From: Obrimoposthia wandeli
Taxonomy: Eukaryota
Assembly: GCA_977020255.1 (NCBI GenBank)
Contig: CDROCS010005398.1
Coordinates: forward strand, 1 to 64,000
Direction: 5' to 3'
Length of the DNA stretch: 64,000 bases
Notes under the pieces: model-generated
The model's database searches: none
Told to the model about the DNA's origin: nothing
What the model saw: the letters and a program-made list of their open reading frames with translations, nothing else
In this document: positions 1 through 64,000 of the stretch, in pieces
How positions within the stretch are numbered: position 1 is the stretch's first letter
How the letters are laid out: every line of letters begins with the position of its first letter
Position numbers and translations under genes: made by a program

Positions 1-159
1 AATGCCACGTACACCGCTTCTAACGCTTCATCAGCTTTAAGTAATACTTTTGCTGATTCGAAATCACCTGCCTTTGCTTCACCATTGCTTGCATTACGCA
101 GAGCGCGCTGCACCAGCCGGTACAAAGTGTCATCAAAACTCTTCAGTAATTTCCATCAT
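1..159 (-). pseudogene. PTS lactose/cellobiose-family IIA subunit (ChbA/CelC-like), 5' part, frameshifted, runs off window edge
   Basis: Reverse strand reads MMEITEEF, then across frame changes segments like ARSCVMQAM..EAKAGDFESAK..ADEALEAV, typical of lactose/cellobiose IIA. It lies downstream of IIC and IIB. Several single-base indels. Confidence 0.7.
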
Positions 160-251
160 CCGTTCCTTCATCTTGGCATTATAATTTGGGAGTTAATCAG
201 CCACCCTTACCTTAAAACTGACTATAAAAGATGGCTATTTGTGAATACTTA

Positions 252-1596
252 CTACTTCTTATTAACCTGCAGCGTTGGTGATAATAATTTTTCGTCAGCG
301 CTTTCTTCAAATTTTTCTTTGTACTAGCAATTCTTTTTCAGCGTGCTTTGAAGAATGGGTAGAAGATTAAACCACCACGGTGAAACAAGGCCGATAACGG
401 CAGCGAACATCGAGCTTTTGTCCACATTACAGCACCGATTGGCGCAGGCATTGTCCATGGTGTGCCAACAAACCTTTAGATTACTCAGGTCTAGCTTGAA
501 TGCACCCCAAACGATACATGCGTTAACTAATGGTGCAGCGATCCAAGGGATAAAGAAGGTTCATTACAATTGGCGTACCAAAAGTCACAGGTTCGTTAAT
601 GTTGAAAACAACCAGGGATGAATGACATTTTTACCAATCGTACGTAAGTGAGCAGATTTAGAACGCGCCATCATACAAACAAGTGCTAATGTACCGCCTG
701 AACCACCAACAAATACGAAGAAGTCCATCACAGGGTTGATGAAGATAGCTGGTAATCTCTACCTGTTTCCCCAAGTGCTTCTTGGTTTGCACCTAAGTTG
801 ATTAGTAATAATGGGACCAATGATGCCAGCCGAAAACAGATGCACCATGAATACCAGCAAACCACAATAATTGGATTAATAAGATAGCGAGTGCAAAGGC
901 GAAGAATGTATCAGATGCCGCAACAAGTGGCTTAAACATAGCCATAATGCCAGTTGCAATATTGAGGTCAAAGTTACCCAGTACGCCATTGATGATTTGT
1001 ACAATTAAGATCATGACAACGACAGGAATAAGCAGATCAAACGACGCTGATATTTTTTCTGGCACCGCTTCTGGCATTTTGATTCGAATGTTCTTTTCAA
1101 CAAGGAAGGTTTGTAGCGTTGGTACTAATAGACCACAAATGATGGCTGTAAATGCACCCGCACCACCTAAGTAAGCCATCGGGATCACACTACCTAGCTC
1201 GCCACCAACCCAAACAGCTGGAGCAATATGAGTAGGGAAAGAGAACAGAGATAATATTCTGAGTTCATTGGCCAACACCTTTGGTGTTGCTGCCCTGCTG
1301 TTGTATGCGATACCGTAGGCAGAATACATTGCGAAGATACCCATACTCACAAAGAATGGACCAACAATGTTATCACGACCGATAAACTGAACGACTGAGT
1401 GCCAACCGTCTAAGAACCAATTACCTGTACCGGGAGGGTTTGCAAATACCAGTAACAAAGAACCCACAATCAAGAAAGGCATCGTTGAAATAAAACCATC
1501 TTTAATGGCGCAGATATGTTTTTGATTCGCAACTTTACCTGCGACGGGAGCAATGACTCGCTCTACAAAATCCATGGTCGAACTAATAAGTGACAT
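252..1596 (-). pseudogene. PTS cellobiose/chitobiose IIC permease (CelB/ChbC-like), multiply frameshifted
   Basis: ORF 802-1650 from Met at 1596 (MSLISSTMDFVERVIAPVAGKVANQKHICAIKDGF...WFAGIHGASV). The rest (FFVFVGGSGGTLAL, GKMSFIPGCFNINEP) continues in other frames to TAG at 252-254. Confidence 0.85.
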
Positions 1597-1758
1597 AAAA
1601 TTTCCTTTTTTATAAAAATATGTATTAGATCTGGGTAAAAAAATGCGCAACGGTAAAGCTACGCATTAATTAAATAATTGGTGATAACACTAACGCTACC
1701 TATCTCAGTGCTTATAACTTAAGTTAAAAACACAATAAGAATGAAGGACTGGCGACAA

Positions 1759-2064
1759 CTAGCCTTTTAAATTAATCGCTTGTTGAAGGATCTCTTTGCC
1801 TTTCATCATGCCGTATTGCATCATGTCTATTTGCCCGCACGCTACGTTTTCTTCTGCACAACGCTTGCTGAATTCAGCAAATTTGTATTTCACTTGTGGC
1901 GCGACGAGACAAACATCATTTTTTTTCACTTCAGTTTCAAAAGCTGAAATAGAGTAAGCATTAATTTCTGCTTTAATGTCTGCAGCTTCGGCGGCTTGAC
2001 GCATTTTATTAACAACCATTGACGTAGACATACCTGCTGCACAGCAAAGGAAAATTTTAATCAT
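1759..2064 (-). CDS. PTS cellobiose/chitobiose IIB subunit (CelA/ChbB-like)
   Basis: MIKIFLCCAAGMSTSMVVNKM carries the CxxGxSTS phosphorylation motif. Start reassigned to ATG at 2064. Confidence 0.92.
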   Translation of the reverse strand: MIKIFLCCAAGMSTSMVVNKMRQAAEAADIKAEINAYSISAFETEVKKNDVCLVAPQVKYKFAEFSKRCAEENVACGQIDMMQYGMMKGKEILQQAINLKG

Positions 2065-2648
2065 TTTTAACAACCTTTTGATTTTTAAGTTTAAAATTAA
2101 TTTTAAGGTGACTATTCTCAATTTAAACACCAATCAAGCAGCACTCCCCTTTGAGGTATATGTTGCGCTAATGTTTTTTGTAATACAAACGGCAAAAACT
2201 TAATTTGTGATCTGAAATATGTTTTATATTAAAATTACATAATCCAATAATAAGATGTAATACGCTGTCTACATGGCAATATGATTTACATTTTAAACTG
2301 ATGAATTTAATTTAAAAATAAAATTCACACATCAAAACAACCACTTGAGATCATTCAATATACTTTTATGCTATATTCCTAAAAAGTATAAAGTGATGGG
2401 TTAAAGCTTGTTATTGAGTCATTAATATTTAAAACACACAACTTATTTCTCTGTGAATCATTCTCACTAGCCACATTTGTGTTCCGTTAAGAGATTTTGT
2501 AGATTTTAAATAACGAGGTTATTGTTTAAACAGAGGGTTTACAAGATCAACAAAAATACCAAAGCATGGAAAAGAAGACGTAACGGAGAATAATGACGGC
2601 GATTACTTATAATCACAGCCATATTTTTTGATTGGAAGAATTAAGCGG

Positions 2649-3446
2649 CTACAACACCACTGGGTAACCTTTTTCAGGATGCGCCATAATGGTGATATTA
2701 TGTTGGTATACCTTGCTGATATTCTGCTTGGTAATAACCTCAGCAGGCGACCCATCAGCAACGATATGGCCTTTATTCAAGATAACTAATCTATCCGCGT
2801 ATTGTGATGCTAAATTTAAATCATGAATGACAATGATGACTGCCGCGCCCGATTGCGCTAACTGCTTTGCTAAAATTAAGACTTTATGTTGGTACTCTAT
2901 ATCCAATGCGGCCGTTGGCTCATCAAGTAATAAAATCTTTTTGTCACCACCTACAGATAACTGCGTTAATACCCTTGCCAAGTGCACACGCTGCTTTTCA
3001 CCACCTGATAATAACGGATATCGGACGTCAACTAAGTGACTAACACCGACTTTTTTCATCATAGCGTTGACTATTTCATCACGTTGTAAAGTTGAAACCG
3101 CGAGCGGAATAGCACCTAACTCAATCACTTCTTGCACGCTAAAGTTAAACGTTAAGTTACTTGATTGCGGTAATACACCAAGCAATTTTGCCAATTCATT
3201 GGGTTGCCAATGACTCGCAGACTCGCCAAATAAAGTTAAATTATCGTAACTTAATTCATAATTTTTTGATTTTTTCAATGGTAATTCTTGCGTAATAACC
3301 TTCAAGCAAGAGCTTTTCCCTGTGCCATTAGGACCGAGTATTGCGGTGAGTTGCCCTGCATTAAAGCTTAAGTTGACCTTGTCTAATACTGTTTTATTGC
3401 CAAACCTTAAGGTGACATTGTGCATCGACATTACGTTTTTCATCAC
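2649..3446 (-). CDS. hutD: Heme ABC transporter ATP-binding protein (HutD/HmuV)
   Basis: Walker A GPNGTGKS, LSGGEKQRVHLARVL, LLLDEPTAALD; last gene of the tonB-exbBD-hutBCD operon. Confidence 0.93.
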   Translation of the reverse strand: MMKNVMSMHNVTLRFGNKTVLDKVNLSFNAGQLTAILGPNGTGKSSCLKVITQELPLKKSKNYELSYDNLTLFGESASHWQPNELAKLLGVLPQSSNLTFNFSVQEVIELGAIPLAVSTLQRDEIVNAMMKKVGVSHLVDVRYPLLSGGEKQRVHLARVLTQLSVGGDKKILLLDEPTAALDIEYQHKVLILAKQLAQSGAAVIIVIHDLNLASQYADRLVILNKGHIVADGSPAEVITKQNISKVYQHNITIMAHPEKGYPVVL

Positions 3447-4498
3447 GCTAGCGTCCCTTTTTGTTTAACCAATAAATACATAAAAAATGGTGCGCCAATT
3501 AACGCAGTAACAATACCGACGGGCATGTCGAGTGGTGCAACAACGGTTCTTGCAATCATGTCCGACACCAACAGCAGCAACGCACCAATCACCATAGACA
3601 CAGGTAATAACAGCTTATGCCTTGGCCCTATTAACATGCGGCCTAAGTGCGGCACAATTAAGCCAATAAAACCGATCATACCAGACAGTGAAACAGTCAC
3701 CCCGACCCCCACTGCAGTGAGTAAAATCAACTTCTTTTTTAAACGTTGAACCCGAATACCAAGGTGTTTTGCTTCTGACTCACCGAGCAATAAGGCATCC
3801 ATCTTATTGGCGTCTTTATAAAACACAATGAACAACACAATGAGGGTGACAAATGACAGTGCGATACCCAACCAATTTGCACCAGCCAGTGAGCCCATAG
3901 TCCATAATGACAGGTCTCTTAGCGCTTGGTCATCGGCATAATAGTTCATCAATCCAAGTCCCGCGCCAGCCAGTGCACTAATCGCTACACCGGCAAGTAA
4001 CATCATGGTCACAGAGGTGCCATTGCTGCTTGTACCTAGGTGATAAACGATAATAGTCGTGATTGCCCCGCCCATAAATGAGAACAGCGGCACTGCGCCT
4101 AATAACAACAATGTCGGATATAATTCAGCAAGCGAACCAAACATGACGATTGCAATTGCCGCGCCCAGAGATGCACCCGCAGACACACCGATAATGCCCG
4201 GATCTGCTAACGAATTACGAAATAACCCCTGCATTACCGTGCCGCAAATAGCCAGAATGGCCCCCACACTCAATGCCAACAATGTCCGTGGCAAGCGTAT
4301 TTGTTGGATAACTAACTCGATATGTGCAGGTAAATCAATGCGATATTGTGATGGTAATAAGGCGCTCATGCTTTGTGCCAAGGTAATATCCATTGGCCCA
4401 AGGGCAATTGAAGCCACTATCGCAATATACAAAAGTACAATGCCGCTAAATATTAAGATCTTGGTGTTGTTTGCTTGGAAAAAAGTAGACGTTAACAT
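3443..4498 (-). CDS. hutC: Heme ABC transporter permease (HutC/HmuU, FecCD family)
   Basis: IRLPRTLLA, QGLFRNSLADPGIIGVSAGA, GFIGLIVPH. The likely start is ATG 4498 (MLTSTFF); the ORF-track extension overlaps the repetitive 3' end of hutB. Confidence 0.93.
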   Translation of the reverse strand: MLTSTFFQANNTKILIFSGIVLLYIAIVASIALGPMDITLAQSMSALLPSQYRIDLPAHIELVIQQIRLPRTLLALSVGAILAICGTVMQGLFRNSLADPGIIGVSAGASLGAAIAIVMFGSLAELYPTLLLLGAVPLFSFMGGAITTIIVYHLGTSSNGTSVTMMLLAGVAISALAGAGLGLMNYYADDQALRDLSLWTMGSLAGANWLGIALSFVTLIVLFIVFYKDANKMDALLLGESEAKHLGIRVQRLKKKLILLTAVGVGVTVSLSGMIGFIGLIVPHLGRMLIGPRHKLLLPVSMVIGALLLLVSDMIARTVVAPLDMPVGIVTALIGAPFFMYLLVKQKGTLA

Positions 4499-4505
4499 GC
4501 TTTCC

Positions 4506-5270
4506 TCAGTCTTGAACGTAGGTTTGTGATTGTGATTGAGGCTGAGATTGAAGTTGAGATTGATATTGAAGTTGAGAGTAATGAAGCTGTAGCGTTTTAG
4601 CCAGAGCGATGCTTTCAAGACCAAAGCCACCAATTAATGCGCTGCCTTGCACTGCAACTATTTGTCCTTTCGCACCGGCAGGCGTGGCTTTTAATAATGG
4701 GAAGTCTTGTAACAGTTTATCGGCACTGCCATAAGGTAAGAAATCACGATCGCTCACTAAGATATAATCAGGCTGCAGTTGAATGATCGCTTCATAAGAC
4801 AAAGGTTTGTAAGATTCGATGACGCTATTTGCTGGATTAACCGCACCTGACAGTGTAATAATTTCATCTATCGAGGTATTTTTACCTGCCGCTGTTACCG
4901 CTCTGTCTTTACTGATCATTAAGAACAATACACTGGGTTTGTCTGTTAGTGGGGTACTTTTTTTCAATGCTAGAATGGCTTGTTTAGCTTGCTGTTTAAC
5001 TTGCTTCGCTTGTACTTGGCTATGAGTCAGCTCTGCAATCACATCTATCCGTTTATCTAAATCTGCCAAAGTATTACCACTCGGTACGGTGATGACCTTT
5101 ACATTACTGGCTGTTAATAAATCTAATGTCGACTTTGGCCCCATCTCATCAGAACCAATCAAATATGTGGGAGCAAGAGCCATCAGACCTTCAGCAGATA
5201 ACTGTCGATGATAGCTGCTGAGCATGCTTAAACTCATCACCACGCTCATACCTATTATTGATTTTTTCAT
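4506..5270 (-). CDS. hutB: Periplasmic heme-binding protein (HutB/HmuT-like) with an apparent in-frame N-terminal deletion
   Basis: YHRQLSAEGL, LIGSDEMGP, SYKPLS, LKATPAG and ALIGGFG match HutB. The usual RIISAGSAVTELxxALG...VAVDVTS segment is absent. Gln/Ser hexamer-repeat tail. Confidence 0.85.
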   Translation of the reverse strand: MKKSIIGMSVVMSLSMLSSYHRQLSAEGLMALAPTYLIGSDEMGPKSTLDLLTASNVKVITVPSGNTLADLDKRIDVIAELTHSQVQAKQVKQQAKQAILALKKSTPLTDKPSVLFLMISKDRAVTAAGKNTSIDEIITLSGAVNPANSVIESYKPLSYEAIIQLQPDYILVSDRDFLPYGSADKLLQDFPLLKATPAGAKGQIVAVQGSALIGGFGLESIALAKTLQLHYSQLQYQSQLQSQPQSQSQTYVQD

Positions 5271-5271
5271 A

Positions 5272-5691
5272 TTAGCTATCTTCTTCCATCATTACGTTAA
5301 TTTTAGTTACATCATTATTTTTTAAAAATGCTAATATTTTCATCATCTTGTCTATTGGCGCCGATTTATCAGCGGTAATCAAAATGGTGTGTTCTGGCGC
5401 GTCCTTATGGCGGATTAACAATTGTTGTTTAAACGAATCCCAATCTGAGATCTTGTTGTCATCAATGCCCCACTCGTCGGCTTCCGCCAAAATACTGATA
5501 GCAATCACCTTGGTATCAGTCTGATTTAACACCGCCGTTTCGTCAGTAACGGGCACGTCCACCGCTAAGCTTTTAATGCTGATATTTGCAGTGAGCAACA
5601 AGAAAACCATGACAATAAAGATGATATCTAACAGTGGCGTTAGATCCGGTTTATAGTCAGTGAAGTTGCTATTGTCGCCAGCACTGATCAT
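5272..5691 (-). CDS. exbD: ExbD/TolR biopolymer transport protein
   Basis: DLTPLLDIIFIVMVFLLL transmembrane motif; ITADKSAP. Confidence 0.93.
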   Translation of the reverse strand: MISAGDNSNFTDYKPDLTPLLDIIFIVMVFLLLTANISIKSLAVDVPVTDETAVLNQTDTKVIAISILAEADEWGIDDNKISDWDSFKQQLLIRHKDAPEHTILITADKSAPIDKMMKILAFLKNNDVTKINVMMEEDS

Positions 5692-6407
5692 CGTTTATTA
5701 CCGCCATTGCTGGTTGTTTTAACTTTATGCAGATCACCCTTAATTTGGTCGACCTTATATTGTTCAACCCTATGCTGATCAACATAAACGCCTTCTAAAA
5801 ACAGATTACAATGGTTCAATGCATGCTCTACTTTGGCCATGATATTGTCCGCCCATAAATGCAGTAACTGCGAGCCGAGGATTGCAGGCAATGCAATTAA
5901 TAAACCCGCGGCAGTGGTCGCCATTGCTAAACCGAGACCATCAGCGAGTAAAGCGGGTTCAATAGTGCCCTGTGTTAACGCTAAGTCTTTAAACATTTTT
6001 ATTAAACCAAGTACAGTACCAAGCAAGCCAATAAGCGGTGCTATCATGCCAATGATTGATAATATCTTTAAACCCGAACCGTAATTACGACGTTGTTTAT
6101 GCAACCACAGCGATACTGTTTCTTCTCTTAAATTCTTAGCATGATCGTGGTGCATAAGCAGTATTCCAGCCCCTTTTTCAAAGGTATTATTACTTTTCAG
6201 TAATTGCCGAGCGGTGCTTTCAAAATAGTTACCGTCGATATTCTGTTGCTGATATAAAGCCTTAATTAATCGCTGACTGTTTGAACGTGAATTCATTGAT
6301 AAGTAAAGAAGACGCTCTAAAATAATCAGCAATACCACACATGACATGAGCGTTAATGGCCAAGTCATCAGACCTAATTGCGCGTATAAGTTATTAAAAA
6401 AATTCAT
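5688..6407 (-). CDS. exbB: ExbB/MotA/TolQ proton channel
   Basis: IAPLIGLLGTVLGLI and GLAMATTAAGLLIALP. Confidence 0.93.
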   Translation of the reverse strand: MNFFNNLYAQLGLMTWPLTLMSCVVLLIILERLLYLSMNSRSNSQRLIKALYQQQNIDGNYFESTARQLLKSNNTFEKGAGILLMHHDHAKNLREETVSLWLHKQRRNYGSGLKILSIIGMIAPLIGLLGTVLGLIKMFKDLALTQGTIEPALLADGLGLAMATTAAGLLIALPAILGSQLLHLWADNIMAKVEHALNHCNLFLEGVYVDQHRVEQYKVDQIKGDLHKVKTTSNGGNKR

Positions 6408-6410
6408 TAT

Positions 6411-7163
6411 CTAATCCAATTTAAATCTAATGGGTATTTGCAAACGGTACGCGTATGCCTGTCCTGCTGTTTTTTGTTCTGCAAACTGCCAAGCCGCAAT
6501 TGTTTTTAGCGCGGCGTCATCAAGCAAACTATAACCAGTAGAATCCAGCAGCCGTTGCTTAATTTGCTTGCCATTTTTGTCCAGCCACACTTCGATTAAC
6601 GCCTCTCCTTCTAAGTTCTTTCGTTTGGCTAATCTTGGATATTTAATGGCCGTTGGTTTGACTTTAAATTTAGGTTTAGCGATTAACTTGGGCATTGCTT
6701 TACTCGATTGACTGCTAATAATCTCGCTGCTATTGCTCACTGTCGGTGTTATTTCAGCGGTTAATTCAGGTACGACCTTCACCTCTTTTTCTACCACGGC
6801 TGATTGCTTGTCTTGAATGACTGGTTTGGTTTCTGGCACTTGCTTTGGCTTTACTTTAACTGCGACTAATTTATTAACCTTAGATTTCGCTTTAGGTTTA
6901 GGCTTAGGCTTAGGTTTCACCTTTACTAATTTTTCACTTTCAACTTCAGTTTTTGCTTTAATTTCGGGCTTTTTTTTGGGCTTAGCCTTTTCTGCTACCT
7001 TGGGTTTACTCACTGCAATAAATTGCACGCTATTATTGGTTTGTTGCGATTTATCATCCAATGATATGGTGACCATTTTTTCTTCATTCTGCATGAATGA
7101 AAATGCAACACCATGAATTAAAAGAGAAAGCGAAGTAAATACGACATATCTTTTGAGATTCAT
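6411..7163 (-). CDS. tonB: TonB energy transducer (TonB1-like)
   Basis: N-terminal anchor SLLIHG, Lys-Pro repeats, C-terminal YPRLAKRKNLEGEALIEV...IPIRFKLD. Start chosen at ATG 7163 (track start 7187). Confidence 0.9.
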   Translation of the reverse strand: MNLKRYVVFTSLSLLIHGVAFSFMQNEEKMVTISLDDKSQQTNNSVQFIAVSKPKVAEKAKPKKKPEIKAKTEVESEKLVKVKPKPKPKPKAKSKVNKLVAVKVKPKQVPETKPVIQDKQSAVVEKEVKVVPELTAEITPTVSNSSEIISSQSSKAMPKLIAKPKFKVKPTAIKYPRLAKRKNLEGEALIEVWLDKNGKQIKQRLLDSTGYSLLDDAALKTIAAWQFAEQKTAGQAYAYRLQIPIRFKLD

Positions 7164-7233
7164 TTTGACCCTTGATGATTTAAACAAGATAAAGCCTGTT
7201 GTTAAGTGCGGTCATAATGCCACAAAAACACCC

Positions 7234-7266
7234 AAATGCAAATAAGATCCATTATCATTTGCATTT
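7234..7266. promoter_or_regulatory. Fur box / inverted repeat between divergent tonB and hutX
   Basis: AAATGCAAAT...ATTTGCATTT arms enclose AAATAAGATCCATTATCATTT, which matches 17 of 21 positions of an extended Fur consensus AAATGATAATCATTATCATTT by hand alignment. Confidence 0.75.
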
Positions 7267-7321
7267 ATCTTTTCATTCAGTATTATGTGCTCATCATTTT
7301 ATAATTGATAACTTAATCACT

Positions 7322-7858
7322 ATGTATCAGCACACTACACAGCAGCAGGTAATCTCTTCTATTAGCGAATTAATGGCAGAAGATGATGGAATTCCGGTTT
7401 CATCCATGGCTCAGCAGCTCGATTTAACTGAAGGTGAAGTCACATTTGCACTGCCTAAAACACAAGTAATGCAGGTCGCAGGTCAATATTGTGAACAAGT
7501 ATTGAGTCTGTTACCAAGCTGGGGAAAGGTCACAACAATAGTGCATTCTTGTGGGTCAATATTCGAATTCAAAAACCCCTTTCCAAATGGCAAAGTCGGA
7601 CATGGTTATTACAATATAATGGGAAAAGAAGGTCTACACGGACATTTGAAAATTGATCAGGTCGCCAATATAGCCTTTGTCAGCAAACCATTTAGAGGCA
7701 TGGAAAGTCATTACATTGGCTTCTATACCCAACAAGGCCAGTGCGTTTTCAAAGTTTACTTAGGCCGAGACAAAACCAGACAACTATTTCCAGAGCAAGT
7801 ATCCGCATTTACCACTTTAAAGCAAAAATTAAGTATCCAAACGGAGTTACAACAATGA
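7322..7858 (+). CDS. hutX: Heme utilization carrier protein HutX/ChuX
   Basis: WGKVTTIVHSCGSIFEFKNPFPNGKVGHGYYNI...FKVYLGRD. Start at ATG 7322; ATGA overlap with hutZ. Confidence 0.9.
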   Translation: MYQHTTQQQVISSISELMAEDDGIPVSSMAQQLDLTEGEVTFALPKTQVMQVAGQYCEQVLSLLPSWGKVTTIVHSCGSIFEFKNPFPNGKVGHGYYNIMGKEGLHGHLKIDQVANIAFVSKPFRGMESHYIGFYTQQGQCVFKVYLGRDKTRQLFPEQVSAFTTLKQKLSIQTELQQ

Positions 7859-8379
7859 TCACTAAACAACAACGCATTGAAAATCGCATCAGCCCTGAAA
7901 TTCAAGAATTTAAGCAGCAATGTAAAACTCTGCAAATGGCAACGCTATCTTCAGGCATGCCACATGTGAGTTATGCACCGTTCACTTACAATAAAGCCGG
8001 TTTTTATATTTTGGTTAGTGATGTTGCTCAACACGGACAGAATTTAAAACACTCACAAAATGTATCAATCATGCTTATCGAAGATGAAAGTAATTCTAAG
8101 CAGTTGTATGCTCGCCGCCGCTTAACGTTTGATACTACAGCAAAATTAATAGCAAAAAACTCGACTATTGGTCAGCAAGCAATCTTAGATTTAAGCCAAC
8201 GTTTTGGTGACATCATTGATAATTTAGCTGGTCTTAAAGACTTTAACCTTTATCAATTAACACCTGAAAAAGGCCGTTTTGTGAAAGGTTTTGGTAAAGC
8301 ATTTGATATTTCTGGCGACGATATGATTGATATTGTGCATTTAAATGAAGGTCATGTGAAAGCTAATCAAGATCAGTAA
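7855..8379 (+). CDS. hutZ: Heme utilization protein HutZ (split-barrel heme oxygenase-like)
   Basis: PHVSYAPF, YARRRLTF, GRFVKGFGKAF, HLNEGH. Start at ATG 7855. Confidence 0.92.
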   Translation: MITKQQRIENRISPEIQEFKQQCKTLQMATLSSGMPHVSYAPFTYNKAGFYILVSDVAQHGQNLKHSQNVSIMLIEDESNSKQLYARRRLTFDTTAKLIAKNSTIGQQAILDLSQRFGDIIDNLAGLKDFNLYQLTPEKGRFVKGFGKAFDISGDDMIDIVHLNEGHVKANQDQ

Positions 8380-8437
8380 GGTAAGTCAGATCAGATCTGC
8401 AAACTTAATAATAAAAGCCATTAAATTAAAGTTAAAC

Positions 8438-10666
8438 ATGGAAGAGTCTAGAATCATGAGTCAGGCGAATTTAAAAGTGAGTAACACACGACCTCATATA
8501 ACAACGTTAAAACCATTAGCCTATATTATCGCGGCTATTTGCTACGCCCCTATTATGACTTACGCTGCAGATGATACTACCTTTACCTTTGATGAAGTTG
8601 TTGTGTCGGCGACACGTTCAGAGCAAAAATTAAAGGATGTGTCATCGTCGGTTGGCACCAGTAACGCACAAAAAATTGATGCGCAAATGGCGACTGACTT
8701 GAAAGACGTTTTAAACACAGAGCCCGGCGTTTCGATGGAAGGTCAAGGTAGATTTGGTCTCAGTAGTTTTAATATTCGTGGGCAGGATGGAAATCATGTC
8801 AAAGTCATTATCGATGGTATTCAACAAACCTCAATTTATAATACCGGTATGGGTGACGATGATGTCATGCGTAAAGGTCAAAACACCATTGAAATAGATA
8901 CCTTACAAACAGTTGAAGTAAACAAAGGCCCCTCTTCTAGTTTATATGGTAGTGATGCCTTAGGTGGCGCGGTCATTATGCGTACCAAAAACCCAAGCGA
9001 TCTATTAGATGACGCTGAAGAGACATCGTTTAGCAGTGTTAAAACGGGTTATGCAAGTGTCGATGACAGCTTTAAATCGACTGCAACCATGGCTGGTCGT
9101 TCTGGTAAATGGGAATCGTTATTCATGTATACCTATAAAACAGGCCATGAGACCCAAACTCACAGCAGTGGTGCTGACATTCAAGGCCCAGACCGAGGTC
9201 AAGCTGATCCTTTTGATATTAAATCTGATAACTTTTTAGGTAAAGTATTTTATCAAGTAAACGATGCCCATAAAATAGGCCTTACTTTAGAAAATTATAA
9301 CAGTACAAGCGATGGCGATATTCTGTCAAAAGAAGGGAAAAACTTAGCGCCTGGTTACACTTATACCCAAAACACGGCCAGTGATGCTGATGAAAGACAG
9401 CGCATCAGTATTGAACATAAGTGGACGGCAAACAATGCTGCCTTCGACACGCTTGACTGGAATCTGTCTTATCAGCAAAGTGCGTCAGAGCATGACAACT
9501 TTGATCATACAGATGCCAAGGGTTACCGCAACAGACAACGTAACGGTGATGAGCAATCAACCCAGTTTAATGCTCAATTTGATAAAGCCTTTGAATTAGC
9601 GAATAGCTATCATGAAGTCATTTACGGCTTATCTTATCTCAATAACAGCTTTAAGTTAGATTACACTGATTACCTGTTCAAAAATGCAAGTGTTACCCCT
9701 GCTAATCCAGAAGTACCATCGGCATCGTCTGATACTTGGGGTCTATTTATACAGGATCAAGGTTTCTATTTTGACGAAAAATTAGTCATCAATATGGGGC
9801 TGCGTTACGACTCTTATACAACGGATCCAGACGCTTCAGCAACGACTTCATTTGAGAAAAACACCAATGATGCGTTAACAGGTCGACTTGGCGGTGTTTA
9901 CCATTTCACCGATCAGCTAAGTACATTCGCTAATATCAGTCAGGGCTTTAAATCGCCGTCACTTGATCAGTTGTATTACAGCCGTCTGAATACAGGTCAT
10001 GGTTATAGCATTATATCAAACCCTGATTTAAAACCTGAAGAAAGCTTGGGTTATGAAATTGGTTCTCGCTTTGCCAATGATCACGGTCGTATCGAGTTAG
10101 CTGCCTACTACAATGATTACAAAAACTTTATTGAGCAAACTGAACTGGCACCAGATGCAAATGGCATTGTCTACACCAATGAGAATATTGCTCAAGCACG
10201 TATTTATGGTGCCGAGTTAAAATCGCAACTGAGCTTTGATTCATTATTAACAAGTACACCGGGTTTTTATGGTTCATTTAATGTCGCGTATTCACAAGGG
10301 GAAGATAAAGCAACGGGTAAAAGTATTGACTCTATTGCCCCGTTAACAACCAATGTTGCTTTGGGTTATGATGCTCAAGACAACACATTTGGCGGCGAGT
10401 TATCAACACAATGGATGGCTGAAAAATCAGGCTCAGACTGGAAAGATAGCAACAACGTCGATGCACCTAGCGCTATCGTCACCGACATTACCGTATACGT
10501 TCGTCCGACGACAGACCTGACGTTACGCGCGGGTATATTTAACGTTACTGATGAAAAGTACTGGTTATACAGCAACCTTAAAGATAAAAAAGCCAGTGAC
10601 CAAGGCTTAGAACGCCGCACTGAACCTGGACGTAATTGGGGGATAAACGCAGAATACATTTTCTAA
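8438..10666 (+). CDS. hutA: TonB-dependent heme/hemoglobin receptor (HutA-like)
   Basis: TonB box DEVVVSATR, plug NIRG and EVNKGPSSSLYGSDALGG, GFKSP, NPDLKPE, C-terminal Phe; sits in the hut locus. Confidence 0.9.
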   Translation: MEESRIMSQANLKVSNTRPHITTLKPLAYIIAAICYAPIMTYAADDTTFTFDEVVVSATRSEQKLKDVSSSVGTSNAQKIDAQMATDLKDVLNTEPGVSMEGQGRFGLSSFNIRGQDGNHVKVIIDGIQQTSIYNTGMGDDDVMRKGQNTIEIDTLQTVEVNKGPSSSLYGSDALGGAVIMRTKNPSDLLDDAEETSFSSVKTGYASVDDSFKSTATMAGRSGKWESLFMYTYKTGHETQTHSSGADIQGPDRGQADPFDIKSDNFLGKVFYQVNDAHKIGLTLENYNSTSDGDILSKEGKNLAPGYTYTQNTASDADERQRISIEHKWTANNAAFDTLDWNLSYQQSASEHDNFDHTDAKGYRNRQRNGDEQSTQFNAQFDKAFELANSYHEVIYGLSYLNNSFKLDYTDYLFKNASVTPANPEVPSASSDTWGLFIQDQGFYFDEKLVINMGLRYDSYTTDPDASATTSFEKNTNDALTGRLGGVYHFTDQLSTFANISQGFKSPSLDQLYYSRLNTGHGYSIISNPDLKPEESLGYEIGSRFANDHGRIELAAYYNDYKNFIEQTELAPDANGIVYTNENIAQARIYGAELKSQLSFDSLLTSTPGFYGSFNVAYSQGEDKATGKSIDSIAPLTTNVALGYDAQDNTFGGELSTQWMAEKSGSDWKDSNNVDAPSAIVTDITVYVRPTTDLTLRAGIFNVTDEKYWLYSNLKDKKASDQGLERRTEPGRNWGINAEYIF

Positions 10667-10695
10667 TCTATTGATAACTTTAGAAGTCTAAAATG

Positions 10696-10725
10696 AAAAA
10701 ATCCTGCTATTTCAGCAGGCTTTTT
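10696..10725 (+). terminator. Bidirectional rho-independent terminator between hutA and ydeP
   Basis: AAAAAATCCTGCT-atttc-AGCAGGCTTTTT. Confidence 0.75.
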
Positions 10726-10802
10726 ATTACAATTACTTATCTCGATAAATCTAACTTAATCTCGCCTCGTTTAACATATGAAAATCCCAAAGAGTAAATG
10801 AA

Positions 10803-13112
10803 CTAAACGTTAACCAACTGAATTTTATTATTTTGCAATACAGCCTTGGATAGCACCACTGGAATAGCTTTCGAAATAGGGGTATCACTCAAATCCCCTT
10901 TGCCATCGATAGAGACCAAGGGATTCGTTTCAGGAAAATAAGCGGCAATATTACCCTCTGGAATGTCATAAGCCACCAGCTTAAAACCAAACACTTTACG
11001 CTCAATGCCATCGGGCCAAAGCGATTCAATATCGACTAATTGGTTATTTTCCATGCCTAATGCGCTGATGTCATTTTCGTTAATAAAAAGCACTTTACGT
11101 TCGCCAGAAATACCACGGTAGCGATCATCAAAACCATAAATAGTGGTATTGTATTGGTCGTGTGAGCGCATGGTTTGTAATACCAATACCGGATCCTGAC
11201 TAAGCTCTCGTAAGTTTGCTGGCAGTAAATGAACGGGCAGATCATGGCGCATAAATTGGGCTTTTTTAGAGACAGTTCGCCATACTCTTTCAGCCGCACT
11301 GTTACCAAGATAGAAACCACCCGGCTGTGCTATTTTACGATTAAAGTCACTGAAGCCAGCAATACTTTTTTCAATTAAATCACGGATCCGCGCATAATCT
11401 TCAATAACCCAATCCCAATCAATTGGCTGCTTACCCAAAGTTGCAGCGGCAATACCGGCAATAATCGCCTGCTCAGAACGCATTTCACCGGTATCACCTT
11501 CCACGACACCCGCAGAGGCATGTACCATACTAAACGAGTCTTCAACAGTGATACTTTGTGGCCCCGATGCTTGCATATCAACATCGGTGCGCCCTAGGCA
11601 AGGTAATATCAGTGAGTCTTTACCATATACCAAATGCGTACGGTTGAGTTTGCGCTATTAACCGCCGGGCGACAGCTTGAGTGCTTGTTGTGTTAATACC
11701 AGGCCAAGTGTTGCTGCCGCAAAATTACCGCCTAAGCCAATAAAGACTTTACTCTCACCAGCCAGCATCGCTTTGATCGCTGCAACGGTATTATGTCCGG
11801 GTGCTGTGGGCGCTTGAAAATCAAATGCGTTAGAGAGGCTATTGATAAATGCCGCCGTTGGTTTTTCATCAATACCCATGGTGCGATCGCCTTGCACATT
11901 ACTGTGCCCACGCACTGGACACAATCCAGCGCCTGGTTGTCCCAATTGGCCAAACAAGAGTTGTAAGTTAGCGATTTCTTGAATGGTTTTTACTGAATGT
12001 TTATGCTGCGTAATACCCATCGCCCAGGTAATAATAACGCGTTTGGATTGACGATAAATAGTAGCGGCTTGTTCTATTTCCGATTGTAATAATCCTGCCT
12101 GTTCGGTAATTTCATCCCATGGCGTCGCTTTAACGGCGGTGAGGTATTCATCAAGTCCTTGGGTATGTTCAGCAATAAATGCATGGTCGAATATAGAGGG
12201 TAGTCCGGCGTCTAACTCGGCTTTATCAAGTACACAAAGTGCTTTGACCATACCGCGTACAACGGCCATGTCGCCACCGAGTTTCGGCGTGAAATAACAC
12301 TGACTAATTTGGGTCGAGCCATCGGTGAGCATTTCGGTCACTGATTGTGGATTAGTAAAACGCTCTAGACCGCGTTCTTTTAGAGTATTAAAAGTTACAA
12401 CTGCAGCGCCCCGACGCGATGCCTGTCGAAGTGTATCGAGCATGCGCGGATGGTTTGTCCCTGGGTTTTGACCAAACACAAAAATAGCATCGGCATGTTC
12501 AAAGTCTTCTAGCGTCACCGTCCCTTTACCGATACCAATGGCTTGCTTTAAACCTACTCCACTGGCTTCGTGACACATATTGGAACAATCTGGAAAGTTA
12601 TTCGTGCCAAACTTACGCACAAAAAGTTGATATAAAAAGGCCGCTTCATTGCTTGCTCGACCGGATGTATAAAACTCGGCTTGGTTAGGGTGTTCAAGGG
12701 CATTGAGATGTTTGCCTATGAGGGTAAATGCCTGCGGCCAACTCACTGCTTCATAGCAATCGGTTGCACTGTTGTACTTAACGGGATGACTCAACCGCCC
12801 TTGCGACTCTAAGAAGTAATCACTTTGTTGTGTTAACCAACTGACGGGATGTTGTGCGAAAAAGGCGGGCGTCACACGTCGACGGGTTGCTTCCCAGTTC
12901 ACGGCTTTAGCGCCATTTTCACAAAATTTAAACCGCGTTTGCTCTTTCGATTCGCCCCATGCACAGCCAGGGCAATCAAAGCCTTTATCTTGATTTGTTT
13001 TCAGTAAGTTGCGAATGTTACGCGACACATTTTCGCTTTTAACCAGATGTTTAGTCGTGCTTAATAAGGCACCCCAGCCACCCGCTGAGCCTTCGTATTT
13101 TTTAATTGTCAT
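10803..13112 (-). pseudogene. FdhF/YdeP-family molybdopterin oxidoreductase interrupted by in-frame TAA TAG
   Basis: GFDCPGCAW, FCENGAKA, FYTSGRASNEAA, PDCSNMCHE, RGHSNVQGDRTMG and, in the downstream ORF, ILPCLGRTD and RSHDQYNTTIYG. Both ORFs are in the same frame, separated by two stops near 11655-11660. Confidence 0.88.
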
Positions 13113-13190
13113 GTTGATCTCTATATCGAATAATCTATATCACATTATTTATAAAAGAAGGTCTTTATAAAAAGGTCTATAGCAGAAGGT

Positions 13191-14231
13191 CTATAGCAGC
13201 GGTGCTATATCGGTCTTTAGATTTAAGCGAAAAGCACCATGGTAGATGTTGAACCCGCCGTCACGGCTAAAGCCAATCAGTGTTAAGTTGAAGCGTTTAG
13301 CCATGTTAATCGCCAGATTAGAAGGTGCGCCCACAGCGACCAGTATTGAAATACCTGAAACCAGTACTTTTTGCACCAACTCAAAACTAATTCGACCGCT
13401 TAGAAATACCACTTTACCTTGCTGATCAAGCGTTGTACTTCTTGCTAGTTTTCCCATTAATTTGTCTAAGGCATTGTGACGACCAACATCTTCACAGCTT
13501 AGTAGCAACTCACCTTGTGCATCGAATAAGGCGCAGCCATGCACCCCACCGGTTTGATTAAACATCGATTGGTATTGACGAAGTTGCTCACTAAAATGAG
13601 GAATAACATGACCTGACAACCAAGCAGCCGTCGGATCTAAATTGGGAATATTACGTAGTTCTAAAGATTTTATTGATGACTTACCACACACGCCACAACT
13701 GGAAAAAGAGGTAGTATCACGATTGATTAACGCCCAATCGACAACAACATCAGGCGATAGCTGTACATCAATTTCGTTTTGGCGAATGTCATTGTGGTAA
13801 ATATCGTTTTGGCCTATTTCATTTTCGAGAATATCATCTAAATCAAATTGCTCATTAATGCCAGTAATATCGCTAGCACTGTTGATAATGCCTTCGGCCA
13901 ATAATAAACCGGTAACCAGATTAAGATCGTCACCCGGTGTACGCATCGTCACTAAGTAAACACGTTCTTGCTCTTTGCCCGCGCTATCATTATAAATAAG
14001 CCGTATCTCTAAAGGTTCTTCTATGATCACAGCGTCGATTGCAAGGCTGACGTTTACGCCATTAATATGTTGAAGAGAGCATGTCGCAACACCAGCCTGA
14101 TATGAGGAGTGTGTGCTTACAGATGTACTGAATTGATGATTGTTAGGCGTACCGAGCTGGCTATCCACATTAAAGGCGGCGTATTTAACAACTGAGGCGT
14201 GGTTTTCGGGATGCTTTTTTTGTTCAGCCAT
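13191..14231 (-). CDS. fdhD: Formate dehydrogenase accessory sulfurtransferase FdhD
   Basis: EEPLEI, MRTPG, SSCGVCGK, FNQTGGVHG, EDVGRHNALDK, SGRISFELVQK. Confidence 0.95.
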   Translation of the reverse strand: MAEQKKHPENHASVVKYAAFNVDSQLGTPNNHQFSTSVSTHSSYQAGVATCSLQHINGVNVSLAIDAVIIEEPLEIRLIYNDSAGKEQERVYLVTMRTPGDDLNLVTGLLLAEGIINSASDITGINEQFDLDDILENEIGQNDIYHNDIRQNEIDVQLSPDVVVDWALINRDTTSFSSCGVCGKSSIKSLELRNIPNLDPTAAWLSGHVIPHFSEQLRQYQSMFNQTGGVHGCALFDAQGELLLSCEDVGRHNALDKLMGKLARSTTLDQQGKVVFLSGRISFELVQKVLVSGISILVAVGAPSNLAINMAKRFNLTLIGFSRDGGFNIYHGAFRLNLKTDIAPLL

Positions 14232-14497
14232 AGTGATGCTTCACTCTAATAGATTGATATTAAAAACCACTAGGCGCCACAAGGCTTTTTTACGGTGATC
14301 TTTAACATGCGCAAAATAAGATCTTCACACTACCTTTTGTATAACAATAAACATAACTGGAAATTTCTTTCATTTGATAAGTAAAAGCTATCAGCTCGCG
14401 CAGCGTAAGGTAAACAAAGGGTTGCTGGATTCAAGCAATAAGTGCAGCACGCACGAGGAATATCAAATTTAGGCATGCTGCTATTCCGTGGTGGCAA

Positions 14498-17257
14498 TTA
14501 ACCTCTCGATTTTAGTATCTCGTTAATCGGCGCGGGTTTGCCAATCCCATAACCTTGCGCATAATCGACGCCCATTTCTTGTAATCGCTGCCTGATAGCA
14601 TCATTCTCAACGAACTCAGCAATTGTTTTCATGCCCATGACATGACCAATATCATTGATTGATTTAACCATAGCTTCATCTATCGGATCGTCCAAAATAT
14701 CTTTAACAAACATGCCGTCGATCTTCAATGTACACACAGGTAAATTTTTCAAGTAGGCAAATGAAGACAAACCACTGCCAAAATCATCCAGTGCAAACTG
14801 ACAACCAAACTCAGATAATGTTTTTATAAATGAAGTCGCGTCTCGCAAATTACTGATCGCGGCTGTTTCTGTTATTTCAAACTTGATCATGCTTGGTGGT
14901 AAATTATGTAATGTGATCTGCTGCATGATATGACGGAGTAGCGTCTGATTCCCCAATGATGTACCGGACAGGTTGATGGCGAGGTGATCAACATGGTCTA
15001 AATGCTGTAAATGTAGTTCCATCCAAGCAAAGGTGTGATCGACGACCCACCTGTCTATCGCGTCGGATAAATTATAACGTTCTGCCGCGGGTAAAAATGC
15101 ACCAGGCGGCACAATGACACCCTTTCGAGTACGCAGACGCAGCAACACTTCATAGATAGGCTTTTTAGACGAGTCTGAAAGCGATACAATCGGTTGTGCA
15201 TAGAGTTCAAATCTATTTTCATTTAACGCATATTTTAATTCATTAACCCAACGGAATTCACCATCACGTTTAGCTAACAATGCATCGTCTGAATGATAGA
15301 TATGAATACGGTTACGCCCTAAGTCTTTAGCGGCATAACAAGCGGAATCAACACCGATTAATATTTCGGTAATATTTTTAGTTTGACTATTAATTTCAGC
15401 CAAGCCGATACTCGCACCGATACTGAATATGTTTTTTTCCCACATAAACTGAAAGTTCGCAATTAATGCCAATATACCCTGCGCCTTTGTCTCGGCTTGC
15501 ACAAGATTACATTGCGTCATTAAAATGGCAAATTCATCACCGCCTAACCGAGCTAATATATCTTGTGGTTCAATATGTTCACTTAGCAACATACCTAATT
15601 GGCGTAACAGTTCATCTCCAGCCATATGGCCGCAGGTATCATTGATAATTTTAAACTGATCTAAGTCTAAGAAGCATAATGCATGAGTAGTATTATCTTG
15701 TTGAGCTGACGAAATGTTTTTCCCAAGTAGCTCCTCAAATTCATAACGATTAATTAACCCTGTCAACATGTCATGCGTCGCTTGATAGGATATTTTTTGC
15801 GAAGAAACTCTAGCTTTGGTTACATCGACTTGAATGCCAATAAAATGGGTTGTAGCGCCATCATTTTTGACCGGTACAATACAGACTTGAGCCCAAAATA
15901 GTTCACCATTTTTCTTACAGTTTTTTAATTCACCACGCCATTCATCACCTGCTAATATCGTTGCCCATAGATCTTTATAAACACGGTCAGGGGTATCTTT
16001 TGAACGAAAAACATTGGCTTTTTTACCAATAACTTCGGTTCCAGTATAACCCGTGGTGACAGTGAACTTAGGATTTACATACTCAATGAGACCGCGAGTA
16101 TCCGTTATAAATATGCTCTCAGGGCTGTATTCAACAACCGTAGATAGTTTTTTGAAATTTGCTGTATTTTGCTGTATTTCAGTTATGTCATTATAAACAC
16201 CGATACCACCGTCTAACTCTCCAGCACTGGAATAAAGCGGGACGAAATTGGCATGTATATGCATAAAGCGTTGGCCAGATACCGATGTATAAGGGCCTTC
16301 ATATCTACTCACTTTACCTTGTAGCGACTGTTTCACCATGTTGAGCATTTCAATGTTTTGAAGCTTTTCCAGCATGTTAAAGCCAATAAGCGTATCCCGA
16401 TCTGCTCGGAGAATTTCCTCAAAACGTCGATTGGTTTTTTTGATCACACCATTATTATCATAGTGAAATATTCCAACAGGAGAATGTTCAAAAATGGACG
16501 TAAGCTTCGCTTCACTTTCAACCAACTCAGATGTTTGTTTTGTTACCTTTTTTACCAAAACTTTAATCTGTCGACGAGGTTCTAAACAGAGCACAGCGAA
16601 TAAGGGGCTGGCAAACAATAAAAATAACGCAGAGATAATTAAAGTGAGGTATAAGTTTTCATTTAATAACGAATCAATATAGTCAATTGAAAGATCGGCA
16701 CCAACAATATATACGCTACCATCATCTGCCTTCATTGGAATGAGGATACTACGAAAATCGCCCCACTTATCGCTACTTTGATGAATTTGGCTTTGGTTAT
16801 TCTTAAAGATGGCCGCAATATCAGTTGCTGCATCGTCGTAATGTTCAAAATAGTTAAACGCAAATTCTTTGGCATTCAGTTCAGTGTCAGAAGCGCTTGA
16901 GCTGGTATAGAAAATGTCATTATCTCGCAATATCAATGTATAAAGATACACAATATCAGTGCGCTGAGTATATTCAGATAACCTTAAGGTAATAGCAAGA
17001 TCTTGTTGTTTAGACAGATCAGTGTTGCTCATTTCCTGATGGTGAAAGCCTTTGGGTAAGATAGCGGGGATAAGTAATGCTGCATTTTTAAGATCTTGAT
17101 CCAAAACAGAATACAGATTTTTCTTTTCTTTAAAGTAATTTAATTCCGAAAAAATGAATACCCATATGACATAAATCGCAATAGCAACGTAGATCCGAAA
17201 GCTATTTTTTACTGGCAGGAACAAAACAAAATACCACTGTGAATCATAAACTATCAT
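14498..17257 (-). CDS. Membrane sensor-PAS-PAS-GGDEF-EAL c-di-GMP signalling protein
   Basis: Two hydrophobic segments flanking a Cache-like region, two PAS regions, intact RLGGDEF, EVLLR, EITET and DDFGSG motifs. Confidence 0.92.
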   Translation of the reverse strand: MIVYDSQWYFVLFLPVKNSFRIYVAIAIYVIWVFIFSELNYFKEKKNLYSVLDQDLKNAALLIPAILPKGFHHQEMSNTDLSKQQDLAITLRLSEYTQRTDIVYLYTLILRDNDIFYTSSSASDTELNAKEFAFNYFEHYDDAATDIAAIFKNNQSQIHQSSDKWGDFRSILIPMKADDGSVYIVGADLSIDYIDSLLNENLYLTLIISALFLLFASPLFAVLCLEPRRQIKVLVKKVTKQTSELVESEAKLTSIFEHSPVGIFHYDNNGVIKKTNRRFEEILRADRDTLIGFNMLEKLQNIEMLNMVKQSLQGKVSRYEGPYTSVSGQRFMHIHANFVPLYSSAGELDGGIGVYNDITEIQQNTANFKKLSTVVEYSPESIFITDTRGLIEYVNPKFTVTTGYTGTEVIGKKANVFRSKDTPDRVYKDLWATILAGDEWRGELKNCKKNGELFWAQVCIVPVKNDGATTHFIGIQVDVTKARVSSQKISYQATHDMLTGLINRYEFEELLGKNISSAQQDNTTHALCFLDLDQFKIINDTCGHMAGDELLRQLGMLLSEHIEPQDILARLGGDEFAILMTQCNLVQAETKAQGILALIANFQFMWEKNIFSIGASIGLAEINSQTKNITEILIGVDSACYAAKDLGRNRIHIYHSDDALLAKRDGEFRWVNELKYALNENRFELYAQPIVSLSDSSKKPIYEVLLRLRTRKGVIVPPGAFLPAAERYNLSDAIDRWVVDHTFAWMELHLQHLDHVDHLAINLSGTSLGNQTLLRHIMQQITLHNLPPSMIKFEITETAAISNLRDATSFIKTLSEFGCQFALDDFGSGLSSFAYLKNLPVCTLKIDGMFVKDILDDPIDEAMVKSINDIGHVMGMKTIAEFVENDAIRQRLQEMGVDYAQGYGIGKPAPINEILKSRG

Positions 17258-17408
17258 ATTGAATTGTTAATTATAATAATGCAAATGAACGCAATAAGTT
17301 ACAGCCGTTAACATACTAATCTATGATCTGGCACAATATGCGCGCAATGATCTATCCTATTAATTGGTATAAACTTTATACAGCACGCTTACTTTCAAAG
17401 GAATCATC

Positions 17409-17885
17409 ATGAAAATTATACTTTTCACTACTTTTCTTTTACTCAGTAACCTTACCCATTCAGCCTCGTTAACGGCGGGCAGTAAGTCTGTGGGAATAAA
17501 ACTAGGCGGTGCTTCAATTGGCTCCGAGAACTACACCATTGCGGGCGCTTCAATTAACTATTTTGCCTTAGATAACCTTGCTGTTGGTGCTGCTTATGAA
17601 TACTGGTTTTCAGGTAAGCCAACAGTTTCAAAAGCAACTGTAGAGTCCACCTATTACATTCCCGCGTCGGCGCAATTTAAACCCTATGTGGGTTTGCTAT
17701 ACAGCCGTTACTTTGTCGAAGATAACAGTGATATAGATGCGTATGGTTATCGTGTTGGCATCGCTTATATTAACTCGCCTATGTTCTTTAGCGCCGGTCT
17801 TCGCCAAGAAAAATACACATCAGACAGAGCCATATTTTCTAACGAAGACGCGACTGGCGAATTCATGATTGGTTTTTCATTTTAG
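17409..17885 (+). CDS. Small outer-membrane beta-barrel protein
   Basis: Signal peptide, alternating amphipathic strands, C-terminal GFSF. Confidence 0.7.
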   Translation: MKIILFTTFLLLSNLTHSASLTAGSKSVGIKLGGASIGSENYTIAGASINYFALDNLAVGAAYEYWFSGKPTVSKATVESTYYIPASAQFKPYVGLLYSRYFVEDNSDIDAYGYRVGIAYINSPMFFSAGLRQEKYTSDRAIFSNEDATGEFMIGFSF

Positions 17886-17935
17886 CACCACCAGCAATAT
17901 TTAATGCTTAAGTTTAAATAGCCACACTATTGCTG

Positions 17936-17961
17936 TGATCTTTATAGGTAGTTATTACGTA
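17936..17961 (+). promoter_or_regulatory. RpoE(ChrR)-type promoter upstream of ABC1 kinase
   Basis: TGATC-N17-CGTA, same spacing as four sites at 58-60 kb. Confidence 0.75.
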
Positions 17962-18002
17962 TGGATTATACGTGTGTATCCATCTTAGGTAGCGAGTAAA
18001 CA

Positions 18003-19364
18003 ATGCAAAAATATATAGGAAAAAGAGTACCGACCTCTAAGATTTCACGAATGTCTAAATTGGGCGGTTTAGTTGTGCAAGTGGCAGGTAACGTCGCTTT
18101 GGAGGGGGTTAAGCAGTTTTCTCAAGGGAAAACACCGACATTGTCCAAGCTGCTATTAACACCTCGAAATATTGAAAACCTAGCCGATAAACTAGCCCAG
18201 TTACGGGGCGCCGCGATGAAAGTCGGACAGTTGTTATCGATGGATGCAGGTGATTTACTACCAAAAGAACTCAGCACGTTACTCAGTAAGCTACGCTCTG
18301 ATGCCCACCCAATGCCGTATAAACAACTTCGACGAGTATTAACAGATAATTGGGGACAAGACTGGCTTGATCAATTTAGTCAGTTTGAATTAAAACCTTT
18401 CGCTTCAGCTTCAATAGGCCAAGTACATTTAGCCTATGGCGACCGTGGCGAAAAGTTAGCTGTAAAAGTGCAATACCCAGGTGTGCGTCAATCAATCGAT
18501 GCAGATGTCGATAATGTTGCCATCCTTTTAAAGTTATCGGGGTTATTGCCAGAACAAATTTCGCTAGATTCTTTACTTGATGAAGCTAAAAAACAACTTA
18601 AAGTAGAAGCGGATTACCAGCAAGAAGCGGCCTTCAATCGTCGTTATGGTTTATTACTTGGGCAAGACCCGCATTTTATTATTCCAGAAGTGTTATTAGA
18701 CCAATGTACTGACAATATTCTCTTGATGACTTATGTCGATGGTAAAACCATAGAGCAAGCTGTTAATCAATCTCAGCAACAAAGGGACAACATAGCAACC
18801 CAACTTATTCGCTTGTTTTTTGCCGAGTTATTCGACTTTAAACTAATGCAAACCGACCCTAATTTTGCCAACTACTTATACCAAGCCGAACAACAAAAAA
18901 TAGTGTTACTTGATTTTGGTGCCACCCGAGATATTCCACCTGCAATTAGCCAAGGTTACCTCGCTTTAATTCATGCCGCTAGCCGAGGCGATCGCCCTGC
19001 GATGCAACAAGCGGCAGAGAACATAGGATTTTTTGGTCAAGATATCGATAACGACTACCTGCAACAGGTTTTAAGCACGTTTATAATCGCAACCGAGCCT
19101 TTGCAGTGCCAGGAAGAGTATGATTTTGCCAGTACCGATTTAGCTTATCGCATTAAACAAGCAGGCATGGCGATAAATAACAGACAAGACCAATGGCATA
19201 CACCACCTGTCGATGCGATCTTTATTCATCGTAAGTTGGCAGGATTATATTTATTGGCGGCGAGATTAAACGCCAAAGTCAATGTGTCGGCATTATTTGA
19301 ACCTTATGTGGCTAAATTGGATTTAAGCAGTGAGCAAGAACATATGATTGCAACGCGCAGTTGA
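18003..19364 (+). CDS. ABC1/AarF/UbiB-family atypical kinase
   Basis: LRGAAMKVGQLLS, FASASIGQVH, LAVKVQYPG, QTDPNFANY, LLDFGA. Confidence 0.92.
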   Translation: MQKYIGKRVPTSKISRMSKLGGLVVQVAGNVALEGVKQFSQGKTPTLSKLLLTPRNIENLADKLAQLRGAAMKVGQLLSMDAGDLLPKELSTLLSKLRSDAHPMPYKQLRRVLTDNWGQDWLDQFSQFELKPFASASIGQVHLAYGDRGEKLAVKVQYPGVRQSIDADVDNVAILLKLSGLLPEQISLDSLLDEAKKQLKVEADYQQEAAFNRRYGLLLGQDPHFIIPEVLLDQCTDNILLMTYVDGKTIEQAVNQSQQQRDNIATQLIRLFFAELFDFKLMQTDPNFANYLYQAEQQKIVLLDFGATRDIPPAISQGYLALIHAASRGDRPAMQQAAENIGFFGQDIDNDYLQQVLSTFIIATEPLQCQEEYDFASTDLAYRIKQAGMAINNRQDQWHTPPVDAIFIHRKLAGLYLLAARLNAKVNVSALFEPYVAKLDLSSEQEHMIATRS

Positions 19365-19391
19365 AGTGATCAGCACCGAGCTCCTAAAACG

Positions 19392-19420
19392 AAAAAAGCC
19401 TGCTCAATGAACAGGCTTTT
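19392..19420 (-). terminator. Bidirectional terminator (tRNA operon copy 1 / ABC1 kinase)
   Basis: AAAAAAGCCTGCTCAATGAACAGGCTTTT hairpin with A and T tracts. Confidence 0.8.
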
Positions 19421-19449
19421 CCAAGTTCCAATGACTTGGAATAAATAAG

Positions 19450-19526
19450 TGGTCGGTGATAGAGGATTCGAACCTCTGACCCCCTGGTCCCAAACCAGGT
19501 GCGCTACCAAGCTGCGCTAATCACCG
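19450..19526 (-). tRNA. tRNA-Pro(TGG)
   Basis: CGGTGATTAGCGCAG...CCTGG TT TGG GA CCAGG...TTCGAAT...ACCA, 77 nt. Confidence 0.97.
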
Positions 19527-19530
19527 AACA

Positions 19531-19615
19531 TGGTGCGGAAGGAGAGACTTGAACTCTCACACTTTGCAATACTAGAACCTAAATCTAGCGCGTCTACCAA
19601 TTCCGCCACTTCCGC
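19531..19615 (-). tRNA. tRNA-Leu(TAG)
   Basis: GCGGAAGTGGCGGAATTGGTAGAC...CTAGA TT TAG GT TCTAG, long variable arm, CCA, 85 nt. Confidence 0.96.
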
Positions 19616-19686
19616 ACTAACTATCAACTTATCAGCAGGTAATACTGACAAGGGTCGATAACATCACCTTAGCGTGTTATCAAATA

Positions 19687-19764
19687 TGGGGGCGACTGAA
19701 GGGGATTCATCCCTCGACAACCGGAATCACAATCCGGGGCTCTACCAACTGAGCGACAACCGCC
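19687..19764 (-). pseudogene. Degenerate tRNA-His(GTG)
   Basis: Compared with the intact copy at 56881, the T-loop TTCAA is changed to ATGAA, there is an extra C before CCA, and position 9 is C. Confidence 0.8.
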
Positions 19765-19818
19765 ACAAACTTTTACATCAACCCGTTTTGGTAAACGAAT
19801 CGATTTTAATATGGTGAC

Positions 19819-20200
19819 TGAAGTGGTCAACTAAATGGTAATATTTATATAAAAGCCAGTCTATATCTGCGTTTCCGCTCTTTTAATTTTGTTTTATCGG
19901 TATAACTGGTATCGAATTTTCCTGCCTAATCAGCTCTCTGATTGCCTCACTGTCATAGTCTTTTCAACTATAATGTAGTCACAATCGGATGATTTTTCGT
20001 TGTATTTCCTGTAACACTTTACCAATCGCTTCATGATTATCAGAAACTGTACCTGCGCAATGTTGATGAACTTTAACAATGCTACCGTCAATAAATTCCC
20101 ATTCAAGATCAGGCTCGCTTTTACATGATTTGAATAACCCTATCAATATGCCTTTTTTAGACCAAGTATTAAATCATCAGTATATGGAGCTCCAATCACA
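19819..20200 (-). mobile_element. Degenerate IS5-family (IS427-like) transposase remnant
   Basis: Manual translation: WSSIY**FNTWSKKG...PDLEWEFIDGSIVKVHQH.AG...AIGK / GNTTK / KDYDSEAIRELIR...IPVIP...GNADIDW.LYKY.HLV. Stops, frameshifts and an internal deletion; not in the ORF track. Confidence 0.75.
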
Positions 20201-20336
20201 AAAGATCAACACGCTCTAGTTAACAATTAAACTAAACCCTAAAGCAATTGTTAATGACATGATTACTTTAAGGTTAAGAAATAAATAAGCCTTTAACCGC
20301 TATTAAACATCAGCAAAAAATAACACCACAGAGAAA

Positions 20337-20376
20337 GCGATAAACGATCCGTTACAGGTAACGGATCGCTTATCGC
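20337..20376 (-). terminator. Near-perfect 40-bp palindrome downstream of the NSS transporter
   Basis: GCGATAAACGATCCGTTAC-ag-GTAACGGATCGCTTATCGC (19-bp arms, 1 mismatch). Confidence 0.65.
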
Positions 20377-20396
20377 AAGCTAATATTACAGATTGA

Positions 20397-21797
20397 TCAC
20401 ACTAGGGCATTGATGAATACAATTACGATAGCCAGCGGTGTGAGGTAACGCATAGTGAATTGCCATACCTTAAATAACAAGCCGCTACCCAGCCCCAATT
20501 CTTCTTGTGCTACTTTTGCGTTAATTACCCAAGCCGCAAAGATTGCGATTAATAAGCCACCTAAAGGCATTAACAGGTTAGCGGTCAAGAAGTCGATTAA
20601 CTCAAAGAAATTCTTACCGAAAATTTTGTGATCTTCCCATATATTGAAGGAAAAGACGACACCTACGCCCATTACCCACAAGACCAAACTAAAACATACA
20701 CAGGCTTTTAGACGAGAAAATTTATATTTTTCTGTCAACCAAGAAACCGAAGGCTCAATTAAAGATATCGAAGAGGTCAGCGCCGCAATCGACACCATGA
20801 TAAAGAACAATGTACCAAAAACAACACCAAGAGGCATCTGACCAAATGCAATTGGTAGCGTGATGAACATCAAACCTGGACCAGCACCGGGCTCTAAGCC
20901 ATAAGCGAATACAATCGGGAACATAGCCATACCAGCTAACAAGGCAACGCCAGTATCAAGTAACGCAATAACCATCGAAGTTTTTACAATCGAGGTATTT
21001 TTAGGCAGGTAAGAGCCATATGCCATGATCGCACCAGCGGCCAAACTCAGGGTAAAGAAAGCATGACCTAACGCAACCAAGACACTTTCGGTAGTCAGCT
21101 TGCTAAAATCTGGAGAAAATAAGAACTCAAGCCCTTCCATAAAATGGCCAGTACTCATCGCGTAGCCAACTACGATCAGGAGCAGTGCGAGCAGAGCTGG
21201 CATTAACAGATTAATCGCTTTTTCCAAACCAGCATTAAGGCCTCGTCCGACAATCAGCATGGTTAGTAGAATGACGACTGTACTCCACGAAAGTAGACCA
21301 ATTGGATCAGCCAGCATACCACCAAACATTGCACCAGCCTGATCGGCGGTGATATCAACAAAGGCACCGCTGCCAGATGTGAACACATAGGATAGCGCCC
21401 AGCCAGCAATAACGGTATAGAAGCTCAGGACCAAAAATCCGGTGATAACGCCCATCCAGCCAACACCTCTCCAAAGTTTACTCGCCTTAGCTTCGATGGC
21501 TAAATGTTCCATTGCATCAGCAGGGTTCTTTTGAGCACGACGACCGATCATTATTTCTGCCATCATAACCGGAATACCGATTAACAAGATGCAGCCCAAG
21601 TATACTAATACGAAAGCGCCACCACCATTTTCACCAGTGATGTAGGGGAACTTCCAGATATTACCCAGGCCGACGGCAGAGCCAGCAGCAGCGAGGATAA
21701 AAGCCATGCGGCTTGACCACTGAAGACGTTTTTTACCTGTTGTTGCAGCCGAACTGCCATCTGCTGATTCAGTGATGGTACCGGTTAGATCAGACAT
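20397..21797 (-). CDS. Sodium-dependent transporter, neurotransmitter:sodium symporter (NSS/SNF) family
   Basis: WSSRMAFILAAAGSAVGLGNIWKFPY, GGGAFVLVY, GHAFFTLS, GPGLMFITLP. Confidence 0.95.
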   Translation of the reverse strand: MSDLTGTITESADGSSAATTGKKRLQWSSRMAFILAAAGSAVGLGNIWKFPYITGENGGGAFVLVYLGCILLIGIPVMMAEIMIGRRAQKNPADAMEHLAIEAKASKLWRGVGWMGVITGFLVLSFYTVIAGWALSYVFTSGSGAFVDITADQAGAMFGGMLADPIGLLSWSTVVILLTMLIVGRGLNAGLEKAINLLMPALLALLLIVVGYAMSTGHFMEGLEFLFSPDFSKLTTESVLVALGHAFFTLSLAAGAIMAYGSYLPKNTSIVKTSMVIALLDTGVALLAGMAMFPIVFAYGLEPGAGPGLMFITLPIAFGQMPLGVVFGTLFFIMVSIAALTSSISLIEPSVSWLTEKYKFSRLKACVCFSLVLWVMGVGVVFSFNIWEDHKIFGKNFFELIDFLTANLLMPLGGLLIAIFAAWVINAKVAQEELGLGSGLLFKVWQFTMRYLTPLAIVIVFINALV

Positions 21798-21872
21798 AGA
21801 TTCTTCCTTGTTTCTTATTGTTTAGTATTGTTTTATTTAGAAAACGCAGGCGCTTTAAACTCGCCATATAAT

Positions 21873-23060
21873 TTATAAAACTTTGGCAATAGACTTCGCC
21901 AAGTAATCAACATTATGGGTAGAAATACCCGCGATACTTATGCGACTAGAGTCCACCATGTATATAGAGAATTCATCTTGCAACAATTGCACCTGCTGAG
22001 CTGTAATCCCTAAAAAAGAAAACATACCGGTTTGACGCGTAATAAAACTGAAATCGCGAGTAACACCGTTACTAATTAATTTATCCACTAAAAGTTGGCG
22101 ATTTTCGTTAATACGGTCACGCATTATTTTTAGCTCTTGATGCCATTGTGATGTCAATGCTTCAGAGCTTAAAATAGTTTCAACAATGGCAGCACCATGA
22201 GCAGGAGGCATTGAATACACACCTCGGATAACAGATAACAATACCGTCAACGCATTATCGACAATGAGAGGCGACTTCCCGACGAGGGAGCAACCTCCAA
22301 TACGCTCACGATATAAACCAAAGTTTTTTGAACATGAGCTACAAACGATCATTTCGTCTACGCTACTAGCCAATAGACGAAGTCCGTAAGCATCCTCATC
22401 CAGACCGGTTCCAAACCCTTGATAAGCCATGTCTACTAATGGCATAAAACCAACATCTCGGGCGACATCTGTTATTTTTTGCCACTGCTCATTCGTTAAA
22501 TCCATGCCACTTGGGTTGTGACAACAAGCATGCAGTAATACGACATCGTCTTTTGAAACTTCTTTAAGGGTTGCCAACATGCCATCAAAATCTAAGCAAT
22601 GATCTTCATAGTCATAGTAAGGATAAGTTTTTATGTTCAAACCCGCGGCCTCGAACAAAGCCATGTGGTTTGCCCAAGTAGGATTACTCACCCATATATT
22701 CGCTCCAGGTCTGCAAGAGTTGATAAATTCAGCGGCCACGCGTAATGCCCCCGTTCCCCCAGGGGTTGAAATGGTACGAACACGATCTTCAATTAAAACC
22801 TGATGAGCACCAAAGATTAACTTACTCATTTCATCATTAAATTGTGCCGAACCAGTCGGACCAATATATACCTTGGTATCTTCTGTATCTAAGCGATGCT
22901 TCTCTGCTTTTTTCACACAATTTAGGATCTCAGTGTGTCCTAATGCGTTCTTGTATACTCCAACGCCTAAATCGATTTTATGAGGGTTTTCATCTTGTTT
23001 ATACTTAACCAAGAGTCCTAAAATAGGATCTGCTGGCATAGCATCTAAGTGACTAAACAT
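21873..23060 (-). CDS. Aromatic amino acid/aspartate aminotransferase (TyrB/PhhC/AspC class I)
   Basis: DPILGL, KIDLGVGVYK, TPGGTGALR, HACCHNPSG, DMAYQGF, SCSKNFGLYRERIG. Confidence 0.93.
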   Translation of the reverse strand: MFSHLDAMPADPILGLLVKYKQDENPHKIDLGVGVYKNALGHTEILNCVKKAEKHRLDTEDTKVYIGPTGSAQFNDEMSKLIFGAHQVLIEDRVRTISTPGGTGALRVAAEFINSCRPGANIWVSNPTWANHMALFEAAGLNIKTYPYYDYEDHCLDFDGMLATLKEVSKDDVVLLHACCHNPSGMDLTNEQWQKITDVARDVGFMPLVDMAYQGFGTGLDEDAYGLRLLASSVDEMIVCSSCSKNFGLYRERIGGCSLVGKSPLIVDNALTVLLSVIRGVYSMPPAHGAAIVETILSSEALTSQWHQELKIMRDRINENRQLLVDKLISNGVTRDFSFITRQTGMFSFLGITAQQVQLLQDEFSIYMVDSSRISIAGISTHNVDYLAKSIAKVL

Positions 23061-23196
23061 AAATTTTTTACCTTATACTTATTGATAGATAATTGAACTA
23101 CTTTCAATTGTTTTAACATTAGGTGGATGAATTAACGTCCATAACCATTTTTCACAAAACGCCCTTGCCTTTAAGCAAGTCAAGCTACTTTACTGG

Positions 23197-24486
23197 CTAT
23201 CCCCAATGTTCAATAACATCGACAAACTTAGCCAAAAACATATTCGTTTGATGGGCATCAAGTGCGCGATGGTCAATACTTAATGACACATAACACTTAG
23301 GTTTAATCACCATCGTATCTACACCCGATATTTCTTCTACCGTCACTCGTTTTTCTAATTTCCCGATGCCGAGAATAGCCACTTCAGGCTGATTGATAAT
23401 AATAGGGGTCGCAAACAAACTACCGCTGACACCGTGATTCGAAATCGTAAAAGTACCGTTTTTCATATCACTCGGAATGAGCTTACCGTTGCGTGCTTTT
23501 TCTGTTTGAATATTAAGACATTGAGCAATAGAAAATAAATTCATCGTTTGTACCTGCTGCACTACAGGTACCACCACGCCTTTATCACCAAGTGCGGTGC
23601 CGACACCAATATTGATATCACTAAATAGCTCTAGGGCATCTTGATGGAAACGGGCGTTTACTTGTGGTACTTCTTGCACAGCTTTAACAACCGCAGCTAA
23701 GAAATAGGCGGTAAAGGTCAAATTAACACCGAGCTCAGCAAACTCTTTTTTATGCCATTTTCTATGTTCTATAATGTTGCTCATATCCATTTCAAAAACA
23801 CTGGTAACATGAGGTGAGGTTTTCAACAAACTGTCAACCATATGCGAGGCAATGGCTTTACGTATTTTAGTGTGCGGTACCATGGTGCCCGCTAACGCTC
23901 GTGCAACAGGAAGCGAACTTGAAAGTGGAGCTCTTGAAAGTGAATCTTTTGAATGTGGAGCAATATCAGCAGTGGCCGGACTTATCTGATCGTTCGCCCT
24001 CGTTGAAAATTCGGCTAAATAAGCGTTAACATCATCTCGTGTTACTCGACCGCGTCGGCCTGTACCACAAATGCTATCAATGTTTACATCATGAGCACTT
24101 AATAAACGACGTACAGCCGGCCCCACTAAATGATGGGCAGAGCCTGCTTGTGGGCTACTTGCATTTTGCGATAAAGTCGAAGATTGACTATCTGTATTAG
24201 CGTATTCTTTTAAGCCTTTTTCTGGCATTGCCGTCGCATTTACATTTGATGTATCAAGCAAGCCTAACACTACATCAACTTCAATTTCGTCACCTTCATT
24301 AGCAATTATTTTGCTTAGGCTACCTGCTCGTTCGGCACAAATTTCCATAGAAACTTTGTCGGTTTCCAACTCAATAATTGGCTCACCTTCAAGTACTTGC
24401 TGGCCAATTTTCACTAACCACTTTGATAACGTGGCAGAGGTTCCTTCAAGTTGTTCAGCTGGTAAAATAATATCCATTGTATTCAT
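23197..24486 (-). CDS. 2-oxoacid dehydrogenase E2 dihydrolipoamide acyltransferase
   Basis: Lipoyl domain ETDKV, E3-binding PAVRRL...GTGRRGRVT, catalytic DHRALD. Confidence 0.93.
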   Translation of the reverse strand: MNTMDIILPAEQLEGTSATLSKWLVKIGQQVLEGEPIIELETDKVSMEICAERAGSLSKIIANEGDEIEVDVVLGLLDTSNVNATAMPEKGLKEYANTDSQSSTLSQNASSPQAGSAHHLVGPAVRRLLSAHDVNIDSICGTGRRGRVTRDDVNAYLAEFSTRANDQISPATADIAPHSKDSLSRAPLSSSLPVARALAGTMVPHTKIRKAIASHMVDSLLKTSPHVTSVFEMDMSNIIEHRKWHKKEFAELGVNLTFTAYFLAAVVKAVQEVPQVNARFHQDALELFSDINIGVGTALGDKGVVVPVVQQVQTMNLFSIAQCLNIQTEKARNGKLIPSDMKNGTFTISNHGVSGSLFATPIIINQPEVAILGIGKLEKRVTVEEISGVDTMVIKPKCYVSLSIDHRALDAHQTNMFLAKFVDVIEHWG

Positions 24487-24497
24487 ATTACTTCCCC

Positions 24498-26651
24498 TTA
24501 AATTTCGACGCAGTCGATGATGGTAGACTTTATACGTGCGACAGTCGGTACGGCGGCATTTAATAAATGAATATTATGGGGGCTTGGCGTATCAGGCATG
24601 GTTAATCGCTCTATTGGCGCATCTAAATCAAAAAATGCTTCCTTGGCTAATACCGCCGCGATTTCAGCACCAAAACCAGCAGTCAGGTTATCTTCATGAA
24701 CAATTATACAACGGCCTGTTTTTTTAACGGACGCTAATATAGTCTCTTTATCCCATGGTTGAATCGTACGTAAATCAATAACTTCAATTGCTAAACCTTG
24801 TTCATTTACAAGTTCGGAGGCTGCTATTTCACAACGTTCAACCATCGCCCCCCAAGTAACAACCGTGACTTTGTCACCTGCCATTAAGATATTGGCTTTT
24901 CCAAATGGAATAACATAATCATCACCAGGGTAAGGTCGGCGTGCCCAACGGTTATCCAGTAACGTTCTATGTTCAAAGAAAATAGTTGGGTTGTTATCGC
25001 GTAAAGCATAACGAAGTAATCCGGCAGCATCTTCAGCATTTGACGGCATAACAACTTGCCAACCCGTTTTGTGTGCCCATTCAACTTCATCACACATTGA
25101 ATGCCAAGGATCACCACGACCAGCAAAACCACCAGGAATACGTATAACCATAGGCGCAGCAAACTGATTATTAGTGCGCCAGCGCATGATGCCCGTATCG
25201 ACAATTTGTTCGGCGGCAGGTTCTGCATATTTTCTGAATTGAATTTCAGGTACCGGCATTAAACCAGAAAGCGCCATACCCACTGCACGGCCAATGATGC
25301 CTTCTTCAGAAAGGCTGGTATCGAATACACGATGGTCACCATATTTTTCATTCAAGCCAATTGTTGCGCCATGAACACCACCTTTAGGACCAACATCTTC
25401 ACCAAATACGAGTACCTTCGGGTTAGTGTTAAGTTCATGGTCTAAAACTTTACGAATAGCTGTTTGCATATTTAGGCGTTGACCTTCAGGTTTTGCTATT
25501 TCGCTCACTTCAGGAAATTGATAATTATCGCCGTGTAAACCGCCACGAAGTTGTACTTCTGGTACGCCGTTTTGATCTTTTTCGGCATAAACATAACGGG
25601 TTAAATTGTCAACATTTGGTTCTGGACGTTGCTTGCCTCTTTTAGCACTTTGACGAATATCGTCATAAGCTTTTTCTTCCAAAGCTTGCCATTCACTTTC
25701 ACTGATAATTTGTTCTTTAGCCAAATGTGCTTTTAGTTTTGGTAAAGGATCGTTAGCTTGTTCTTGTGCAACCATCGCTTCAGGCTTATAAGTTTGCGTA
25801 TCCTGGAAAGTATGCCCACATAAACGAGGTACTTTTAATCGTAATAAACAGGTGCCCTTGCCGCTACGAACATAATCAACCGCTTCTTGCACTAATTTTG
25901 GGGTTAGTACAGGATCGGTTCCGTCACCATCAATTATTTTTAAATTTTTATAGGCTGACAAGTTAGCAACCTGATCACCACCCGGTGTTTGTACTGTTTG
26001 TGGCACTGAAATACCGTAGCCATTATCTTCAATATAAAACAAATGAGGTAAGTTATTGGTGGTTGAGATATTTAACGATGCCCAAAAACCACTTGTTGAC
26101 ATAGAAGAGTCGCCCCCCATAGATAAACCTAGCGCACCTCGATAAGATTCATCTTTAAGTTCATCGCGATGATAAATAATAGATTGAGCCCAGCCTGCAA
26201 TAGGAGAATATTGCGCGCCAACACCGCCACACATAGGAAATAACATCGCGCCAGTTCGTTCAACATTAGGGTAGTTACAGACCACACCAATATCACGACC
26301 GTCACTATAACCACCTGATTTTGCCATCGGAGAAGCAACCGCTTCATCAATATCTAAACCAAGGGATAATACGAATGGGCGAGAACGATAATAACCGGTA
26401 GCGCCATCATGAGGATGTGTTAATTGAATCCCCAGTAATATCTGAGCAAAATCATGACCGCGGGCTGAAAACTGATTAAATACCAACTTCTCAGGTACTA
26501 ATTCTTTTTCTTCAATATCATCCATAGCACGGGATAGTAGTAGTAAATAACTTATTTTATGCCAGTCAAGAATTGGTCGTTCACTGATACGAGGAATACT
26601 AATAGTGTCTCTATCGGTGAACTGACTGCTGTACATTTCAGCTATATTCAT
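24498..26651 (-). CDS. Fused E1 alpha/beta 2-oxoacid dehydrogenase (BCKDH-like, TPP-dependent)
   Basis: Alpha part RLCGH..QD...Y and a TPP-motif variant GDSS...EDNGYGIS; beta part GEDVGPKGGV, FDTSLSEEGIIG, EIQF, GDPWHS, EVIDLRTIQPWD. Confidence 0.9.
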   Translation of the reverse strand: MNIAEMYSSQFTDRDTISIPRISERPILDWHKISYLLLLSRAMDDIEEKELVPEKLVFNQFSARGHDFAQILLGIQLTHPHDGATGYYRSRPFVLSLGLDIDEAVASPMAKSGGYSDGRDIGVVCNYPNVERTGAMLFPMCGGVGAQYSPIAGWAQSIIYHRDELKDESYRGALGLSMGGDSSMSTSGFWASLNISTTNNLPHLFYIEDNGYGISVPQTVQTPGGDQVANLSAYKNLKIIDGDGTDPVLTPKLVQEAVDYVRSGKGTCLLRLKVPRLCGHTFQDTQTYKPEAMVAQEQANDPLPKLKAHLAKEQIISESEWQALEEKAYDDIRQSAKRGKQRPEPNVDNLTRYVYAEKDQNGVPEVQLRGGLHGDNYQFPEVSEIAKPEGQRLNMQTAIRKVLDHELNTNPKVLVFGEDVGPKGGVHGATIGLNEKYGDHRVFDTSLSEEGIIGRAVGMALSGLMPVPEIQFRKYAEPAAEQIVDTGIMRWRTNNQFAAPMVIRIPGGFAGRGDPWHSMCDEVEWAHKTGWQVVMPSNAEDAAGLLRYALRDNNPTIFFEHRTLLDNRWARRPYPGDDYVIPFGKANILMAGDKVTVVTWGAMVERCEIAASELVNEQGLAIEVIDLRTIQPWDKETILASVKKTGRCIIVHEDNLTAGFGAEIAAVLAKEAFFDLDAPIERLTMPDTPSPHNIHLLNAAVPTVARIKSTIIDCVEI

Positions 26652-26819
26652 TGTTTCATTCCTTGGAAATTTTTGGACGCTATCCCACTCTTAACCTATA
26701 CATGATCGAATCAAGCTCTAAGCGACTGTGGATGATAAATTCTGAACCATAACGCCAACACGACAGACTGTCGCGTTAACAGCAAGTTACATTAGATTTA
26801 ACAGCTGCGCAACAAAGTA

Positions 26820-26833
26820 GTTGCACTTACAAC
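26820..26833. promoter_or_regulatory. Candidate MarR operator
   Basis: GTTGCACTTACAAC imperfect palindrome between the divergent E1 operon and marR. Confidence 0.35.
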
Positions 26834-27023
26834 AAACTATGTGATCCATAACTAAAGTAGCTTCATTTACAGTGAATTAATTAAATCATTACTTACGCCC
26901 GCCCGTACAGGATTACAATTAGCAAGGCATCACTCACGTAAATTTAAAATTGATCTTTCATTGCTATATAAAGAGCGTTATTATGCTGTTGAAATCCGAT
27001 AATCGCATAAATGAAACCAGCCT

Positions 27024-27575
27024 ATGTCAGATAAACCAATAGTGACAATAAAAAGTAAAAACCTTAATAAGCAAGCTAAATCACCTGAAGGAAAAGTTAC
27101 TTCAAACTTAGATTTACAAACATTTTTACCTTATAGAATGTATTGTTTAGCTGCGCAAATGTCTCACGCTGGCAATGACTTACCTGAATTATTAAATGAT
27201 ACTGGTTTCACCATTGGAGAAAGAGAGTGGCGTGTTGTTTCAATTTTGGGAGCGTACGGCGGATTAACCAATGGATATGTTGCTAACGCACTGAAAACCG
27301 ATGCTGCCACCGTTTCTCGTGCAGTGAAGGTATTAAAAAGCGCAAACTTAATAGATACATTAAATTCAAAAAAAGATAGGCGCAAAGTGTTAATTTATTT
27401 AACAGAATCGGGTGCTAGACTTTATGATAAAGTAACCCCTAAGCGTATTGAAACCGGACAAATGATCGACAGCGGCTTCACACATGAAGAACTATCTACT
27501 TTGCATCACCTATTAAATAAACTTGATCGTCATTTGCAACATATGGAAAATGAATACGAAGATGAATGGGAGTAA
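27024..27575 (+). CDS. MarR-family transcriptional regulator
   Basis: FLPYR, EWRVV, ATVSRAVK.L, DRRK..IYLTESG winged helix. Confidence 0.92.
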   Translation: MSDKPIVTIKSKNLNKQAKSPEGKVTSNLDLQTFLPYRMYCLAAQMSHAGNDLPELLNDTGFTIGEREWRVVSILGAYGGLTNGYVANALKTDAATVSRAVKVLKSANLIDTLNSKKDRRKVLIYLTESGARLYDKVTPKRIETGQMIDSGFTHEELSTLHHLLNKLDRHLQHMENEYEDEWE

Positions 27576-27857
27576 TGAGAAGACATTCTATTTACTGACA
27601 ATATAATTCATCTCTCTTTTAATCTCCCTTATAACAATCTCGCTAAATATAATCTCCGATTGAATTATACTGATAATAAGATATATCATATAACCAGGTA
27701 TAGAGTCACTTAATGGCATAAGTTTTTGAAAGCCATGGTTTACCCGAGTTTGATGGTATGGATAAAGCAGTATTAAGTATCAATGTATTAAAACGCAACC
27801 GGTAATAAGACAAAAGATGACACCAACCTACAGAGAGTTGGTGGTTCACCTATCTAT

Positions 27858-27892
27858 TCAACACTGTCGCTCAAGTTGAGCGACAGTGTTGA
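27858..27892. repeat. Perfect 35-bp palindrome within a multi-hairpin intergenic stretch
   Basis: TCAACACTGTCGCTCAA-g-TTGAGCGACAGTGTTGA; flanked by hairpins CACCAAC/GTTGGTG and TCCACTTT/AAAGTGGA. Confidence 0.85.
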
Positions 27893-27972
27893 CACAAGGC
27901 ATCACGACAGTAACCTCCACTTTGCTCGACTGGCTCACCCCAAACTGCCTTCGCTAAAGTGGACATTAACAG

Positions 27973-30090
27973 TTATTGCTCAGCTAACCTCTGACCATTC
28001 TCAAGCAAACGTATCAATAAAGGCGCTGGAGACCAATAGCGACTGCCAAATTGCTGTTCAAATTGCTTTATCGTTGCTACGACAGTATCTAAACCAAGTT
28101 CATCTGCGTAACACATAGGTCCGCCTAAATAGCGAGGGAATCCATAACCATTTAGCCATATGACATCAATATCGCTAGCACGACTTGCAATGCCCTCTTC
28201 TAAAATATGAGCACCTTCATTGATCAAAGCAAAAATTAGCCGTTGTTGAATTTCTTCATCACAAATATTATCGCGTTGGGTAACGCCTAGTGCTTGTGCT
28301 TCATTAGCAAAAATAGTCAGAACGCTATCATCTGCTATTTTAGCCCCACTTTCTTTATCATATAGATAAAAACCAGCCGCTGTTTTTTGCCCAAGACGCT
28401 CCGCTTCGACCATCAAATCAGCCGCTTTGAAATACGTAGGATCATCAGGTAAGTTACTATTTTCGCGTCGTGCTTTATAAGCAATATCAATGCCGGACAT
28501 ATCATTAACCGCCAGCGGTCCCATTGCCATGCCCCACTGCTGCAACGCGTTATCGATTTGGCTTGGCGTTGCGCCTTCTAGCAATAACATATTAGCTTCG
28601 CGGCCATAACAGGCGTACATTCGATTACCCACGAAGCCATAACATACGCTCACGGCAACGCTAATTTTGCCAATTTTCTTACCCAGTGCCATCGCTGTTT
28701 TAACACTTTGATCGTCAGTCGCATCAGCCCTGACCACTTCGAGCAGCTTCATGATATTGGCGGGACTAAAGAAATGCATCCCCATCACCTTATGCGGTCG
28801 CCTTGTCGCCTTCGCAATTTCATTAATATCCAAATAAGAGGTATTACTGGCTAATATCGCCTCAGGCTTACAGACCTTGTCTAAGGTGGAGAAAATTTGT
28901 TGTTTAACAGCCATAGTTTCAAATGCAGCTTCGACCACTAAATCTACATTCGCTAGATCTTGATAATCACAAGTGCCTTGAATCAATGCCATGCATCGCG
29001 TTAATTGCTCTTCACTCATGAGACCACGCTTTAACGCTTGTTCAAATCTAATTTTAATCGCGCTAATACCGCGTAATAGATTTTCTTCGCTCATTTCGAG
29101 TAACTTAACTTCGATACCTGCTTTGGCAAAACACATCGCGATGCCACCGCCCATGGTGCCTGCGCCAATAATAGCAACAGCATTAATATCCAGAACTGCC
29201 ACTTCATTGTCAACACTAACGGGTAGTTTGGCCGCGCTGCGTTCAGCAAAAAAGGCATGGCGCATCGCGCGAGATTGGGCCGAATTTCGACAATGAATAA
29301 ACATCTCGCGTTCCTTTGCCATTCCCAACGAAAAAGGTAAGCGTAGCGCATTTTCAATCGAGTCAATCGCATATTGCGGTGCCTGTTGTCCGCGAGCCTT
29401 CTTCGCGAGCTTCGCGCGCCATTGGGTAAATAACGACTCATGTTGATCGTTATGATCTATGGTTAGCTCAGACGTTGGTCGCGCAGTTTTTTCCTGAATT
29501 AACAATTCATTAGCAAAATCGATAGCGCGTTGTGTCAATTCATCTTCTACCAGTAAATCAATCACCGCTGTTTCAGCGAGTTCTTTGGCTAATTTAGGCT
29601 TGCCGGAGCAGATCATCTCTAGCGCTAATTCTCCTCCGCCAATCCGTGGTAATAATTGAGTGCCACCAGCGCCAGGGATAAGTCCAAGAGTAACTTCAGG
29701 TAAACCTAATTTGGTATTGGCCTGTGCCACTCGGTAATGGCACGAAAGAGCCACCTCAAAACCGCCACCTAACACAGTGCCAAATAAGGCTGCGACGACT
29801 GGTTTTGAGCACTGATCCAATTTTTGTAACACATCCGGAAGATGAGGCTCTAATGGTATTTTACCAAATTCTGAAATATCAGCACCGGCGATAAAGGTGC
29901 GTCCATCACATGTAACCACGATAGCGGCAATTGAATCATCAGCCACCGCTTTTTCAATGCAATCAACAAGCCCCTGCCGCACTGCAACAGACAGCGCATT
30001 AACGGGTGGATTATTAATACCAATAACGCCAATAGCGCCATGATTGGTGAGTGTGACGGGGCCATTTTCCTGATTTTTGAAACAAGACAT
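27973..30090 (-). CDS. Bifunctional enoyl-CoA hydratase / 3-hydroxyacyl-CoA dehydrogenase (FadB/PimF-like)
   Basis: NNPPVNAL, FIAGADI, GGGFEVAL, GLPEVTLG; then GAGTMGGGI, NTSYLD, GMHFFSPAN. Confidence 0.93.
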   Translation of the reverse strand: MSCFKNQENGPVTLTNHGAIGVIGINNPPVNALSVAVRQGLVDCIEKAVADDSIAAIVVTCDGRTFIAGADISEFGKIPLEPHLPDVLQKLDQCSKPVVAALFGTVLGGGFEVALSCHYRVAQANTKLGLPEVTLGLIPGAGGTQLLPRIGGGELALEMICSGKPKLAKELAETAVIDLLVEDELTQRAIDFANELLIQEKTARPTSELTIDHNDQHESLFTQWRAKLAKKARGQQAPQYAIDSIENALRLPFSLGMAKEREMFIHCRNSAQSRAMRHAFFAERSAAKLPVSVDNEVAVLDINAVAIIGAGTMGGGIAMCFAKAGIEVKLLEMSEENLLRGISAIKIRFEQALKRGLMSEEQLTRCMALIQGTCDYQDLANVDLVVEAAFETMAVKQQIFSTLDKVCKPEAILASNTSYLDINEIAKATRRPHKVMGMHFFSPANIMKLLEVVRADATDDQSVKTAMALGKKIGKISVAVSVCYGFVGNRMYACYGREANMLLLEGATPSQIDNALQQWGMAMGPLAVNDMSGIDIAYKARRENSNLPDDPTYFKAADLMVEAERLGQKTAAGFYLYDKESGAKIADDSVLTIFANEAQALGVTQRDNICDEEIQQRLIFALINEGAHILEEGIASRASDIDVIWLNGYGFPRYLGGPMCYADELGLDTVVATIKQFEQQFGSRYWSPAPLLIRLLENGQRLAEQ

Positions 30091-30157
30091 ATTATTTTAT
30101 CCTAGAAAAGAAATTACTTAGACAATGCCATTTAATGATTAAAATACATTGCGGCAA

Positions 30158-30475
30158 TCAAAGGAGACGGGAGAATTCGCTTATCTGGACTTTCGGTTCA
30201 ATGTCGGTAAAGTTTTGGATATCTTTGACTAATTGGCTGCCAACAGCTTTGTTCGCTTGCATAAACTGTTTAACAGAATCAAACATCATATAACCAATAA
30301 TCAAATATGGCCCAGCTTGGGATCCCGATTTAACATTAGCTTCATCAATTTCGACGCTAATGAGACCATGATCCTGATAGGTTTTAATAACCAGCGGCAT
30401 ATGTTGCTCACGGTAATAATCAAAATCAAAATGCTTGTCAGCGATATTTGGGTACATAATGGAAATGCGGATCAT
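30158..30475 (-). CDS. EthD-family protein
   Basis: MIRISIMYP...FDFDYYREQHMPLV...DIQNFTDIEP.VQIS pattern. Confidence 0.8.
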   Translation of the reverse strand: MIRISIMYPNIADKHFDFDYYREQHMPLVIKTYQDHGLISVEIDEANVKSGSQAGPYLIIGYMMFDSVKQFMQANKAVGSQLVKDIQNFTDIEPKVQISEFSRLL

Positions 30476-30526
30476 AGTGCTAATACCTATTTAAAATATA
30501 TTTGAAATAGCTATTAGCTATTTACA

Positions 30527-31465
30527 TTAATGTGGATTCAAACCGTCAAAACGTTTAAAAAATATGGCGTTAGCGGCTGGCAAAGTGCCTTGAGCATTAC
30601 TTAGATTCTGTTGCACGTAAGATAGTGAAGACTCGGCTAAAATTTTATAGCTTCGTTGCACCAAATCATGCACTTCATATCCGACCCACCCCTGCGGTAG
30701 CACCGCACTTGGGAAATCGGGGTCGCGCAATAATATGCGCCTAAAATCATGGATCATCGATACCCTAAGCATAAAACACTCTTGAGGATCCGGTAATTTC
30801 ATAAATATCTTTTGACATAGCGGGCGATAAAAATTTAAAAATTCATGATAATTAGTCGCGAGTTCATCTAGTTTCCAACGCGACTTAGTCAGTTCTTTGA
30901 TAACGTCTTGTGAATTTAAATCAGCGGTTGTCGCATTAAATACCACCACATCATTGACGATGTCTAATTCATGAATTGCTTCATTCAGTGACGAACGTTC
31001 TGACGAGGGATGAGCATACAATCCTGAACTCAACGAATTAAATCCCTGCCAAATAAGACTTTTTACAAACTCTTCTTTTTTATCATCCGTCACAGAAATC
31101 GGTAATACCAGCGTCCATGTATTATCCCATGGCAATTGTTCGCCAGCATAAATGCGTCGAGCTGCTTTCTCGTAATGACGCATTGCCGACTCTGTAAAGC
31201 AGTAGTAGCTACAACGTCCAACTTTGTTAACCTGTAACCAATCACTTTGCACTAAGCGATAAACCGAAGTTCTAACTTGACGTTCGTTAAAACCAAATGG
31301 AGCCAGCGTAGAAATAAGACTCGAAAGCCATACCCAATTTCCGTGTTGAGAAACCACATCGCCAAAGACAGTAACCACCATCGAGGTGCAACTAATGCTC
31401 TGCTCTTTGATGTGTTGGCTAATTTTTTTTGCCCGTTTATTGATTGCTGTCAAAATATTTCCCAC
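30527..31465 (-). CDS. paaX: Phenylacetate degradation repressor PaaX
   Basis: VTVFGD, VRTSVYRL, ARRIY, RRILLRDP. Confidence 0.93.
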   Translation of the reverse strand: MGNILTAINKRAKKISQHIKEQSISCTSMVVTVFGDVVSQHGNWVWLSSLISTLAPFGFNERQVRTSVYRLVQSDWLQVNKVGRCSYYCFTESAMRHYEKAARRIYAGEQLPWDNTWTLVLPISVTDDKKEEFVKSLIWQGFNSLSSGLYAHPSSERSSLNEAIHELDIVNDVVVFNATTADLNSQDVIKELTKSRWKLDELATNYHEFLNFYRPLCQKIFMKLPDPQECFMLRVSMIHDFRRILLRDPDFPSAVLPQGWVGYEVHDLVQRSYKILAESSLSYVQQNLSNAQGTLPAANAIFFKRFDGLNPH

Positions 31466-31524
31466 TGATTGATTTACATTAGATTTTAATCAATTTAGCC
31501 AGTCAATGAAAACATTATTTGCAA

Positions 31525-32622
31525 TTATCTCTCATCAAAACTGACGATAACTTCATCGGATACTGGATGTGCCTGACAGCTCAAAATAAAGCCTTGTTCA
31601 ATCTCATGCGGCTCTAAACCATGGCTTATATCCATATCGACCTGGCCTTTTATGACCTTGCACTTACAAGTTGAACAAACACCAGCTTTACACGAATAAG
31701 GTAAATCAATACCATTTTTCATACCCGCATCGAGGATGTTTGCGCCAACAGCAGCCAATTTGAATTCAACACCTCGACCATCGGAAATAACAGTAACTTT
31801 GCTGGTTTTCTTTTCACCATATTCATGTATGCGTTGGCGAGACTTCTCAAGAATAGTCGCCGAATCTTCCACCGAGTTAGCAAATAGTTCGTAATGAATT
31901 TGCGACTCTGCTAAGCCTTCAAGCCTAAAGCCATGCGAGACTTCCGAAATCATCGATTCGGGACCACAAATAAAGGCCTCGTCGGTATTTAGGATGTCGA
32001 TCATTTTTTTCTTTTGCAGTTGATAACCAGTGACATTGTCGATTCGGCCTTTAAGCACATCGGAGCCTTGATCTTCCTCGCTCATCACATTTATCCACTT
32101 AAAGCGTGCTAAATAGTTATTCTTAATAAAACTAAGTTCTTCTTTAAACATCACCGTATTAGTGCGTTTGTTGCCATAAACCAGGGTCACGGTGCTGTCT
32201 TGAGAGCTTGATAACACCGACTTGATGATCGACAAAATAGGCGTAATGCCACTACCAACCGCCAAACACATGTAGCTTTTGCCACCTTCATCTGACACCT
32301 CTGGACTAAAGTTACCTTGTGGCGGCATCACTTCGATAACATCACCGACGTTGAAATGATCGTTAGCATGGTTTGAAAACACACCACCATTTACCCGTTT
32401 AATCCCAACACGTAATTGCTCATCATTGATACCCGAACATATTGAATAGGCACGGCGTACTTGCTGGCCGTCAATTTGCGTTTGCAGGGTCAAAAATTGC
32501 CCAGGGTTAAAGGAAAAGGTGTTAGCCAACTCCTGTGGCACATCAAAACTAATACACACTGCGCTTTCTGTTTCTGGCTGTATATCGGTTATTTTTAGTG
32601 AATAAAAATTTGTATCAGACAT
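31525..32622 (-). CDS. paaE: Phenylacetyl-CoA epoxidase reductase subunit PaaE
   Basis: RRAYSICS, AVGSGITP, YGNK, FICGP, ferredoxin PYSCKAGVCSTC...LSCQA. Confidence 0.95.
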   Translation of the reverse strand: MSDTNFYSLKITDIQPETESAVCISFDVPQELANTFSFNPGQFLTLQTQIDGQQVRRAYSICSGINDEQLRVGIKRVNGGVFSNHANDHFNVGDVIEVMPPQGNFSPEVSDEGGKSYMCLAVGSGITPILSIIKSVLSSSQDSTVTLVYGNKRTNTVMFKEELSFIKNNYLARFKWINVMSEEDQGSDVLKGRIDNVTGYQLQKKKMIDILNTDEAFICGPESMISEVSHGFRLEGLAESQIHYELFANSVEDSATILEKSRQRIHEYGEKKTSKVTVISDGRGVEFKLAAVGANILDAGMKNGIDLPYSCKAGVCSTCKCKVIKGQVDMDISHGLEPHEIEQGFILSCQAHPVSDEVIVSFDER

Positions 32623-32737
32623 ATTGCACCTTTGTTTTCTATTTTATTTTTGTCTCATTAACCAGAGTGTTGGATAACAGTTTTGTATTTAGCGGCTATC
32701 AGCGTTATTGGGCAAAGTCGCTTATCTGATATTCAGA

Positions 32738-33280
32738 TTAAATATGTTTAAAAAGATCAAATGGTTCCAAGCAATCATTACATTTAAATAATGCTTTGCA
32801 CGCTGTTGAACCAAACTCACTCACCAACGTTGTATCGGCTGCGCCGCAATGAGGGCATGTGACTTTGGTATCTTCATCGATTAATTGCCCATCGCCGCCA
32901 ATCACGTCATCTGGCGGCGCGATGCCATAGTTGCGCAGCTGCACGCGACCTTTATCGGTCATCCAATCTGTGGTCCATGCCGGAGAAAGCTGCGTTTTCA
33001 CCACCGACTTTCTAATCCCATGGGCGGTGAGTGCGATCTGAATATCTTCAGCCATTACATCCATCGCCGGACACCCCGAATAGGTCGGAGTGATGGTGAC
33101 CGTCACTAACTCATGGCTGTGCTCAATATTCTTAAGTACGCCGAGATCCCACAGCGATAACGCTGGAATTTCCGGATCATTAACTTGATCTAGCACCTGC
33201 CACAGTTGTGGCACTAGCGAGTTACGGCGGTATTGCTCCCGCTCAAACTGTTCTGGTGATTTCGTTGGAATAACTATCAT
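32738..33280 (-). CDS. paaD: Phenylacetyl-CoA epoxidase subunit PaaD
   Basis: DPEIP, TPTYSGCPAM, LSPAWTTDW, CPHCG..T..SEFGSTACKALFKC. Start at ATG 33280. Confidence 0.95.
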   Translation of the reverse strand: MIVIPTKSPEQFEREQYRRNSLVPQLWQVLDQVNDPEIPALSLWDLGVLKNIEHSHELVTVTITPTYSGCPAMDVMAEDIQIALTAHGIRKSVVKTQLSPAWTTDWMTDKGRVQLRNYGIAPPDDVIGGDGQLIDEDTKVTCPHCGAADTTLVSEFGSTACKALFKCNDCLEPFDLFKHI

Positions 33281-33284
33281 GGCA

Positions 33285-34061
33285 TTACCACTTCGCGCCA
33301 GGCATAGAACGATGAACAAACTGCATCTCGGTTAAGATGTGTCCCAAGCTTTCAGTATGATAGCCTTCACGACCACCTCGTACAGCCCATTCGACTTCGG
33401 GTACTTTGAGCGTTGCCTGTTCAAGTATTGCGCTGACATCCTTGAGCCATGCCTGTTTAAAGCTGGCGCAATCCACCGCGATACCCACAGCGACTAAGCG
33501 TTGCTCTAGATCATCTTGTTCGAACATCTCATGGGTATAACCCCACAAATCATCGACTGCATTTTGCATGCGTTCGTTGCTCTCACTGGTGCCATCGCCA
33601 AGACGCAGGGTCCACTCTTTACTGCGGCGATTATGATAAACCGTTTCTTTAGCAGCCTTATGAGCGATCGCAGCTAAGGTTTCATCCGTCGATAACTTTA
33701 ACGCCTCAAGATAATGGGCGTTATAAACATCCACGAGCAGTTGGCGCAGGATGGTATAAGCAAAATCACCACGAGGTAATTCATTGATTAAATGATTTTG
33801 ATACTCACGTTCATCGCGCATATAGGCAAAATCATCTTCAGATTTACTCGTTTCGCCGCCTTGAGCATTGTACACTTCGGCGGCATAGGTGTAATACATC
33901 CGCGCACGACCGATATAATCTAAGGCTACATTGCCCAGCGCGATATCTTCTTCCAAAAATGGGCCATTGCTTACCCACTCAGAGAGACGGTGACCCAATA
34001 TTAATGAGTCATCACCAAGGCGCGTGGCATATTGCATAATGTCTTGTAATTGTGGATTCAT
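33285..34061 (-). CDS. paaC: Phenylacetyl-CoA epoxidase subunit PaaC
   Basis: LGDDSLILGHRLSEW...PFLEEDIA, KETVYH, HTESLGHILTEMQ. Confidence 0.96.
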   Translation of the reverse strand: MNPQLQDIMQYATRLGDDSLILGHRLSEWVSNGPFLEEDIALGNVALDYIGRARMYYTYAAEVYNAQGGETSKSEDDFAYMRDEREYQNHLINELPRGDFAYTILRQLLVDVYNAHYLEALKLSTDETLAAIAHKAAKETVYHNRRSKEWTLRLGDGTSESNERMQNAVDDLWGYTHEMFEQDDLEQRLVAVGIAVDCASFKQAWLKDVSAILEQATLKVPEVEWAVRGGREGYHTESLGHILTEMQFVHRSMPGAKW

Positions 34062-34073
34062 AACAACTTCCTG

Positions 34074-34364
34074 CTACATGTTGGTGACTTCTTTAGGGAG
34101 CGGATAATGAGTCGCATGGCGATAAGGTTTATCGTCCGCGGGATCAAAGAAACTTTCGCTGTCATCTTCTTGTGATGCACAGATATCTTTTGATTTGACC
34201 ACCCAAATACTGACCCCTTCACTGCGACGAGTATAAACATCTCTGGCATACTCCAGCGCTTGTTCCTGATCTTCGGCATGCAGGCTGCCAGTATGTTTAT
34301 GATCCAAACCCCGCTTAGAACGCACGAACACTTCAAATAATTCTAATTTTTCTACACTCATCAT
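34074..34364 (-). CDS. paaB: Phenylacetyl-CoA epoxidase subunit PaaB
   Basis: EVFVRSKRGLDHKHTGSLHA, ARDVYTRRSEGVSIWVV, DKPYRH. Confidence 0.96.
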   Translation of the reverse strand: MMSVEKLELFEVFVRSKRGLDHKHTGSLHAEDQEQALEYARDVYTRRSEGVSIWVVKSKDICASQEDDSESFFDPADDKPYRHATHYPLPKEVTNM

Positions 34365-34388
34365 AATTCTCCGTTGAGTTACTGCGCT

Positions 34389-35360
34389 CTAAGCGACATG
34401 TTGGGCTTTGCGTTGCGCTTTCTTTTCGTTATAAGCGGCCATAGCCTCACGAACCCAAGCCCCTTCTTCATGCGCTTTTACATGATGCGCAATCCGTTGG
34501 CGATTACAGTGGCCATTGCCATTGATCACCGCATAAAATTCTTCCCAGTTAAGCTCACCACTATCGAAATGGCCGCGCGCTTCATTCCATTTCAAATCTT
34601 TATCTGGGTGTTCTAACCCTAAATATTCGATTTGACTGACAGTCTGGTCAATAAATTTTTGACGTAGATAGTCATTGGTCTCACGCTTAATCTTCCACTT
34701 CATCGATTTAGCCGAATGGGCAGATTCAGCATCATGTGGACCGAACATCATTAAAGAAGGCCAGTAAAAACGATTAAGCGAGTCTTGCGCTAGGCGTTTT
34801 TGCGCTGGTGTGCCATGAGCTAATTCAATCATGACTTGGTAGCCTTGACGCTGATGGAAACTTTCTTCTTTACAGATCCGCACCATGCCGCGTGAGTATG
34901 GACCGTAAGATGTACGCTGCAATGACACCTGATTGACGATGGCAGCACCATCAACTAACCAGCCAATTGCGCCCATATCACCCCAGGTCTGTGCCGGATA
35001 ATTAAAGATAGAAGCGTACTTTGCGCTGCCATCTTGAAGCGCCGCGATTAAATCGCTACGAGATACCCCTAGGGTCTCAGTCGCACTGTAGAGATACAAA
35101 CCATGCCCGGCTTCGTCCTGAACCTTAGCCAACAACACCGCTTTACGACGCAGTGAAGGCGCTCTGGTGATCCAGTTTCCTTCTGGCTGCGTTCCAATTA
35201 TTTCAGAATGCGCATGTTGCGACATTTGACGAATTAAATTTTTGCGATAGGCATCAGGCATCCAATCTTTAGGTTCAATTTTTTGCTCATCAGCGACCTT
35301 TTGTTCAAAAGCTGCTTCGAGTTCTGCTTCAGTCTTATTATATTTTGTCATTTTTTCCAC
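34389..35360 (-). CDS. paaA: Phenylacetyl-CoA epoxidase catalytic subunit PaaA
   Basis: [42 protein letters not shown]. Confidence 0.97.
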
Positions 35361-35383
35361 CGTTTCTAAGCACCAACACTTTC

Positions 35384-35419
35384 GATACGAATATATTCAA
35401 ATAAAAATAATAACGTATC
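35384..35419. promoter_or_regulatory. Candidate PaaX operator upstream of paaA
   Basis: GATACG-N24-CGTATC inverted repeat. It resembles the GATACA-N26-TGTATC type operator recalled for Pseudomonas PaaX, but the spacing differs. Confidence 0.45.
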
Positions 35420-35488
35420 ATATCATGTGATTTTTAACATGTTGACAACAATCTGCCTAATTTTTTGTCTTTCTTGCTGAAAGGTGAC

Positions 35489-36691
35489 TTAGACCCGTTC
35501 AATGATCAGCGCTATACCTTGTCCAACACCAATACACATAGTGCAAAGGGCATATCGGCCGCCTGTGCGATGGAGCTGATACATTGCAGTGGTGACTAGT
35601 CTCGCGCCACTAGCACCTAAAGGATGACCAAGGGCAATGGCTCCGCCATTCGGATTAACATGCGCCGCATCATCACTTAACCCCAGCTCCCTAAGCACCG
35701 CTAATCCTTGTGCAGCAAAGGCTTCGTTAAGCTCGATAACATCCATTTGTTCTAAACTCAGTCCTGTGCGTGCCAACACCTTACGTGTGGCAGATACAGG
35801 GCCATAACCCATGATCTTCGGTTCCAGTCCAGAGGATGCCATACCAACAACGCGTGCTTTTGGGGTGAGCCCATGGCGCTTAACACCAGCACTCGATGCC
35901 AGCAATAACGCGCAAGCACCATCATTAACACCTGACGCATTACCCGCAGTAACACTACCTCCTTCACGAAACGGCGTGGCTAATTTTGCCAACGCTTCGA
36001 TACTGCTCAGGCGTAAATGCTCATCGGTATCAAAAACAAGGTCATCTTTCTTACGTTGTGGGATGATCACTGGCACGATTTCCTGAGCAAATATCCCTTC
36101 GCGCTGTGCATTTGCAGCCTTGGTCTGGCTGTTAAAAGCAAACAAATCTTGCGCCGCGCGATTGATATTAAACTGCTCGGCAACATTTTCTGCGGTCTCG
36201 GGCATCGAGTCGACGCCGTATTGTCGCTTCATCTGCTTATTAACAAAGCGCCAACCGATCGTGGTGTCATACATTTCGGCACTACGACTAAACGCAGTGT
36301 CCGCTTTAGCCATCACAAAAGGAGCACGGGACATGGATTCGACACCACCGGCAATCATAAGATCAGCCTCGCCACTGCGGATCGCACGAGCCGCGCTACC
36401 CACCGCATCAATACCAGAACCGCACAAACGGTTAAGCGTTAGCCCTGGCGCCTCAATCGGTAAACCGCCGAGTAATCCGCTCATGCGAGCAACATTGCGA
36501 TTGTCTTCCCCTGCCTGATTAGCACAGCCGTAATACACATCATCGAGCATAGTCCAATCAACATCTGGATTTCGCTTGATCAATGCGGCAATGGGCACCG
36601 CGCCCAAATCATCGGCTCTGACACTGGCTAGCGTTCCGCCGTAGCGGCCAAAAGGAGTTCTTATTGCGTCACAAATAAATGCATCTATCAT
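35489..36691 (-). CDS. paaJ: 3-oxoadipyl-CoA/3-oxo-5,6-dehydrosuberyl-CoA thiolase (PaaJ/PcaF)
   Basis: [50 protein letters not shown]. Confidence 0.93.
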
Positions 36692-36705
36692 TTCTTATTC
36701 CTTAA

Positions 36706-37158
36706 TTATGCTGGCAGTACGCTACGTTTAATTCTCACAGAGTTACCTTTAAACAAAGCAACCACTTGATGGTCTTGATTACTGACAGTGACGTGATAAA
36801 TCCCACTGCGCTTACCTTGATGTAATTGGCTTGCCTTAGCAGTCAATACATCGCCTTTAAATGCGGGCATCAGATAATCGATTGAGCAACCAGCGGCAAC
36901 GGCGGCAAAATTTTCTGAATTACAAGCGAAGGCGAAAGCAGAGTCCGCGAACGAAAAAATATTGCCACCATGACAGGTTCCGTGACCATTGAGCATGACC
37001 GCAGTAATGGACATGATGGCTGTTGCCTCACCGGCATCGACTTCTATAAAGTTGATACCCAACGCCTTTGAGGCGGCATCGTTTTCCATCATGTGTGCGG
37101 CACATGCTCGCGCTAGTTGCTTTATCTGCTGTGCATTTTGATTTGTGCTCATTGGCAT
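36706..37158 (-). CDS. paaI: Hydroxyphenylacetyl-CoA thioesterase PaaI
   Basis: MLNGHGTCHGG..F..ADSAFAFACNS hotdog motif. Confidence 0.95.
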   Translation of the reverse strand: MPMSTNQNAQQIKQLARACAAHMMENDAASKALGINFIEVDAGEATAIMSITAVMLNGHGTCHGGNIFSFADSAFAFACNSENFAAVAAGCSIDYLMPAFKGDVLTAKASQLHQGKRSGIYHVTVSNQDHQVVALFKGNSVRIKRSVLPA

Positions 37159-37164
37159 CTGATC

Positions 37165-37956
37165 CTATTCACCGCTGAACACTGGCTGACGTTTTTCCAT
37201 AAAGGCGCTCACGCCTTCGCGGTAATCATTAGAGCGACCAAGATCCTGCATCGCCTCTTTTTCTAGTTCTAACTGTTGATGCAACGGATTCGAAAACGAA
37301 TCATTGAGTAATTTTTTAATCATCCCTAGGCCTTTGGTAGGCTGGGCAGCTAAATGCTGGGCGATGTTTAAAGTTTCACTCATCAGCTGATCATCATCAA
37401 CACACTGCCAAATCATTCCCCAACTTTGGGCTTGCTCGGCGCTTAACTTACCACCAAGCAACGCCAAGCCTTTGGCACGGGGTAATCCGAGTGCGCGCGG
37501 CAAGTTAAAAGTGCCGCCTGAATCGGGAACCAAACCAATTTTACAAAACGCCTGGACAAATTTAGCGCTGCGCGCTGCCAATACAATGTCACAAGCTAGT
37601 GCTATGCTCGCACCAGCGCCTGCTGCAACGCCGTTTACTGCGCAAAGTACTGGTTTTTCCATCGTCATGATATTGCGAATAAGCGGGTTATAATATTTTT
37701 CAATCGACTCACCCAAATTCGGCGCTTCGTCACTCGCTTTTACCGAGCGGTCACCTAAATCCTGTCCTGCACAAAAACCTCGTCCTGCGCCGGTTAACAC
37801 TAAACAACGCACATCAAAATTAGTGCGGGCGTCTTTAATCGCCACTTTTACCTCGTCATGCATTTGTACGGTAAAACTGTTTAATGTCTGCGGACGATTT
37901 AGGGTTAGCACTGCAACCCCGTTATTTATTTCGTATGTAATTGTTTCAAAATTCAT
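37165..37956 (-). CDS. paaG: Epoxyphenylacetyl-CoA isomerase PaaG
   Basis: LNRPQTLNSF, GRGFCAGQDL, GLVPDSGGT, DYREGV.AF.EKR.P. Start at ATG 37956. Confidence 0.93.
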   Translation of the reverse strand: MNFETITYEINNGVAVLTLNRPQTLNSFTVQMHDEVKVAIKDARTNFDVRCLVLTGAGRGFCAGQDLGDRSVKASDEAPNLGESIEKYYNPLIRNIMTMEKPVLCAVNGVAAGAGASIALACDIVLAARSAKFVQAFCKIGLVPDSGGTFNLPRALGLPRAKGLALLGGKLSAEQAQSWGMIWQCVDDDQLMSETLNIAQHLAAQPTKGLGMIKKLLNDSFSNPLHQQLELEKEAMQDLGRSNDYREGVSAFMEKRQPVFSGE

Positions 37957-38052
37957 CAAAATTCCCTTTCTCTTTACTGATCCAGTGCTCTGGACATCAT
38001 TGTTATTTTCAGCCACTATAAGTTCAAAATTAACCCAAATGGAGTTGCTGCA

Positions 38053-38643
38053 ATGCCAATTTATGCCATGGAAGATCTAATTCCGGTTATCGACCCTTCT
38101 GCTTATATCCACCCCACCGCCGTGATTATCGGTGACGTTATTATTGGAAAAGACTGTTATATTGGCCCCAATGCCGTATTACGTGGCGACTTTGGCCGCA
38201 TCGTGCTCGAACAGGGCTGCAATGTGCAAGATACTTGCGTTATTCATAGTTTTCCGGACAAAGACTGCGTCATCAAACAAGATGGTCACATCGGTCACGG
38301 CGCGATCCTGCATGGCTGTGTCATCGGCCGCAACGCCCTAGTAGGCATGAATGCGGTGGTAATGGACGATGCTATTATTGGTGATGAGTCCTTGGTTGCC
38401 GCCACCGCCTTTGTTAAATCAGGTTTCCAATGTCCTCCAAGAAGCCTGCTTGCCGGTAGCCCAGCGCAAATCAAACGTGAGTTAAGCGAAAAAGAAGTGG
38501 CCTGGAAAACCAGTGGCACCGCCGAATATCATCACCTAACCACCCGTTGCCATCAGAGCATGCATGAGGTCGAACCGCTACGCGAAGTTCAGGCTCAGCG
38601 CCCTCGCTTTAGTACCAGCAATCATCGGCCTAAAGAGAGCTAA
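38053..38643 (+). CDS. paaY: PaaY (gamma-carbonic-anhydrase-like hexapeptide protein)
   Basis: Hexapeptide repeats, [29 protein letters not shown]. Confidence 0.93.
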
Positions 38644-38687
38644 TCGTTAACCTCGAGCATCATGATTGATACTCGATTTCAACCACA

Positions 38688-40736
38688 TTAAGCTTCTTGT
38701 CGCTCAACCAAAGTTAAGATGTCGTAAAGCGCGACAATAACACCATGCTGATTGACCACCTCAACATCCCATACCACCACGCCAGTCGCTTTAAGCTCAT
38801 CAGGGCGCTGGTCTTTCTTGATTTTTTTCTTCGCGGTAATTTTGACTTGAATGGTATCGCCAATTGCTACCGGTTCAACAAAACGCAAATTTTCGAGACC
38901 ATAGTTGGCTAAAACAGGACCTGGTGCTGGATCAACAAACATCCCTGCCGCCGCCGAAATAATGAAATAACCATGGGCAACACGCTTACCAAACAACGAG
39001 TCTTTAGCCGCTAATTCGTCAAAATGGGCGTAAAAATGGTCGCCAGATAAGCAACCGAAATTAACGATATCCGCTTCCGTTACCGTGCGGCGATGCGTAG
39101 TTAAGCTTTCGCCTACCAGCAGCTCTTCGAAGTATTTTCTAAATGGGTGTTTTTCGTGATTGCAGGTCTTTGCGCCAGCCATGTATTCCTTCGTGACGGC
39201 CATTAAGGTGCTTGGTGAACCTTGAATAGCACTGCGCTGCATATAATGCTTAATTGCGCGAGAGCCACCAAGTTCTTCACCGCCACCAGCGCGCCCAGGG
39301 CCACCATGTACCAATGTTGGCAATGGCGAACCATGTCCGGTTGATTCTTTGGCACAATCACGGTTAAGGATCAGCATACGGCCATGATACGCGGCGGCAT
39401 TTAATATAAATTGCGTCGCTTCTTCATTATCATAGGTGACGATTGAACCGACTAAACTCCCCTTACCTAAACGAGCGATCTCGACTGCTTGTTCGATCCC
39501 TTCATATGGCATGATGGTACTCACAGGGCCAAAAGCCTCGATACTATGGGGTGCATCGGTGGTCAATGGATTAGCGCAATACAATAAGGTCGGAGGATAA
39601 AATGCGTTAGGTTCAACATTGTCGCCTACAACTTCAAACGAGGCGTGATTGCCGCCATAGATCACTTCGCAGTAATCACTCAATTTGGCAACTGTGTCTT
39701 TAATATCTGCACATTGCGCACGGCCAACTAATGGGCCCATACGTACACCTTCGACTGCGGGATCGCCCATCACCACTTTATCTAATCGCGCTTTTAGTGC
39801 ATCGCTTACAGCGCTAACCTTAGTCGCAGGCACGATAATGCGGCGGATCGCGGTACATTTTTGTCCTGCCTTGATTGTCATTTCTTTAACGACTTCTTTA
39901 ATAAACAAGTCAAATTCAGGATCATCAACAGCAACTGTTTCGCCCAGTACCGCACAGTTTAATGAATCAGCTTCCATATTAAATGGAATGCTGTTGTCCA
40001 CAATATTTGGATGACAACGTAATTTTTTGCCTGTAGCAGCCGACCCTGTAAAGGTAACAACATCTTGCTCATCTAAATGTTCGAGTAAATCCCCGACATA
40101 ACCACAGATCAACTGAATTGAACCCTCTGGTAATAAGCCAGAATTAATAATTTCTTCCACCACTGCCTGAGTTAGGTAAGCAGAAACAGTAGCAGGCTTA
40201 ACAATTACCGGTACGCCGGCGATTAAGCTCGGTGCAATTTTTTCTAACATACCCCAGCACGGGAAGTTAAACGCATTGATATGTACCGATACACCAGGCT
40301 TAGAGGTTAAAATGTGGCGCGCTGCAAAGGTACCATTAGCTGATAACAGTTCTGGTGCACCTTCAACAATAAACTTTTCATTGGCAAATTCGCGACGCGC
40401 AATACCAGAGTAGCTAAACATAGTGGATAAACCACCTTCGATGTCAATCCAGCTGTCAACTTTGGTGGCGCCAGTTTTGGCCGAAATAGCATACAAGTGC
40501 TCTTTTTTCGCTAATAGGTATTTACCAAGATTTTTCAGTGCAGTGGCTCGTTCATGAATGGTCATCTCGCGCAGCGCTTTACCACCAACATCACGTCCGT
40601 ACTCAACCATTTTCTTAAAATTTAAACCATCACTACTCACATTGCAGACCAACTCGCCACTTATTGCATTATGAACCGCCACTCCTTCACTTTGTCCTTC
40701 CACCCAGCTTCCACAACAGTAACTTGCTGATTTCAT
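38688..40736 (-). CDS. paaZ: Bifunctional oxepin-CoA hydrolase / aldehyde dehydrogenase PaaZ
   Basis: [57 protein letters not shown]-terminal MaoC domain. Confidence 0.97.
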
Positions 40737-41228
40737 TTGTTAACCCTCTAGTTAAAATCAAGAACATCTGATTTATTGTTTTAATTTATATATAAACAAT
40801 TTGAGTTAATGATACCAAATATTAAAAACAAGTAAGTGAAGCGTGTCGCATTTAACAAGTTTAACACACTGACAACATAACCTTGTAAAATTGAGCGCAC
40901 CAGAGCCCTCTCCCTCAATCGGCCAAAATTACGCCATAAACCAACCATTTACTGCCAGTTTTTTACCTAAAAAGCTTAAACCAAAAAACAGCGCCAAAAA
41001 TGGCAGGTTCCTTAGCGTAGCCAAGCAGCAATTAAACACTTATGTTACTGATATTTAAATTATGAGGTGATTGCTAAACAACATTAAAGATAAGTTATAA
41101 GCAGCCATCAAGAGTTAGTTTTCTTAACGTCTAAAACCAAAAAAGCCTGCTATCTAAGCAGGCATTCATCATTATCTTTTTATCACACCATCAACTCAAA
41201 CATGACACCACATTCAAGTTAAAACTGT

Positions 41229-41273
41229 CTATGTTGTAACAGACTATGTTGTAACAGACTATGTTGTAACAGA
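41229..41273. repeat. 15-bp tandem repeat x3 (CTATGTTGTAACAGA)
   Basis: Three exact units; a single variant unit is present in copy 3 (about 56166-56180). Confidence 0.95.
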
Positions 41274-41609
41274 CTAAAGTGCAGCAGCTTCTACGTCAGC
41301 TACAAGTGCGTTTATTTGCGCGATATTGTCTGTCATTTCAGCACGGAAATCATCCGCAACCGTTTTAACAGGTAGCGTAAGGTAAGTTTCAAGCTGTACA
41401 ACTAACAACTTCAATAACGCAGATTAAGTCGCCGTATTTTGCTCTTATTCTAACGCTAACAATGCAGAACTAATTGCAAAGTGTTGTGTTTTTGGTTGGT
41501 CTGCTTTCGCTAAATGCCTATTTACTTTTAACTCAGCGTAATCAACAAATTGTAATTTAACGTCGATGTCGTTGTTTAGCTTTTCTAAAAATTGTGTATT
41601 ATCAGTCAT
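41274..41609 (-). pseudogene. Hypothetical 'gene X', second copy with a nonsense mutation
   Basis: Paralog of 56181-56516. The codon TAC (Tyr) is TAA at 41424-41426. Confidence 0.88.
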
Positions 41610-41677
41610 ATGTATACCTTTGTTTTTAAATGCTTACTTAAACCAATAAGCAGCAATTTTTGAAAAATGGTATAACG

Positions 41678-41707
41678 AAAAAAAGCCTGCTCAATGAGCA
41701 GGCTTTT
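41678..41707 (-). terminator. tRNA operon terminator, copy 2
   Basis: AAAAAAAGCCTGCTCAATGAGCAGGCTTTT. Confidence 0.8.
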
Positions 41708-41736
41708 CCGAATTCCAATTACTTGGAATAAATAAG

Positions 41737-41813
41737 TGGTCGGTGATAGAGGATTCGAACCTCTGACCCCCTGGTTCCAAACCAGGTGCGCTACCAAGCT
41801 GCGCTAATCACCG
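41737..41813 (-). tRNA. tRNA-Pro(TGG), G37A variant
   Basis: Identical fold to the other copies, but the anticodon loop reads TT TGG AA instead of TT TGG GA. Confidence 0.85.
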
Positions 41814-42045
41814 AACATGGTGCGGAAGGAAAGACTTGAACTCTCACACCCTAAGATACTATACCCATGATCTTTGATAATGCTTCTCATCGAGAAAAAA
41901 GAATTGAAATTTAATTTAATAAGATCAAACTAGGAACATGAAAATATTACTCACTATTAGGCGACAATTAACTTGTCCGGTTGACGACAACTAGCTTGGC
42001 CGGTTTTGGTACACTCTAAGCATATGAAATCTTTCGGAGATCGAT

Positions 42046-43544
42046 ATGCCTGGGAAGCCCATAACCCAACAACAGGTTAAGTTATATATGTCTTATCGTA
42101 ATCAACCCAAACAATCTCAGGCTAAAGCAGCAGCGAAAGCCGGTATATCAGAGCGAACAGCTCGACGTATTGATACTCAGCAACATCAAGTGCAAGGTCA
42201 GCCAAGACAATACCGTACGCGTAAAGATCCATTTGATGGCTTGTTCGAGGCACATCTAGTGCCGTTATTAAAAACTAATCCGGCCTTACAACCAATTACC
42301 CTACTCGATGCACTAGAAGAGCATGCGCCTGGCAAATTCGACCATAAGCACTTGAGAACCCTGCAACGCAGGGTTAAACGCTGGCGAGCTAAAGAAGGAC
42401 CAGATCAAGAAGTTATATTCCTTCAACTTCACACTCCCGGTGATATGGGGATCTCTGATTATACTTGGGCAAATGAACTCAATATTTCGATTGCAGGTGT
42501 CTCTTTCAAACATAAACTTTATCACTATCGTTTGGTCTATAGCGGCTGGACATATGTGCAAACAATACTCGGTGGAGAAAGCTTTGAATCGCTTTCTTCT
42601 GGCTTTCAAAATGCACTCTGGGCAAGTGGTGGCGTGCCACTGAAACACCGTACTGATAGCCTTAGCGCTGCATTTAAAAATCACACTGAAGAGACGATAC
42701 TCACCCAGCGATATGAAGCTCTATGCAAACATTATGGAGTCAACCCGACCCGAAATAACAAAGGGGTCGCGCATGAAAACGGGGCAATTGAATCCCCAAA
42801 TCGTCATTTAAAACGGAAAATGGAGCAGCAGCTACTGTTGAGAGGAAGTCGTGACTTTAATGCGCTGGCCGACTACAACCAGTTCATCAATCTAATTGTC
42901 GCGAAAATTAATCGCCAGTGTAAAACACGATTTGAAGAAGAAAAAGTGCATCTCTCAGCACTACCTTGTCGTCGTACTAATGAATTTAGCGAGCAATTTG
43001 TCAAAGTATCATCAAGCAGTACTATCAATGTAAAAAGAGTGACTTACACAGTGCCATCACGACTTATCGGCAGTGGATTACTGGTACACATTTTTGATGA
43101 CCGATTAGTATTATTCTACGGCCATGAGCTAACACTTACGCTTGATCGCGTTTATGCTGAAGCTCCTTTACGAGCTCGCAGCATCAACTATCGGCATATT
43201 ATTCATTCCTTGGCCAAAAAACCGAATGCATTTAAGTGTTCACGCATTCGTGACGACATCGTTCCTGTTGGTGATATGTCACTGCTGTGGCAGCAATTAA
43301 CAGCTCATAGCGTGAGCGACTCTGATTGTAAATACATGGTTAACTTACTGTTGCTTGCACACAATTATGATTGTGAGGGAGCACTAGGCGTTATGTATTA
43401 GCGAGTATTGAAAGCGGTCAGCGAGCCACCATTGAGCAGTGCAGAAAATTGTTCGGCCCTGAACGAATTGAAGTGCCGAAGATTAGCACTCAACAACACA
43501 GTCTTAGTGGTTATGATAATTTAATCGGAGGGTTAAATGGCTAA
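42046..43544 (+). CDS. istA: IS21 transposase IstA (1-bp frameshift near 43390)
   Basis: HTH, DYTW, GGVP..HRTDSL, GVAHENGAIES. The tail continues in another frame to TAA at 43542-44. Confidence 0.88.
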
Positions 43545-44308
43545 TGGGCCGTACAAAGCTTACCTATATTGCTCTGGGAAGAGTTACGAGCATGCCATTG
43601 CTAAAGCATGGCCGGAATTGTCAAAGAAAGCAGTCGAAGAACAGTGGCAACCAGAAGTATTTCTCGCTGAGCTCTGTGAAATAGAAGCGTCACATCGCTA
43701 TGAAAACAAACTAAAACGTTTATTAAAAGACAGCCAATTGCCCATTGGGAAACAGTTGTCACAGTATGATTTCAGTGAGGTATCGGGGATCTCAGCACAG
43801 CAAATAAAACAAAAAATGCAGAACTTGGACTGGCTTAGGCAGGGTCACAATATCTTATTATTTGGCGCTAGCGGGCTTGGTAAAACGCATCTAGCCTCAG
43901 CGCTAGGTTACGCCCTCATTGAGCAATCAGTTCGGGTTAAATTCAGTACCAGTACGGCCTTAGTGCAGTTGTTACAGAGGGCAAGAGAAGAACTTAGGCT
44001 CGAGGAAGCGCTCAATAAATTAGACAAATACGAGCTGTTGATACTTGATGATATTGGTTATGTGAAAAAGAGTGACAGTGAAAGTCAGGTGTTATTTGAG
44101 TTGATCGCACATCGTTATGAACGTGGAAGTCTTTTGATTACAACAAATCAAGCGTTTAGTGAGTGGGATAGTATATTTGGTGACAATATGAGGACCAGCT
44201 GCAGCGATCGACAGACTTGTACATCACGCGGTAATTTATCAAATAGAAGGGGAAAGTTATAGAAAGAAACAAGCAATGAAATCGAATGCTAAAAACCGGC
44301 CAAGTTAA
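43537..44308 (+). CDS. istB: IS21 helper ATPase IstB (frameshifted ends)
   Basis: GASGLGKTHLA, LLILDDIGY, ITTNQAFSEWDSIFGD. AAIDRLVHHA...EGESYRKK appears in a shifted frame. Confidence 0.88.
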
Positions 44309-45476
44309 TTGACGCCAACCGGCCAAAGTAGTTGACGTCTAATACTCACACACCAAGAAAAGCTAACCTTAGAGTCACGCCACAGAAAAAGCAGTGATAA
44401 ACGTGAGTGTGACCGAATTAAAGCAATTTTACTCTCTGCTGAAGGTTGGTCAACAATGATGATATCTCAAGCTCTTCGAAATCATCAAACAAGTATTATT
44501 CGTCACCTAAATGATTATATATCTAATGAGAAACTCACTTCAGAAAATGGTGGTTCAGATAGTTATTTGAATGAAGTACAAACAGAAGTCGCTATCGCTC
44601 ATCTAAGTGATATTACTTACTTTCATATGCATGATATTCGAGACTATATAAAAGACACTTTTGATGTTGAATATTCAATTTCAGGTTTGCACAAATGGCT
44701 TCATCGTAACGGCTTTAGCTACAAGCAGTTAAAAGGCGTTCCTCACAAATATGAGCAAGAAAAACAAGATGTTTTTGTTGAGGAGTATGAAGTACTAAAG
44801 GCAACGGTAGCAAGCGATGAGCCTATTTTATTCATGGATGCAACACATCCTACCCAAGCGACAAAAGTCAGCAATGCCTGGATACAAACAGGAAGAGATA
44901 AGCCAATAGAAACGACAGGCTCACGTACTCGATTAAATATTGTAGGCGCAATAAGATTGGGTCATTTAGAGGATGCAATTACGCAACAATATCCGACTGT
45001 AAATGGCGAATATATAATTGATTTTTTTTGCTGTGTAAAAGAGAAATATCCTCAAAGGAAGACAATTCATTTAATACTTGATGGTGCAGGATATCACCGT
45101 AGTAAGGTCGTCAAAAGTAAAGCGATAGAATTAGGCATTGAACTTCATTATTTGCCCCCCTACAGTCCAAATTTAAACCCTATTGAGCGGTTGTGGAAAG
45201 TAATGAATGAGCATGCAAGAAATAACAAGTATTTTTCATCAGCCAAAGAATTTCGACTGAGCATAGATACCTTTTTTGATGAGACTCTACCCAATATAGG
45301 GAATACTTTGAATGGTAGAATCAATGACAAATTTCAAACCTTCGACTTTTCATCTTGAAAGGCGACGGGTATAGAACCTAAGTCTAGCGTGTCTGCCACT
45401 TTCGCACTAACTATCAACTTATCAGCACGTAATTCTGGCAAGGGTCGATAACATCACCTTAGCGTGTTATCAAATA

Positions 45477-45553
45477 TGGGGCGACTGAAGGGGATTGAAC
45501 CCTCGACAACCGGAATCACAATCCGGGGCTCTACCAACTGAGCGACAACCGCC
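45477..45553 (-). tRNA. tRNA-His(GTG), C9 variant
   Basis: G-1, CCGGA TT GTG AT TCCGG, intact T-loop; position 9 is C as in copy 1. Confidence 0.85.
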
Positions 45554-45618
45554 ACAAACTTGTTGTTAATTTCGCGATGTAATTATAAATAATACATTAG
45601 CAAAACTAATCTTAAAAA

Positions 45619-45664
45619 TGGTAACCCCTATAGGATTCGAACCTATGGCCTACGGCTTAGAAGG
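45619..45664 (-). repeat. 3' 46 nt of tRNA-Arg(TCT): att-like duplicated half
   Basis: Matches 57020-57064 (1 mismatch) and ends just 5' of the anticodon loop. Confidence 0.9.
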
Positions 45665-45687
45665 TTATACAGGGCCAAACTAGCGCT

Positions 45688-45780
45688 TGGTGTTTAATCG
45701 GTGTAAATTTGTTTTAACTTACTTTTCAGTTAGATAGAATCGAACTTAAAATTACCCATTTACACCGTTCTTCACCGTTC
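45688..45780. repeat. Short direct and inverted repeats next to the half tRNA (possible integrase arm-type sites)
   Basis: TACACCGTTC-TTCACCGTTC tandem (45761-80); inverted CGGTGTAAAT (45699-708) versus ATTTACACCG. Confidence 0.45.
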
Positions 45781-46174
45781 TAGCTACGTTAATCGTAATT
45801 ATGGTCACAATGTATTGCATCGAAAGTGAACAATAAATTGTTGATATAATTCTGGCCACCAGCGATTGGGCAGCTATAAATGACGATTATGTTTTCTAAT
45901 ATGGATCTAATTAGTGGTGCTACTTTATATATTTTTTAAACTTCAGCTGTGAAAGTGATGAACACAATCGTTGAAATTGATGCTATCAAAGATCAACTTA
46001 ATACGGGTCTTGTTCGACAACGCATCAATTCAGATAAAATAAAAATTGAACTAGATGACTTATAAAATCGTGTGACGGATTCTGCAGCATAACGCGATGA
46101 CTGGTGCTAACCAAGCTAAGCGAAAATATTTTCGACCAATTTGATAAGCAACAGCAATTGAATCTGGACTAAAA

Positions 46175-47233
46175 CTACTCGTCTGCACCTTTAGGTCGAC
46201 GCATATTACAAGTCTGACAAAGTGGATTAGTCATGTAATTCTCACGTAAGTGATGGTATTCAGTACTGTGCCAAATATCTGCCACAGATTTTTGATTCAG
46301 GTTACCAAAATTTCCCAATTTTTTTCGTTGCTGATCTGGTGCACAACAAACATTAAAACGCCCATTTGGATCTACCCACATCTCTTTGCCAAGAAAAGGA
46401 CACTCCCCCTCTGGAGAAATATTATCTATTTCCGTTGGATCCAATTCAAAAAAGTTTTCGAGTAACATCTTATGTTCGCTAACATGATTGTGCCTATCTA
46501 CAATGTCATGGCAAATTTTCACGGTCTCATTCCAACACTTTATTGAGTCACTATCCTTACGCAATGATAACGATTTTATCTCTTCAAAATGTGCCCATAA
46601 ATGATGACCTTTTACACGGTCAAAACCAAGTTCAATGGCCATTTCGACCATCTGTGGGATCTCGGCTATATTCGACTCCAAAAATGTTAATTGCATTGTC
46701 ATTTTACAATAATTATTGGTATCTTTAGCCACTTGATCACGAACAGCAATAAAACGCTTAGCATGATCTATGTGCTGCGTAAAACTAGACCGTGGCATGA
46801 TTTGCTCTTGTGTTTTAGCTGTTGCTCCATTCCATGAAATCTTAACATCACTGCCAATCGGTGTTATCCGCGTGGCCCAGTATTCAACGTTCTTTTCTTT
46901 CTCCGGACTTGGGAAAGTACCATTTGTTGTAAGGTTTATTTTTAGATTAAGCTCTTCACACAAATCTAAAATCAAATCAAAATGTCGATATAAAAGTGGC
47001 TCACCCATTGTTGAAGGAATAAGCTCTGTTATGCCAATCTCAGCAGCTTCTCGTACAACTTTTTCTACCAGCGCCTTATCCATATTTTTTCGTTGGGTTC
47101 CATTTCGCTTTCGCTCACTCTGAGGTTCAGCATGAATAGAATGATCCTCACACATAACACAATTTAGGTTACATTGATCAGGGTTAGTATCAATTGTTAT
47201 ACGCCACGGTTGAGTAGCCCTATTTTTTTTCAT
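46175..47233 (-). CDS. Radical SAM protein with C-terminal SPASM/twitch domain
   Basis: CNLNCVMC, TMGEPLL, TTNGT; C-terminal CPFLG..WVD.NG...VCC...GNL....DIW...CQTC. Confidence 0.92.
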   Translation of the reverse strand: MKKNRATQPWRITIDTNPDQCNLNCVMCEDHSIHAEPQSERKRNGTQRKNMDKALVEKVVREAAEIGITELIPSTMGEPLLYRHFDLILDLCEELNLKINLTTNGTFPSPEKEKNVEYWATRITPIGSDVKISWNGATAKTQEQIMPRSSFTQHIDHAKRFIAVRDQVAKDTNNYCKMTMQLTFLESNIAEIPQMVEMAIELGFDRVKGHHLWAHFEEIKSLSLRKDSDSIKCWNETVKICHDIVDRHNHVSEHKMLLENFFELDPTEIDNISPEGECPFLGKEMWVDPNGRFNVCCAPDQQRKKLGNFGNLNQKSVADIWHSTEYHHLRENYMTNPLCQTCNMRRPKGADE

Positions 47234-48522
47234 ATCAATCCCTTATATATTTCTTCCATATCTCTTATTTGTTTGGTGATATCTGGAATGTCGCCATTAT
47301 CACTAAACGGATAGCCTCGTTTACCTAATTTTTCTGACCACGAGGGATCATCAACCATACGCTGCATCTGCTTGGCCATATCTTCAACTGAACGATGTTC
47401 AAATAACAAGCCATTGACGTCATGGTGAACATACTCCGCCATACCGCCTGTATTTGCAGTAATAACAGGAACTCGCGCTTGCTGCGCTTCATGAATAACT
47501 AAAGGAGAGTTTTCCACCCAGATTGAAGGTACAACGATCGCATCAACTTGATTGAATACATCACGAACTATCTCTTGATTCTTATATTCAGCCACCCATT
47601 CAATTTTTTCACATTTCCCTTTTGGTAAGGCTGCAGCAATATCTTTTAGCGCTTTTGTCTCCTGGCCATGCTCCCTGCCCCAGATACGTAATATCGCATC
47701 TCCTTGAACCAACCCAAAAGCATTAATCAATTGATGGATCCCCTTCGCTGGAATATGCGTACCAATGTAACCAAAAGTAAATGATGGTTCTTGATTGCGT
47801 TCACGGTTTTTCATTCTTTCGCGATCGAAACCATAATCGAGATAAACGCTTTTTTCCTTTGGTAACCCAAAATCTTGTTCATAACGATTTTTAAGGTAAT
47901 GGGCTGGAGAAATAAACAGATCAACCTGATCAACTACTTGACGAATATGTGCCATTCTCCTTTCTACCCAGCCCTCCCAATAAGCAATATCAATTTCTCT
48001 TTCTTCATTAGCTCCTGAAAAATAACGAGCATAGCATTGTGTTGCACATTTTTTGTTTTCTTGACCATCACAAGCAGCCCACAAGTTCTGTTCTTGAGAA
48101 TGCATCTGCATGAACTGCCCTCGAGGGCACATCAACCAATAGTCATGTAATGTATATACAACAGGAATATTATTTTTCTTTGCTTCAAAAACAAGTGATG
48201 TGGATAAGTGATTAAGGTGACCAATATGCACTATATCTGGTTTCACTTGCTCAAGTACTTTTGCAAATTCTTGGTCAATGACATCCAAACGGTAACGGTC
48301 TTTATGCCTAGGGTTATTCGTTATATATAATTTAATGCGTGGATCATCAACGTCAGTTTCATAACGCATTGCCCCATCAGCTCTAAAAGGGTCTTCTTCT
48401 CGTGTAAATACATGAACCTCATGCCCTTGTGCAGCAAGGCCAAGGCAAAGTGTTTGAGAATATACTTCAGAACCCGCATTATAACGCATAGGATAACCAT
48501 GGATAACTTTCAAAATCTTCAT
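47230..48522 (-). CDS. Glycosyltransferase family 4 (GT-B)
   Basis: KPDIVHIGHL, YTLHDYWLMCPRG, VPSIWVENSPLVIHEA, GGMAEYV...NGLLF. Confidence 0.92.
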   Translation of the reverse strand: MKILKVIHGYPMRYNAGSEVYSQTLCLGLAAQGHEVHVFTREEDPFRADGAMRYETDVDDPRIKLYITNNPRHKDRYRLDVIDQEFAKVLEQVKPDIVHIGHLNHLSTSLVFEAKKNNIPVVYTLHDYWLMCPRGQFMQMHSQEQNLWAACDGQENKKCATQCYARYFSGANEEREIDIAYWEGWVERRMAHIRQVVDQVDLFISPAHYLKNRYEQDFGLPKEKSVYLDYGFDRERMKNRERNQEPSFTFGYIGTHIPAKGIHQLINAFGLVQGDAILRIWGREHGQETKALKDIAAALPKGKCEKIEWVAEYKNQEIVRDVFNQVDAIVVPSIWVENSPLVIHEAQQARVPVITANTGGMAEYVHHDVNGLLFEHRSVEDMAKQMQRMVDDPSWSEKLGKRGYPFSDNGDIPDITKQIRDMEEIYKGLI

Positions 48523-48525
48523 GTT

Positions 48526-49431
48526 TTATTCACCTAACTCTTTTAATTTAAAATCATTCACCAACAGCTCAATACCTTGCTTAGGTGTCACTTTAGCCTT
48601 CCAGCCTAAAAGTAACTTGGCACGCTCAGGATCACCAACAAAACGACTGACATCATATCTACGTGAGGGAGCAACTTGGATGGTCGCATCACTTTGTGCA
48701 GCTTGAATGGCAAACTCAGCCGCTTCTTGCAAAGTCGTCGCAATACCTGGTAATAAATGAATTGGCGGTAAGTCCATAATTCCCGATTCCAGTTTTGAGA
48801 TAATTAGCATTAACCCATCGATAGTGTCGGTGATATGTGTAAAGTCAAATGTATGATTCAACCCATCAACGCGTAGTTGTTCACCTAAAACTGCTGCGCG
48901 ACAAAATGCTGGTAGTACTCTATCTACATGATCATCGATACAACCGTATACATTGGCTAATCGTACAATAGCAGTTTGTAACCCCTGTACTCTTGCCGTC
49001 ATTGTCGAATCTTCCATTGCCATTTTAGATCTACCATAAATATTCACAGGATTCACAACACAGCTTTCAGCAACGGGCAGTTCAGTGGGTTCCCCATACA
49101 CTTCCCTACTACTTGCAACTAACACCCAAGGTGACAACTCACTTTCTAAAGCAATTTTAAGCAATTTCTGGCTTGCCTCCGCATTAGTTTTCCAACATAA
49201 ATCAGGGTCATTCTCACCCCAAACTACGCGAGAGACAGCTGCAAGATGTACTACCCCAGAGCATCCTTGAATTGCCTTTCTAATTTGTTCTTCATTGCAA
49301 ATACTGCCTTTAAACTCAGCAAATTCAGCGACAAGATCCAATCCAACCACGTTAAAGCCGGCATGATTCAATGCAGCGGTTAGCGCCCGGCCCACCAGCC
49401 CTTCATGCCCGGTAATTAATATCTTTTTCAT
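48526..49431 (-). CDS. NAD-dependent sugar epimerase/dehydratase (extended SDR)
   Basis: ILITGHEGLVG, VVHLAA, ASSREVYG, YGRSK, RLANVYG, FDFTHITD. Confidence 0.92.
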   Translation of the reverse strand: MKKILITGHEGLVGRALTAALNHAGFNVVGLDLVAEFAEFKGSICNEEQIRKAIQGCSGVVHLAAVSRVVWGENDPDLCWKTNAEASQKLLKIALESELSPWVLVASSREVYGEPTELPVAESCVVNPVNIYGRSKMAMEDSTMTARVQGLQTAIVRLANVYGCIDDHVDRVLPAFCRAAVLGEQLRVDGLNHTFDFTHITDTIDGLMLIISKLESGIMDLPPIHLLPGIATTLQEAAEFAIQAAQSDATIQVAPSRRYDVSRFVGDPERAKLLLGWKAKVTPKQGIELLVNDFKLKELGE

Positions 49432-49487
49432 ACATATATCCTTACTTGAATTACTACAATACTTTATGCTTTACCATTGAGATGCTT

Positions 49488-51044
49488 CTAAGAAGACCAC
49501 AGGTATTTAACACCTAGATTTTTAGCTTCATCTATTGCTTGTTGGAATGAACCGACGATAGGCACACCACGTCCGTTAAATGAGGTATTTATCACCCCAT
49601 ATATCTGATATTCATCATGCAGTGTTCTTAAAATCTGATAAATATGGTTATTGTCGAAAGAGCTCTTGCTAATGACTTGGGCGCGTACTGAATCATCAGC
49701 ATGAATACAACCTGAAAATGCCATTTTCCATGTTGATTTTATCTGCCATGCGCCCAACATAAATAATGAAAGGTTTGAATCGGGTTTATAACCAATGAGT
49801 GCAGCTTCCGCTACTTCTGGGAGCATGATCGGCGCAACGGGTCGATACCATTCCCGTTGCTTAATGTCTTCGCTTAAATATTTTCTGAGTGATTTTGAGT
49901 CGGGGCGAATTAATAAACTTCGATGACCTAATGCTCTGGGGCCTATTTCAGCATCCCCTTTAAATACAGCCACAACTTCACCAGCTGCGATAAGCGCTGC
50001 CGCCTTAGCACTTTCTTGAAATACTTCAATACCTTCTGTATTAACCCCATCGCTATCATCTATATGATTTAAAAAAGCATTGTGAATTTTTATCTCGCTG
50101 CCCTTTTGCCACTCAAAGAATGCTGCAGCGCCCAATGCGAGCCCGCAATCGCTTGGTGCTGGCGGTATGTATATATTTTTAAATCCCAATTCACGCTCAA
50201 TTCTTGTATTAACATGAATATTTAAGGCCGCGCCACCTGAGTAATACAGTGAAGTAGCACCTGTATTTTTTTTGAATTTTTCGATATAGCTTAACGCTTG
50301 TATTTCTATTTCACGTTGCATGCAGGCAGCAATGTCAGCACCTTTCATACCTTCAACATCAACTATTTCGGCATTGTCCATATACCAGTTATTTGTCTTT
50401 AAATTCTGATGCAAAGCTTGGGAATATTGACCGTAACTTGCTAGCCCCATCAGTTTTCCAGGTAAAGATAAATGATCGTCAAGCGATAAGTTTAATATTC
50501 TGGCAGACAATGGATTGGCGTTAAAATTATTCACAGCCTGCTTTAGCTTTGCATGCCAGCTATGATCTAAATGACATATTTTTTTGCCATCAAAATACCA
50601 TGCTGATGCGCAGGATTTCGATGCGCCACCATCAATATGGATAAGTAAACTATTTGCTTTAAAGCCACCAAAGAAAGGTAAGCATGTACCAATGTGAGCC
50701 ATCTCATGTGCAATAACATGTTTATTTTCAGCTGTCTTTTTAAGCATCTCTTCAATAGCAAAGTTCGTGATATCGTCAAATATAACGTCACCACAGTCAC
50801 TATGAAATTGATTGCTCATAAACGAATTAGCCAACACCCATTGCACATCATCTTCATTGTTTAACCAAGGCTTGAGTAGTTTACTAATATATTCATTCAG
50901 TCTGCCATCATGTTTATGCTGCGTGAACCTTTCTAACTCGCAGCTGTAAATAACAGCGCCATTTTGCATAACAGCAACACCATGATCATGAGAACGGTAT
51001 TGCCCCGTGACATCCGCATCGCCATATACTCCAATCGTAAACAT
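49488..51044 (-). CDS. O-carbamoyltransferase (NodU/CmcH/TobZ family)
   Basis: SHD, ELERF..HKH, HEMAH, IDGG, GKLMGLASYG, GGAALN, SDCGLALGAA, EIGPRALGHRS, REWYRPVAP, NTSFN. Confidence 0.93.
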   Translation of the reverse strand: MFTIGVYGDADVTGQYRSHDHGVAVMQNGAVIYSCELERFTQHKHDGRLNEYISKLLKPWLNNEDDVQWVLANSFMSNQFHSDCGDVIFDDITNFAIEEMLKKTAENKHVIAHEMAHIGTCLPFFGGFKANSLLIHIDGGASKSCASAWYFDGKKICHLDHSWHAKLKQAVNNFNANPLSARILNLSLDDHLSLPGKLMGLASYGQYSQALHQNLKTNNWYMDNAEIVDVEGMKGADIAACMQREIEIQALSYIEKFKKNTGATSLYYSGGAALNIHVNTRIERELGFKNIYIPPAPSDCGLALGAAAFFEWQKGSEIKIHNAFLNHIDDSDGVNTEGIEVFQESAKAAALIAAGEVVAVFKGDAEIGPRALGHRSLLIRPDSKSLRKYLSEDIKQREWYRPVAPIMLPEVAEAALIGYKPDSNLSLFMLGAWQIKSTWKMAFSGCIHADDSVRAQVISKSSFDNNHIYQILRTLHDEYQIYGVINTSFNGRGVPIVGSFQQAIDEAKNLGVKYLWSS

Positions 51045-51048
51045 ATAG

Positions 51049-52317
51049 CTAACCTTTATATTCAGAGATTAAACGAACCGATAAATCATTGCCCGATTTA
51101 ACAAAACAGATTCCAGCTAGATAATCACACCAATCATTTCTATTAGGTACTTTCAAACCAAGAAATGACATCAAGCATACAATATGCAGATCATGGGAAA
51201 CCAAAACAGAAATTGATTCTTTAGATAGCTGACTTTTAACAAAATCAATTAACTCGTTTGAAGCATCTGCAATTGGTCGCATACCACTCGCAAAACCAGT
51301 CGTAACATAGTGTTCAATAAAAGCATAAAAATCCGCCGCCATTTCTGATTCATGTTCAGAAGAACCATCAAAATATACACCGGGATCACCTAGTAATGGA
51401 TTTAATTCTATAGGCTGTTGTGAGTCATAACTTGATAATATATCGCGCCCTGTTTCAACGCAGCGTGGTACAGGACTAGTGATGACCTTAAGTTTTTCAG
51501 CCGGAGTAAAAAATGATCCAAATACAGTAGCACGCTCTTTACCTTGTCCCGTTAAGGTGACGTCATGACCCCAGTTCGGCGTATCGGCATGAATAACTTG
51601 CCTCTCGGCGTGTCTAACTAGCATTACCATCTGATCGTTATCACCAATCATATCGTTTATAGTAGCTATATTGACTGGAGGATATTTTTGTAAAATCAAG
51701 GTATAGTGGCCATTCTCATGCAAACGTACCAACTGACCATCCAGTGTTTCACAAAATGCATAGTTATTGTAAAACGGCTCCGCGCGTTTAAAACGATGTT
51801 GGTAAATCGCATTTCCATTAACATTAATATGAAAGAAACCATGCTCATCTCTAACGACCGCAAAACCTTTATGGAAAGGTTCAGCATATTCAAAACTATG
51901 ATTATATATTCGCTGTCCAACGTGATTAATATGAAATGCTTTTTCTCCTTGATACGCAACGGCACGTTCATAACGGTAGTCACCCACATAACTAAATCGA
52001 CTTACGTAAACGGGCTCACCAGTCTTATCGATATGATAAAATCCCGTACCGTCTTCAACAACGCAAACATTACCTTGAAAATTACCTGACCATTTAAATT
52101 TATGGGAATGAATAGTCCCTCCCAACACATCAATATGAAAATAACCTAACTCATCAACAACCGTTGCCACGGCATTATAAAAACCAAATGTTTTTATAAA
52201 TCGATGTGAGTAAGCTTCTTTTTCATTCTCATAAATATGATATGCACCCGAAGTATCTATCACGGCAGCAAGTCCTTCTGGAAAATGAAAACTCATTCTT
52301 TGTTGTTCATCTATCAT
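51049..52317 (-). CDS. WG/KWG-like repeat protein fused to a C-terminal histidine phosphatase domain
   Basis: About five ~36-aa repeats (F..G.A.V.D..G.(Y/F)HI...G..(I/A)Y...F); then LVRHAE, SPVPRCVETG, VLVSHD. Confidence 0.8.
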   Translation of the reverse strand: MIDEQQRMSFHFPEGLAAVIDTSGAYHIYENEKEAYSHRFIKTFGFYNAVATVVDELGYFHIDVLGGTIHSHKFKWSGNFQGNVCVVEDGTGFYHIDKTGEPVYVSRFSYVGDYRYERAVAYQGEKAFHINHVGQRIYNHSFEYAEPFHKGFAVVRDEHGFFHINVNGNAIYQHRFKRAEPFYNNYAFCETLDGQLVRLHENGHYTLILQKYPPVNIATINDMIGDNDQMVMLVRHAERQVIHADTPNWGHDVTLTGQGKERATVFGSFFTPAEKLKVITSPVPRCVETGRDILSSYDSQQPIELNPLLGDPGVYFDGSSEHESEMAADFYAFIEHYVTTGFASGMRPIADASNELIDFVKSQLSKESISVLVSHDLHIVCLMSFLGLKVPNRNDWCDYLAGICFVKSGNDLSVRLISEYKG

Positions 52318-52399
52318 TCGTTCACCTAATTAAATCCATTAATAACAATGATAATTAAAGGCAATGCAAAAATTTGTTATTGCCCTTAAGAAGCTACAT

Positions 52400-52603
52400 T
52401 TACCAAGCTCTTTGTTGTTTAGTTAAATGCCAACCTCGCCCATTAGGACACTGGTATACCCGAAGTTTGACGTACTCTGTTTCCGCTAAAAAATCAGCGG
52501 TTTCTTGAGCCTCAGACTTTGAGCCATAGGTTGTTTTTACCTTGCCACCAGCACCTGTACAACTTTGACATAGTTCATTAGCGTTCATTATTTCCATGTA
52601 CAT
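52400..52603 (-). CDS. Small Cys/His protein, putative Zn-binding
   Basis: CQSC...YQCPNGRGWHLT; first ORF after the sigma54 promoter. Confidence 0.65.
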   Translation of the reverse strand: MYMEIMNANELCQSCTGAGGKVKTTYGSKSEAQETADFLAETEYVKLRVYQCPNGRGWHLTKQQRAW

Positions 52604-52696
52604 ATTGATATCCTTATTTTGGTTAAGCTCTTATGAGCAAGATTCAATACGCTAAATCCATACATCTAAATTGAACTGCGCACTTACTTTATGTAT

Positions 52697-52712
52697 TGCA
52701 CAACAGATGCCA
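52697..52712 (-). promoter_or_regulatory. Sigma54 (-24/-12) promoter for the island B operon
   Basis: Minus strand TGGCATCTGTTGTGCA, with GG and GC at the canonical spacing of TGGCACG-N4-TTGC; divergent from a sigma54 activator. Confidence 0.72.
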
Positions 52713-52881
52713 AGTTAAAATTAACTACAAGATAAAACAAATTAATCAAATATAACAATTACTTAAATTATAAGTTTGACGAAGGACTCATTTCAGCATT
52801 AATTAATTTACATAAGACTTAACTTTTATGTAAATTAAAACAAACATAAAGGTTAATCTAATTTGATCATTTAAGGAATTA

Positions 52882-54726
52882 ATGATGACAGGAACATTTA
52901 CTTTCATAACTCCTTTTTTCCAACGCCACGGAGTTGGATATCTGGACGTTATATTACACACAGTGGATAAAGAGCATGACTCACTGTCAAGTGCCGGTTA
53001 TCAATCGAAAGAACATGACCAATATGATGCATTCACTAACACATTAAAAAATGGAAAATTAAGCCAACTTAACAAAGTTTTTTACTTATTACCTAAAGGG
53101 TATAAAAACCACAAAGACGCACCTTCGCGATGGAAAGAATTTGTATCGAAAGAAAAAATCAATTTGATCAAAGAAAGTATCGAATCAACATCTAACAACC
53201 CAAAAAATAGCGAGGTAGATCTAGACAAATTAATCACGTATTTGAATAAAGAAGATGGATTGTTTCCTAGTTATGAATGGTTAAAAGGTGAGTGGCGAGA
53301 AATGCCCGATCTTTGGCATATCATTAACGAGTTCAGCCTTGCGACTCAGGTTGAATGGTATAAGAATCATTCACCTGTGTATCAAAAGCATAATGCTCTA
53401 ATTCATTTTGTTGAAATAGACACAACATATTCTCAATTAGAAAATGAATATGAAGTAACTGCTGCATTAAAAAAATGGACTCAGCAAGAGATATTTAACG
53501 AACATACATATATTAACCTCTGGGGAACTGCCACAGCATTTCAACTGGCATGGCACTATTTAGCTTGGTCATCACCAAGGTTAAAACCCATTAGCTTCAT
53601 AAAATGTAAAACATTAAAAGCGACTAAAGATAAACAGCGATTTACCCCACTAATAATCGAATCAGTAAACAAAAATTTATTAGACAAATTAGAACAACAC
53701 AGTCAAAAATCAACATTATCCCAACAACAAAATAATACTGCAGCATGGCTAAAAAAGTATAAAAGTCTTGATGATAACTTTACGATCTTACTTCTAGGTC
53801 CAAAAGGCACTGGTAAGACAAAAGTCGTAGCTGAAATATATAATGAAAACAGCACCGGTAAAGATAACCGAATAATATCTATTAACTGTGCTCAGTTTCA
53901 AAGTAACCCAGAAATTGCACGTAGTGAGCTTTTTGGACATGTAAAAGGATCATTTACTGGTGCTAATGAGAATAAAGAAGGGGCATTTAACGAAGCTAAT
54001 AATAAAGTCTTATTCTTAGATGAGATTCACCATCTTGATAAAGCAACACAATCGATGCTTTTAACCGCGTTACAAACTGATAATGAAGGTTTTTTCAGGT
54101 TTTCTGCGTTAGGAACTACCAATATCCAAACAACAAAATTTCAGCTTATTGTCGCAAGTAATATAAAACACGAAAGTTTAGAAGCCCATATACTCCCCGA
54201 TCTCTTAGACCGTATCAGTCAACGGGTATTAAAATTTGATGCTTTAAAATCCGGAACCACAATAAAAAAAGAATTTAATAGTGTATGGATGTTCATGAAA
54301 ATCTCAGAAGACGCCGTAAACCCCTTACTCTCAGGTGTAAAAACTTACGACTCTAGATTCGAAAAATGGCTAACTAAAACATCACATACATTTGAAGGAA
54401 ATTACCGAGATTTACAAAAAATAGCCATTCTGTGCGCAGACTATCAACGCAGCTGCGATAATCCAGATTTAATACCATCAGACCTTTCTTTGGTTGAATA
54501 TATTAAAACTAATTGGAGAATAAAGACCCGTAAAAAAGACATTACGATTGAGAACTTCCTTGATGAGCATAATCGTCTATCTCTCAAAGAGATCACTAAT
54601 GAATTTAAATCCAAATTAGTCCGTTCAGCTGAAATATTATGTGGAGATCAAAAATCTGCAGCAAAAATGCTTGGCATCACAGCTAAATCATTAATAGAAA
54701 TAAAGAAGAGAGATGAGCCGTCCTGA
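52882..54726 (+). CDS. Sigma54-interacting AAA+ activator, RtcR-like, with putative CARF-like N-terminal domain
   Basis: GPKGTGKT, INCAQF, SELFGHVKGSFTGA, LFLDEI, DLLDRI, GNYRDL, C-terminal Fis-type HTH (DQKSAAKMLGI); no receiver domain. Confidence 0.85.
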   Translation: MMTGTFTFITPFFQRHGVGYLDVILHTVDKEHDSLSSAGYQSKEHDQYDAFTNTLKNGKLSQLNKVFYLLPKGYKNHKDAPSRWKEFVSKEKINLIKESIESTSNNPKNSEVDLDKLITYLNKEDGLFPSYEWLKGEWREMPDLWHIINEFSLATQVEWYKNHSPVYQKHNALIHFVEIDTTYSQLENEYEVTAALKKWTQQEIFNEHTYINLWGTATAFQLAWHYLAWSSPRLKPISFIKCKTLKATKDKQRFTPLIIESVNKNLLDKLEQHSQKSTLSQQQNNTAAWLKKYKSLDDNFTILLLGPKGTGKTKVVAEIYNENSTGKDNRIISINCAQFQSNPEIARSELFGHVKGSFTGANENKEGAFNEANNKVLFLDEIHHLDKATQSMLLTALQTDNEGFFRFSALGTTNIQTTKFQLIVASNIKHESLEAHILPDLLDRISQRVLKFDALKSGTTIKKEFNSVWMFMKISEDAVNPLLSGVKTYDSRFEKWLTKTSHTFEGNYRDLQKIAILCADYQRSCDNPDLIPSDLSLVEYIKTNWRIKTRKKDITIENFLDEHNRLSLKEITNEFKSKLVRSAEILCGDQKSAAKMLGITAKSLIEIKKRDEPS

Positions 54727-54736
54727 TAACGGTCAG

Positions 54737-55636
54737 TTATTCTAGCCCTCCTTTTTGGTAGCCGACGCGCATACTCAGGTATTGAGCCAAGGCTAATAAA
54801 ATATTTATAGGGCTAATTTTCGCAGGCAAAAATAGCGTGGGTTTTAGATCTAACTGATACTTCAGCGCCAATTGTTTATTTCCTCTGCCATAGCGTTTAA
54901 ACCGATTAATAAAACCAATAAAACCATCATCAAATTCATGCTGAGTGCAACTCGCGAATTGGTAGTCGATCTCACCCACCTCTAGTAACCTGAAGGCCAG
55001 ATCAATATCTTCACCACCAGCCTGTTTAAACTCAGGATCAAAAAAGCCTACTTGTCTTATTGCTGATTTTTGGATCAGGCAGTTGGCTGTAACCAAGTAA
55101 TCGGGGCGCTTTCTTTCTAAATATGTCGCTTCAGGAGGGATGAGTGTCTCTTGAGTTTTATAATAACGAGAAAGGTAATCATCCGACACAACATCTATTC
55201 CACCAGCGTAAGCTAATACTTTATTATTATTAGTACAGTATCCAGATATGGTGCTTACCGTTGGTATGCAGTCCGAATCGGTAAACAATATCCACTCTCC
55301 ATTTGCCAACGACACACCTTTATTTCTTGCTGCCGCAGGCCCCACTTCCTTACAAGTTGAAAGAATTAGAGATGTAGGATAATCATTCGGTAAATGCAAT
55401 GCTGGGGTCGAATTATTATCAACAATAATTATTTCTTGTGGATAATGTTCAACAGAAGTGACTTCGGTAAACTCAGCTAAAAAACGATCAATACCAGCCT
55501 GATTATTTTTGACTGGAATGACTACACTGATATTTTTAGCCTCAATGTTCTTTAATGTTTCTAACGTTTTCTTTTTATTGGGGCTATAACCAAGTGTACT
55601 TAAAAGCGTCATACCAAAATCCTTGCAGATAAACAT
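54737..55636 (-). CDS. Glycosyltransferase family 2 (GT-A)
   Basis: ISVVIPVKN, IIIVDNNS, GPAAARNKG, ILFTDSDC, GFFDPEF...GEDIDL. Confidence 0.92.
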   Translation of the reverse strand: MFICKDFGMTLLSTLGYSPNKKKTLETLKNIEAKNISVVIPVKNNQAGIDRFLAEFTEVTSVEHYPQEIIIVDNNSTPALHLPNDYPTSLILSTCKEVGPAAARNKGVSLANGEWILFTDSDCIPTVSTISGYCTNNNKVLAYAGGIDVVSDDYLSRYYKTQETLIPPEATYLERKRPDYLVTANCLIQKSAIRQVGFFDPEFKQAGGEDIDLAFRLLEVGEIDYQFASCTQHEFDDGFIGFINRFKRYGRGNKQLALKYQLDLKPTLFLPAKISPINILLALAQYLSMRVGYQKGGLE

Positions 55637-56069
55637 CTATATATCAAAACATAACTTAACAAAAAAACGTTGAGATATACAATAAATATCCACTGTAATG
55701 AATTAACAATACCTCTTTTACTGTGTGTGCGTAAAATCATTATCGTACATCAAACAGCTAGTAATATCGGATTCTAGCTTGTGAATGTGGGAATATCGGT
55801 ATTTCAATAAATAAGTCAATTATCGGAAACCTCTCGATGATTTCATCTACCACGTGTTTCTTGAAGGGCGTTAACCAGTGTGAATTAAGACCAAATTGTT
55901 ACCAAGAAGCATTTAGCTAATGTTATTTTAACAACATCACAGCTATCAAATGCGGATCTTAACAGCATTCTCGAGATCGTTAAATGCAAAGACACCATAC
56001 ATCATTGTCGAGTAAACAGGTGGCAATTCACGACCTCATTAAAAATTATTTTTATTAACGCCTAAAACC

Positions 56070-56097
56070 AAAAAAGCCTGCATCTTCAGCAGGCTTT
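56070..56097 (-). terminator. Terminator downstream of gene X
   Basis: AAAAAAGCCTGC-atcttca-GCAGGCTTT; counterpart at 41139-41166. Confidence 0.75.
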
Positions 56098-56180
56098 CAT
56101 CTTTCTATATACTATTCACTAACACCATCAACTCAAACATGACTCCACATTCAAGTTAAAACAGTCTGTATTGTAACAGA

Positions 56181-56516
56181 CTAAAGTGCAGCAGCTTCTA
56201 CTTCAGCTACAAGCGCGTTTATTTGCGCGATATTGTCTGTCATTTCAGCACGGAAATCATCAGCAACTGTTTTAGCAGATAGCGTAAGGTAAGTTTCAAG
56301 CTGTACAACTAACAACTTCAATAACGCAGAGTAAGTCGCTGTGTTTTGCTCTTCTTCTAACGCTAACAATGCAGAGCTAATTGCAAAGTGTTGTGTTTTG
56401 GGTTGGTCTGCTTTCGCTAAATGCTTATTTACTTTTAACTCAGCGTAATCAACAAATTGTAATTTAACGTCGATGTCGTTGTTTAGCTTTTCTAAAAATT
56501 GTGTATTATCAGTCAT
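56181..56516 (-). CDS. Hypothetical helical protein ('gene X', 111 aa)
   Basis: RBS, ATG and own terminator. The paralog at 41274-41609 shows synonymous and conservative changes, which supports coding status. Confidence 0.75.
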   Translation of the reverse strand: MTDNTQFLEKLNNDIDVKLQFVDYAELKVNKHLAKADQPKTQHFAISSALLALEEEQNTATYSALLKLLVVQLETYLTLSAKTVADDFRAEMTDNIAQINALVAEVEAAAL

Positions 56517-56584
56517 ATGTAGGCCTTTGTTTTTAAATGCTTACTTAAACCAATAAGCAGCAATTTTTGAAAAATGGTATAACG

Positions 56585-56614
56585 AAAAAAAGCCTGCTCA
56601 ATGAGCAGGCTTTT
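56585..56614 (-). terminator. tRNA operon terminator, copy 3
   Basis: AAAAAAAGCCTGCTCAATGAGCAGGCTTTT. Confidence 0.82.
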
Positions 56615-56643
56615 CCGAATTCCAATTACTTGGAATAAATAAG

Positions 56644-56720
56644 TGGTCGGTGATAGAGGATTCGAACCTCTGACCCCCTGGTCCCAAACCAGGTGCGCTA
56701 CCAAGCTGCGCTAATCACCG
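56644..56720 (-). tRNA. tRNA-Pro(TGG)
   Basis: Full cloverleaf, CCA, 77 nt. Confidence 0.97.
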
Positions 56721-56724
56721 AACA

Positions 56725-56809
56725 TGGTGCGGAAGGAGAGACTTGAACTCTCACACTTTTCAATACTAGAACCTAAATCTAGCGCGTCTACCAATTCCGC
56801 CACTTCCGC
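56725..56809 (-). tRNA. tRNA-Leu(TAG)
   Basis: Full cloverleaf with variable arm, 85 nt. Confidence 0.97.
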
Positions 56810-56880
56810 ACTAACTATCAACTTATCAGCAGGTAATACTGACAAGGGTCGATAACATCACCTTAGCGTGTTATCAAATA

Positions 56881-56957
56881 TGGGGCGACTGAAGGGGATT
56901 GAACCCTCGACAACCGGAATCACAATCCGGGGCTCTACCAACTGAGCTACAACCGCC
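56881..56957 (-). tRNA. tRNA-His(GTG)
   Basis: G-1, T8A9, GTG anticodon, TTCAA T-loop, C73-CCA. Confidence 0.96.
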
Positions 56958-57019
56958 ACAAACTTTTACATCAACCCGCTTTGGTAAGCGAATTAACTTC
57001 TACTTTTACGTAGATAATA

Positions 57020-57096
57020 TGGTGACCCCTATAGGATTCGAACCTATGGCCTACGGCTTAGAAGGCCGTTGCTCTATCCAACTGAGCTAAGGAGTC
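57020..57096 (-). tRNA. tRNA-Arg(TCT)
   Basis: GACTCCTTAGCTCAGTTGGATAGAGC AACGGC CT TCT AA GCCGT...TTCGAAT...CACCA. Confidence 0.97.
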
Positions 57097-57097
57097 G

Positions 57098-57174
57098 TGG
57101 TCGGTGATAGAGGATTCGAACCTCTGACCCCCTGGTCCCAAACCAGGTGCGCTACCAAGCTGCGCTAATCACCG
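57098..57174 (-). tRNA. tRNA-Pro(TGG), first gene of the operon
   Basis: Identical to 56644-56720. Confidence 0.97.
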
Positions 57175-57207
57175 AACGTTGGAGGCAATGCCTTGTCAAC
57201 GAGGTGG

Positions 57208-57236
57208 ATATTACAGAGTTGGACTGAACTCGTCAA
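57208..57236 (-). promoter_or_regulatory. Sigma70 promoter of the tRNA operon
   Basis: TTGACG-N17-TAATAT followed by a C-rich discriminator. Confidence 0.8.
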
Positions 57237-57392
57237 ACTTTTTTAATGCCTCCATTCATTCTGCTCATTAGTTATACGACAAATGTAATAAACGCCGCAA
57301 TATGTAGGATTTAACTGCAAAATAACGCTTGTTCGCTGTTTTCATTCAAATATTGAGCTTTTTTAACTCATTGGTGAACAGTTTAGTCAATA

Positions 57393-57932
57393 TCACTCTA
57401 GCTCAGCCAATGCGGTTCGTAGGTTATTCAAAGCGCCCACAGAAAAACCGCGATCATAAAAGTAAACAATCTCATTATTGCTATTTAACAAGATGATACG
57501 CGCGTTATTCGGATTTTCATTACCCGTGTACGCCTGCATTTTTTCGCCGTCGTTATATAAAGTGATCACCCCACCCCATAATTCCTCTGGAATTCCCCGA
57601 CGCATGCCGTTATTAATCATAGAACTGAACATTTTTGGAAACATACCTTGGATAGCAGGTAATTCGTAAATGTCGACAACTGTACTCGTCATGTCTAAAC
57701 CAATTAACCAGCGGTCAATATCAAATTGGGTATCTTGTTTATAACCCACCAGCAATAACGTCGGTTTATTACCAAATAAAGCAGGCATCGACACATCTTG
57801 TTTTTCCAGCGTCTGCCCAGAAAAAGTCGGCAATGCCTGCCCCACTAACGATTGATTGCTGTAACTCGACGAACAGCCAACCAGTAATACCGTTAATGCG
57901 ATAAAGATCCATTTTAATTTATCCATGTTCAC
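57393..57932 (-). CDS. Hypothetical lipoprotein (thioredoxin-like/ATP10-like)
   Basis: Lipobox LLVGC; TQFDIDRW, PEELWGGVITLY; RpoE-type promoter upstream. Confidence 0.65.
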   Translation of the reverse strand: MNMDKLKWIFIALTVLLVGCSSSYSNQSLVGQALPTFSGQTLEKQDVSMPALFGNKPTLLLVGYKQDTQFDIDRWLIGLDMTSTVVDIYELPAIQGMFPKMFSSMINNGMRRGIPEELWGGVITLYNDGEKMQAYTGNENPNNARIILLNSNNEIVYFYDRGFSVGALNNLRTALAELE

Positions 57933-57986
57933 CTGCTTATAGTTAGAGTTGAGAATGAGGGTCTAAGTCATTGCATGCATAGTCAA

Positions 57987-58012
57987 TACGCCGGTATTTA
58001 TCACTTCGATCA
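57987..58012 (-). promoter_or_regulatory. RpoE(ChrR)-type promoter
   Basis: Minus strand TGATC-N17-CGTA. Confidence 0.8.
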
Positions 58013-58107
58013 CTGTGAATGTTATTTATTCACTTATTAATCGCTAATTACTCTCTCACTATTCATTCCTTATGCACTCCTTATAAAACAAGTGCACCCA
58101 ATATAAA

Positions 58108-58133
58108 TGATCGATTCCAGGCATCCGTACGTA
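58108..58133 (+). promoter_or_regulatory. RpoE(ChrR)-type promoter
   Basis: TGATC-N17-CGTA. Confidence 0.8.
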
Positions 58134-58167
58134 TTGGAGAGTGTCAGATTAATTCGAGGCACTACTT

Positions 58168-58776
58168 ATGATGTTAGCAATCTTTCCCTTACCTATCGTA
58201 TTACTCCCCGGCGGGGTAACACGCTTGAGTATATTTGAACCCAAATACATGCGTCTAGTAACAGAGTCTTATCGAAATGGCGGCTTTGCTTTATTACCCT
58301 ATAACCAATCAAAAACGGATACCGCTTTAGCAACCGCTGATCACAGCATTGCAGCTTGGGTCGAAATCATTGATTTTAATACATCTGACGACGGCTTGCT
58401 GAGCATCGATATTAAGGCCAAGCGATTAATTGAAATAACCGCCGTCGAATCTGATGCCGATGGTTTGCTCAAAGGATGTTATCACGAGGTGCAGCATTGG
58501 CCTGACAGTAATGAAGTCAGTAACATTGACCAAAATGATAGCCAAAATAGAAAGTTAACCTCGGTATTAAGATCCATTTTTGAAGAACATCAAAACTTAG
58601 CCTCGCTTTACCCTCACGCCAATGAACAGGATCTACGCTGGGTATGTGCGCGCTTTATCGAACTATTACCCCTGGACATTAAACATAAAATTAACTTTAT
58701 GGCGCCAGAAAGCTTTGAACAATGCTTAGCCTTCTTGCATACTACAATTAATGGACATAATAATGCGCCTGCCTAA
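58168..58776 (+). CDS. LON peptidase N-terminal (substrate-binding) domain protein
   Basis: LAIFPLPIVLLPGG...LSIFEPKY.RLV; IIDF...DGLL.I; W...R..ELLPL...K. Confidence 0.85.
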   Translation: MMLAIFPLPIVLLPGGVTRLSIFEPKYMRLVTESYRNGGFALLPYNQSKTDTALATADHSIAAWVEIIDFNTSDDGLLSIDIKAKRLIEITAVESDADGLLKGCYHEVQHWPDSNEVSNIDQNDSQNRKLTSVLRSIFEEHQNLASLYPHANEQDLRWVCARFIELLPLDIKHKINFMAPESFEQCLAFLHTTINGHNNAPA

Positions 58777-58804
58777 CTTATTTAAATAAGTTATAGAAAT
58801 AAAG

Positions 58805-58830
58805 TGATCGATGTTATTCATCGTCACGTA
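58805..58830 (+). promoter_or_regulatory. RpoE(ChrR)-type autoregulatory promoter
   Basis: TGATC-N17-CGTA directly upstream of the sigma gene. Confidence 0.82.
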
Positions 58831-58869
58831 TGACTCTTTACGCATGGCTACATTATATGAAGAATCCAG

Positions 58870-59499
58870 ATGATAAATCCGATAAGTATAAGTAATTCAC
58901 CTCGCGTCAATTACGTAACTAAAAAGTTCATAATGGAAGATGACGAAACACAACAACTAAGTACCTGCTTAGTTAAAATCGGCAATGCACGAGATAAAGT
59001 AGCCTTTGCAACTTTGTTCAAATGGTTTGCGCCCAAAATAATCCGCTTTGGTATCAAAACATTAAATACCGAGGCGCATGCCAAGGAATTGTTGCAAGAA
59101 ACAATGACCAAAGTATGGAAGAAAGCCCATACCTACGATGATACCAAAGGTAAAGCCAGCACCTGGGTGTATACCGTTATGCGTAACGTGTCTTTTGATA
59201 TGCTCAGAAAGATCCAATCTAACAAAGAAGATACCATCAGTGATGATATCTGGCCTATGCTCGACAGCGATGAAAACAGTAATGAAGATGCTTACCCCGA
59301 TCACCTGATGAGCCGAACCATGTCCGTTCATGTGGATCAGTTACCCGAAAACCAGAAACAAATAATTAAGGGTGTGTACTTCAACGAACTGTCGCAAGAA
59401 CAACTGGCTAAGCAACTTGATATCCCGGTCGGTACCGTTAAATCAAGACTACGCTTAGCGCTCGCCAAGTTAAAACAGTATATCGGAGAAGATTCATGA
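58870..59499 (+). CDS. ECF sigma factor (RpoE of the RpoE-ChrR pair)
   Basis: AF..LF..FAP, ELLQETM..VW.KA..YD..KG.ASTW.YT..RN, GTVKSRLRLAL; overlaps chrR. Confidence 0.93.
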   Translation: MINPISISNSPRVNYVTKKFIMEDDETQQLSTCLVKIGNARDKVAFATLFKWFAPKIIRFGIKTLNTEAHAKELLQETMTKVWKKAHTYDDTKGKASTWVYTVMRNVSFDMLRKIQSNKEDTISDDIWPMLDSDENSNEDAYPDHLMSRTMSVHVDQLPENQKQIIKGVYFNELSQEQLAKQLDIPVGTVKSRLRLALAKLKQYIGEDS

Positions 59500-60176
59500 T
59501 TAAATATCACCCTAGCCATGAGTTACTCGATACCTTCGTTACAGGTCAACTACCTGCCTCGTTCAGTGCTGCTATCGCGATACATACTGAGCTTTGCGAG
59601 ATTTGTCGAAACAAAGTAGCGCAGTTAGAGTCAACTCATGCAACAAGTACCTTCATTTCATCAACTGCCGACGAAGAGTCTGATTTGACAGCTGACATGT
59701 TATTTAATGACTGGGAAATAGACAGTTTAATCTGCTCGATCACTGACAATGATGAGATAATTCATGCGACAGCGGCAGTACCGCAGGCTATTAGCTTTAA
59801 CCACACTGAATATCTACTACCGCGCGCATTACAACACATCGCCTTAGGTAAACAGCTTAACGTAGGCAAGTTGACCCGTTCTCGGTTAGATCTTAATGAA
59901 GGTGCGATACACGCAAGTTTACTGCATATTCAAGCTGGCGGCAGCATCCCCAACCATACGCACAAAGGTACTGAGTTAACCTTGTTACTCGAAGGTAGTT
60001 TTGAAGATGAAATGGGCACCTACAATAAAGGTGATTTTATTGTACTCAATAATAAGCATACCCATAGCCCCATCACTCAGCAAGGTTGTCTCTGTTATAC
60101 CGTGGTAGATAGTCCACTGACATTTACTGACGGCATAGCCAAAATACTTAACCCCCTCGGAAACTTTATCTATTAA
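59496..60176 (+). CDS. chrR: Anti-sigma factor ChrR (ZAS plus cupin)
   Basis: HP...HTELCEIC ZAS motif; cupin P.HTHKG.ELTL.L.GSFED..G.Y..GDF. Confidence 0.93.
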   Translation: MIKYHPSHELLDTFVTGQLPASFSAAIAIHTELCEICRNKVAQLESTHATSTFISSTADEESDLTADMLFNDWEIDSLICSITDNDEIIHATAAVPQAISFNHTEYLLPRALQHIALGKQLNVGKLTRSRLDLNEGAIHASLLHIQAGGSIPNHTHKGTELTLLLEGSFEDEMGTYNKGDFIVLNNKHTHSPITQQGCLCYTVVDSPLTFTDGIAKILNPLGNFIY

Positions 60177-60180
60177 ATCA

Positions 60181-60216
60181 ACGGCAGTTTATTGTAATTA
60201 ATTGATAAACTGCCGT
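60181..60216 (+). terminator. Terminator after chrR
   Basis: ACGGCAGTTTAT...ATAAACTGCCGT perfect 12-bp stem. Confidence 0.75.
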
Positions 60217-60330
60217 AAATTGTTATGCCTCCTGCCATTATTTTCGCTACACTTTTCTTTAGTATCACAACTCTTTTCATTACGACAATTAAACTAACCA
60301 TTAAACTAACCATTAAATGAATCATACATG

Positions 60331-60356
60331 TGATCCTTTTTCTGCTTCCAACCGTA
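60331..60356 (+). promoter_or_regulatory. RpoE(ChrR)-type promoter
   Basis: TGATC-N17-CGTA upstream of the SnoaL-SDR-oxidase-DUF1365-cfa operon. Confidence 0.82.
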
Positions 60357-60421
60357 TTAAAGACATAACACTTATAAATAGCACTTACACAGTCTACTTA
60401 TAAATAGTACTTAATCATTAG

Positions 60422-60898
60422 ATGGAATTAACAATGATAAATACCTCGCTAAGTAATACTACATTGGAACAAGATCAGGGACAGTGGCTCAATCATTTTA
60501 TTGAAATCTACACACGTTTAAATAAAGCAAACTTGCACACCCTTGCAGACATTTATCATGATGATATTCAATTTCAAGATCCTTTGCATAAAGTAGCGGG
60601 GATAACCCAGCTGATCACTTACTTTGAAAACCTGTATACCAACTTAATCACCTGCACATTCGATATCACCCACCAACTGCTTAACGATAAAGAAGCCGCT
60701 ATTTACTGGAATATGACCTACGTTCATCCGAAATTAAATGCCGGCAAAGCCATCACCGTATCGGGTCATTCACACCTTAAAGCAGTAGACGGTAAAGTGA
60801 TCTATCACCGTGATTATCTCGATGTCGGCGCGATGTTATACGAACATATTCCTGTTCTTGGTAAAGCCGTCCGTTATTTAAAAAAGCATGTTGGATGA
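60422..60898 (+). CDS. NTF2/SnoaL-like protein
   Basis: IY.DDI.FQDP.H.V.G, W.MTY.HPKL, I.YHRDY.D.G.MLYEHIPVLG. Confidence 0.88.
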   Translation: MELTMINTSLSNTTLEQDQGQWLNHFIEIYTRLNKANLHTLADIYHDDIQFQDPLHKVAGITQLITYFENLYTNLITCTFDITHQLLNDKEAAIYWNMTYVHPKLNAGKAITVSGHSHLKAVDGKVIYHRDYLDVGAMLYEHIPVLGKAVRYLKKHVG

Positions 60899-60923
60899 AG
60901 CGCATTCATAAGGAGTACAACTA

Positions 60924-61643
60924 ATGAAATCGATATTAATTACAGGCGCATCATCAGGTATTGGGGCTGCATTAGCCACTCATTACGCCGACAAGGGTTA
61001 TCAAGTATTTGCTGGCGGTCGTAATATTCAACGACTGAATAAACTCAGCGCGGGATATGACAATATCACCCCCTTGGTTTGCGACGTGACATCGAAACAG
61101 AGTATCACCGAGGCAAGTTTAAACTTACCGCCATTAGATGTACTGATTCTTAACGCAGGTGACTGTGAGTATATTGATGATGCTAAACATTTTGACGGTG
61201 ATTTATTTGCCCGCATCATCACCACCAATTTAATTTCCGTTGGTTACTGCTTGCAAGCATGGTTAAAATTAATAAAATCAGGTGGTAAATTGGCATTAAC
61301 TAGCTCTAGCGCAGCGTTTCTCCCCCTCCCTCGCGCCGAGGCGTACGGCGCCTCAAAAGCTGGACTAAGTTACCTTGCAAAAACATTAAGCATAGATTTA
61401 AAGGCCCATAACATTCATGTGTCCGTTATTCATCCGGGGTTTGTTGATACACCATTAACGCAAAAAAATACCTTTGTGATGCCCCAGATTGTCACAGCAG
61501 AACGCGCCGCAAGTTATATCGCCTCCGGACTGGATAACAACAAGGTTGAAATTAACTTCCCGCGTTATTTTATTTGGATCATGAAAATCATTCGTTTGTT
61601 GCCTTTTTCATTATGGCAAAGAATAGCCCTGAGAATGTCTTAA
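60924..61643 (+). CDS. Short-chain dehydrogenase/reductase
   Basis: ITGASSGIG, LNAG, YGASK, PGFVDTPLT. Confidence 0.92.
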   Translation: MKSILITGASSGIGAALATHYADKGYQVFAGGRNIQRLNKLSAGYDNITPLVCDVTSKQSITEASLNLPPLDVLILNAGDCEYIDDAKHFDGDLFARIITTNLISVGYCLQAWLKLIKSGGKLALTSSSAAFLPLPRAEAYGASKAGLSYLAKTLSIDLKAHNIHVSVIHPGFVDTPLTQKNTFVMPQIVTAERAASYIASGLDNNKVEINFPRYFIWIMKIIRLLPFSLWQRIALRMS

Positions 61644-61765
61644 GGCTATTGTTATCAACAAATACTGAACATAAATACTAAAGAATATAGCGCCTAAAAC
61701 TGACAATGACATCTAACCAAATACAGAATATCTGTCGACAAAGAGCACTACAAGGAAGTTGAATT

Positions 61766-63034
61766 ATGAAAAAGAATATTGCGATTATCGGTACCGGCAT
61801 CTCCGGACTCACCAGTGCTTATTTATTAAATCAGCAACATAACATCCGTGTATTTGAAAAAAATGATTACATCGGCGGCCATACCGCAACCAAAGACATT
61901 CATTACGATGGTCAAGATTATGCCATTGATACTGGTTTTATCGTCTGTAACAACAAAACCTACCCGTATTTTTTAAAGCTACTCGAACAACTCAATGTGC
62001 CACTGCAAGATACCGAGATGAGCTTTAGCGTATTCAATAAAAATAACAATTTGGAATACAACGGTTGTGATTTAAATGGCTTATTTTCACAACGTCGTAA
62101 TATTTTCAATTTGAAATTTTGGCGGTTAATCTCAGAAATTTTGAATTTTAACAAACGTTGTAAAGCCCATTATCATGCCGATGATATTAGTGATGAACAC
62201 ACGCTAGGGGCATTCTTAACTGAAAACGGTTTTTCCGATTACTTTTGTCAGAATTATATTTTGCCGATGGGCGCAGCCATTTGGTCCACCAGCTTAAACG
62301 AAATGAAAGATTTTCAGCTTAAATTCTTTGTGCGTTTTTTCTTTAATCATGGTTTGCTCAATATCCAAGACCGACCTCAGTGGTACGTGATCCCAGGTGG
62401 CTCACGAGAATATATCACCCCGCTGATTGCCTCATTCAAAGACAAGATCCAATTAAACAGCAATATTACCCGCGTCAGCCGAACCGCAACCCATGTGACG
62501 ATACAATTCGCAGATGGCAGTGAGCAGCTGTTTGATGAAGTGGTATTTGCTTGCCATTCCGATCAAGCGTTAGCCTTACTCGGTGATCCATCACCGCAAG
62601 AAACAGCCATTTTAGGCGCGATCCCTTATAGCCGTAATGAAGTGGTGCTACACACAGATATTAATATTCTGCCTAGAAATACCCGTTCATGGGCAAGTTG
62701 GAATTACCTACTTAGTGAAGATAAACAAGCACAGCTTACTAAACCATCTTGCGTTACTTACAACATGAATATACTGCAGGGCATTGAATCAAAACATACC
62801 TTCTGTGTGACCTTGAATCAAACCGAACAAATAGCACCGCAAAAGATCATTCAAAAATTTGTCTATCACCACCCAGTATTTAATCACCTCAGCTTAGCGG
62901 CGCAACAACGTCGAGATGAAATTTGTGGTCAAAATCGCACCCACTTCACTGGCGCTTACTGGCACCATGGTTTCCATGAAGACGGCGTCAACAGTGCGGT
63001 TATCGTGGCGCAACGTTTTGGTATTAACTTATGA
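61766..63034 (+). CDS. FAD-dependent amine-oxidase-like protein
   Basis: IAIIGTGISG, FEK...GGH, DTGFIV.N...YP, WASWNY, HHGFHEDG. Confidence 0.9.
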   Translation: MKKNIAIIGTGISGLTSAYLLNQQHNIRVFEKNDYIGGHTATKDIHYDGQDYAIDTGFIVCNNKTYPYFLKLLEQLNVPLQDTEMSFSVFNKNNNLEYNGCDLNGLFSQRRNIFNLKFWRLISEILNFNKRCKAHYHADDISDEHTLGAFLTENGFSDYFCQNYILPMGAAIWSTSLNEMKDFQLKFFVRFFFNHGLLNIQDRPQWYVIPGGSREYITPLIASFKDKIQLNSNITRVSRTATHVTIQFADGSEQLFDEVVFACHSDQALALLGDPSPQETAILGAIPYSRNEVVLHTDINILPRNTRSWASWNYLLSEDKQAQLTKPSCVTYNMNILQGIESKHTFCVTLNQTEQIAPQKIIQKFVYHHPVFNHLSLAAQQRRDEICGQNRTHFTGAYWHHGFHEDGVNSAVIVAQRFGINL

Positions 63035-63807
63035 CAGACACAAGCTATCACAGTGGTCTTTACCAAGGTTCAGTCACCCATCGCCGCTTTAGCCCACGGA
63101 AAAACAGCTTTACTTATCAGATAGCCATGCTCGGCATAGATCTCGACGAACTCGATGATGTTATTGCGCAACATTGGTTATTGGGTAAAAACTGGTTTAA
63201 TCCAATCCGCTTTTTTGAAAAAGATTACTTAAAAAATGATCCTGGTACGCTGCGCCAACGTATAGAAAATAAAGTAGCTAAACTGGGGGGCGATTGGGAT
63301 GGCTCGAGGGTATTGATGTTAGCCCAATGTCGTTGTTTGGGAATTTATTTTAGCCCGATTAATTTGTACTACTGTTTTGAGCAATCTGGTGACTGTAAAT
63401 ACATGTTAGCCGAAGTCAGTAATACCCCTTGGAACCAACGCCATTACTATCTGGTTGATATGCACTCTAGCGCACTAACGCCAAAAGAGTTTCATGTATC
63501 CCCGTTTATGACGTTGGATATGAAATACCGCTGGCGGTTAACCACACCTGGACAGAAAGTGAAGGTCAACATCGACAACATTGGTTTAAACAGTACTGAT
63601 TTAAACCATACGGGTTTAAAAAATAATAAGCTGTTTGATGTATCAATGCGCTTAGACAAAACCAAAATAACAACAATTGAACTTGGTAAGAGCTGGATAA
63701 CGTTACCCTTTAGTGTCATCAAAGTATTGATCTTGATTTACTGGCAAGCACTTAAGTTAGTGGCGAAACGTATCCCCTTTATCTCTTATCAGAAGCACGG
63801 AGATTAA
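63031..63807 (+). CDS. DUF1365 family protein
   Basis: G.V.HRRF, LGIYFSPINLYYC, AEVSNTPW..RH.Y, K.FHVSPF, IYWQALKL. Confidence 0.92.
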   Translation: MTDTSYHSGLYQGSVTHRRFSPRKNSFTYQIAMLGIDLDELDDVIAQHWLLGKNWFNPIRFFEKDYLKNDPGTLRQRIENKVAKLGGDWDGSRVLMLAQCRCLGIYFSPINLYYCFEQSGDCKYMLAEVSNTPWNQRHYYLVDMHSSALTPKEFHVSPFMTLDMKYRWRLTTPGQKVKVNIDNIGLNSTDLNHTGLKNNKLFDVSMRLDKTKITTIELGKSWITLPFSVIKVLILIYWQALKLVAKRIPFISYQKHGD

Positions 63808-63809
63808 TA

Positions 63810-64000
63810 ATGACAACAACTCAAAATTTAGATTTAAAACCAGCATCGAGTACTGAACGTGCAAATGTGAAAACAAAATTAAGCTGGTTTAATAATAAAT
63901 GCCGTTCATTAGTGTTATCGACATTAGATAAGATGGAAGATGCCTGCTTACAAATTGAAGAGCATGGCGACATCATTGAACTGGGTAACCCAAATGCCAG
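63810..64000 (+). CDS. Cyclopropane-fatty-acyl synthase/SAM methyltransferase N-terminus (partial, by synteny)
   Basis: Open frame from ATG 63810 to the window end, directly after DUF1365, where cfa normally lies. The catalytic region is not visible. Confidence 0.55.
   Translation, partial: MTTTQNLDLKPASSTERANVKTKLSWFNNKCRSLVLSTLDKMEDACLQIEEHGDIIELGNPNA

Follow-up and report, generated by a model that had tools for sequence, protein, structure and literature searches.

Two cargo blocks, here called islands A and B, occupy a hypervariable slot behind a Pro-Arg-His-Leu-Pro tRNA operon of Moritella, each lying between copies of that operon. The stretch analysed (the window, 64,000 nucleotides) derives from a Moritella bacterium that is about 97% identical to M. 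dasanensis. We put at roughly one in two the probability that the blocks are integrase-founded islands that now move as natural duplication-insertions, by homologous recombination and not by integrase action in this lineage. The arrangement is an unusual variant of the well-known tRNA-targeted islands, and precedents exist for all its ingredients: tandem accretion, whole-tRNA replacement in phage HP1, and duplication-insertions.

Three operon copies bracket two islands

ARAGORN and self-BLAST bear out the initial annotation of three minus-strand operon copies (Table 1), with repeat periods of 22.3 and 14.9 kb, in agreement with its figures, and with the full tRNA-Arg(TCT), the upstream tRNA-Pro and the promoter confined to copy 3. 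Copy 1 is identical to copy 3 at 404 of 417 positions, and the lower half of copy 2 is 91% identical to copy 3 over 751 bp, far above chance; the longest exact repeats among the copies are 159, 132 and 62 bp. The lesions previously listed were likewise recovered: the T-loop changes in copy 1 tRNA-His (T54A at 19710 and C56G at 19708), the IS-split tRNA-Leu, and G37A in tRNA-Pro of copy 2 (at 41776 in the gene at 41737–41813). Gene X of copy 2 (41274–41609) is disrupted as claimed, by two stops (41447 and 41426) rather than one. Terminators t1 and t2 are fused in copy 1, which is why it lacks gene X. The Arg fragment of copy 2 comprises 46 nt from the anticodon loop onwards (45619–45664), and that of copy 1 is the 3′-most 7 nt (19812–19818), behind an IS remnant. 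The tRNA-His substitution A9C is common to copies 1 and 2 and absent from copy 3 and all 11 aligned relatives. Folding of the tRNA-His copies, tried as a damage test, did not separate damaged from intact genes.

Table 1. Features of the window; dashes under strand denote the minus strand.
Feature	Position	Strand	Details
ABC1/UbiB-like kinase gene	18003–19364	+	Downstream flank; directly after terminator t2 in the empty state
Copy 1	19385–19818	-	Extent by ARAGORN and self-BLAST; last 7 nt of Arg, short Arg–His spacer, His with 4 changes, intact Leu and Pro
Promoter-like TTGACC-16-TAAAAT	19803–19830	-	Predicted; 10/12, spanning the IS/Arg junction; 2 sites found versus 3.2 expected by chance
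Degraded transposase remnant	19819–20200	-	Where the att arm would be; putatively IS5 family, by motif
Island B cargo	20397–40736	-	Phenylacetate cluster
Copy 2	41106–45664	-	Extent by ARAGORN and self-BLAST; IS-split
Copy 2, lower half	41106–41861	-	Leu 3′ half, Pro with G37A, t1, gene X, t2
IS630	41862–45371	+	In tRNA-Leu at a duplicated TA
IS21 (istA, istB)	41955–44344		Nested within IS630; 5-bp target repeat
Copy 2, upper half	45372–45664	-	Arg 3′ fragment, G003/G014-type spacer, His with A9C, damaged Leu 5′ half
Conserved att arm (attR)	45665–45905	-	Island family targeting tRNA-Arg(TCT); 81% to L068, 72% to L064
Island A cargo	46175–55636	-	Carbamoyltransferase/glycosyltransferase cluster; AAA activator on +
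Copy 3, repeat	56037–57065	-	Extent by ARAGORN and self-BLAST
Copy 3, working operon Pro-Arg(TCT)-His-Leu(TAG)-Pro	56062–57174	-	95% to M. dasanensis
Copy 3 terminator t2	56062–56098	-	
Copy 3 gene X	56181–56516	-	Intact
Copy 3 terminator t1	56588–56614	-	
Full tRNA-Arg(TCT)	57020–57096	-	In copy 3
Operon promoter TTGACG-17-TAATAT	57208–57236 (57236–57208)	-	Predicted; sigma-70 type; identical sequence in L026

Both outer flanks of the window are collinear with one genome, M. dasanensis, at 96–97%, and that genome has the operon without either cargo block, which upholds the earlier proposal of two islands accreted at an empty site. Across the downstream flank in the empty state, positions 10441–20333 of L026 align to window positions 19419–9529 at 96%. 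Island B encodes an SNF transporter, an aromatic aminotransferase, E2, a fused E1, MarR, a FadJ-like protein, PaaX, paaABCDE and paaJ, I, G, Y and Z; none of its cargo had a match in any of 13 Moritella genomes. Island A encodes radical SAM/SPASM, GT4, NAD epimerase, carbamoyltransferase, histidine phosphatase and GT2 proteins along with the AAA activator, which is of sigma-54 type, and in the 13 relatives its cargo matched just one 302-bp scrap at 71%, in a single genome. PADLOC returned only weak viperin and RtcR/PspF domain matches on island A.

Could the arrangement be an assembly artefact, with alleles from several Moritella strains of a mixed sample chained through the tRNA repeats? At least one further Moritella (C506) is present in the source assembly, which comprises 1.35 Gb in 6912 contigs, each of the three copies has different spacer alleles, and no read across all three was seen. 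We nevertheless regard this as very improbable: a Logan contig of 10,566 bp, from what is probably the source run, agrees with 45635–56200 with 0 differences and so spans island A and both its junctions, copies 1 and 2 have lesions of their own and neither carries promoter-side flank, the outer flanks both follow a single genome, and C506 is only 82–84% alike in the flank.

Island A ends in a conserved att arm

Judged by its sequence, the right end of island A is a true tyrosine-integrase attR at the anticodon loop of tRNA-Arg(TCT). The junction between arm and Arg is identical in 4 of 9 metagenome loci, in which the arms are related and the cargo and downstream spacers differ; the spacers differ even after arms that are 96% alike. 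The four loci with attR, drawn from three assemblies, may not be independent of one another, and their contigs reach 59–87 bp into the shared sequence. No short-replacement attL was found among the 9 loci, compared with 4 attR; L063 and L067, with intact Arg genes and no upstream Pro, were not counted as attL. An independent seawater contig repeats the layout of terminator, cargo and attR with cargo only about 80–96% like island A, in keeping with the initial annotation's view that operon-length repeats travel with the cargo. In G002, a decayed remnant of the arm lies 15 kb behind a complete operon, with the join point behind a GGDEF gene. A reading of the left edge of copy 2 as a chance microhomology join to DNA found in G002 was dropped because the arm is conserved in four other loci, the G002 piece being a decayed arm.

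The proposed Arg att site is thus real for island A and lacks a counterpart in island B, where no att arm was found. A profile search of the window and the relatives' slots for a second arm gave only copy 2 and G002, the latter being the sole genome with the arm among 13 of the family, and across 401 sampled genomes of the order the arm-core pattern had 0 occurrences. Viral contigs, scanned four times by pattern and once with the gene X protein, yielded no attP or attL, and BLAST of plasmids and phages for these sites gave generic tRNA matches only.

Nor was an integrase detected. None of the 104 PF00589 matches obtained in G000, where 103 of 137 candidates were scored, falls on the contig, and tblastn with 40 ORFs of 21 integrase loci placed none there. 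In the relatives, 0 of 136 integrase matches of 13 genomes fell within the stretches of the slot examined, among which G007 (contig end) and G012 (operon not found) are not represented. Downstream of t2 in the window, and downstream of gene X in L061, L062 and L066, there was neither an integrase nor a second arm, and no conjugation genes were present among the 54 ORFs scanned. As neither island has an integrase, they have likely spread by homologous recombination, with the duplicated operon as a handle.

Spacer alleles and polarity

The His–Leu spacer allele of all three copies occurs otherwise only in G001, and 68 of 70 nt of the lineage-specific t1–X spacer are common to copies 2 and 3. The Arg–His spacers of copies 1 and 2 are not of the G001 type, that of copy 1 matching G007 at 46 of 47 positions, and the X–t2 end of copy 2 is of the G008/G004 type. 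Copies 1 and 2 are chimeric, switching from foreign to host spacer across tRNA-His, and promoter-proximal copy 3 looks native by its alleles. The two gene X copies of the window both group with G001/G005 (97/99). In G008, 29 kb of cargo is flanked by a duplication of gene X–t2 that includes no tRNAs; its distal gene X falls in another clade, so that the foreign duplicate is the distal one. The native look of copy 3, the chimeric distal copies and the G008 arrangement all run against the initial annotation's polarity, in which the working copy arrives with the incoming element by way of the att site in Arg, and they make that polarity doubtful. Arg–His spacer types are scattered with respect to the xerD-region tree, which led us to reject spacer type as a strict lineage marker; the distinction between foreign and native therefore depends on one close relative, which counts against the history favoured below.

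The suggestion that keeping the operon intact drives the process also fared poorly: in all 5 relatives with a single chromosome, tRNA-His, tRNA-Leu and tRNA-Pro are backed by 2–4 further copies, Arg(TCT) alone being single, and replacement is therefore not forced. RecA-mediated loss, also proposed there, is plausible for island A (159-bp exact repeat) and weak for island B alone (at most 62 bp, with an IS between).

Origin of the arrangement

The history that we favour starts from the empty site, the identity of the attR, the absence of an integrase, the chimeric distal copies and their decay. Island A would first have integrated into the anticodon loop of tRNA-Arg in a different lineage of Moritella, giving a right end of arm, Arg 3′ part, spacer and His. 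Its cargo would then have been joined illegitimately to the tail of an intact operon's terminator t2, with loss of the end bearing the integrase and attL. The resulting fragment, running from gene X/t2 through cargo, attR and spacer to His, would present its homology arms in reversed order, and crossovers in His and in gene X/t2 (by sister exchange, or by a circle followed by conversion) would double the host His-to-t2 block around the cargo. Island B may have followed the same route and later lost its arm through an IS-linked deletion. Decay of the promoter-less copies would finally slow RecA-mediated loss.

Several points constrain this history or count against it. Its opening step predicts a short-replacement attL, and the tally over the metagenome loci therefore weighs against it, as does the illegitimate join to t2, which is unobserved. 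Island B is part of it without any att evidence. Copy 3 is host-like throughout, which excludes a circle that a distant donor contributed by a single crossover, so that two crossovers or a later conversion are needed; the shared A9C of tRNA-His fits no single-crossover history and needs conversion or common descent.

That same tally, even though the attR contigs enter the shared sequence, favours a possible but rather unlikely alternative, the model of the initial annotation, in which the islands carry the whole block from the Arg 3′ part through His, Leu, Pro and gene X to t2 as a replacement, as in the long attP of HP1, and an integrase, lost or acting in trans, inserts it at the anticodon loop of tRNA-Arg, so that every insertion moves the formerly working copy aside. 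The precedent of HP1 itself, the repetition of the t2–cargo–attR ends around diverged cargo in an independent strain, the arm remnant past a complete operon in G002 and the scatter of spacer alleles over the species tree speak for it as well. It would, however, place the host's own copy distally, but the distal spacer matches G007/G002/G009 and not G001, and the duplicated DNA is of the host lineage from His onwards. The lack of an integrase or second arm behind t2 or gene X, the G008 duplication without Arg, the redundancy of His, Leu and Pro, the empty viral-contig scans and the possible non-independence of the attR loci also tell against it. Less probable still is a one-off local repair, in which ordinary short-att islands separated His-Leu-Pro from its promoter in this lineage and another copy of the operon, from a sister or a conspecific, then recombined in over attL and integrase, leaving a fixed, inherited relic that is not mobile. 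Such a repair explains the absent integrase and the host-like blocks, and the different join point in G002 agrees with it; but two such events are required here, a diverged island in another sample has the same ends, and redundant tRNAs would exert little selection for repair.

Relation to known systems

The islands resemble the tRNA islands and tandem arrays of Islander, which include anticodon-centred sites in 2083 of 3919 islands and 125 tandems of two or more (PMC4383910), in having an intact tRNA at one end and a displaced 3′ fragment at the other, in being anticodon-centred and in standing in tandem. Island A has the intact tRNA and a same-strand 3′ fragment, with a recognised sub-site at which identity begins at the anticodon loop and with a conserved att arm; island B has the 7-nt Arg remnant only. 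A relative holds the empty site, and the cargo is absent from relatives. Neither island contains a tyrosine integrase, and the Islander filter would therefore reject both. Unlike the islands described there, the repeat here spans 0.4–1 kb, with three tRNA genes and a protein gene.

Whole-tRNA replacement, as in the model of the initial annotation, already exists in Haemophilus phage HP1, whose attP (NC_001697, checked directly) holds the tRNA-Leu 3′ half from the anticodon loop and the whole downstream tRNA-Lys, as the block here holds the 3′ part of its target and whole downstream tRNAs. However, the entire annotated attP of HP1 is 444 bp and abuts the integrase, whereas the block here is about 1 kb, has neither an integrase nor a second arm beside it, and looks host-derived.

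The stacking of integrase-less cargo with partial repeats at a tRNA hot spot recalls CIME accretion in Streptococcus thermophilus (PMC4542580) and the additive flexible islands of Alteromonas (PMC4898812). Both keep short att repeats, and CIMEs, which retain attL and attR after losing the integrase, need an adjacent helper ICE; here we saw attR alone, with no attL arm and no helper.

Laboratory duplication-insertions presumably arise by unequal sister recombination, are transferred by transduction and segregate by recA (PMC5389514). Like these and transformation-made merodiploids (PMC3784515), the islands place foreign DNA where two direct copies of host sequence meet, a configuration that in those systems goes with unequal recombination, transferability and recA-dependent loss. 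The laboratory constructs are engineered or transient, whereas the Moritella islands are natural, old enough for decay and, in one case, equipped with an integrase attR. A literature search, with most subscription papers outside its reach, turned up no report of this locus or of operon replacement on the kilobase scale.

The analysis defines an att arm for the family of islands at tRNA-Arg(TCT) in Moritella. Programs that find islands by their integrase overlook blocks of this kind, and decayed operon copies inflate tRNA counts. As a tentative generalization, to which we give less credence than to the history above, islands of this family may never leave a short attL. They would travel with about 1 kb copied from the remainder of the operon, namely three tRNAs, one protein gene and both terminators, would move without encoding an integrase, and would form tandem stacks and redistribute spacer alleles between species. 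If the favoured reading is true, an island that has lost its integrase can keep moving, with the duplicated tRNA operon as a ready handle for homologous recombination, the natural counterpart of a method used in engineering.

Three operon copies around two islands

ARAGORN finds ten tRNA genes in the window, all on the minus strand and in three groups, and self-BLAST aligns the groups with one another (see table), bearing out the triplication described in the initial annotation. Copy 3, the promoter-proximal working operon, runs promoter–Pro–Arg(TCT)–His–Leu(TAG)–Pro–terminator t1–gene X–terminator t2. Copy 2 begins at the Arg anticodon loop, retaining 46 nt of Arg, and carries A9C in His, a 9-nt deletion and an IS630 insertion in Leu (with IS21 nested inside the IS630), G37A in Pro and a gene X interrupted by two stop codons. 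In copy 1 a transposase remnant is followed by the last 7 nt of Arg; His has four changes, Leu and Pro are both intact, and gene X is missing, t1 and t2 being fused into one terminator. A promoter-like sequence spanning the IS/Arg junction of copy 1 might drive transcription of this copy. Gene X (111 aa) has no Pfam, NCBIfam or PADLOC match; it is conserved and lies behind the tRNA operon in every examined Moritella locus that extends to it.

Coordinates of the features discussed
Feature	Sequence	Position	Remark
FdhF/YdeP oxidoreductase	window	10803–13112	two ORFs
Operon copy 1	window	19385–19818	minus strand
Promoter-like sequence	window	19803–19830
Island B	window	20397–40736	between copies 1 and 2
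Operon copy 2	window	41106–45664	minus strand, IS-split
Arm (conserved att DNA)	window	45665–45905
Island A	window	46175–55636	between copies 2 and 3
Operon copy 3	window	56037–57065	minus strand
Gene X, copy 3	window	56181–56516
Repeat pair	window	19385–19800/56578–56993	97% identity
Repeat pair	window	41106–41849/56037–56756	91% identity
Repeat pair	window	45372–45664/56767–57065	83% identity
Run X10 contig match	window	45635–56200	10,566 bp
Arg-like gene and integrase	G000:C2027	332050–333382	another bacterium
Decayed arm piece	G002:C129 (L051)	212518–212605	14 bp of core
Duplicated X–t2 and cargo	G008:C1	1504834–1535387
attP	HP1	251–694	annotated
tRNA-Lys	HP1	356–431	within attP

The window (bases 1–64000) comes from a contig 76,650 bp long; the assembly to which that contig belongs, G000, totals 1.35 Gb and includes bacterial contigs. 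A gene X search retrieved Moritella loci, and both window flanks are 96–97% identical to M. dasanensis ArB 0140 (G001, locus L026), in which operon, gene X, t2 and an ABC1 kinase gene follow one another with no DNA intervening: the exact empty state that the initial annotation envisaged among relatives. The oxidoreductase that is split in the window is undivided in G001 (783-aa frame). A single tRNA-Arg(TCT) is present in 12 of 13 Moritella genomes; none of the 13 has a displaced Arg fragment, and none of the 12 has a second His–Leu–Pro block at the operon locus. One contig of sequencing run X10 reproduces island A and both its junctions with zero differences, although this run probably represents the source sample and is hence biologically non-independent. 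As far as tested, over that span, the triplication is no assembly artefact.

Island cargo

The DNA behind gene X differs among species, with NRPS, siderophore uptake, restriction-like and secretion genes, as judged from ORF starts. Island B, a phenylacetate cluster with a core of 45% GC, has no match in the 13 Moritella genomes. Among its scanned ORFs paaK (phenylacetate–CoA ligase) is missing; the cluster includes an amino-acid symporter, an aromatic aminotransferase, a fused E1 alpha/beta and E2, a set that would route phenylalanine directly to phenylacetyl-CoA. Island A (37.6% GC) matches only a 302-bp scrap in one of the 13 genomes. It encodes Radical SAM/SPASM, GT4, epimerase, carbamoyltransferase, histidine phosphatase, GT2 and sigma-54-type AAA activator proteins, by which it is a predicted, uncharacterised sugar-modifying cluster, presumably akin to aminoglycoside-type tailoring sets. 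Its carbamoyltransferase is 94% identical to one Logan protein and 60–65% to proteins labelled Colwellia, Shewanella and Vibrio, and its cargo occurs also in runs X1 and X2.

An attachment site in tRNA-Arg(TCT)

Scanning metagenomes for the Arg 3′ half gave nine loci: four (L064, L065, L068 and L069) in which non-tRNA DNA is joined at the exact base where copy 2 starts, three intact Pro/Arg–His operons, and two Arg genes elsewhere in other contexts. The 220 bp upstream of copy 2 are 81% identical to L068 and 72% to L064, whose cargo differs from that of island A. The arms of L065 and L069 are 96% alike and their downstream spacers unlike, as expected if the crossover falls in Arg and the spacer is host-owned. 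These comparisons identify the edge of copy 2 as an attR; anticodon-centred sites are the commoner class in Islander (PMC4383910). No att arm was found ahead of copy 1. In independent seawater run X2, a 10,867-bp contig with island A cargo ends in 70 bp of arm plus core on one side and 20 bp of t2 tail on the other; the t2 match is short, yet both ends hit identical landmarks to island A. Moritella genome G002 has a decayed piece of this same arm 15 kb behind its intact operon, behind a GGDEF-EAL gene.

No integrase was found among the 54 window ORFs. PF00589 has no match on the source contig and 104 elsewhere in G000 (103 of 137 candidates scored), and a tblastn search whose queries were 40 ORFs taken from 21 integrase loci, and whose control gave 227 cross-locus pairs, detected no remnant. 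Nor was an integrase found at the corresponding slot of relatives, within the stretches covered, or behind gene X in L061, L062 and L066. In another bacterium of the assembly, a tyrosine integrase lies ~0.8 kb away from a gene that resembles tRNA-Arg and is 84% identical to that of the window.

Native and foreign segments

If an element had integrated at Arg and brought a long replacement, the proximal copy would be foreign and the distal copy native, the polarity originally proposed; segment typing indicates the opposite. The Arg–His spacer of copy 3 is of the long type, as in G001 and C506 (another Moritella in the assembly), that of copy 1 is 46/47 identical to G007, and copy 2 has a spacer of type G003/G014/G004. 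Immediately beyond His, all three copies share a His–Leu spacer allele whose only other occurrence is in G001. Between copies 2 and 3, 68/70 nt of the t1–X spacer agree (score against G001 only 0.79), and both their gene X sequences cluster with G001 and G005 (97/99); the X–t2 end of copy 2 resembles G008/G004. Foreign markers thus lie within island B close to each end, and within island A close to its right end, and the DNA beyond is of the host lineage; this is what crossovers in gene X/t2 and in His would leave behind. In G008, an independent case of a distal foreign duplicate, X–t2 is present twice, without tRNAs, on either side of 29 kb of defence-like cargo; the distal X belongs to another clade, that of G002/G003/G014, and the proximal X clusters with G004/C506, kin of G008 by the xerD-region tree. 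Against a native proximal copy, spacer types are scattered across the species tree, the typing has one close relative only, and the His A9C shared by copies 1 and 2 requires conversion or common descent. In G007 and G014 (L090, L038) the His–Leu spacer carries a second operon's sequence, which points to conversion between two tRNA operons.

Origin and mobility of the islands

The initial annotation's interpretation, that each element brought a replacement for the tRNAs downstream of Arg, is supported in part. Such replacement is already known, since HP1 attP carries a whole tRNA-Lys behind the 3′ half of tRNA-Leu, and stacking has precedents in tandem islands (PMC4383910), Alteromonas additive islands with partial tRNA repeats (PMC4898812) and CIME accretion (PMC4542580). 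PMC3448106, PMC12540744 and PMC9897764 offer general background only, and literature searches turned up no paper about this locus or about operon blocks of kilobase size. The finding of four attR and zero short attL is the main support for islands that carry the rest of the operon as a long attP, which we consider a tentative second choice. The proposed driver, keeping the whole operon intact, is not supported: all five single-chromosome relatives have a single Arg(TCT) gene and, elsewhere, at least two His, four or more Leu-like and three or more Pro genes (anticodons of the extra copies checked in C506 only), so that Arg alone must be restored.

We favour, at a probability of about 0.5, islands that an integrase founded, that later lost the end bearing attL and the integrase, and that today spread as natural duplication-insertions. 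A fragment comprising gene X/t2, cargo, attR, spacer and His would carry homology arms in reversed order, so that recombination would leave a copy of the host block on either side of the cargo. Dup-Ins made by engineering are described as behaving likewise, with segregation above background from a 300-bp repeat (PMC5389514), and transformation as yielding merodiploids through unequal crossing-over (PMC3784515). The longest exact repeats (159 bp between copies 2 and 3, 132 bp between copies 1 and 3, 62 bp between copies 1 and 2) make the suggested RecA-mediated loss plausible for island A or both islands, and less so for island B alone. The two models can be sequential, with a long attP as origin and RecA then as vehicle.

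What the first reader, a model, noticed from the sequence alone, without database searches (positions are those of the whole stretch)
20397..40736. Island A: probable phenylalanine catabolic route into the paa pathway without PaaK
Seen: NSS transporter, aromatic aminotransferase, fused E1 and E2, MarR, a FadB-like enzyme and paaABCDE/G/I/J/X/Y/Z. There is no paaK, paaF, paaH or E3 gene in the window. Known: PaaABCE acts on phenylacetyl-CoA; 2-oxoacid dehydrogenase complexes yield acyl-CoA directly; NSS bacterial members carry amino acids. Inference: Phe is imported, transaminated to phenylpyruvate and oxidatively decarboxylated to phenylacetyl-CoA by a dedicated complex borrowing host E3. That makes the ligase unnecessary.
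Basis: partly seen in the sequence, partly recalled or inferred. Interest (0 to 1): 0.7.

Follow-up and report, generated by a model that had tools for sequence, protein, structure and literature searches.

The report
Probable phenylpyruvate dehydrogenase feeding paa pathway
A marine bacterium keeps an uncharacterised two-gene 2-oxoacid dehydrogenase beside its phenylacetate-degradation genes, and comparison with about 90 related genomes suggests that it turns phenylalanine-derived phenylpyruvate straight into phenylacetyl-CoA, a route not yet shown by experiment.

Summary
Window 20397-40736 encodes an MhsT-like NSS transporter, an AspC/TyrB-family aminotransferase, an E2, a single-chain E1 alpha-beta, MarR, a FadB-like hydratase/dehydrogenase, EthD and paaX-E-D-C-B-A-J-I-G-Y-Z. 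There is no paaK or E3 in the 64 kb.

The E1/E2 pair belongs to a tight clade (70-96% identity) of marine Gammaproteobacteria. E2 follows E1 in 71 of 71 loci with room. At least one paa gene lies within 10 kb in 31 of 80 loci, in at least five different junction types. Other recurring neighbours are the same aminotransferase family, NSS transporters and Lrp, MarR or TyrR/PhhR-like regulators. No branched-chain catabolic genes turned up among the neighbours I annotated.

The best reading is a lipoamide-type phenylpyruvate dehydrogenase complex that makes phenylacetyl-CoA and uses the cell's shared E3.

"Without PaaK" needs qualifying:
- Several full clusters lack paaK, but Marinomonas and one near relative carry it in the same cluster.
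- The window holds relics of a deleted ADP-forming acyl-CoA synthetase gene that is intact in its closest relative.
- paaF and paaH are probably covered by the FadB-like fusion.

Absence of paaK from the whole genome and the enzyme's substrate remain untested. I rate it a new variant of a known kind.

The parts
20337..20376 (-). Strong terminator-like hairpin (18-bp stem followed by a T run) closing the E1-E2-aminotransferase-NSS unit
20397..21797 (-). Sodium:solute symporter of the NSS family; its closest solved relative is MhsT. Proposed role: Phe or hydrophobic amino-acid uptake.
   Evidence: Pfam SNF and NCBIfam NF037979 above cut-off. Best PDB match is 4us3 at E=3e-107, against about 1e-44 for LeuT.
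21873..23060 (-). Class Ia (AspC/TyrB-family) aminotransferase. Proposed role: Phe to phenylpyruvate.
   Evidence: NF006719 576.6 bits, cut-off 377. 50% identical to E. coli AspC; closer to AspC than to TyrB. The same family sits next to E1-E2 in 8 related loci.
23197..24486 (-). E2 dihydrolipoyl acyltransferase with one lipoyl domain, a peripheral-subunit (E3/E1) binding domain and a catalytic domain
   Evidence: Pfam domains. The lipoyl-lysine motif ETDKVSME and the catalytic DHRALDA can be read in the translation. Below every NCBIfam equivalog cut-off.
24498..26651 (-). Single-chain E1 alpha-beta (717 aa), ThDP-dependent. Proposed phenylpyruvate decarboxylating/dehydrogenase component.
   Evidence: Pfam E1_dh + Transket_pyr + Transketolase_C. 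The GDS...EDNGY and CGHT motifs align with solved E1 alpha chains. Distinct clade.
27024..27575 (+). MarR-family regulator (weakly HpaR-like), divergent from E1. Probable regulator of the upper module.
   Evidence: An orthologue (59-85% identical) accompanies E1-E2 in 13 loci, including some without paa genes nearby.
27681..27802 (+). Relics of a deleted ADP/NDP-forming acyl-CoA synthetase gene: a 39-bp internal piece plus the last ~28 codons. The gene is intact (720 aa) in the closest relative, L092.
   Evidence: tblastn 27722-27802, 85% identity to aa 694-720. DNA alignment and blastn breakpoints. Pfam and NCBIfam results for the intact gene.
27973..30090 (-). Enoyl-CoA hydratase + 3-hydroxyacyl-CoA dehydrogenase fusion. 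Proposed to supply the PaaF and PaaH steps.
   Evidence: Pfam ECH_1 + 3HCDH_N + 3HCDH. FadJ/FadB models score far below cut-off. Found in paa clusters that lack paaF/paaH. 49% identical to the Aliikangiella counterpart.
30158..30475 (-). EthD-family protein inside the cluster; role unknown
   Evidence: TIGR02118 58.5 bits, cut-off 30.5. Conserved at the same place in L002 and L092.
30527..31465 (-). PaaX-type repressor
   Evidence: TIGR02277 258.6 bits, just under the cut-off of 264.55
31525..35360 (-). paaE-D-C-B-A, the phenylacetyl-CoA 1,2-epoxidase. The listed TTG start of paaD overlaps paaC and is probably too far upstream.
   Evidence: PaaD is called at 180 aa in L092.
35384..35419 (.). 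Inverted repeat GATACG-N24-CGTATC in the paaJ-paaA spacer; a PaaX-operator-like site
   Evidence: Only exact match in the window. GATAC-N22-28-GTATC recurs upstream of paaA or paaF/G in 10 related loci.
35489..38016 (-). paaJ (3-oxoadipyl-CoA thiolase), paaI (thioesterase), paaG (isomerase)
   Evidence: all above equivalog cut-offs
38053..38643 (+). paaY (hexapeptide-repeat thioesterase)
   Evidence: TIGR02287 310.5 bits, cut-off 319.6. The opposite-strand position between paaZ and paaG is conserved in the relatives.
38688..40736 (-). paaZ (oxepin-CoA hydrolase / aldehyde dehydrogenase)
   Evidence: TIGR02278 1028 bits
19392..19771 (-). tRNA Pro-Leu-His array, the left border repeat of the island
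41679..41978 (-). Second, IS-disrupted copy of the tRNA array (tRNA-Pro), the right border repeat of the island

Best explanation
The E1 alpha-beta and E2 genes (24498-26651 and 23197-24486) probably encode a lipoamide-dependent phenylpyruvate (arylpyruvate) dehydrogenase complex.

Proposed route:
1. Phenylalanine enters through the MhsT-like Na+ symporter.
2. The adjacent class Ia aminotransferase converts it to phenylpyruvate.
3. E1 (ThDP) decarboxylates phenylpyruvate and reductively phenylacetylates the lipoyl arm of E2.
4. E2 transfers the acyl group to CoA.
5. The cell's housekeeping dihydrolipoyl dehydrogenase, bound through the E2 peripheral-subunit-binding domain, re-oxidises the lipoamide and yields NADH.
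6. The product, phenylacetyl-CoA, is the substrate of PaaABCDE and the expected inducer that releases PaaX. It is degraded by PaaG, PaaZ, PaaJ and the FadB-like hydratase/dehydrogenase (standing in for PaaF and PaaH) to acetyl-CoA and succinyl-CoA.

Regulation appears to be split. The upper module (E1-E2-aminotransferase-NSS) is under the divergent MarR. In other lineages it is under Lrp/AsnC or a TyrR/PhhR-like activator. The lower paa genes are under PaaX.

Phe catabolism by this route needs no phenylacetate-CoA ligase. A ligase (PaaK or an ADP-forming synthetase) is an optional extra that is present in some relatives and lost here.

Shown here: gene content, domain architecture, catalytic motifs, conserved synteny. 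Inferred: substrate, direction of flux, regulator-target pairs, and the source of E3.
For: 1. Distinct clade.
- The top 120 relatives are 75-96% identical single-chain E1s from Colwellia/Alteromonadaceae, Kangiellaceae/Aliikangiella, Marinomonas, Porticoccaceae, Cellvibrionaceae and others.
- In a search of 1.84 billion representatives the next proteins are only 54%, 46% and 44% identical, then below 40%.
- The 54% and 46% outgroups have no adjacent E2 or paa genes.
- The clade has 100% SH-aLRT support on a long stem.

2. It is not PDH or BCKDH.
- All NCBIfam PDH E1 and E2 models score below cut-off.
- The beta half is about equally distant from solved PDH, BCKDH and Thermus E1 beta chains (E from 1e-70 to 1e-67).
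- The alpha half is very divergent (best E=1e-18).

3. Synteny.
- E2 follows E1 in 71 of 71 loci with room.
- At least one paa gene is present in 31 of 80 loci and at least two in 25 of 80, although many flanks are cut short.
- paa adjacency occurs in the earliest-branching lineages and throughout the tree.
- It comes in several different junction types: E2 followed by paaZ; E2 beside paaX/paaY-paaFGHIJK; paaA-MarR beside E1; FadB-like-MarR beside E1; and E2-paaX...paaK beside paaZ.

4. Other recurring neighbours fit aromatic amino-acid use.
- The same aminotransferase family in 8 loci; NF006719 passes its cut-off.
- NSS transporters.
- A TyrR/PhhR-family regulator divergent from E1 in L056, L060 and L061.
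- Lrp/AsnC in 28 loci.
- None of the roughly 30 other neighbour families annotated is a branched-chain catabolic gene.

5. Full superclusters without paaK occur in four lineages: the window, Aliikangiella sp. IMCC44359, an Enterobacterales MAG chromosome and the TyrR-type lineage.

6. No dedicated E3 lies in any locus. In five Colwellia loci E1-E2-MarR sits directly upstream of pdhR-aceE-aceF-lpd.

7. The catalytic equipment is intact.

8. A PaaX-operator-like repeat is found upstream of paaA but not of E1, which fits a two-tier regulation.

9. Precedents for the chemistry.
- PglB/PglC, 'pyruvate dehydrogenase-like', are suggested to convert phenylpyruvate to phenylacetyl-CoA in Streptomyces pristinaespiralis (PMC7089894, PMC10685826).
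- Direct conversion of Phe via phenylpyruvate to phenylacetyl-CoA, skipping phenylacetate, is reported for Phaeobacter inhibens (review PMC7497051).
Against: - There is no biochemical, genetic or expression evidence for any member of this clade.
- About half of the loci with full flanks (28 of 54) have no paa gene within 10 kb. I could not check whether those genomes, for example Kangiella, have paa genes at all.
- Lrp/AsnC regulators and an MhsT-like transporter would suit a broader hydrophobic 2-oxoacid dehydrogenase equally well.
- The aminotransferase is AspC-like at four of the six classical AspC/TyrB specificity positions (the position assignment is from my own knowledge).
- PaaK co-occurs with E1-E2 in Marinomonas and in L093, so the complex does not simply replace the ligase.
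- Public annotations call these proteins 2-oxoisovalerate or pyruvate dehydrogenase. These are automatic names, but nothing contradicts them experimentally.
Confidence: 0.65

Rival explanations
1. The complex is a broad-specificity dehydrogenase for hydrophobic or branched-chain 2-oxoacids, a BCKDH analogue of marine Gammaproteobacteria. Phenylpyruvate would be at most one substrate among several, and closeness to paa would reflect only one of several downstream fates.
For: - Lrp/AsnC regulators lie upstream in 28 loci, as BkdR does for the Pseudomonas bkd operon (the BkdR parallel is from my own knowledge).
- MhsT-type transporters carry both branched-chain and aromatic amino acids (substrate range from my own knowledge).
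- The aminotransferase is AspC-like.
- 28 of 54 fully flanked loci have no paa gene nearby.
- Public automatic names say 2-oxoisovalerate dehydrogenase.
Against: - No isovaleryl-CoA, methylmalonate-semialdehyde or other branched-chain catabolic gene is a recurring neighbour in any of 80 loci; the non-paa neighbours are unrelated housekeeping genes.
- The alpha half is far from solved BCKDH E1 alpha chains.
- E2 scores better against PDH/OGDH E2 chains than against BCKDH E2 chains.
- paa adjacency has been re-formed in several distinct arrangements.
Confidence: 0.2
2. The enzyme has the same activity (phenylpyruvate to phenylacetyl-CoA), but the primary role of the upper module is an ATP-yielding oxidation of Phe to excreted phenylacetate through the ADP-forming acyl-CoA synthetase. 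This would be analogous to archaeal IOR + ACS II, with paa degradation only an aerobic add-on. In the window this branch has been lost.
For: - An intact 720-aa NDP-forming acyl-CoA synthetase follows MarR, which is itself divergent from E1, in L092. It is also near MarR-E1-E2 in L012, where no paa gene lies within 10 kb.
- Relics of this gene remain in the window.
- The E1-E2-MarR unit exists without adjacent paa genes in several Colwellia loci.
Against: - The synthetase was found in only 2 of about 90 loci.
- Its substrate and direction are unknown, and it scores far below all curated models.
- In the window it has been deleted while the paa genes are intact.
- Most lineages link E1-E2 directly to paaZ.
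Confidence: 0.1
3. The E1/E2 pair acts on an unrelated 2-oxoacid such as pyruvate, 2-oxobutyrate or an acetoin-type substrate. Its position next to paa would then be a historical accident carried along by descent.
For: NCBIfam best hits are PDH E1 beta and E2 models, and some public names say pyruvate dehydrogenase. The loci are related by descent, so the counts overstate independence.
Against: - All those hits are below the curated cut-offs.
- A housekeeping aceE-aceF-lpd exists alongside in Colwellia.
- The linkage persists across several orders at 70-75% E1 identity and in at least five different gene orders.
- An aminotransferase and TyrR/PhhR-like or Lrp regulators recur alongside.
Confidence: 0.05

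Closest known systems
PglB/PglC 'phenylpyruvate dehydrogenase' of the Streptomyces pristinaespiralis phenylglycine operon (PMC7089894, PMC10685826)
   Same: E1-type ThDP enzymes of the pyruvate-dehydrogenase alpha/beta kind, proposed to convert phenylpyruvate to phenylacetyl-CoA without a free phenylacetate intermediate.
   Different: - PglB and PglC are separate alpha and beta subunits with no dedicated E2 in the operon.
- Their role is biosynthetic (L-phenylglycine for pristinamycin I) in an actinomycete, and the activity is 'suggested' rather than assayed in the papers I read.
- Here alpha and beta are one chain, a dedicated E2 always follows, and the context is catabolic (paa).
- I could not test sequence relatedness because no PglB/PglC sequence was available.
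Indolepyruvate/phenylpyruvate:ferredoxin oxidoreductase routes (IOR, PPFOR), e.g. Phaeobacter inhibens Phe to phenylacetyl-CoA (PMC7497051) and gut anaerobes (papers listed)
   Same: The same pathway logic: transamination, then CoA-dependent oxidative decarboxylation of phenylpyruvate straight to phenylacetyl-CoA, bypassing PaaK.
   Different: A wholly different enzyme family: iron-sulfur, ferredoxin-dependent 2-oxoacid:ferredoxin oxidoreductases, often oxygen-sensitive. The present system is a lipoamide/NAD+-type complex suited to aerobes.
Branched-chain 2-oxoacid dehydrogenase complex (e.g. the Pseudomonas putida bkd operon with BkdR; PDB 1qs0, 2bp7, 1dtw)
   Same: E1 of the alpha/beta type plus an E2 with lipoyl, PSBD and catalytic domains. 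Lrp-family regulators upstream in many loci. Amino-acid catabolic role after transamination.
   Different: - E1 is one chain and its alpha half is very divergent.
- There is no dedicated E3 (LpdV-like) in any locus.
- Neighbours are paa genes, not branched-chain pathway genes.
- It does not reach any curated family cut-off.
Classical paa clusters of E. coli K-12 and Pseudomonas (paaABCDEFGHIJK-XY, paaZ)
   Same: paaA-E, G, I, J, X, Y and Z are all present and mostly pass equivalog cut-offs. A PaaX-operator-like inverted repeat lies before paaA.
   Different: No paaK. paaF and paaH are replaced by one ECH + 3HCDH fusion. There is an extra EthD gene. An upper module (E1-E2-aminotransferase-NSS-MarR) is attached.
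Archaeal ADP-forming aryl-acyl-CoA synthetase (ACS II) working with IOR (from my own knowledge)
   Same: The deleted gene whose relics lie at 27681-27802 belongs to the NDP-forming acyl-CoA synthetase superfamily. It sits next to an arylpyruvate-oxidising module.
   Different: It is a bacterial single-chain form of unknown substrate, far below all curated models, and present in only two of the relatives examined.

Membership tests
2-oxoacid dehydrogenase complex, alpha/beta-type E1 | E1_dh (PP) + Transket_pyr (Pyr) + Transketolase_C domains | tested here: met
   Pfam, all three above gathering score, in one 717-aa chain
2-oxoacid dehydrogenase complex, alpha/beta-type E1 | ThDP/Mg2+-binding motif and catalytic histidines | tested here: met
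   GDS-x27-EDNGY aligns with GDG...ENNFY of 1um9_A, and CGHT aligns with GPHS/HGHS. The beta-half SEEG and WHS motifs are invariant in the clade. Motif roles are from my own knowledge.
2-oxoacid dehydrogenase complex | Cognate E2 with lipoyl domain, peripheral-subunit-binding domain and acyltransferase core | tested here: met
   Pfam Biotin_lipoyl + E3_binding + 2-oxoacid_dh. Lipoyl Lys and DHR motif present. Adjacent in 71 of 71 loci.
2-oxoacid dehydrogenase complex | E3 dihydrolipoyl dehydrogenase | tested here: not met
   No Lpd homologue in the window and none dedicated in any locus. Sharing one E3 between complexes is normal in E. coli (my own knowledge), so this does not exclude membership.
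Pyruvate dehydrogenase E1 alpha/beta (NCBIfam NF006667, TIGR03181/2) | Score at or above the curated cut-off | tested here: not met
   251.1 vs 321, 117.5 vs 411 and 107 vs 394
Branched-chain 2-oxoacid dehydrogenase | Orthology to BCKDH E1/E2 and linkage to branched-chain catabolic genes | tested here: not met
   No BCKDH model among the NCBIfam hits. Solved BCKDH chains are no closer than PDH chains. No branched-chain pathway genes among recurring neighbours. Substrate range not testable here.
Phenylacetate (paa) catabolic pathway | PaaABCDE epoxidase, PaaG, PaaZ, PaaJ | tested here: met
   Equivalog cut-offs passed for PaaA, B, C, D, G, Z and J (and for PaaI, which is not a defining member). 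PaaE 409.7 vs 420.8 is marginally below.
Phenylacetate (paa) catabolic pathway | PaaK phenylacetate-CoA ligase | tested here: not met
   No tblastn hit in the 64 kb. Also absent from the full clusters in L083/L085, L088 and L089. Present in L039, L045, L048 and L093. The rest of the genome is not testable.
Phenylacetate (paa) catabolic pathway | PaaF hydratase and PaaH dehydrogenase | tested here: inconclusive
   No separate genes. The ECH + 3HCDH fusion matches the PaaH and PaaF models only at domain level (221 vs 669 and 122.6 vs 371). It occurs in paa clusters that lack paaF/paaH, and Marinomonas and Porticoccus clusters that have paaF/paaH lack it.
PglB/PglC-type phenylpyruvate dehydrogenase | Sequence relatedness to PglB/PglC; phenylpyruvate to phenylacetyl-CoA activity | not tested
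NSS (SLC6-like) amino-acid symporters | SNF fold; similarity to characterised amino-acid carriers | tested here: met
   Pfam SNF 176 bits, NF037979 120 vs 50. MhsT (4us3) at E=3e-107. Substrate not testable.
Aromatic (TyrB-type) aminotransferase | TyrB-like residues at the AspC/TyrB specificity positions 39, 41, 47, 69, 109 and 297 | tested here: not met
   Alignment A2 gives V, K, T, V, T, M. This is AspC-like at 39, 41, 47 and 109, and hydrophobic at 69 and 297 (position list from my own knowledge). The family-level model NF006719 is met.

The most novel reading that the evidence does not exclude
A so far unrecognised class of lipoamide-dependent 2-oxoacid dehydrogenase complex, specific for phenylpyruvate (arylpyruvates). 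It is built from a single-chain E1 alpha-beta plus its own E2 and is widespread in marine Gammaproteobacteria. It would give aerobes a ligase-free, NADH-yielding entry of phenylalanine into the phenylacetyl-CoA epoxidase pathway. In some lineages it would be coupled to an ADP-forming synthetase that could conserve the thioester as ATP.
Probability: 0.5. Interest if true: 0.7.

Novelty: new variant of a known kind. Interest (0 to 1): 0.6.

Why it matters
- Textbook aerobic routes from phenylalanine to the paa pathway go through free phenylacetate and the ATP-consuming ligase PaaK. The known ligase-free routes use oxygen-sensitive ferredoxin oxidoreductases.
- A lipoamide/NAD+-type phenylpyruvate dehydrogenase would be a further substrate class for the well-studied 2-oxoacid dehydrogenase complexes.
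- It would correct the automatic '2-oxoisovalerate/pyruvate dehydrogenase' names now attached to many sequences of this clade in marine genomes and metagenomes.
- It would change how Phe and phenylacetate use is predicted for abundant marine heterotrophs such as Colwellia, Marinomonas, Kangiellaceae and Porticoccaceae.
- It offers an oxygen-tolerant enzyme for making phenylacetyl-CoA in engineered pathways.

Tried and rejected
- **PaaX operator before E1.** The GATAC-N22-28-GTATC repeat is found before paaA or paaF/G but never before E1. I dropped the idea that PaaX controls the upper module.
- **MarR operator footprint.** The palindrome CGCGACAG-TCT-GTCG in the E1-MarR spacer did not recur in Colwellia-group upstream regions by a simple pattern search. 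It leads nowhere as it stands.
- **TyrB-like specificity residues in the aminotransferase.** Not found.
- **Literature.** I found no paper describing a lipoamide-type phenylpyruvate dehydrogenase complex that feeds paa catabolism. Only the PglB/C and IOR-type precedents turned up. The held library does not cover subscription journals.
- **Rfam scan of 19000-46000.** Only tRNAs.
- **Whole-genome check for paaK, a canonical BCKDH, IOR or paa genes in carrier genomes.** Not possible, because the single genome-contig scan went on the E1 search and no tool lists all the genes of one genome.
- **Substrate-pocket modelling.** Not attempted. The tools do not return model coordinates, and I could not recall the pocket residues of solved E1s reliably.
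- **A further large protein search with PaaK.** I judged it uninformative, since it cannot show absence from one genome, and did not run it.

Full report
**1. What is in the window**

Reading in the direction of transcription (minus strand), the order is:

- paaZ (40736-38688)
- paaY on the opposite strand (38053-38643)
- paaG, paaI, paaJ (38016-35489)
- paaA-B-C-D-E (35360-31525)
- paaX (31465-30527)
- an EthD-family gene (30475-30158)
- an enoyl-CoA hydratase / 3-hydroxyacyl-CoA dehydrogenase fusion, 'FadB-like' (30090-27973)
- MarR on the plus strand (27024-27575)
- a 717-aa single-chain E1 alpha-beta (26651-24498)
- E2, 11 bp downstream (24486-23197)
- an AspC/TyrB-family aminotransferase (23060-21873)
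- an NSS transporter (21797-20397)
- a strong terminator-like hairpin (20376-20337)

E. coli PaaK and Lpd, fetched as references, give no tblastn hit in the 64 kb. PaaF and PaaH hit only paaG and the FadB-like gene. The larger ORFs elsewhere in the window have unrelated architectures.

**2. The E1/E2 pair is a family of its own**

- None of the curated NCBIfam models claims either protein. The best, PDH E1 beta, scores 251 against a cut-off of 321.
- Against solved structures, the beta half is about equally distant from Thermus 2-oxoacid dehydrogenase, PDH and BCKDH (E from 1e-70 to 1e-67).
- The alpha half, where substrate specificity mostly lies in this enzyme class (my own knowledge), is very divergent, with a best E of 1e-18.
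- The cofactor and catalytic motifs are nonetheless kept.
- The word-index search returned 120 top relatives of 75-96% identity, all with the same three-domain single chain. Where named, they come from marine Gammaproteobacteria.
- The exhaustive search of 1.84 billion cluster representatives shows a sharp edge. The next proteins are 54%, 46% and 44% identical, and the rest fall below 40%.
- The 54% and 46% outgroups have neither an adjacent E2 nor paa genes.
- In a tree the clade has full support on a long stem.

**3. Gene neighbourhoods**

I fetched eighty genome loci around orthologues, compared them with the window's proteins, and clustered their ORFs without reference to known families.

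- E2 follows E1 in 71 of 71 loci with room.
- The only recurring functional neighbours are:
  - paa genes (at least one in 31 of 80 loci, at least two in 25, although many flanks are truncated)
  - an Lrp/AsnC regulator divergent from E1 (28 loci)
  - MarR (13 loci)
  - PaaX (11 loci)
  - the same aminotransferase family (8 loci)
  - NSS transporters
  - in one lineage, a TyrR/PhhR-family activator divergent from E1
- The other neighbours I annotated are unrelated housekeeping genes. No branched-chain catabolic gene appears among them.
- On the E1 tree, paa adjacency is present in the earliest-branching lineages and scattered throughout. Of 54 rows (53 loci with adequate flanks plus the window), 26 have at least two paa genes.
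- The loci are related by descent, so these are not independent counts. However, the junctions differ:
  - E2 followed by paaZ (Aliikangiella, several Alteromonadaceae, Porticoccaceae, an Enterobacterales MAG)
  - E2 beside paaX/paaY-paaFGHIJK (Marinomonas)
  - paaA-MarR beside E1 (L002)
  - FadB-like-MarR beside E1 (the window, L092)
  - E2-paaX...paaK beside paaZ (L093)
- This variety argues for repeated selection of the linkage rather than one frozen accident.

**4. Most likely function**

A class Ia aminotransferase produces a 2-oxoacid from an amino acid. An E1/E2 complex turns a 2-oxoacid into the acyl-CoA one carbon shorter. PaaABCDE acts on phenylacetyl-CoA (established knowledge of these families). 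The single substrate that connects the three is phenylpyruvate.

This is probably a lipoamide-type phenylpyruvate (arylpyruvate) dehydrogenase complex whose product enters the paa pathway directly.

The E2 has a peripheral-subunit-binding domain. No locus has a dedicated E3. Lpd homologues occur only where the housekeeping pdhR-aceE-aceF-lpd operon happens to lie next door, in the Colwellia loci L004-L008; L005 is cut off before lpd, so Lpd itself is seen in four of the five. Borrowing the cell's E3 is thus the general state for this family, and it is ordinary for such complexes.

The transporter's closest solved relative by far is MhsT, at 3e-107. MhsT is a carrier of hydrophobic amino acids, including aromatic ones (substrate range from my own knowledge).

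**5. Regulation**

An exact inverted repeat, GATACG-N24-CGTATC, lies in the paaJ-paaA spacer (35384-35419). It is the only exact match in the window. The same kind of repeat recurs before paaA, or before paaF/G, in ten related loci. This resembles the PaaX operators I recall from Pseudomonas, but that resemblance is a lead rather than a test.

Nothing like it precedes E1. E1-E2 is instead paired with MarR, Lrp or a TyrR/PhhR-like regulator, depending on lineage. This fits an upper module that senses the amino acid or the 2-oxoacid, and a lower pathway that senses phenylacetyl-CoA. I could not define a MarR operator.

**6.

- **paaF and paaH.** They are absent as separate genes. The ECH + 3HCDH fusion occurs in paa clusters that lack them (the window, L002, L050, L085, L088, L092). 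It is missing from the Marinomonas and Porticoccus clusters that have paaF and paaH. It is 49% identical between the window and Aliikangiella. It probably supplies both steps.
- **Ligase content varies.**
  - No ligase is seen in the complete clusters of the window, of Aliikangiella sp. IMCC44359 (E1-E2-paaZ-Y-G-I-J-A-B-C-D-E-X-FadB-like-MarR), of an Enterobacterales MAG chromosome and of the TyrR-type lineage.
  - Marinomonas clusters end in a paaK 65-67% identical to the E. coli enzyme.
  - L093, whose E1 is 87% identical to the window's, has a paaK 69% identical to E. coli PaaK, lying divergent from paaZ.
- **A ligase gene was lost here recently.**
  - The closest relative is L092 (E1 96% identical; 93% DNA identity over window 20333-32000). 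It has the window's gene order plus one extra gene between FadB-like and MarR.
  - That gene encodes a 720-aa NDP-forming acyl-CoA synthetase with ATP-grasp_5, CoA_binding_2 and Succ_CoA_lig domains.
  - The window retains only a 39-bp internal fragment (27681-27719) and the last ~28 codons (27720-27802) of it.
  - Two separate remnants mean deletion in the window's lineage, not insertion in the relative.
  - So this cluster had a possible alternative phenylacetate/phenylacetyl-CoA ligase until recently. Its substrate and direction are unknown.
- **The aminotransferase.** It is 50% identical to E. coli AspC and 43-46% to TyrB-like sequences. It is AspC-like at four of the six classical specificity positions.
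- **The rest of the genome.** Whether a paaK lies elsewhere could not be tested.

**7. Rival readings**

- The main rival is a broad hydrophobic/branched-chain 2-oxoacid dehydrogenase. It is favoured by the Lrp regulators, the broad-range transporter family, the AspC-like aminotransferase and the loci without paa nearby.
- It is disfavoured by the complete lack of branched-chain pathway neighbours, the divergent alpha half, and the repeated re-linking to paa.
- A second rival keeps the same enzyme activity but sees phenylacetate plus ATP (through the ADP-forming synthetase) as the main output.
- Chance adjacency with an unrelated substrate is unlikely.

**8. Comparison with what is known**

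- The chemistry has precedents:
  - PglB/PglC of Streptomyces pristinaespiralis. This is a pyruvate-dehydrogenase-like alpha/beta pair suggested to make phenylacetyl-CoA from phenylpyruvate for phenylglycine biosynthesis (PMC7089894, PMC10685826).
  - Ferredoxin-dependent IOR/PPFOR enzymes, including the direct conversion of Phe to phenylacetyl-CoA in Phaeobacter inhibens (PMC7497051).
- The idea of bypassing PaaK is therefore not new.
- What appears to be undescribed is a catabolic, lipoamide/NAD+-type complex with single-chain E1 and its own E2, attached to paa clusters across several orders of marine Gammaproteobacteria. This is judged from ten full-text searches of the held library, which does not cover subscription journals.
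- I rate it a new variant of a known kind. It is of moderate to good interest and needs enzyme and knockout tests.

**9. Setting of the island**

The segment 19772-41105 lies between two copies of a tRNA Pro-Leu-His array. A third copy lies at 56586-57177. The middle copy is split by an IS21 element and a DDE_3 transposase gene. The island's GC content is 0.436, against 0.397 for the rest of the window. No integrase gene was seen. The L092 contig ends about 230 bp after the NSS gene, as would be expected at a repeated array.

Noticed in passing
window 27681-27802 (compare L092:6383-8545): Two short relics of a 720-aa NDP/ADP-forming acyl-CoA synthetase gene. The gene is intact in the closest relative (L092) and in Colwellia locus L012. 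The window's lineage lost it through two deletions.
   Followed up: yes
window 19392-19771, 41679-41978 + 45382-45561, 56586-57177: A tRNA Pro-Leu-His(-Arg-Pro) array occurs three times, so the paa/E1 island and a second ~10-kb segment each sit between copies. The middle copy is split by IS21 (istA 42046-43401, istB 43537-44262) and a DDE_3 transposase gene (44456-45358), and tRNA-Leu is missing there.
   Followed up: partly
window 41106-41547 and 56037-56454: A ~440-bp segment upstream of the tRNA arrays is duplicated at 81-94% identity over its parts (94% over the 300-nt core). It contains a small ORF and, in the first copy, a 15-bp unit (GTCTGTTACAACATA in the transcribed sense) repeated three times at about 41,210-41,260.
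   Followed up: no
window 45562-56036: The second segment between tRNA arrays carries a radical-SAM/SPASM protein, a GT4 glycosyltransferase, an NAD-dependent epimerase, a carbamoyltransferase, a histidine-phosphatase/WG-repeat protein and a sigma-54-type AAA+ activator. It may be a separate island.
   Followed up: no
window 30158-30475; L002:4337-4663; L092:3689-4006: An EthD-family gene (TIGR02118 above cut-off) is conserved between paaX/paaE and the FadB-like gene in the Colwellia-type clusters. Its role in phenylacetate catabolism is unknown.
   Followed up: no
L093:12159-13778: In this near relative the E2 is 539 aa with two lipoyl domains, against one in the window. The cluster there also holds a true paaK (L093:19262-20557, minus strand).
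   Followed up: partly
L004-L008 (Colwellia): E1-E2-MarR lies directly upstream of the housekeeping pdhR-aceE-aceF-lpd operon. These are the only loci in which any Lpd homologue is near the E1/E2 pair.
   Followed up: yes
L018 and L021: Contigs from MAGs labelled Phenylobacterium (Alphaproteobacteria) and Polaribacter (Bacteroidota) carry E1 genes that nest inside the Alteromonadaceae and Kangiella groups with the same neighbours. These are probably mis-binned contigs rather than gene transfer.
   Followed up: no
P0132, P0174, P0181, P0183, P0189 and others: Distant relatives (33-37% identity) of 1000-1200 aa cover the whole E1 alpha-beta and have several hundred extra residues. They may be fusions with further domains.
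   Followed up: no
L047, L048, L058, L069-L071: An aldehyde dehydrogenase lies a few genes from E1-E2. Its best specific match is phenylacetaldehyde dehydrogenase StyD, at 392 bits against a cut-off of 850.
   Followed up: partly
window 32738-33319: The mechanically listed paaD ORF (TTG start, 193 aa) overlaps paaC by 35 nt. The orthologue in L092 is called at 180 aa, so the true start is probably further downstream.
   Followed up: no

Follow-up and report, generated by a model that had tools for sequence, protein, structure and literature searches.

A six-gene operon lies on the minus strand of the window (the whole 64,000-nucleotide stretch of DNA analysed here), from position 52603 to 46175, and is divergent from a sigma54 activator gene (52882-54726, plus strand). 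It encodes, in this order, a zinc-ribbon protein, a fusion of WG repeats to a His-phosphatase, a TobZ-like carbamoyltransferase, an SDR epimerase, a GT4 glycosyltransferase and a radical SAM enzyme with a SPASM domain (rSAM-SPASM). All eight genes that an earlier note on this DNA had claimed were found at their positions, as listed here with the promoter and the island borders:

45382-45664: left island border, duplicated tRNA-His and 3' part of tRNA-Arg (repeat families D2 and D5; tRNA calls)
46175-47233, minus: radical SAM enzyme with a C-terminal SPASM auxiliary-cluster domain (Pfam Radical_SAM and SPASM)
47230-48522, minus: GT4 glycosyltransferase, GT-B fold (Pfam Glycos_transf_1 and Glyco_transf_4)
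48526-49431, minus: extended-SDR NDP-sugar epimerase/dehydratase (Pfam Epimerase, 133 bits)
49488-51044, minus: O-carbamoyltransferase of the NodU/CmcH/TobZ family (Pfam Carbam_trans_N and Carbam_trans_C)
51049-52317, minus: fusion of WG_beta_rep and His_Phos_1 (Pfam)
52400-52603, minus: leader gene, 67-aa Cys3-His zinc-ribbon-like protein (translation)
52697-52712, minus: sigma54 -24/-12 promoter, TGGCAT-N5-GTGCA (read directly from the sequence)
52882-54726, plus: sigma54 enhancer-binding protein with CARF-like sensor, AAA+ core and C-terminal HTH (Pfam Sigma54_activat)
54737-55636, minus: GT2 glycosyltransferase, convergent with the activator (Pfam Glycos_transf_2)
56037-56723: right island border, duplicated segment ending in tRNA-Pro (repeat families D1, D3, D4 and D6; tRNA calls)

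The operon genes are coupled, with junctions of 82, 4, 56, 3 and -4 nt in order (the last one an overlap between the end of the GT4 gene and the beginning of the rSAM gene), and a ribosome-binding site precedes each gene of the island. The -24/-12 motif is located 94 nt upstream of the first operon ATG and matches 9/11 consensus positions, with GG at -24, GC at -12 and canonical spacing. By shuffling, its probability was ~0.0035 on its strand of the intergenic region that holds it; window-wide, the motif is not rarer than chance (32 matches vs 38.7 expected at 2 mismatches). An equivalent site (p<0.05) was detected in 10/12 orthologous intergenic regions. The proposed promoter is borne out, as is the view of a single sigma54-dependent operon under its own, CARF-like activator.

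The earlier note had placed the operon in visibly AT-richer DNA at a tRNA att locus. The compositional shift is modest (37.7% GC in the island vs 41.0% in the window; 34.5% in the activator gene). The att locus is only partly confirmed: duplicated parts of a tRNA cluster flank the island, which contains no integrase. Its left border is a copy of 56786-57065, with IS630 and IS21 copies (IstB match) immediately to the left, and its right border is a copy of 41106-41816 that is followed by an intact Leu-His-Arg-Pro tRNA cluster.

The activator consists of a sensor (residues 1-290, with a helical insert at 84-173), an AAA+ core (PF00158 at 115 bits) and the HTH. Its alignment contains the Walker A motif GPKGTGKT, LFLDEIH and a GSFTGA loop at the GAFTGA position, and its predicted model (pLDDT 85) has a Rossmann-like N-terminal domain of beta-alpha-beta topology with the helical insert; Foldseek matched the protein to NtrC1, FleQ and PspF. 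The description of this activator as RtcR-like holds only remotely. It scored 131 bits on the NCBIfam RtcR model NF038308 vs a cut-off of 650 bits, with the match limited to residues 175-515, and was therefore rejected as an RtcR equivalog. BLASTP against E. coli RtcR aligned the AAA+ core alone, and an HMM search with the sensor did not retrieve canonical RtcR. Using hhalign, the sensor was paired with the CARF domain of E. coli RtcR at a probability of 70% (E 4e-5), in the second half only, where INLWGTATAFQ stands opposite IHITTGTHVAQ. An Rtc RNA-repair system was likewise rejected, since no operon protein matches RtcB ligase or RtcA cyclase in Pfam or NCBIfam. The sensor family comprises only 101 clusters among 1.84 billion protein representatives and is dedicated to GT4/rSAM-type operons, which it nearly always adjoins; 4/5 independently sampled members flank such operons. 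CARF domains are sensors of nucleotides or RNA ends, and we can only conjecture that the ligand here might be a nucleotide or RNA damage.

The leader protein carries C12, C15, C52 and H59 in a C-x2-C...C-P-x4-W-H pattern (motif YxCPxxxGWHLTK). It is 48-51% identical to its counterparts in Vibrio and Colwellia and is also kept in a 94% relative; it belongs to no Pfam or PADLOC family, matches PHROG 15216 weakly and has no relation to the DUF4258 leaders found in other lineages. In the second protein (AlphaFold pLDDT 93), a WG domain of six beta-hairpin repeats (residues 1-215) precedes a branch 1 histidine phosphatase (residues 225-422), in which R235, H236, R239 and H375 are invariant across 18 homologues. 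This fusion family is rare (66 matches in 5.8 billion proteins). Foldseek placed the phosphatase half close to RosC, CobC, fructose-2,6-bisphosphatase and phosphoserine phosphatase, and gave the WG half generic propeller-like similarity only. The carbamoyltransferase scored 113 bits on the NodU profile, which is under that profile's cut-off; its closest solved structure is TobZ (125 bits), and it matches the PHROG "Nol-like carbamoyltransferase" over its full length (272 bits). The closest structures to the SDR are the UDP-hexose 4-epimerase 4zrm, MoeE5 (a UDP-GlcA 4-epimerase) and UDP-xylose synthases, with TunA in 14th place. For the GT4, sucrose-phosphate synthase (6kih) and BshA (5d00) are the best relatives of solved structure, and PHROG 21308, a GT4::rSAM fusion, matched it at 464 bits.

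The CX3CX2C motif of the rSAM enzyme is CNLNCVMC (residues 21-28), and a weak match to BtrN was its sole solved match in a PDB search. The enzyme was rejected as a viperin, given 27.7 and 24.1 bits on the PADLOC pVip models vs 275-300 bits for true pVips in related loci. The GT2 is MftF-like (110 bits, below the NCBIfam cut-off). It had been taken as a companion of the operon, but it adjoins the operon only in the 94% relative and is missing from all other related loci; it is probably a lineage-specific neighbour outside the conserved system.

None of the operon proteins has a hydrophobic segment. Because all the enzymes are soluble, the chemistry is cytoplasmic, as had been proposed, and 45665-56036 indeed encodes none of the exporter, flippase, polymerase, NRPS or PKS types that had been reported as lacking. 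The window holds neither an immunity gene nor an exporter, and no acceptor-supplying enzyme is encoded. A small-molecule product is suggested by the nearest characterised relatives of the enzymes (TobZ, sucrose-phosphate synthase, BshA, BtrN, RosC, CobC and fructose-2,6-bisphosphatase), which act on small molecules.

The neighbourhood check yielded a gene set that is conserved far beyond chance. The genes, their order and the divergent activator are retained from Gammaproteobacteria to Myxococcota and Desulfobacteraceae. Vibrio, Shewanella and Colwellia carry the full set with its order unchanged, although the leader gene is absent from Shewanella, and Desulfobacteraceae and Myxococcota carry it with variations. 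Vibrio and Colwellia share an extra conserved 49-aa ORF, rich in N, G and K, that is absent from the window. A core of GT4, rSAM-SPASM and WG domain was present in about 72-77 of 84 related loci from Bacteria and Archaea, with the rSAM fused to the GT4 in 29. The WG domain is always encoded beside the rSAM and is fused to varying hydroxyl-tailoring enzymes. The tailoring partners are interchangeable: the phosphatase is a His_Phos_1 protein in 33 loci and a PolB-NTase::PTP in 22, hydroxyl tailoring falls to a PF00891 small-molecule O-methyltransferase in 31 and to a carbamoyltransferase in 24, and P-loop kinase fusions also occur. Hydroxyl or phosphate groups are the targets of all these swappable partners. 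The system is rare, with a patchy distribution (~100 of 185,579 species representatives fitted the search patterns), and mobile, being found on islands, on plasmids and in a prophage. Many versions lacking the activator have an ordinary chromosomal setting and may be constitutive.

The idea of a chemical defence gains independent support from these relatives. Five loci (four from Bacteroidota and one without recorded taxonomy) encode a true pVip within an operon that the same activator family controls; the pVip of one of the five (L092) scored 200 bits by phmmer against that of locus L053. In all five, the pVip is the first enzyme, with or without a CMP-kinase-like gene, ahead of GT4-rSAM. Most activator-controlled operons open with a small DUF4258 protein of the RelE/ParE superfamily, and some related loci adjoin TIR, HNH, WYL, AbiE or MoxR-VWA genes. 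A link to nucleotides and defence is drawn from these pVips, leaders and neighbours and from the role of CARF as a sensor of nucleotides or RNA ends. Against it, the window operon has neither viperin nor DUF4258 leader (no pVip homologue was found among the window's ORFs), and no consistent setting in defence islands was seen: the flanks of ten activator-bearing loci hold mostly housekeeping genes. The version in Wolbachia, the Undecim Cluster, also speaks against defence, as the literature describes high expression rather than induction. In PADLOC-DB v2.0 the system is not catalogued, as had been expected; the regulator alone matches, to the RtcR_PspF1--CARF_AAA_HTH model at 208 bits over residues 260-608, and the enzymes have no matches or trivial ones.

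Our preferred reading, which we hold tentatively at a probability of roughly 45%, is that the locus encodes an inducible, cytoplasmic route to a carbamoylated glycoside, probably derived from a nucleoside or nucleotide, that serves conflict or defence. The operon product is most likely a sugar-containing, carbamoylated small molecule inside the cell; we infer the acceptor, the product, the ligand and the defence role as follows. A ligand would bind the CARF-like N-terminal domain of the dedicated activator, whose AAA+ core would then remodel sigma54-RNA polymerase at the -24/-12 promoter so that the six-gene operon is transcribed. The SDR epimerase would provide an NDP-sugar, which the GT4 would join to a phosphorylated acceptor; a nucleotide or nucleoside is the likeliest one, and a sugar or cyclitol phosphate the next candidate. 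The SPASM radical SAM enzyme would oxidise or rearrange the glycoside by radical chemistry, the His-phosphatase would take off the phosphate, and the TobZ-like enzyme would O-carbamoylate a hydroxyl, with the WG beta-hairpin-repeat domain acting as a substrate-binding or scaffold module. The product, we propose, would be a toxic or antiviral antimetabolite that is made on demand only, as with viperin products. Weighing against this reading are the lack of an immunity gene or exporter in the window and of an encoded acceptor-supplying enzyme, the more frequent action of SPASM enzymes on peptides or proteins, and the many activator-less versions that may be constitutive.

The remote RtcR/CARF likeness of the activator could also mean that it senses damaged RNA, and that the enzymes heal and mark the ends or bases of RNA such as tRNA, with the WG domain as an RNA-binding module. 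Pnkp/Hen1 performs RNA end-healing and 2'-O-methylation, and the exchangeable set of kinase, phosphatase, PolB-NTase and methyltransferase recalls it. The carbamoyltransferase fold (Kae1 and YrdC) is common to t6A synthesis, queuosine in animal tRNA is glycosylated by GT4-family enzymes, and the DUF4258 leaders fall within an RNase-toxin superfamily. However, RtcA, RtcB and ligase are all absent, domain searches gave no known RNA-binding domain, the methyltransferase is of the PF00891 small-molecule class, and the phosphatase and carbamoyltransferase are nearest to small-molecule enzymes; moreover, viperins act on free NTPs, and the Wolbachia version includes an ABC exporter. We consider an RNA target unlikely. 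Rather unlikely, too, is a stress-protective or signalling metabolite outside conflict, a compatible-solute- or redox-thiol-like glycoside made when physiological stress triggers the activator. Here, the GT4 would act on a phosphorylated acceptor ahead of a phosphatase, as in sucrose, glucosylglycerate, mycothiol and bacillithiol. This would agree with the best characterised GT4 relatives (sucrose-phosphate synthase, BshA and MshA), with a phosphatase step that is kept via non-homologous replacement, with the housekeeping genes around many loci and with a broad, ancient-looking distribution that includes Archaea. It sits poorly with the radical-SAM/SPASM step and the carbamoyl or methyl tailoring, which are atypical of osmolytes, with the rarity, patchiness and mobility of the system, and with the viperin and toxin-family genes in the relatives' operons.

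SPASM enzymes act more often on peptides or proteins, and a RiPP-like or protein-glycosylating system, in which rSAM and GT4 modify the leader or another protein that the WG domain recognises, would be in line with NCBIfam matches to PqqE, ScmF, sactipeptide and mycofactocin maturases, with the small ORF that opens every activator-controlled operon, with the 49-aa ORF in Vibrio and Colwellia and with the adjoining MftF-like GT2. We find it improbable, and an rSAM-SPASM RiPP cluster was rejected: Pfam and NCBIfam gave no RRE or PqqD domain, protease or exporter, and the leader, which comes in two unrelated types (Zn-ribbon or DUF4258), is a folded conserved domain and is dispensable across the family, as it is missing in Shewanella and in all activator-less loci. 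In addition, the window lacks the 49-aa ORF, and the tailoring enzymes are of the small-molecule type. A sigma54-regulated locus for the modification of cell-surface polysaccharide or LPS would account for the epimerase, the GT4, the nearby GT2 and the NodU-like carbamoyltransferase, and the literature annotates the Undecim Cluster as EPS/LPS-related. Nonetheless, such a locus is very improbable and was rejected: 45665-56036 has no initiating transferase, flippase/ABC exporter or polymerase/ligase, its proteins are soluble, and in 0/84 loci is a membrane protein, initiating phosphoglycosyltransferase, flippase, polymerase or exporter a conserved partner. The GT2 is not conserved, and the core is found in Archaea and Wolbachia.

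When compared with known systems, the on-demand antimetabolite pathway that we favour follows the proposed logic of pVip defence, namely an antimetabolite made by a radical SAM enzyme, and viperin in the five related loci leads into GT4, rSAM-SPASM, phosphatase, O-methyltransferase or carbamoyltransferase, and WG domain. It differs in that the window rSAM is a SPASM enzyme. A literature search found no report of pVips that are regulated by sigma54 or CARF or coupled to glycosylation. The regulatory half resembles RtcR-RtcBA, in which a CARF-like sensor, sigma54 AAA+ core and HTH are likewise joined in an activator divergent from its -24/-12 target operon; the window sensor, however, has ~100 extra residues and the helical insert, and the target genes, which include neither rtcA nor rtcB, are wholly unlike. 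The tailoring of aminoglycoside and nucleoside antibiotics shares the enzyme classes (TobZ, BtrN, BtrM/TunD-type GT4 and TunG-type phosphatase), but the similarities are family-level only: the SDR is not specifically TunA-like, and the window lacks a scaffold enzyme (2-deoxy-scyllo-inosose synthase, aminotransferases), a resistance gene and an exporter.

The island had been put forward as an undescribed system, and this is not wholly so. The Undecim Cluster of Wolbachia prophage WO (WD0611-WD0621), which is mobile and also occurs on Rickettsia and Arsenophonus plasmids, was rejected as a full eleven-gene match because the island lacks UC1 and UC5-UC11. It has no carbamoyltransferase, sigma54 activator or leader gene, and its WG domain is joined to an O-methyltransferase-like region instead of a His-phosphatase. 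Its additional genes encode an NTP-transferase, a PhyH dioxygenase, an ABC exporter, two threonine-aldolase-like PLP enzymes, a G3P transporter and a UDP-glucose dehydrogenase; with its added exporter, dioxygenase, PLP and NDP-sugar enzymes, this Wolbachia/alphaproteobacterial version resembles a biosynthetic gene cluster. The core, however, is homologous and syntenic and equals UC2-UC4 of this already named cluster: SDR epimerase (UC2), fused GT4/rSAM-SPASM (UC3) and WG-repeat protein (UC4), with the domain content of the WO genes confirmed. By tblastn to WO records, the window GT4 is 51-52% identical (52% to the GT4 half of WD0613) and the WG domain 44%, and the rSAM tree places the WO copy within the group that is sister to the clade of the window enzyme.

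The six minus-strand genes at 52603-46175 are tightly spaced, with junctions of 82, 4, 56, 3 and -4 nt and a Shine-Dalgarno sequence before each ORF. Domain searches and translation bore out the assignments that the earlier note had made for the operon proteins, which are listed here together with the neighbouring sigma54 activator and GT2.

Operon and adjoining genes in the window
52603-46175, minus strand, operon encoding the following six products:
67 aa, Cys/His protein (translation)
422 aa, WG_beta_rep (WG beta-hairpin repeat) plus His_Phos_1 (domain match)
518 aa, Carbam_trans_N/C carbamoyltransferase (domain match)
301 aa, extended-SDR epimerase (domain match)
430 aa, GT4 (domain match)
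352 aa, Radical_SAM plus SPASM enzyme, CNLNCVMC at residues 21-28 (domain match and motif)
52882-54726, plus strand, sigma54 activator of 614 aa, divergent from the operon (domain match)
54737-55636, minus strand, GT2, convergent with the activator (domain match)

The promoter motif TGGCAT-N5-GTGCA lies at 52712-52697, and the first ATG follows 94 nt downstream. Alone, a motif of this type is not rarer than chance across the 64 kb; inside its own intergenic region and strand it has p ~0.0035, and equivalent sites (p<0.05) were found in 10/12 orthologous intergenic regions. Upstream of the promoter, Shewanella (L003:2151-2393) and Colwellia (L008:9283-9568) show a candidate activator-binding palindrome, AGGTTAAC-N5-6-TTAACCT; we do not claim it as a binding site, and at 52604-52881 in the window the right half-site (AGATTAACCTTT) alone is clear.

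All of the operon proteins are predicted to be soluble. An AlphaFold model of the WG::His-phosphatase (pLDDT 93) comprises six beta-hairpin repeats followed by a canonical His-phosphatase, and R235, H236, R239 and H375 are invariant residues of this protein. In Foldseek comparisons the modelled phosphatase half is similar to small-molecule phosphatases (RosC, CobC, fructose-2,6-bisphosphatase and phosphoserine phosphatase), and the WG half gave generic propeller likeness only (TM ~0.35). Two other leads were rejected. The match to PF20706 'GT4-conflict' (47 bits), which might have led to an Aravind-lab conflict system, is non-specific because that model was built from vWA-MoxR effector glycosyltransferases and scores below generic GT4 models. 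A tunicamycin-like logic (TunA/TunB/TunD/TunG) was likewise dropped, as the SDR is not specifically TunA-like and TunA came only 14th in the ranking.

The island (45665-56036) has a GC content of 37.7% vs. 41.0% for the window and contains no integrase. It is flanked by duplicated pieces of a Pro-Leu-His-Arg-Pro tRNA cluster (41106-41816 = 56037-56723 and 45382-45664 = 56786-57065; 94-100% identity), adjoining the following insertion-sequence genes, which lie between the two left copies.

Insertion-sequence genes beside the island
42046-43401, IstA-like (IS21 pair)
43537-44262, IstB (IS21 pair)
44456-45358, IS630 transposase

In the left copy, tRNA-Arg is reduced to its 3' 46 nt. The suggestion of a tRNA att locus stands only as regards the tRNA-cluster borders: the layout resembles recombination or duplication at the cluster and not a plain att site used by an integrase. 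Some 37 kb upstream, on the same strand, there is a third Pro-Leu-His tRNA cluster (19450-19764), which offers further targets for recombination between tRNA clusters. The duplicated segment also holds a 111-aa ORF (56181-56516; left copy 41248-41547, 94% DNA identity) that had no family match.

The WG::His-phosphatase protein is rare, with 66 matches among 5.8 billion proteins, and the contexts of its homologues repeat the window layout; the gene set is conserved in other genomes. Specifically, Vibrio sp. 2-Bac 85, Shewanella sp. 4_MG-2023 and a Colwellia MAG carry the activator divergent from one or more small ORFs, WG-His-phosphatase, carbamoyltransferase, epimerase, GT4 and rSAM; the same arrangement as in the window was found in a 94% relative and in an unrelated metagenomic contig reached via the activator. 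The adjoining GT2 is confined to the window and this close relative among the related loci. A second arrangement, in Myxococcota and other Proteobacteria, has the activator divergent from a DUF4258-like leader, a GT4::rSAM fusion, WG-His-phosphatase and carbamoyltransferase. As side observations, the Vibrio (L001:9223-9372) and Colwellia (L008:9569-9718) operons have an additional 49-aa ORF, N/G/K-rich and highly conserved, which runs into the start of the Zn-ribbon leader. Weak relatives of this ORF lie upstream of GT4::rSAM at two further loci (L034, L048), and neither the window nor Shewanella has it; its product could be a peptide or a small regulatory protein. Genes for MMR_HSR1/RsgA-type or dynamin-like GTPases also adjoin the system in Vibrio (L001:5542-6483) and Myxococcales (L009:13160-14407).

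Scanning one genome per GTDB species with the WG-His-phosphatase alignment yielded 80 loci in Bacteria and Archaea, including Thermoplasmata, Asgard, Bathyarchaeia, ANME-2, Bacteroidota, Planctomycetota, Myxococcota, Spirochaetota, Campylobacterota and others. Partners were counted by phmmer annotation of 84 loci with a WG domain. An rSAM was present in 77/84 and a GT4 in 72/84, the absences being mostly truncated contigs, and the two were fused in 29/84; the invariant part is therefore GT4 + rSAM-SPASM + WG. Other partners vary: an epimerase (33/84), a carbamoyltransferase (24/84), a PF00891 O-methyltransferase (31/84) and, in most loci, a phosphatase, either His_Phos_1 (33) or a PolB-nucleotidyltransferase::PTP-like protein (22). 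The latter (Y_phosphatase3; L053:7547-8962 and 21 other loci) takes the place of the His-phosphatase in versions from Bacteroidota, Planctomycetota and Archaea, a non-homologous replacement. The WG domain itself stands alone or is fused to His-phosphatase, O-methyltransferase or P-loop kinase. The variable part of the module is thus made of enzymes that add groups to hydroxyls or remove them. Very short branches separate the rSAM of a cyanobacterial Vulcanococcus limneticus MAG (L048) from the Bacteroidota copies among which it falls (L035, L064), a pattern that points to very recent transfer or a binning error.

The activator combines a bona fide sigma54 AAA+ core (GPKGTGKT, GSFTGA) with a C-terminal HTH, and for its residues 1-290 the model predicts a Rossmann-like domain of beta-alpha-beta topology that carries a helical insert (84-173). 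Its description as RtcR-like holds only remotely: the protein falls under the PADLOC model RtcR_PspF1--CARF_AAA_HTH (208 bits), and hhalign aligned the second half only of the sensor with the CARF domain of E. coli RtcR (probability 70%) over a stretch including INLWGTATAFQ in the sensor and IHITTGTHVAQ in RtcR, but the RtcR equivalog cut-off was missed (131 vs. 650 bits). A fold search with the activator gave AAA+ matches only. Searched with the sensor profile, 1.84 billion representatives gave only 101 clusters; almost all are enhancer-binding proteins of 590-670 aa, and canonical RtcR was not among them. Five family members, picked from the activator searches and not from the WG search, were examined. 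Three adjoin a GT4/rSAM operon, and the locus of one breaks off beyond a DUF4258 leader and a long ORF. The fifth, in Photobacterium swingsii, shares 45% identity in the sensor and diverges from an operon of another kind (L090:5856-11809), which consists of a 93-aa ORF, a multi-TM protein of 441 aa, a radical SAM enzyme of 284 aa that is not a viperin, and a P-loop-kinase::phosphoribosyltransferase fusion. The sensor family may here have a second output in nucleotide chemistry. In the rSAM tree, the window belongs to a clade of six loci that all bear the activator and come from Gammaproteobacteria, Desulfobacteraceae and Myxococcota, with strong support; since the activator label needs at least seven changes over the tree, activator and operon are coupled in a patchy way on the large scale.

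In Saprospiraceae, Flavobacterium lacus and other Bacteroidota, an orthologue of the activator, scoring 253 bits with the PADLOC model named above, accompanies operons of overlapping genes in the order 99-aa leader, prokaryotic viperin (pVip), GT4, rSAM-SPASM, nucleotidyltransferase::PTP or His-phosphatase, O-methyltransferase or carbamoyltransferase, and WG. The viperins are genuine (275-300 bits on pVip models), one is followed by a CMP-kinase/VakA-like gene, and a fifth viperin + GT4 operon was reached through the activator search. By hhalign (probability 80%), the Bacteroidota leader is a probable homologue of the DUF4258-like leaders found in proteobacterial and myxobacterial operons, one of which is above the Pfam threshold. 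DUF4258 is an uncharacterised toxin family of the BECR/RelE-ParE superfamily (PMC11980606). The leader of the window clade is of a Zn-ribbon type, unrelated to these.

We read the system as an inducible pathway to an O-carbamoylated glycoside antimetabolite, with a probability of about 0.45. A small-molecule product is favoured because the nearest characterised relatives of the enzymes act on small molecules (TobZ, sucrose-phosphate synthase, BshA, BtrN, RosC and CobC), the methyltransferase class is PF00891, all of the proteins are predicted to be soluble, the version in symbionts is extended in the manner of a BGC and includes an exporter, and viperins act on free NTPs. Modification or repair of RNA seems unlikely, modification of a protein or peptide improbable, and synthesis of a surface polysaccharide very improbable. 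For a nucleotide or nucleoside acceptor the indications are associations only, with viperin, CMP kinase, P-loop kinases, PolB nucleotidyltransferase, phosphatases, the Photobacterium kinase::phosphoribosyltransferase operon and the CARF sensor.

With regard to conflict, the expected enrichment in defence islands did not emerge: PADLOC and Pfam scans found mostly housekeeping functions among 67 flanking proteins of ten loci, and a consistent defence-island context was rejected as a general property. One related locus is set among TIR, HNH/McrA-SBD, WYL, Fic and AbiE genes, and one adjoins MoxR-VWA. A stress metabolite with no part in conflict is doubtful, and we rank it after RNA modification. 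Returning to the antimetabolite reading, we tentatively extend it to a broader proposal: the GT4 + rSAM-SPASM + WG module might be a widespread, unrecognised pathway to glycosylated, then carbamoylated, methylated or phosphorylated nucleoside analogues, whose activator branch would be an infection- or damage-induced chemical defence acting via a dedicated CARF-sigma54 sensor, beside or downstream of viperin, with the same chemistry behind the Undecim Cluster, the eleven-gene island of Wolbachia prophage WO.

Nothing is unusual about the enzyme families themselves, and the core triad is already known, unexplained, within the Undecim Cluster. Our literature searches returned nothing relevant on the WG repeat, on GT4 + rSAM + carbamoyltransferase + RtcR, or on viperin + CARF + sigma54. 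Within the searched literature, the cross-domain module with swappable hydroxyl-tailoring partners, the carbamoyltransferase/His-phosphatase variant of the window and the co-operonic tie to viperins and DUF4258 leaders appear to be new, as does the dedicated CARF-like sigma54 regulator family, the 2020 CARF census aside, which may mention its neighbourhoods. If true, our reading would place a second, chemically richer family of inducible radical-SAM antimetabolites beside the viperin paradigm, put chemical defence in bacteria under transcriptional control by a CARF-type sigma54 activator, assign a function to the WG (KWG) repeat domain and offer a testable handle on the Undecim Cluster. The free-living versions (culturable Vibrio, Shewanella and Flavobacterium) are far simpler to study than those of endosymbionts.

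The link to the Undecim Cluster came through phage records. PHROG 21308, a GT4::rSAM fusion, matches both the GT4 and the rSAM of the window, and tblastn against phage records led to Wolbachia phage WO (GT4 51-52% identity, WG domain 44%). A phage origin of the system was rejected, given that IMG/VR yielded no relatives and the only phage records were those of WO. The cluster (WD0611-WD0621, analysed as MN180251.1 47345-66628, L088) encodes a GT4::rSAM-SPASM together with an epimerase, an NTP-transferase and a WG protein whose C-terminal region is O-methyltransferase-like. Two threonine-aldolase-like PLP enzymes, a PhyH dioxygenase and an ABC exporter are also encoded, and the record annotation adds a UDP-glucose dehydrogenase and a G3P transporter. 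Loose annotations have assigned the cluster to EPS/LPS synthesis, methylation and antibiotic production (PMC9203015), and the synteny of WD0612-0614 in distant bacteria, with the odd KWG-repeat::O-methyltransferase fusion, was already remarked in 2015 (PMC4701759). Its carriers are most arthropod Wolbachia and plasmids of Rickettsia and Arsenophonus, on which we found related WG-methyltransferase genes. The core triad is homologous to the window module, whereas the PhyH dioxygenase, PLP enzymes and exporter are the cluster's own extension. High-carbon nucleoside antibiotics are made with a pair of UMP dioxygenase and L-Thr transaldolase; the PhyH dioxygenase and two threonine-aldolase-like enzymes of the Undecim Cluster recall that pair, and a nucleoside-derived product would fit.
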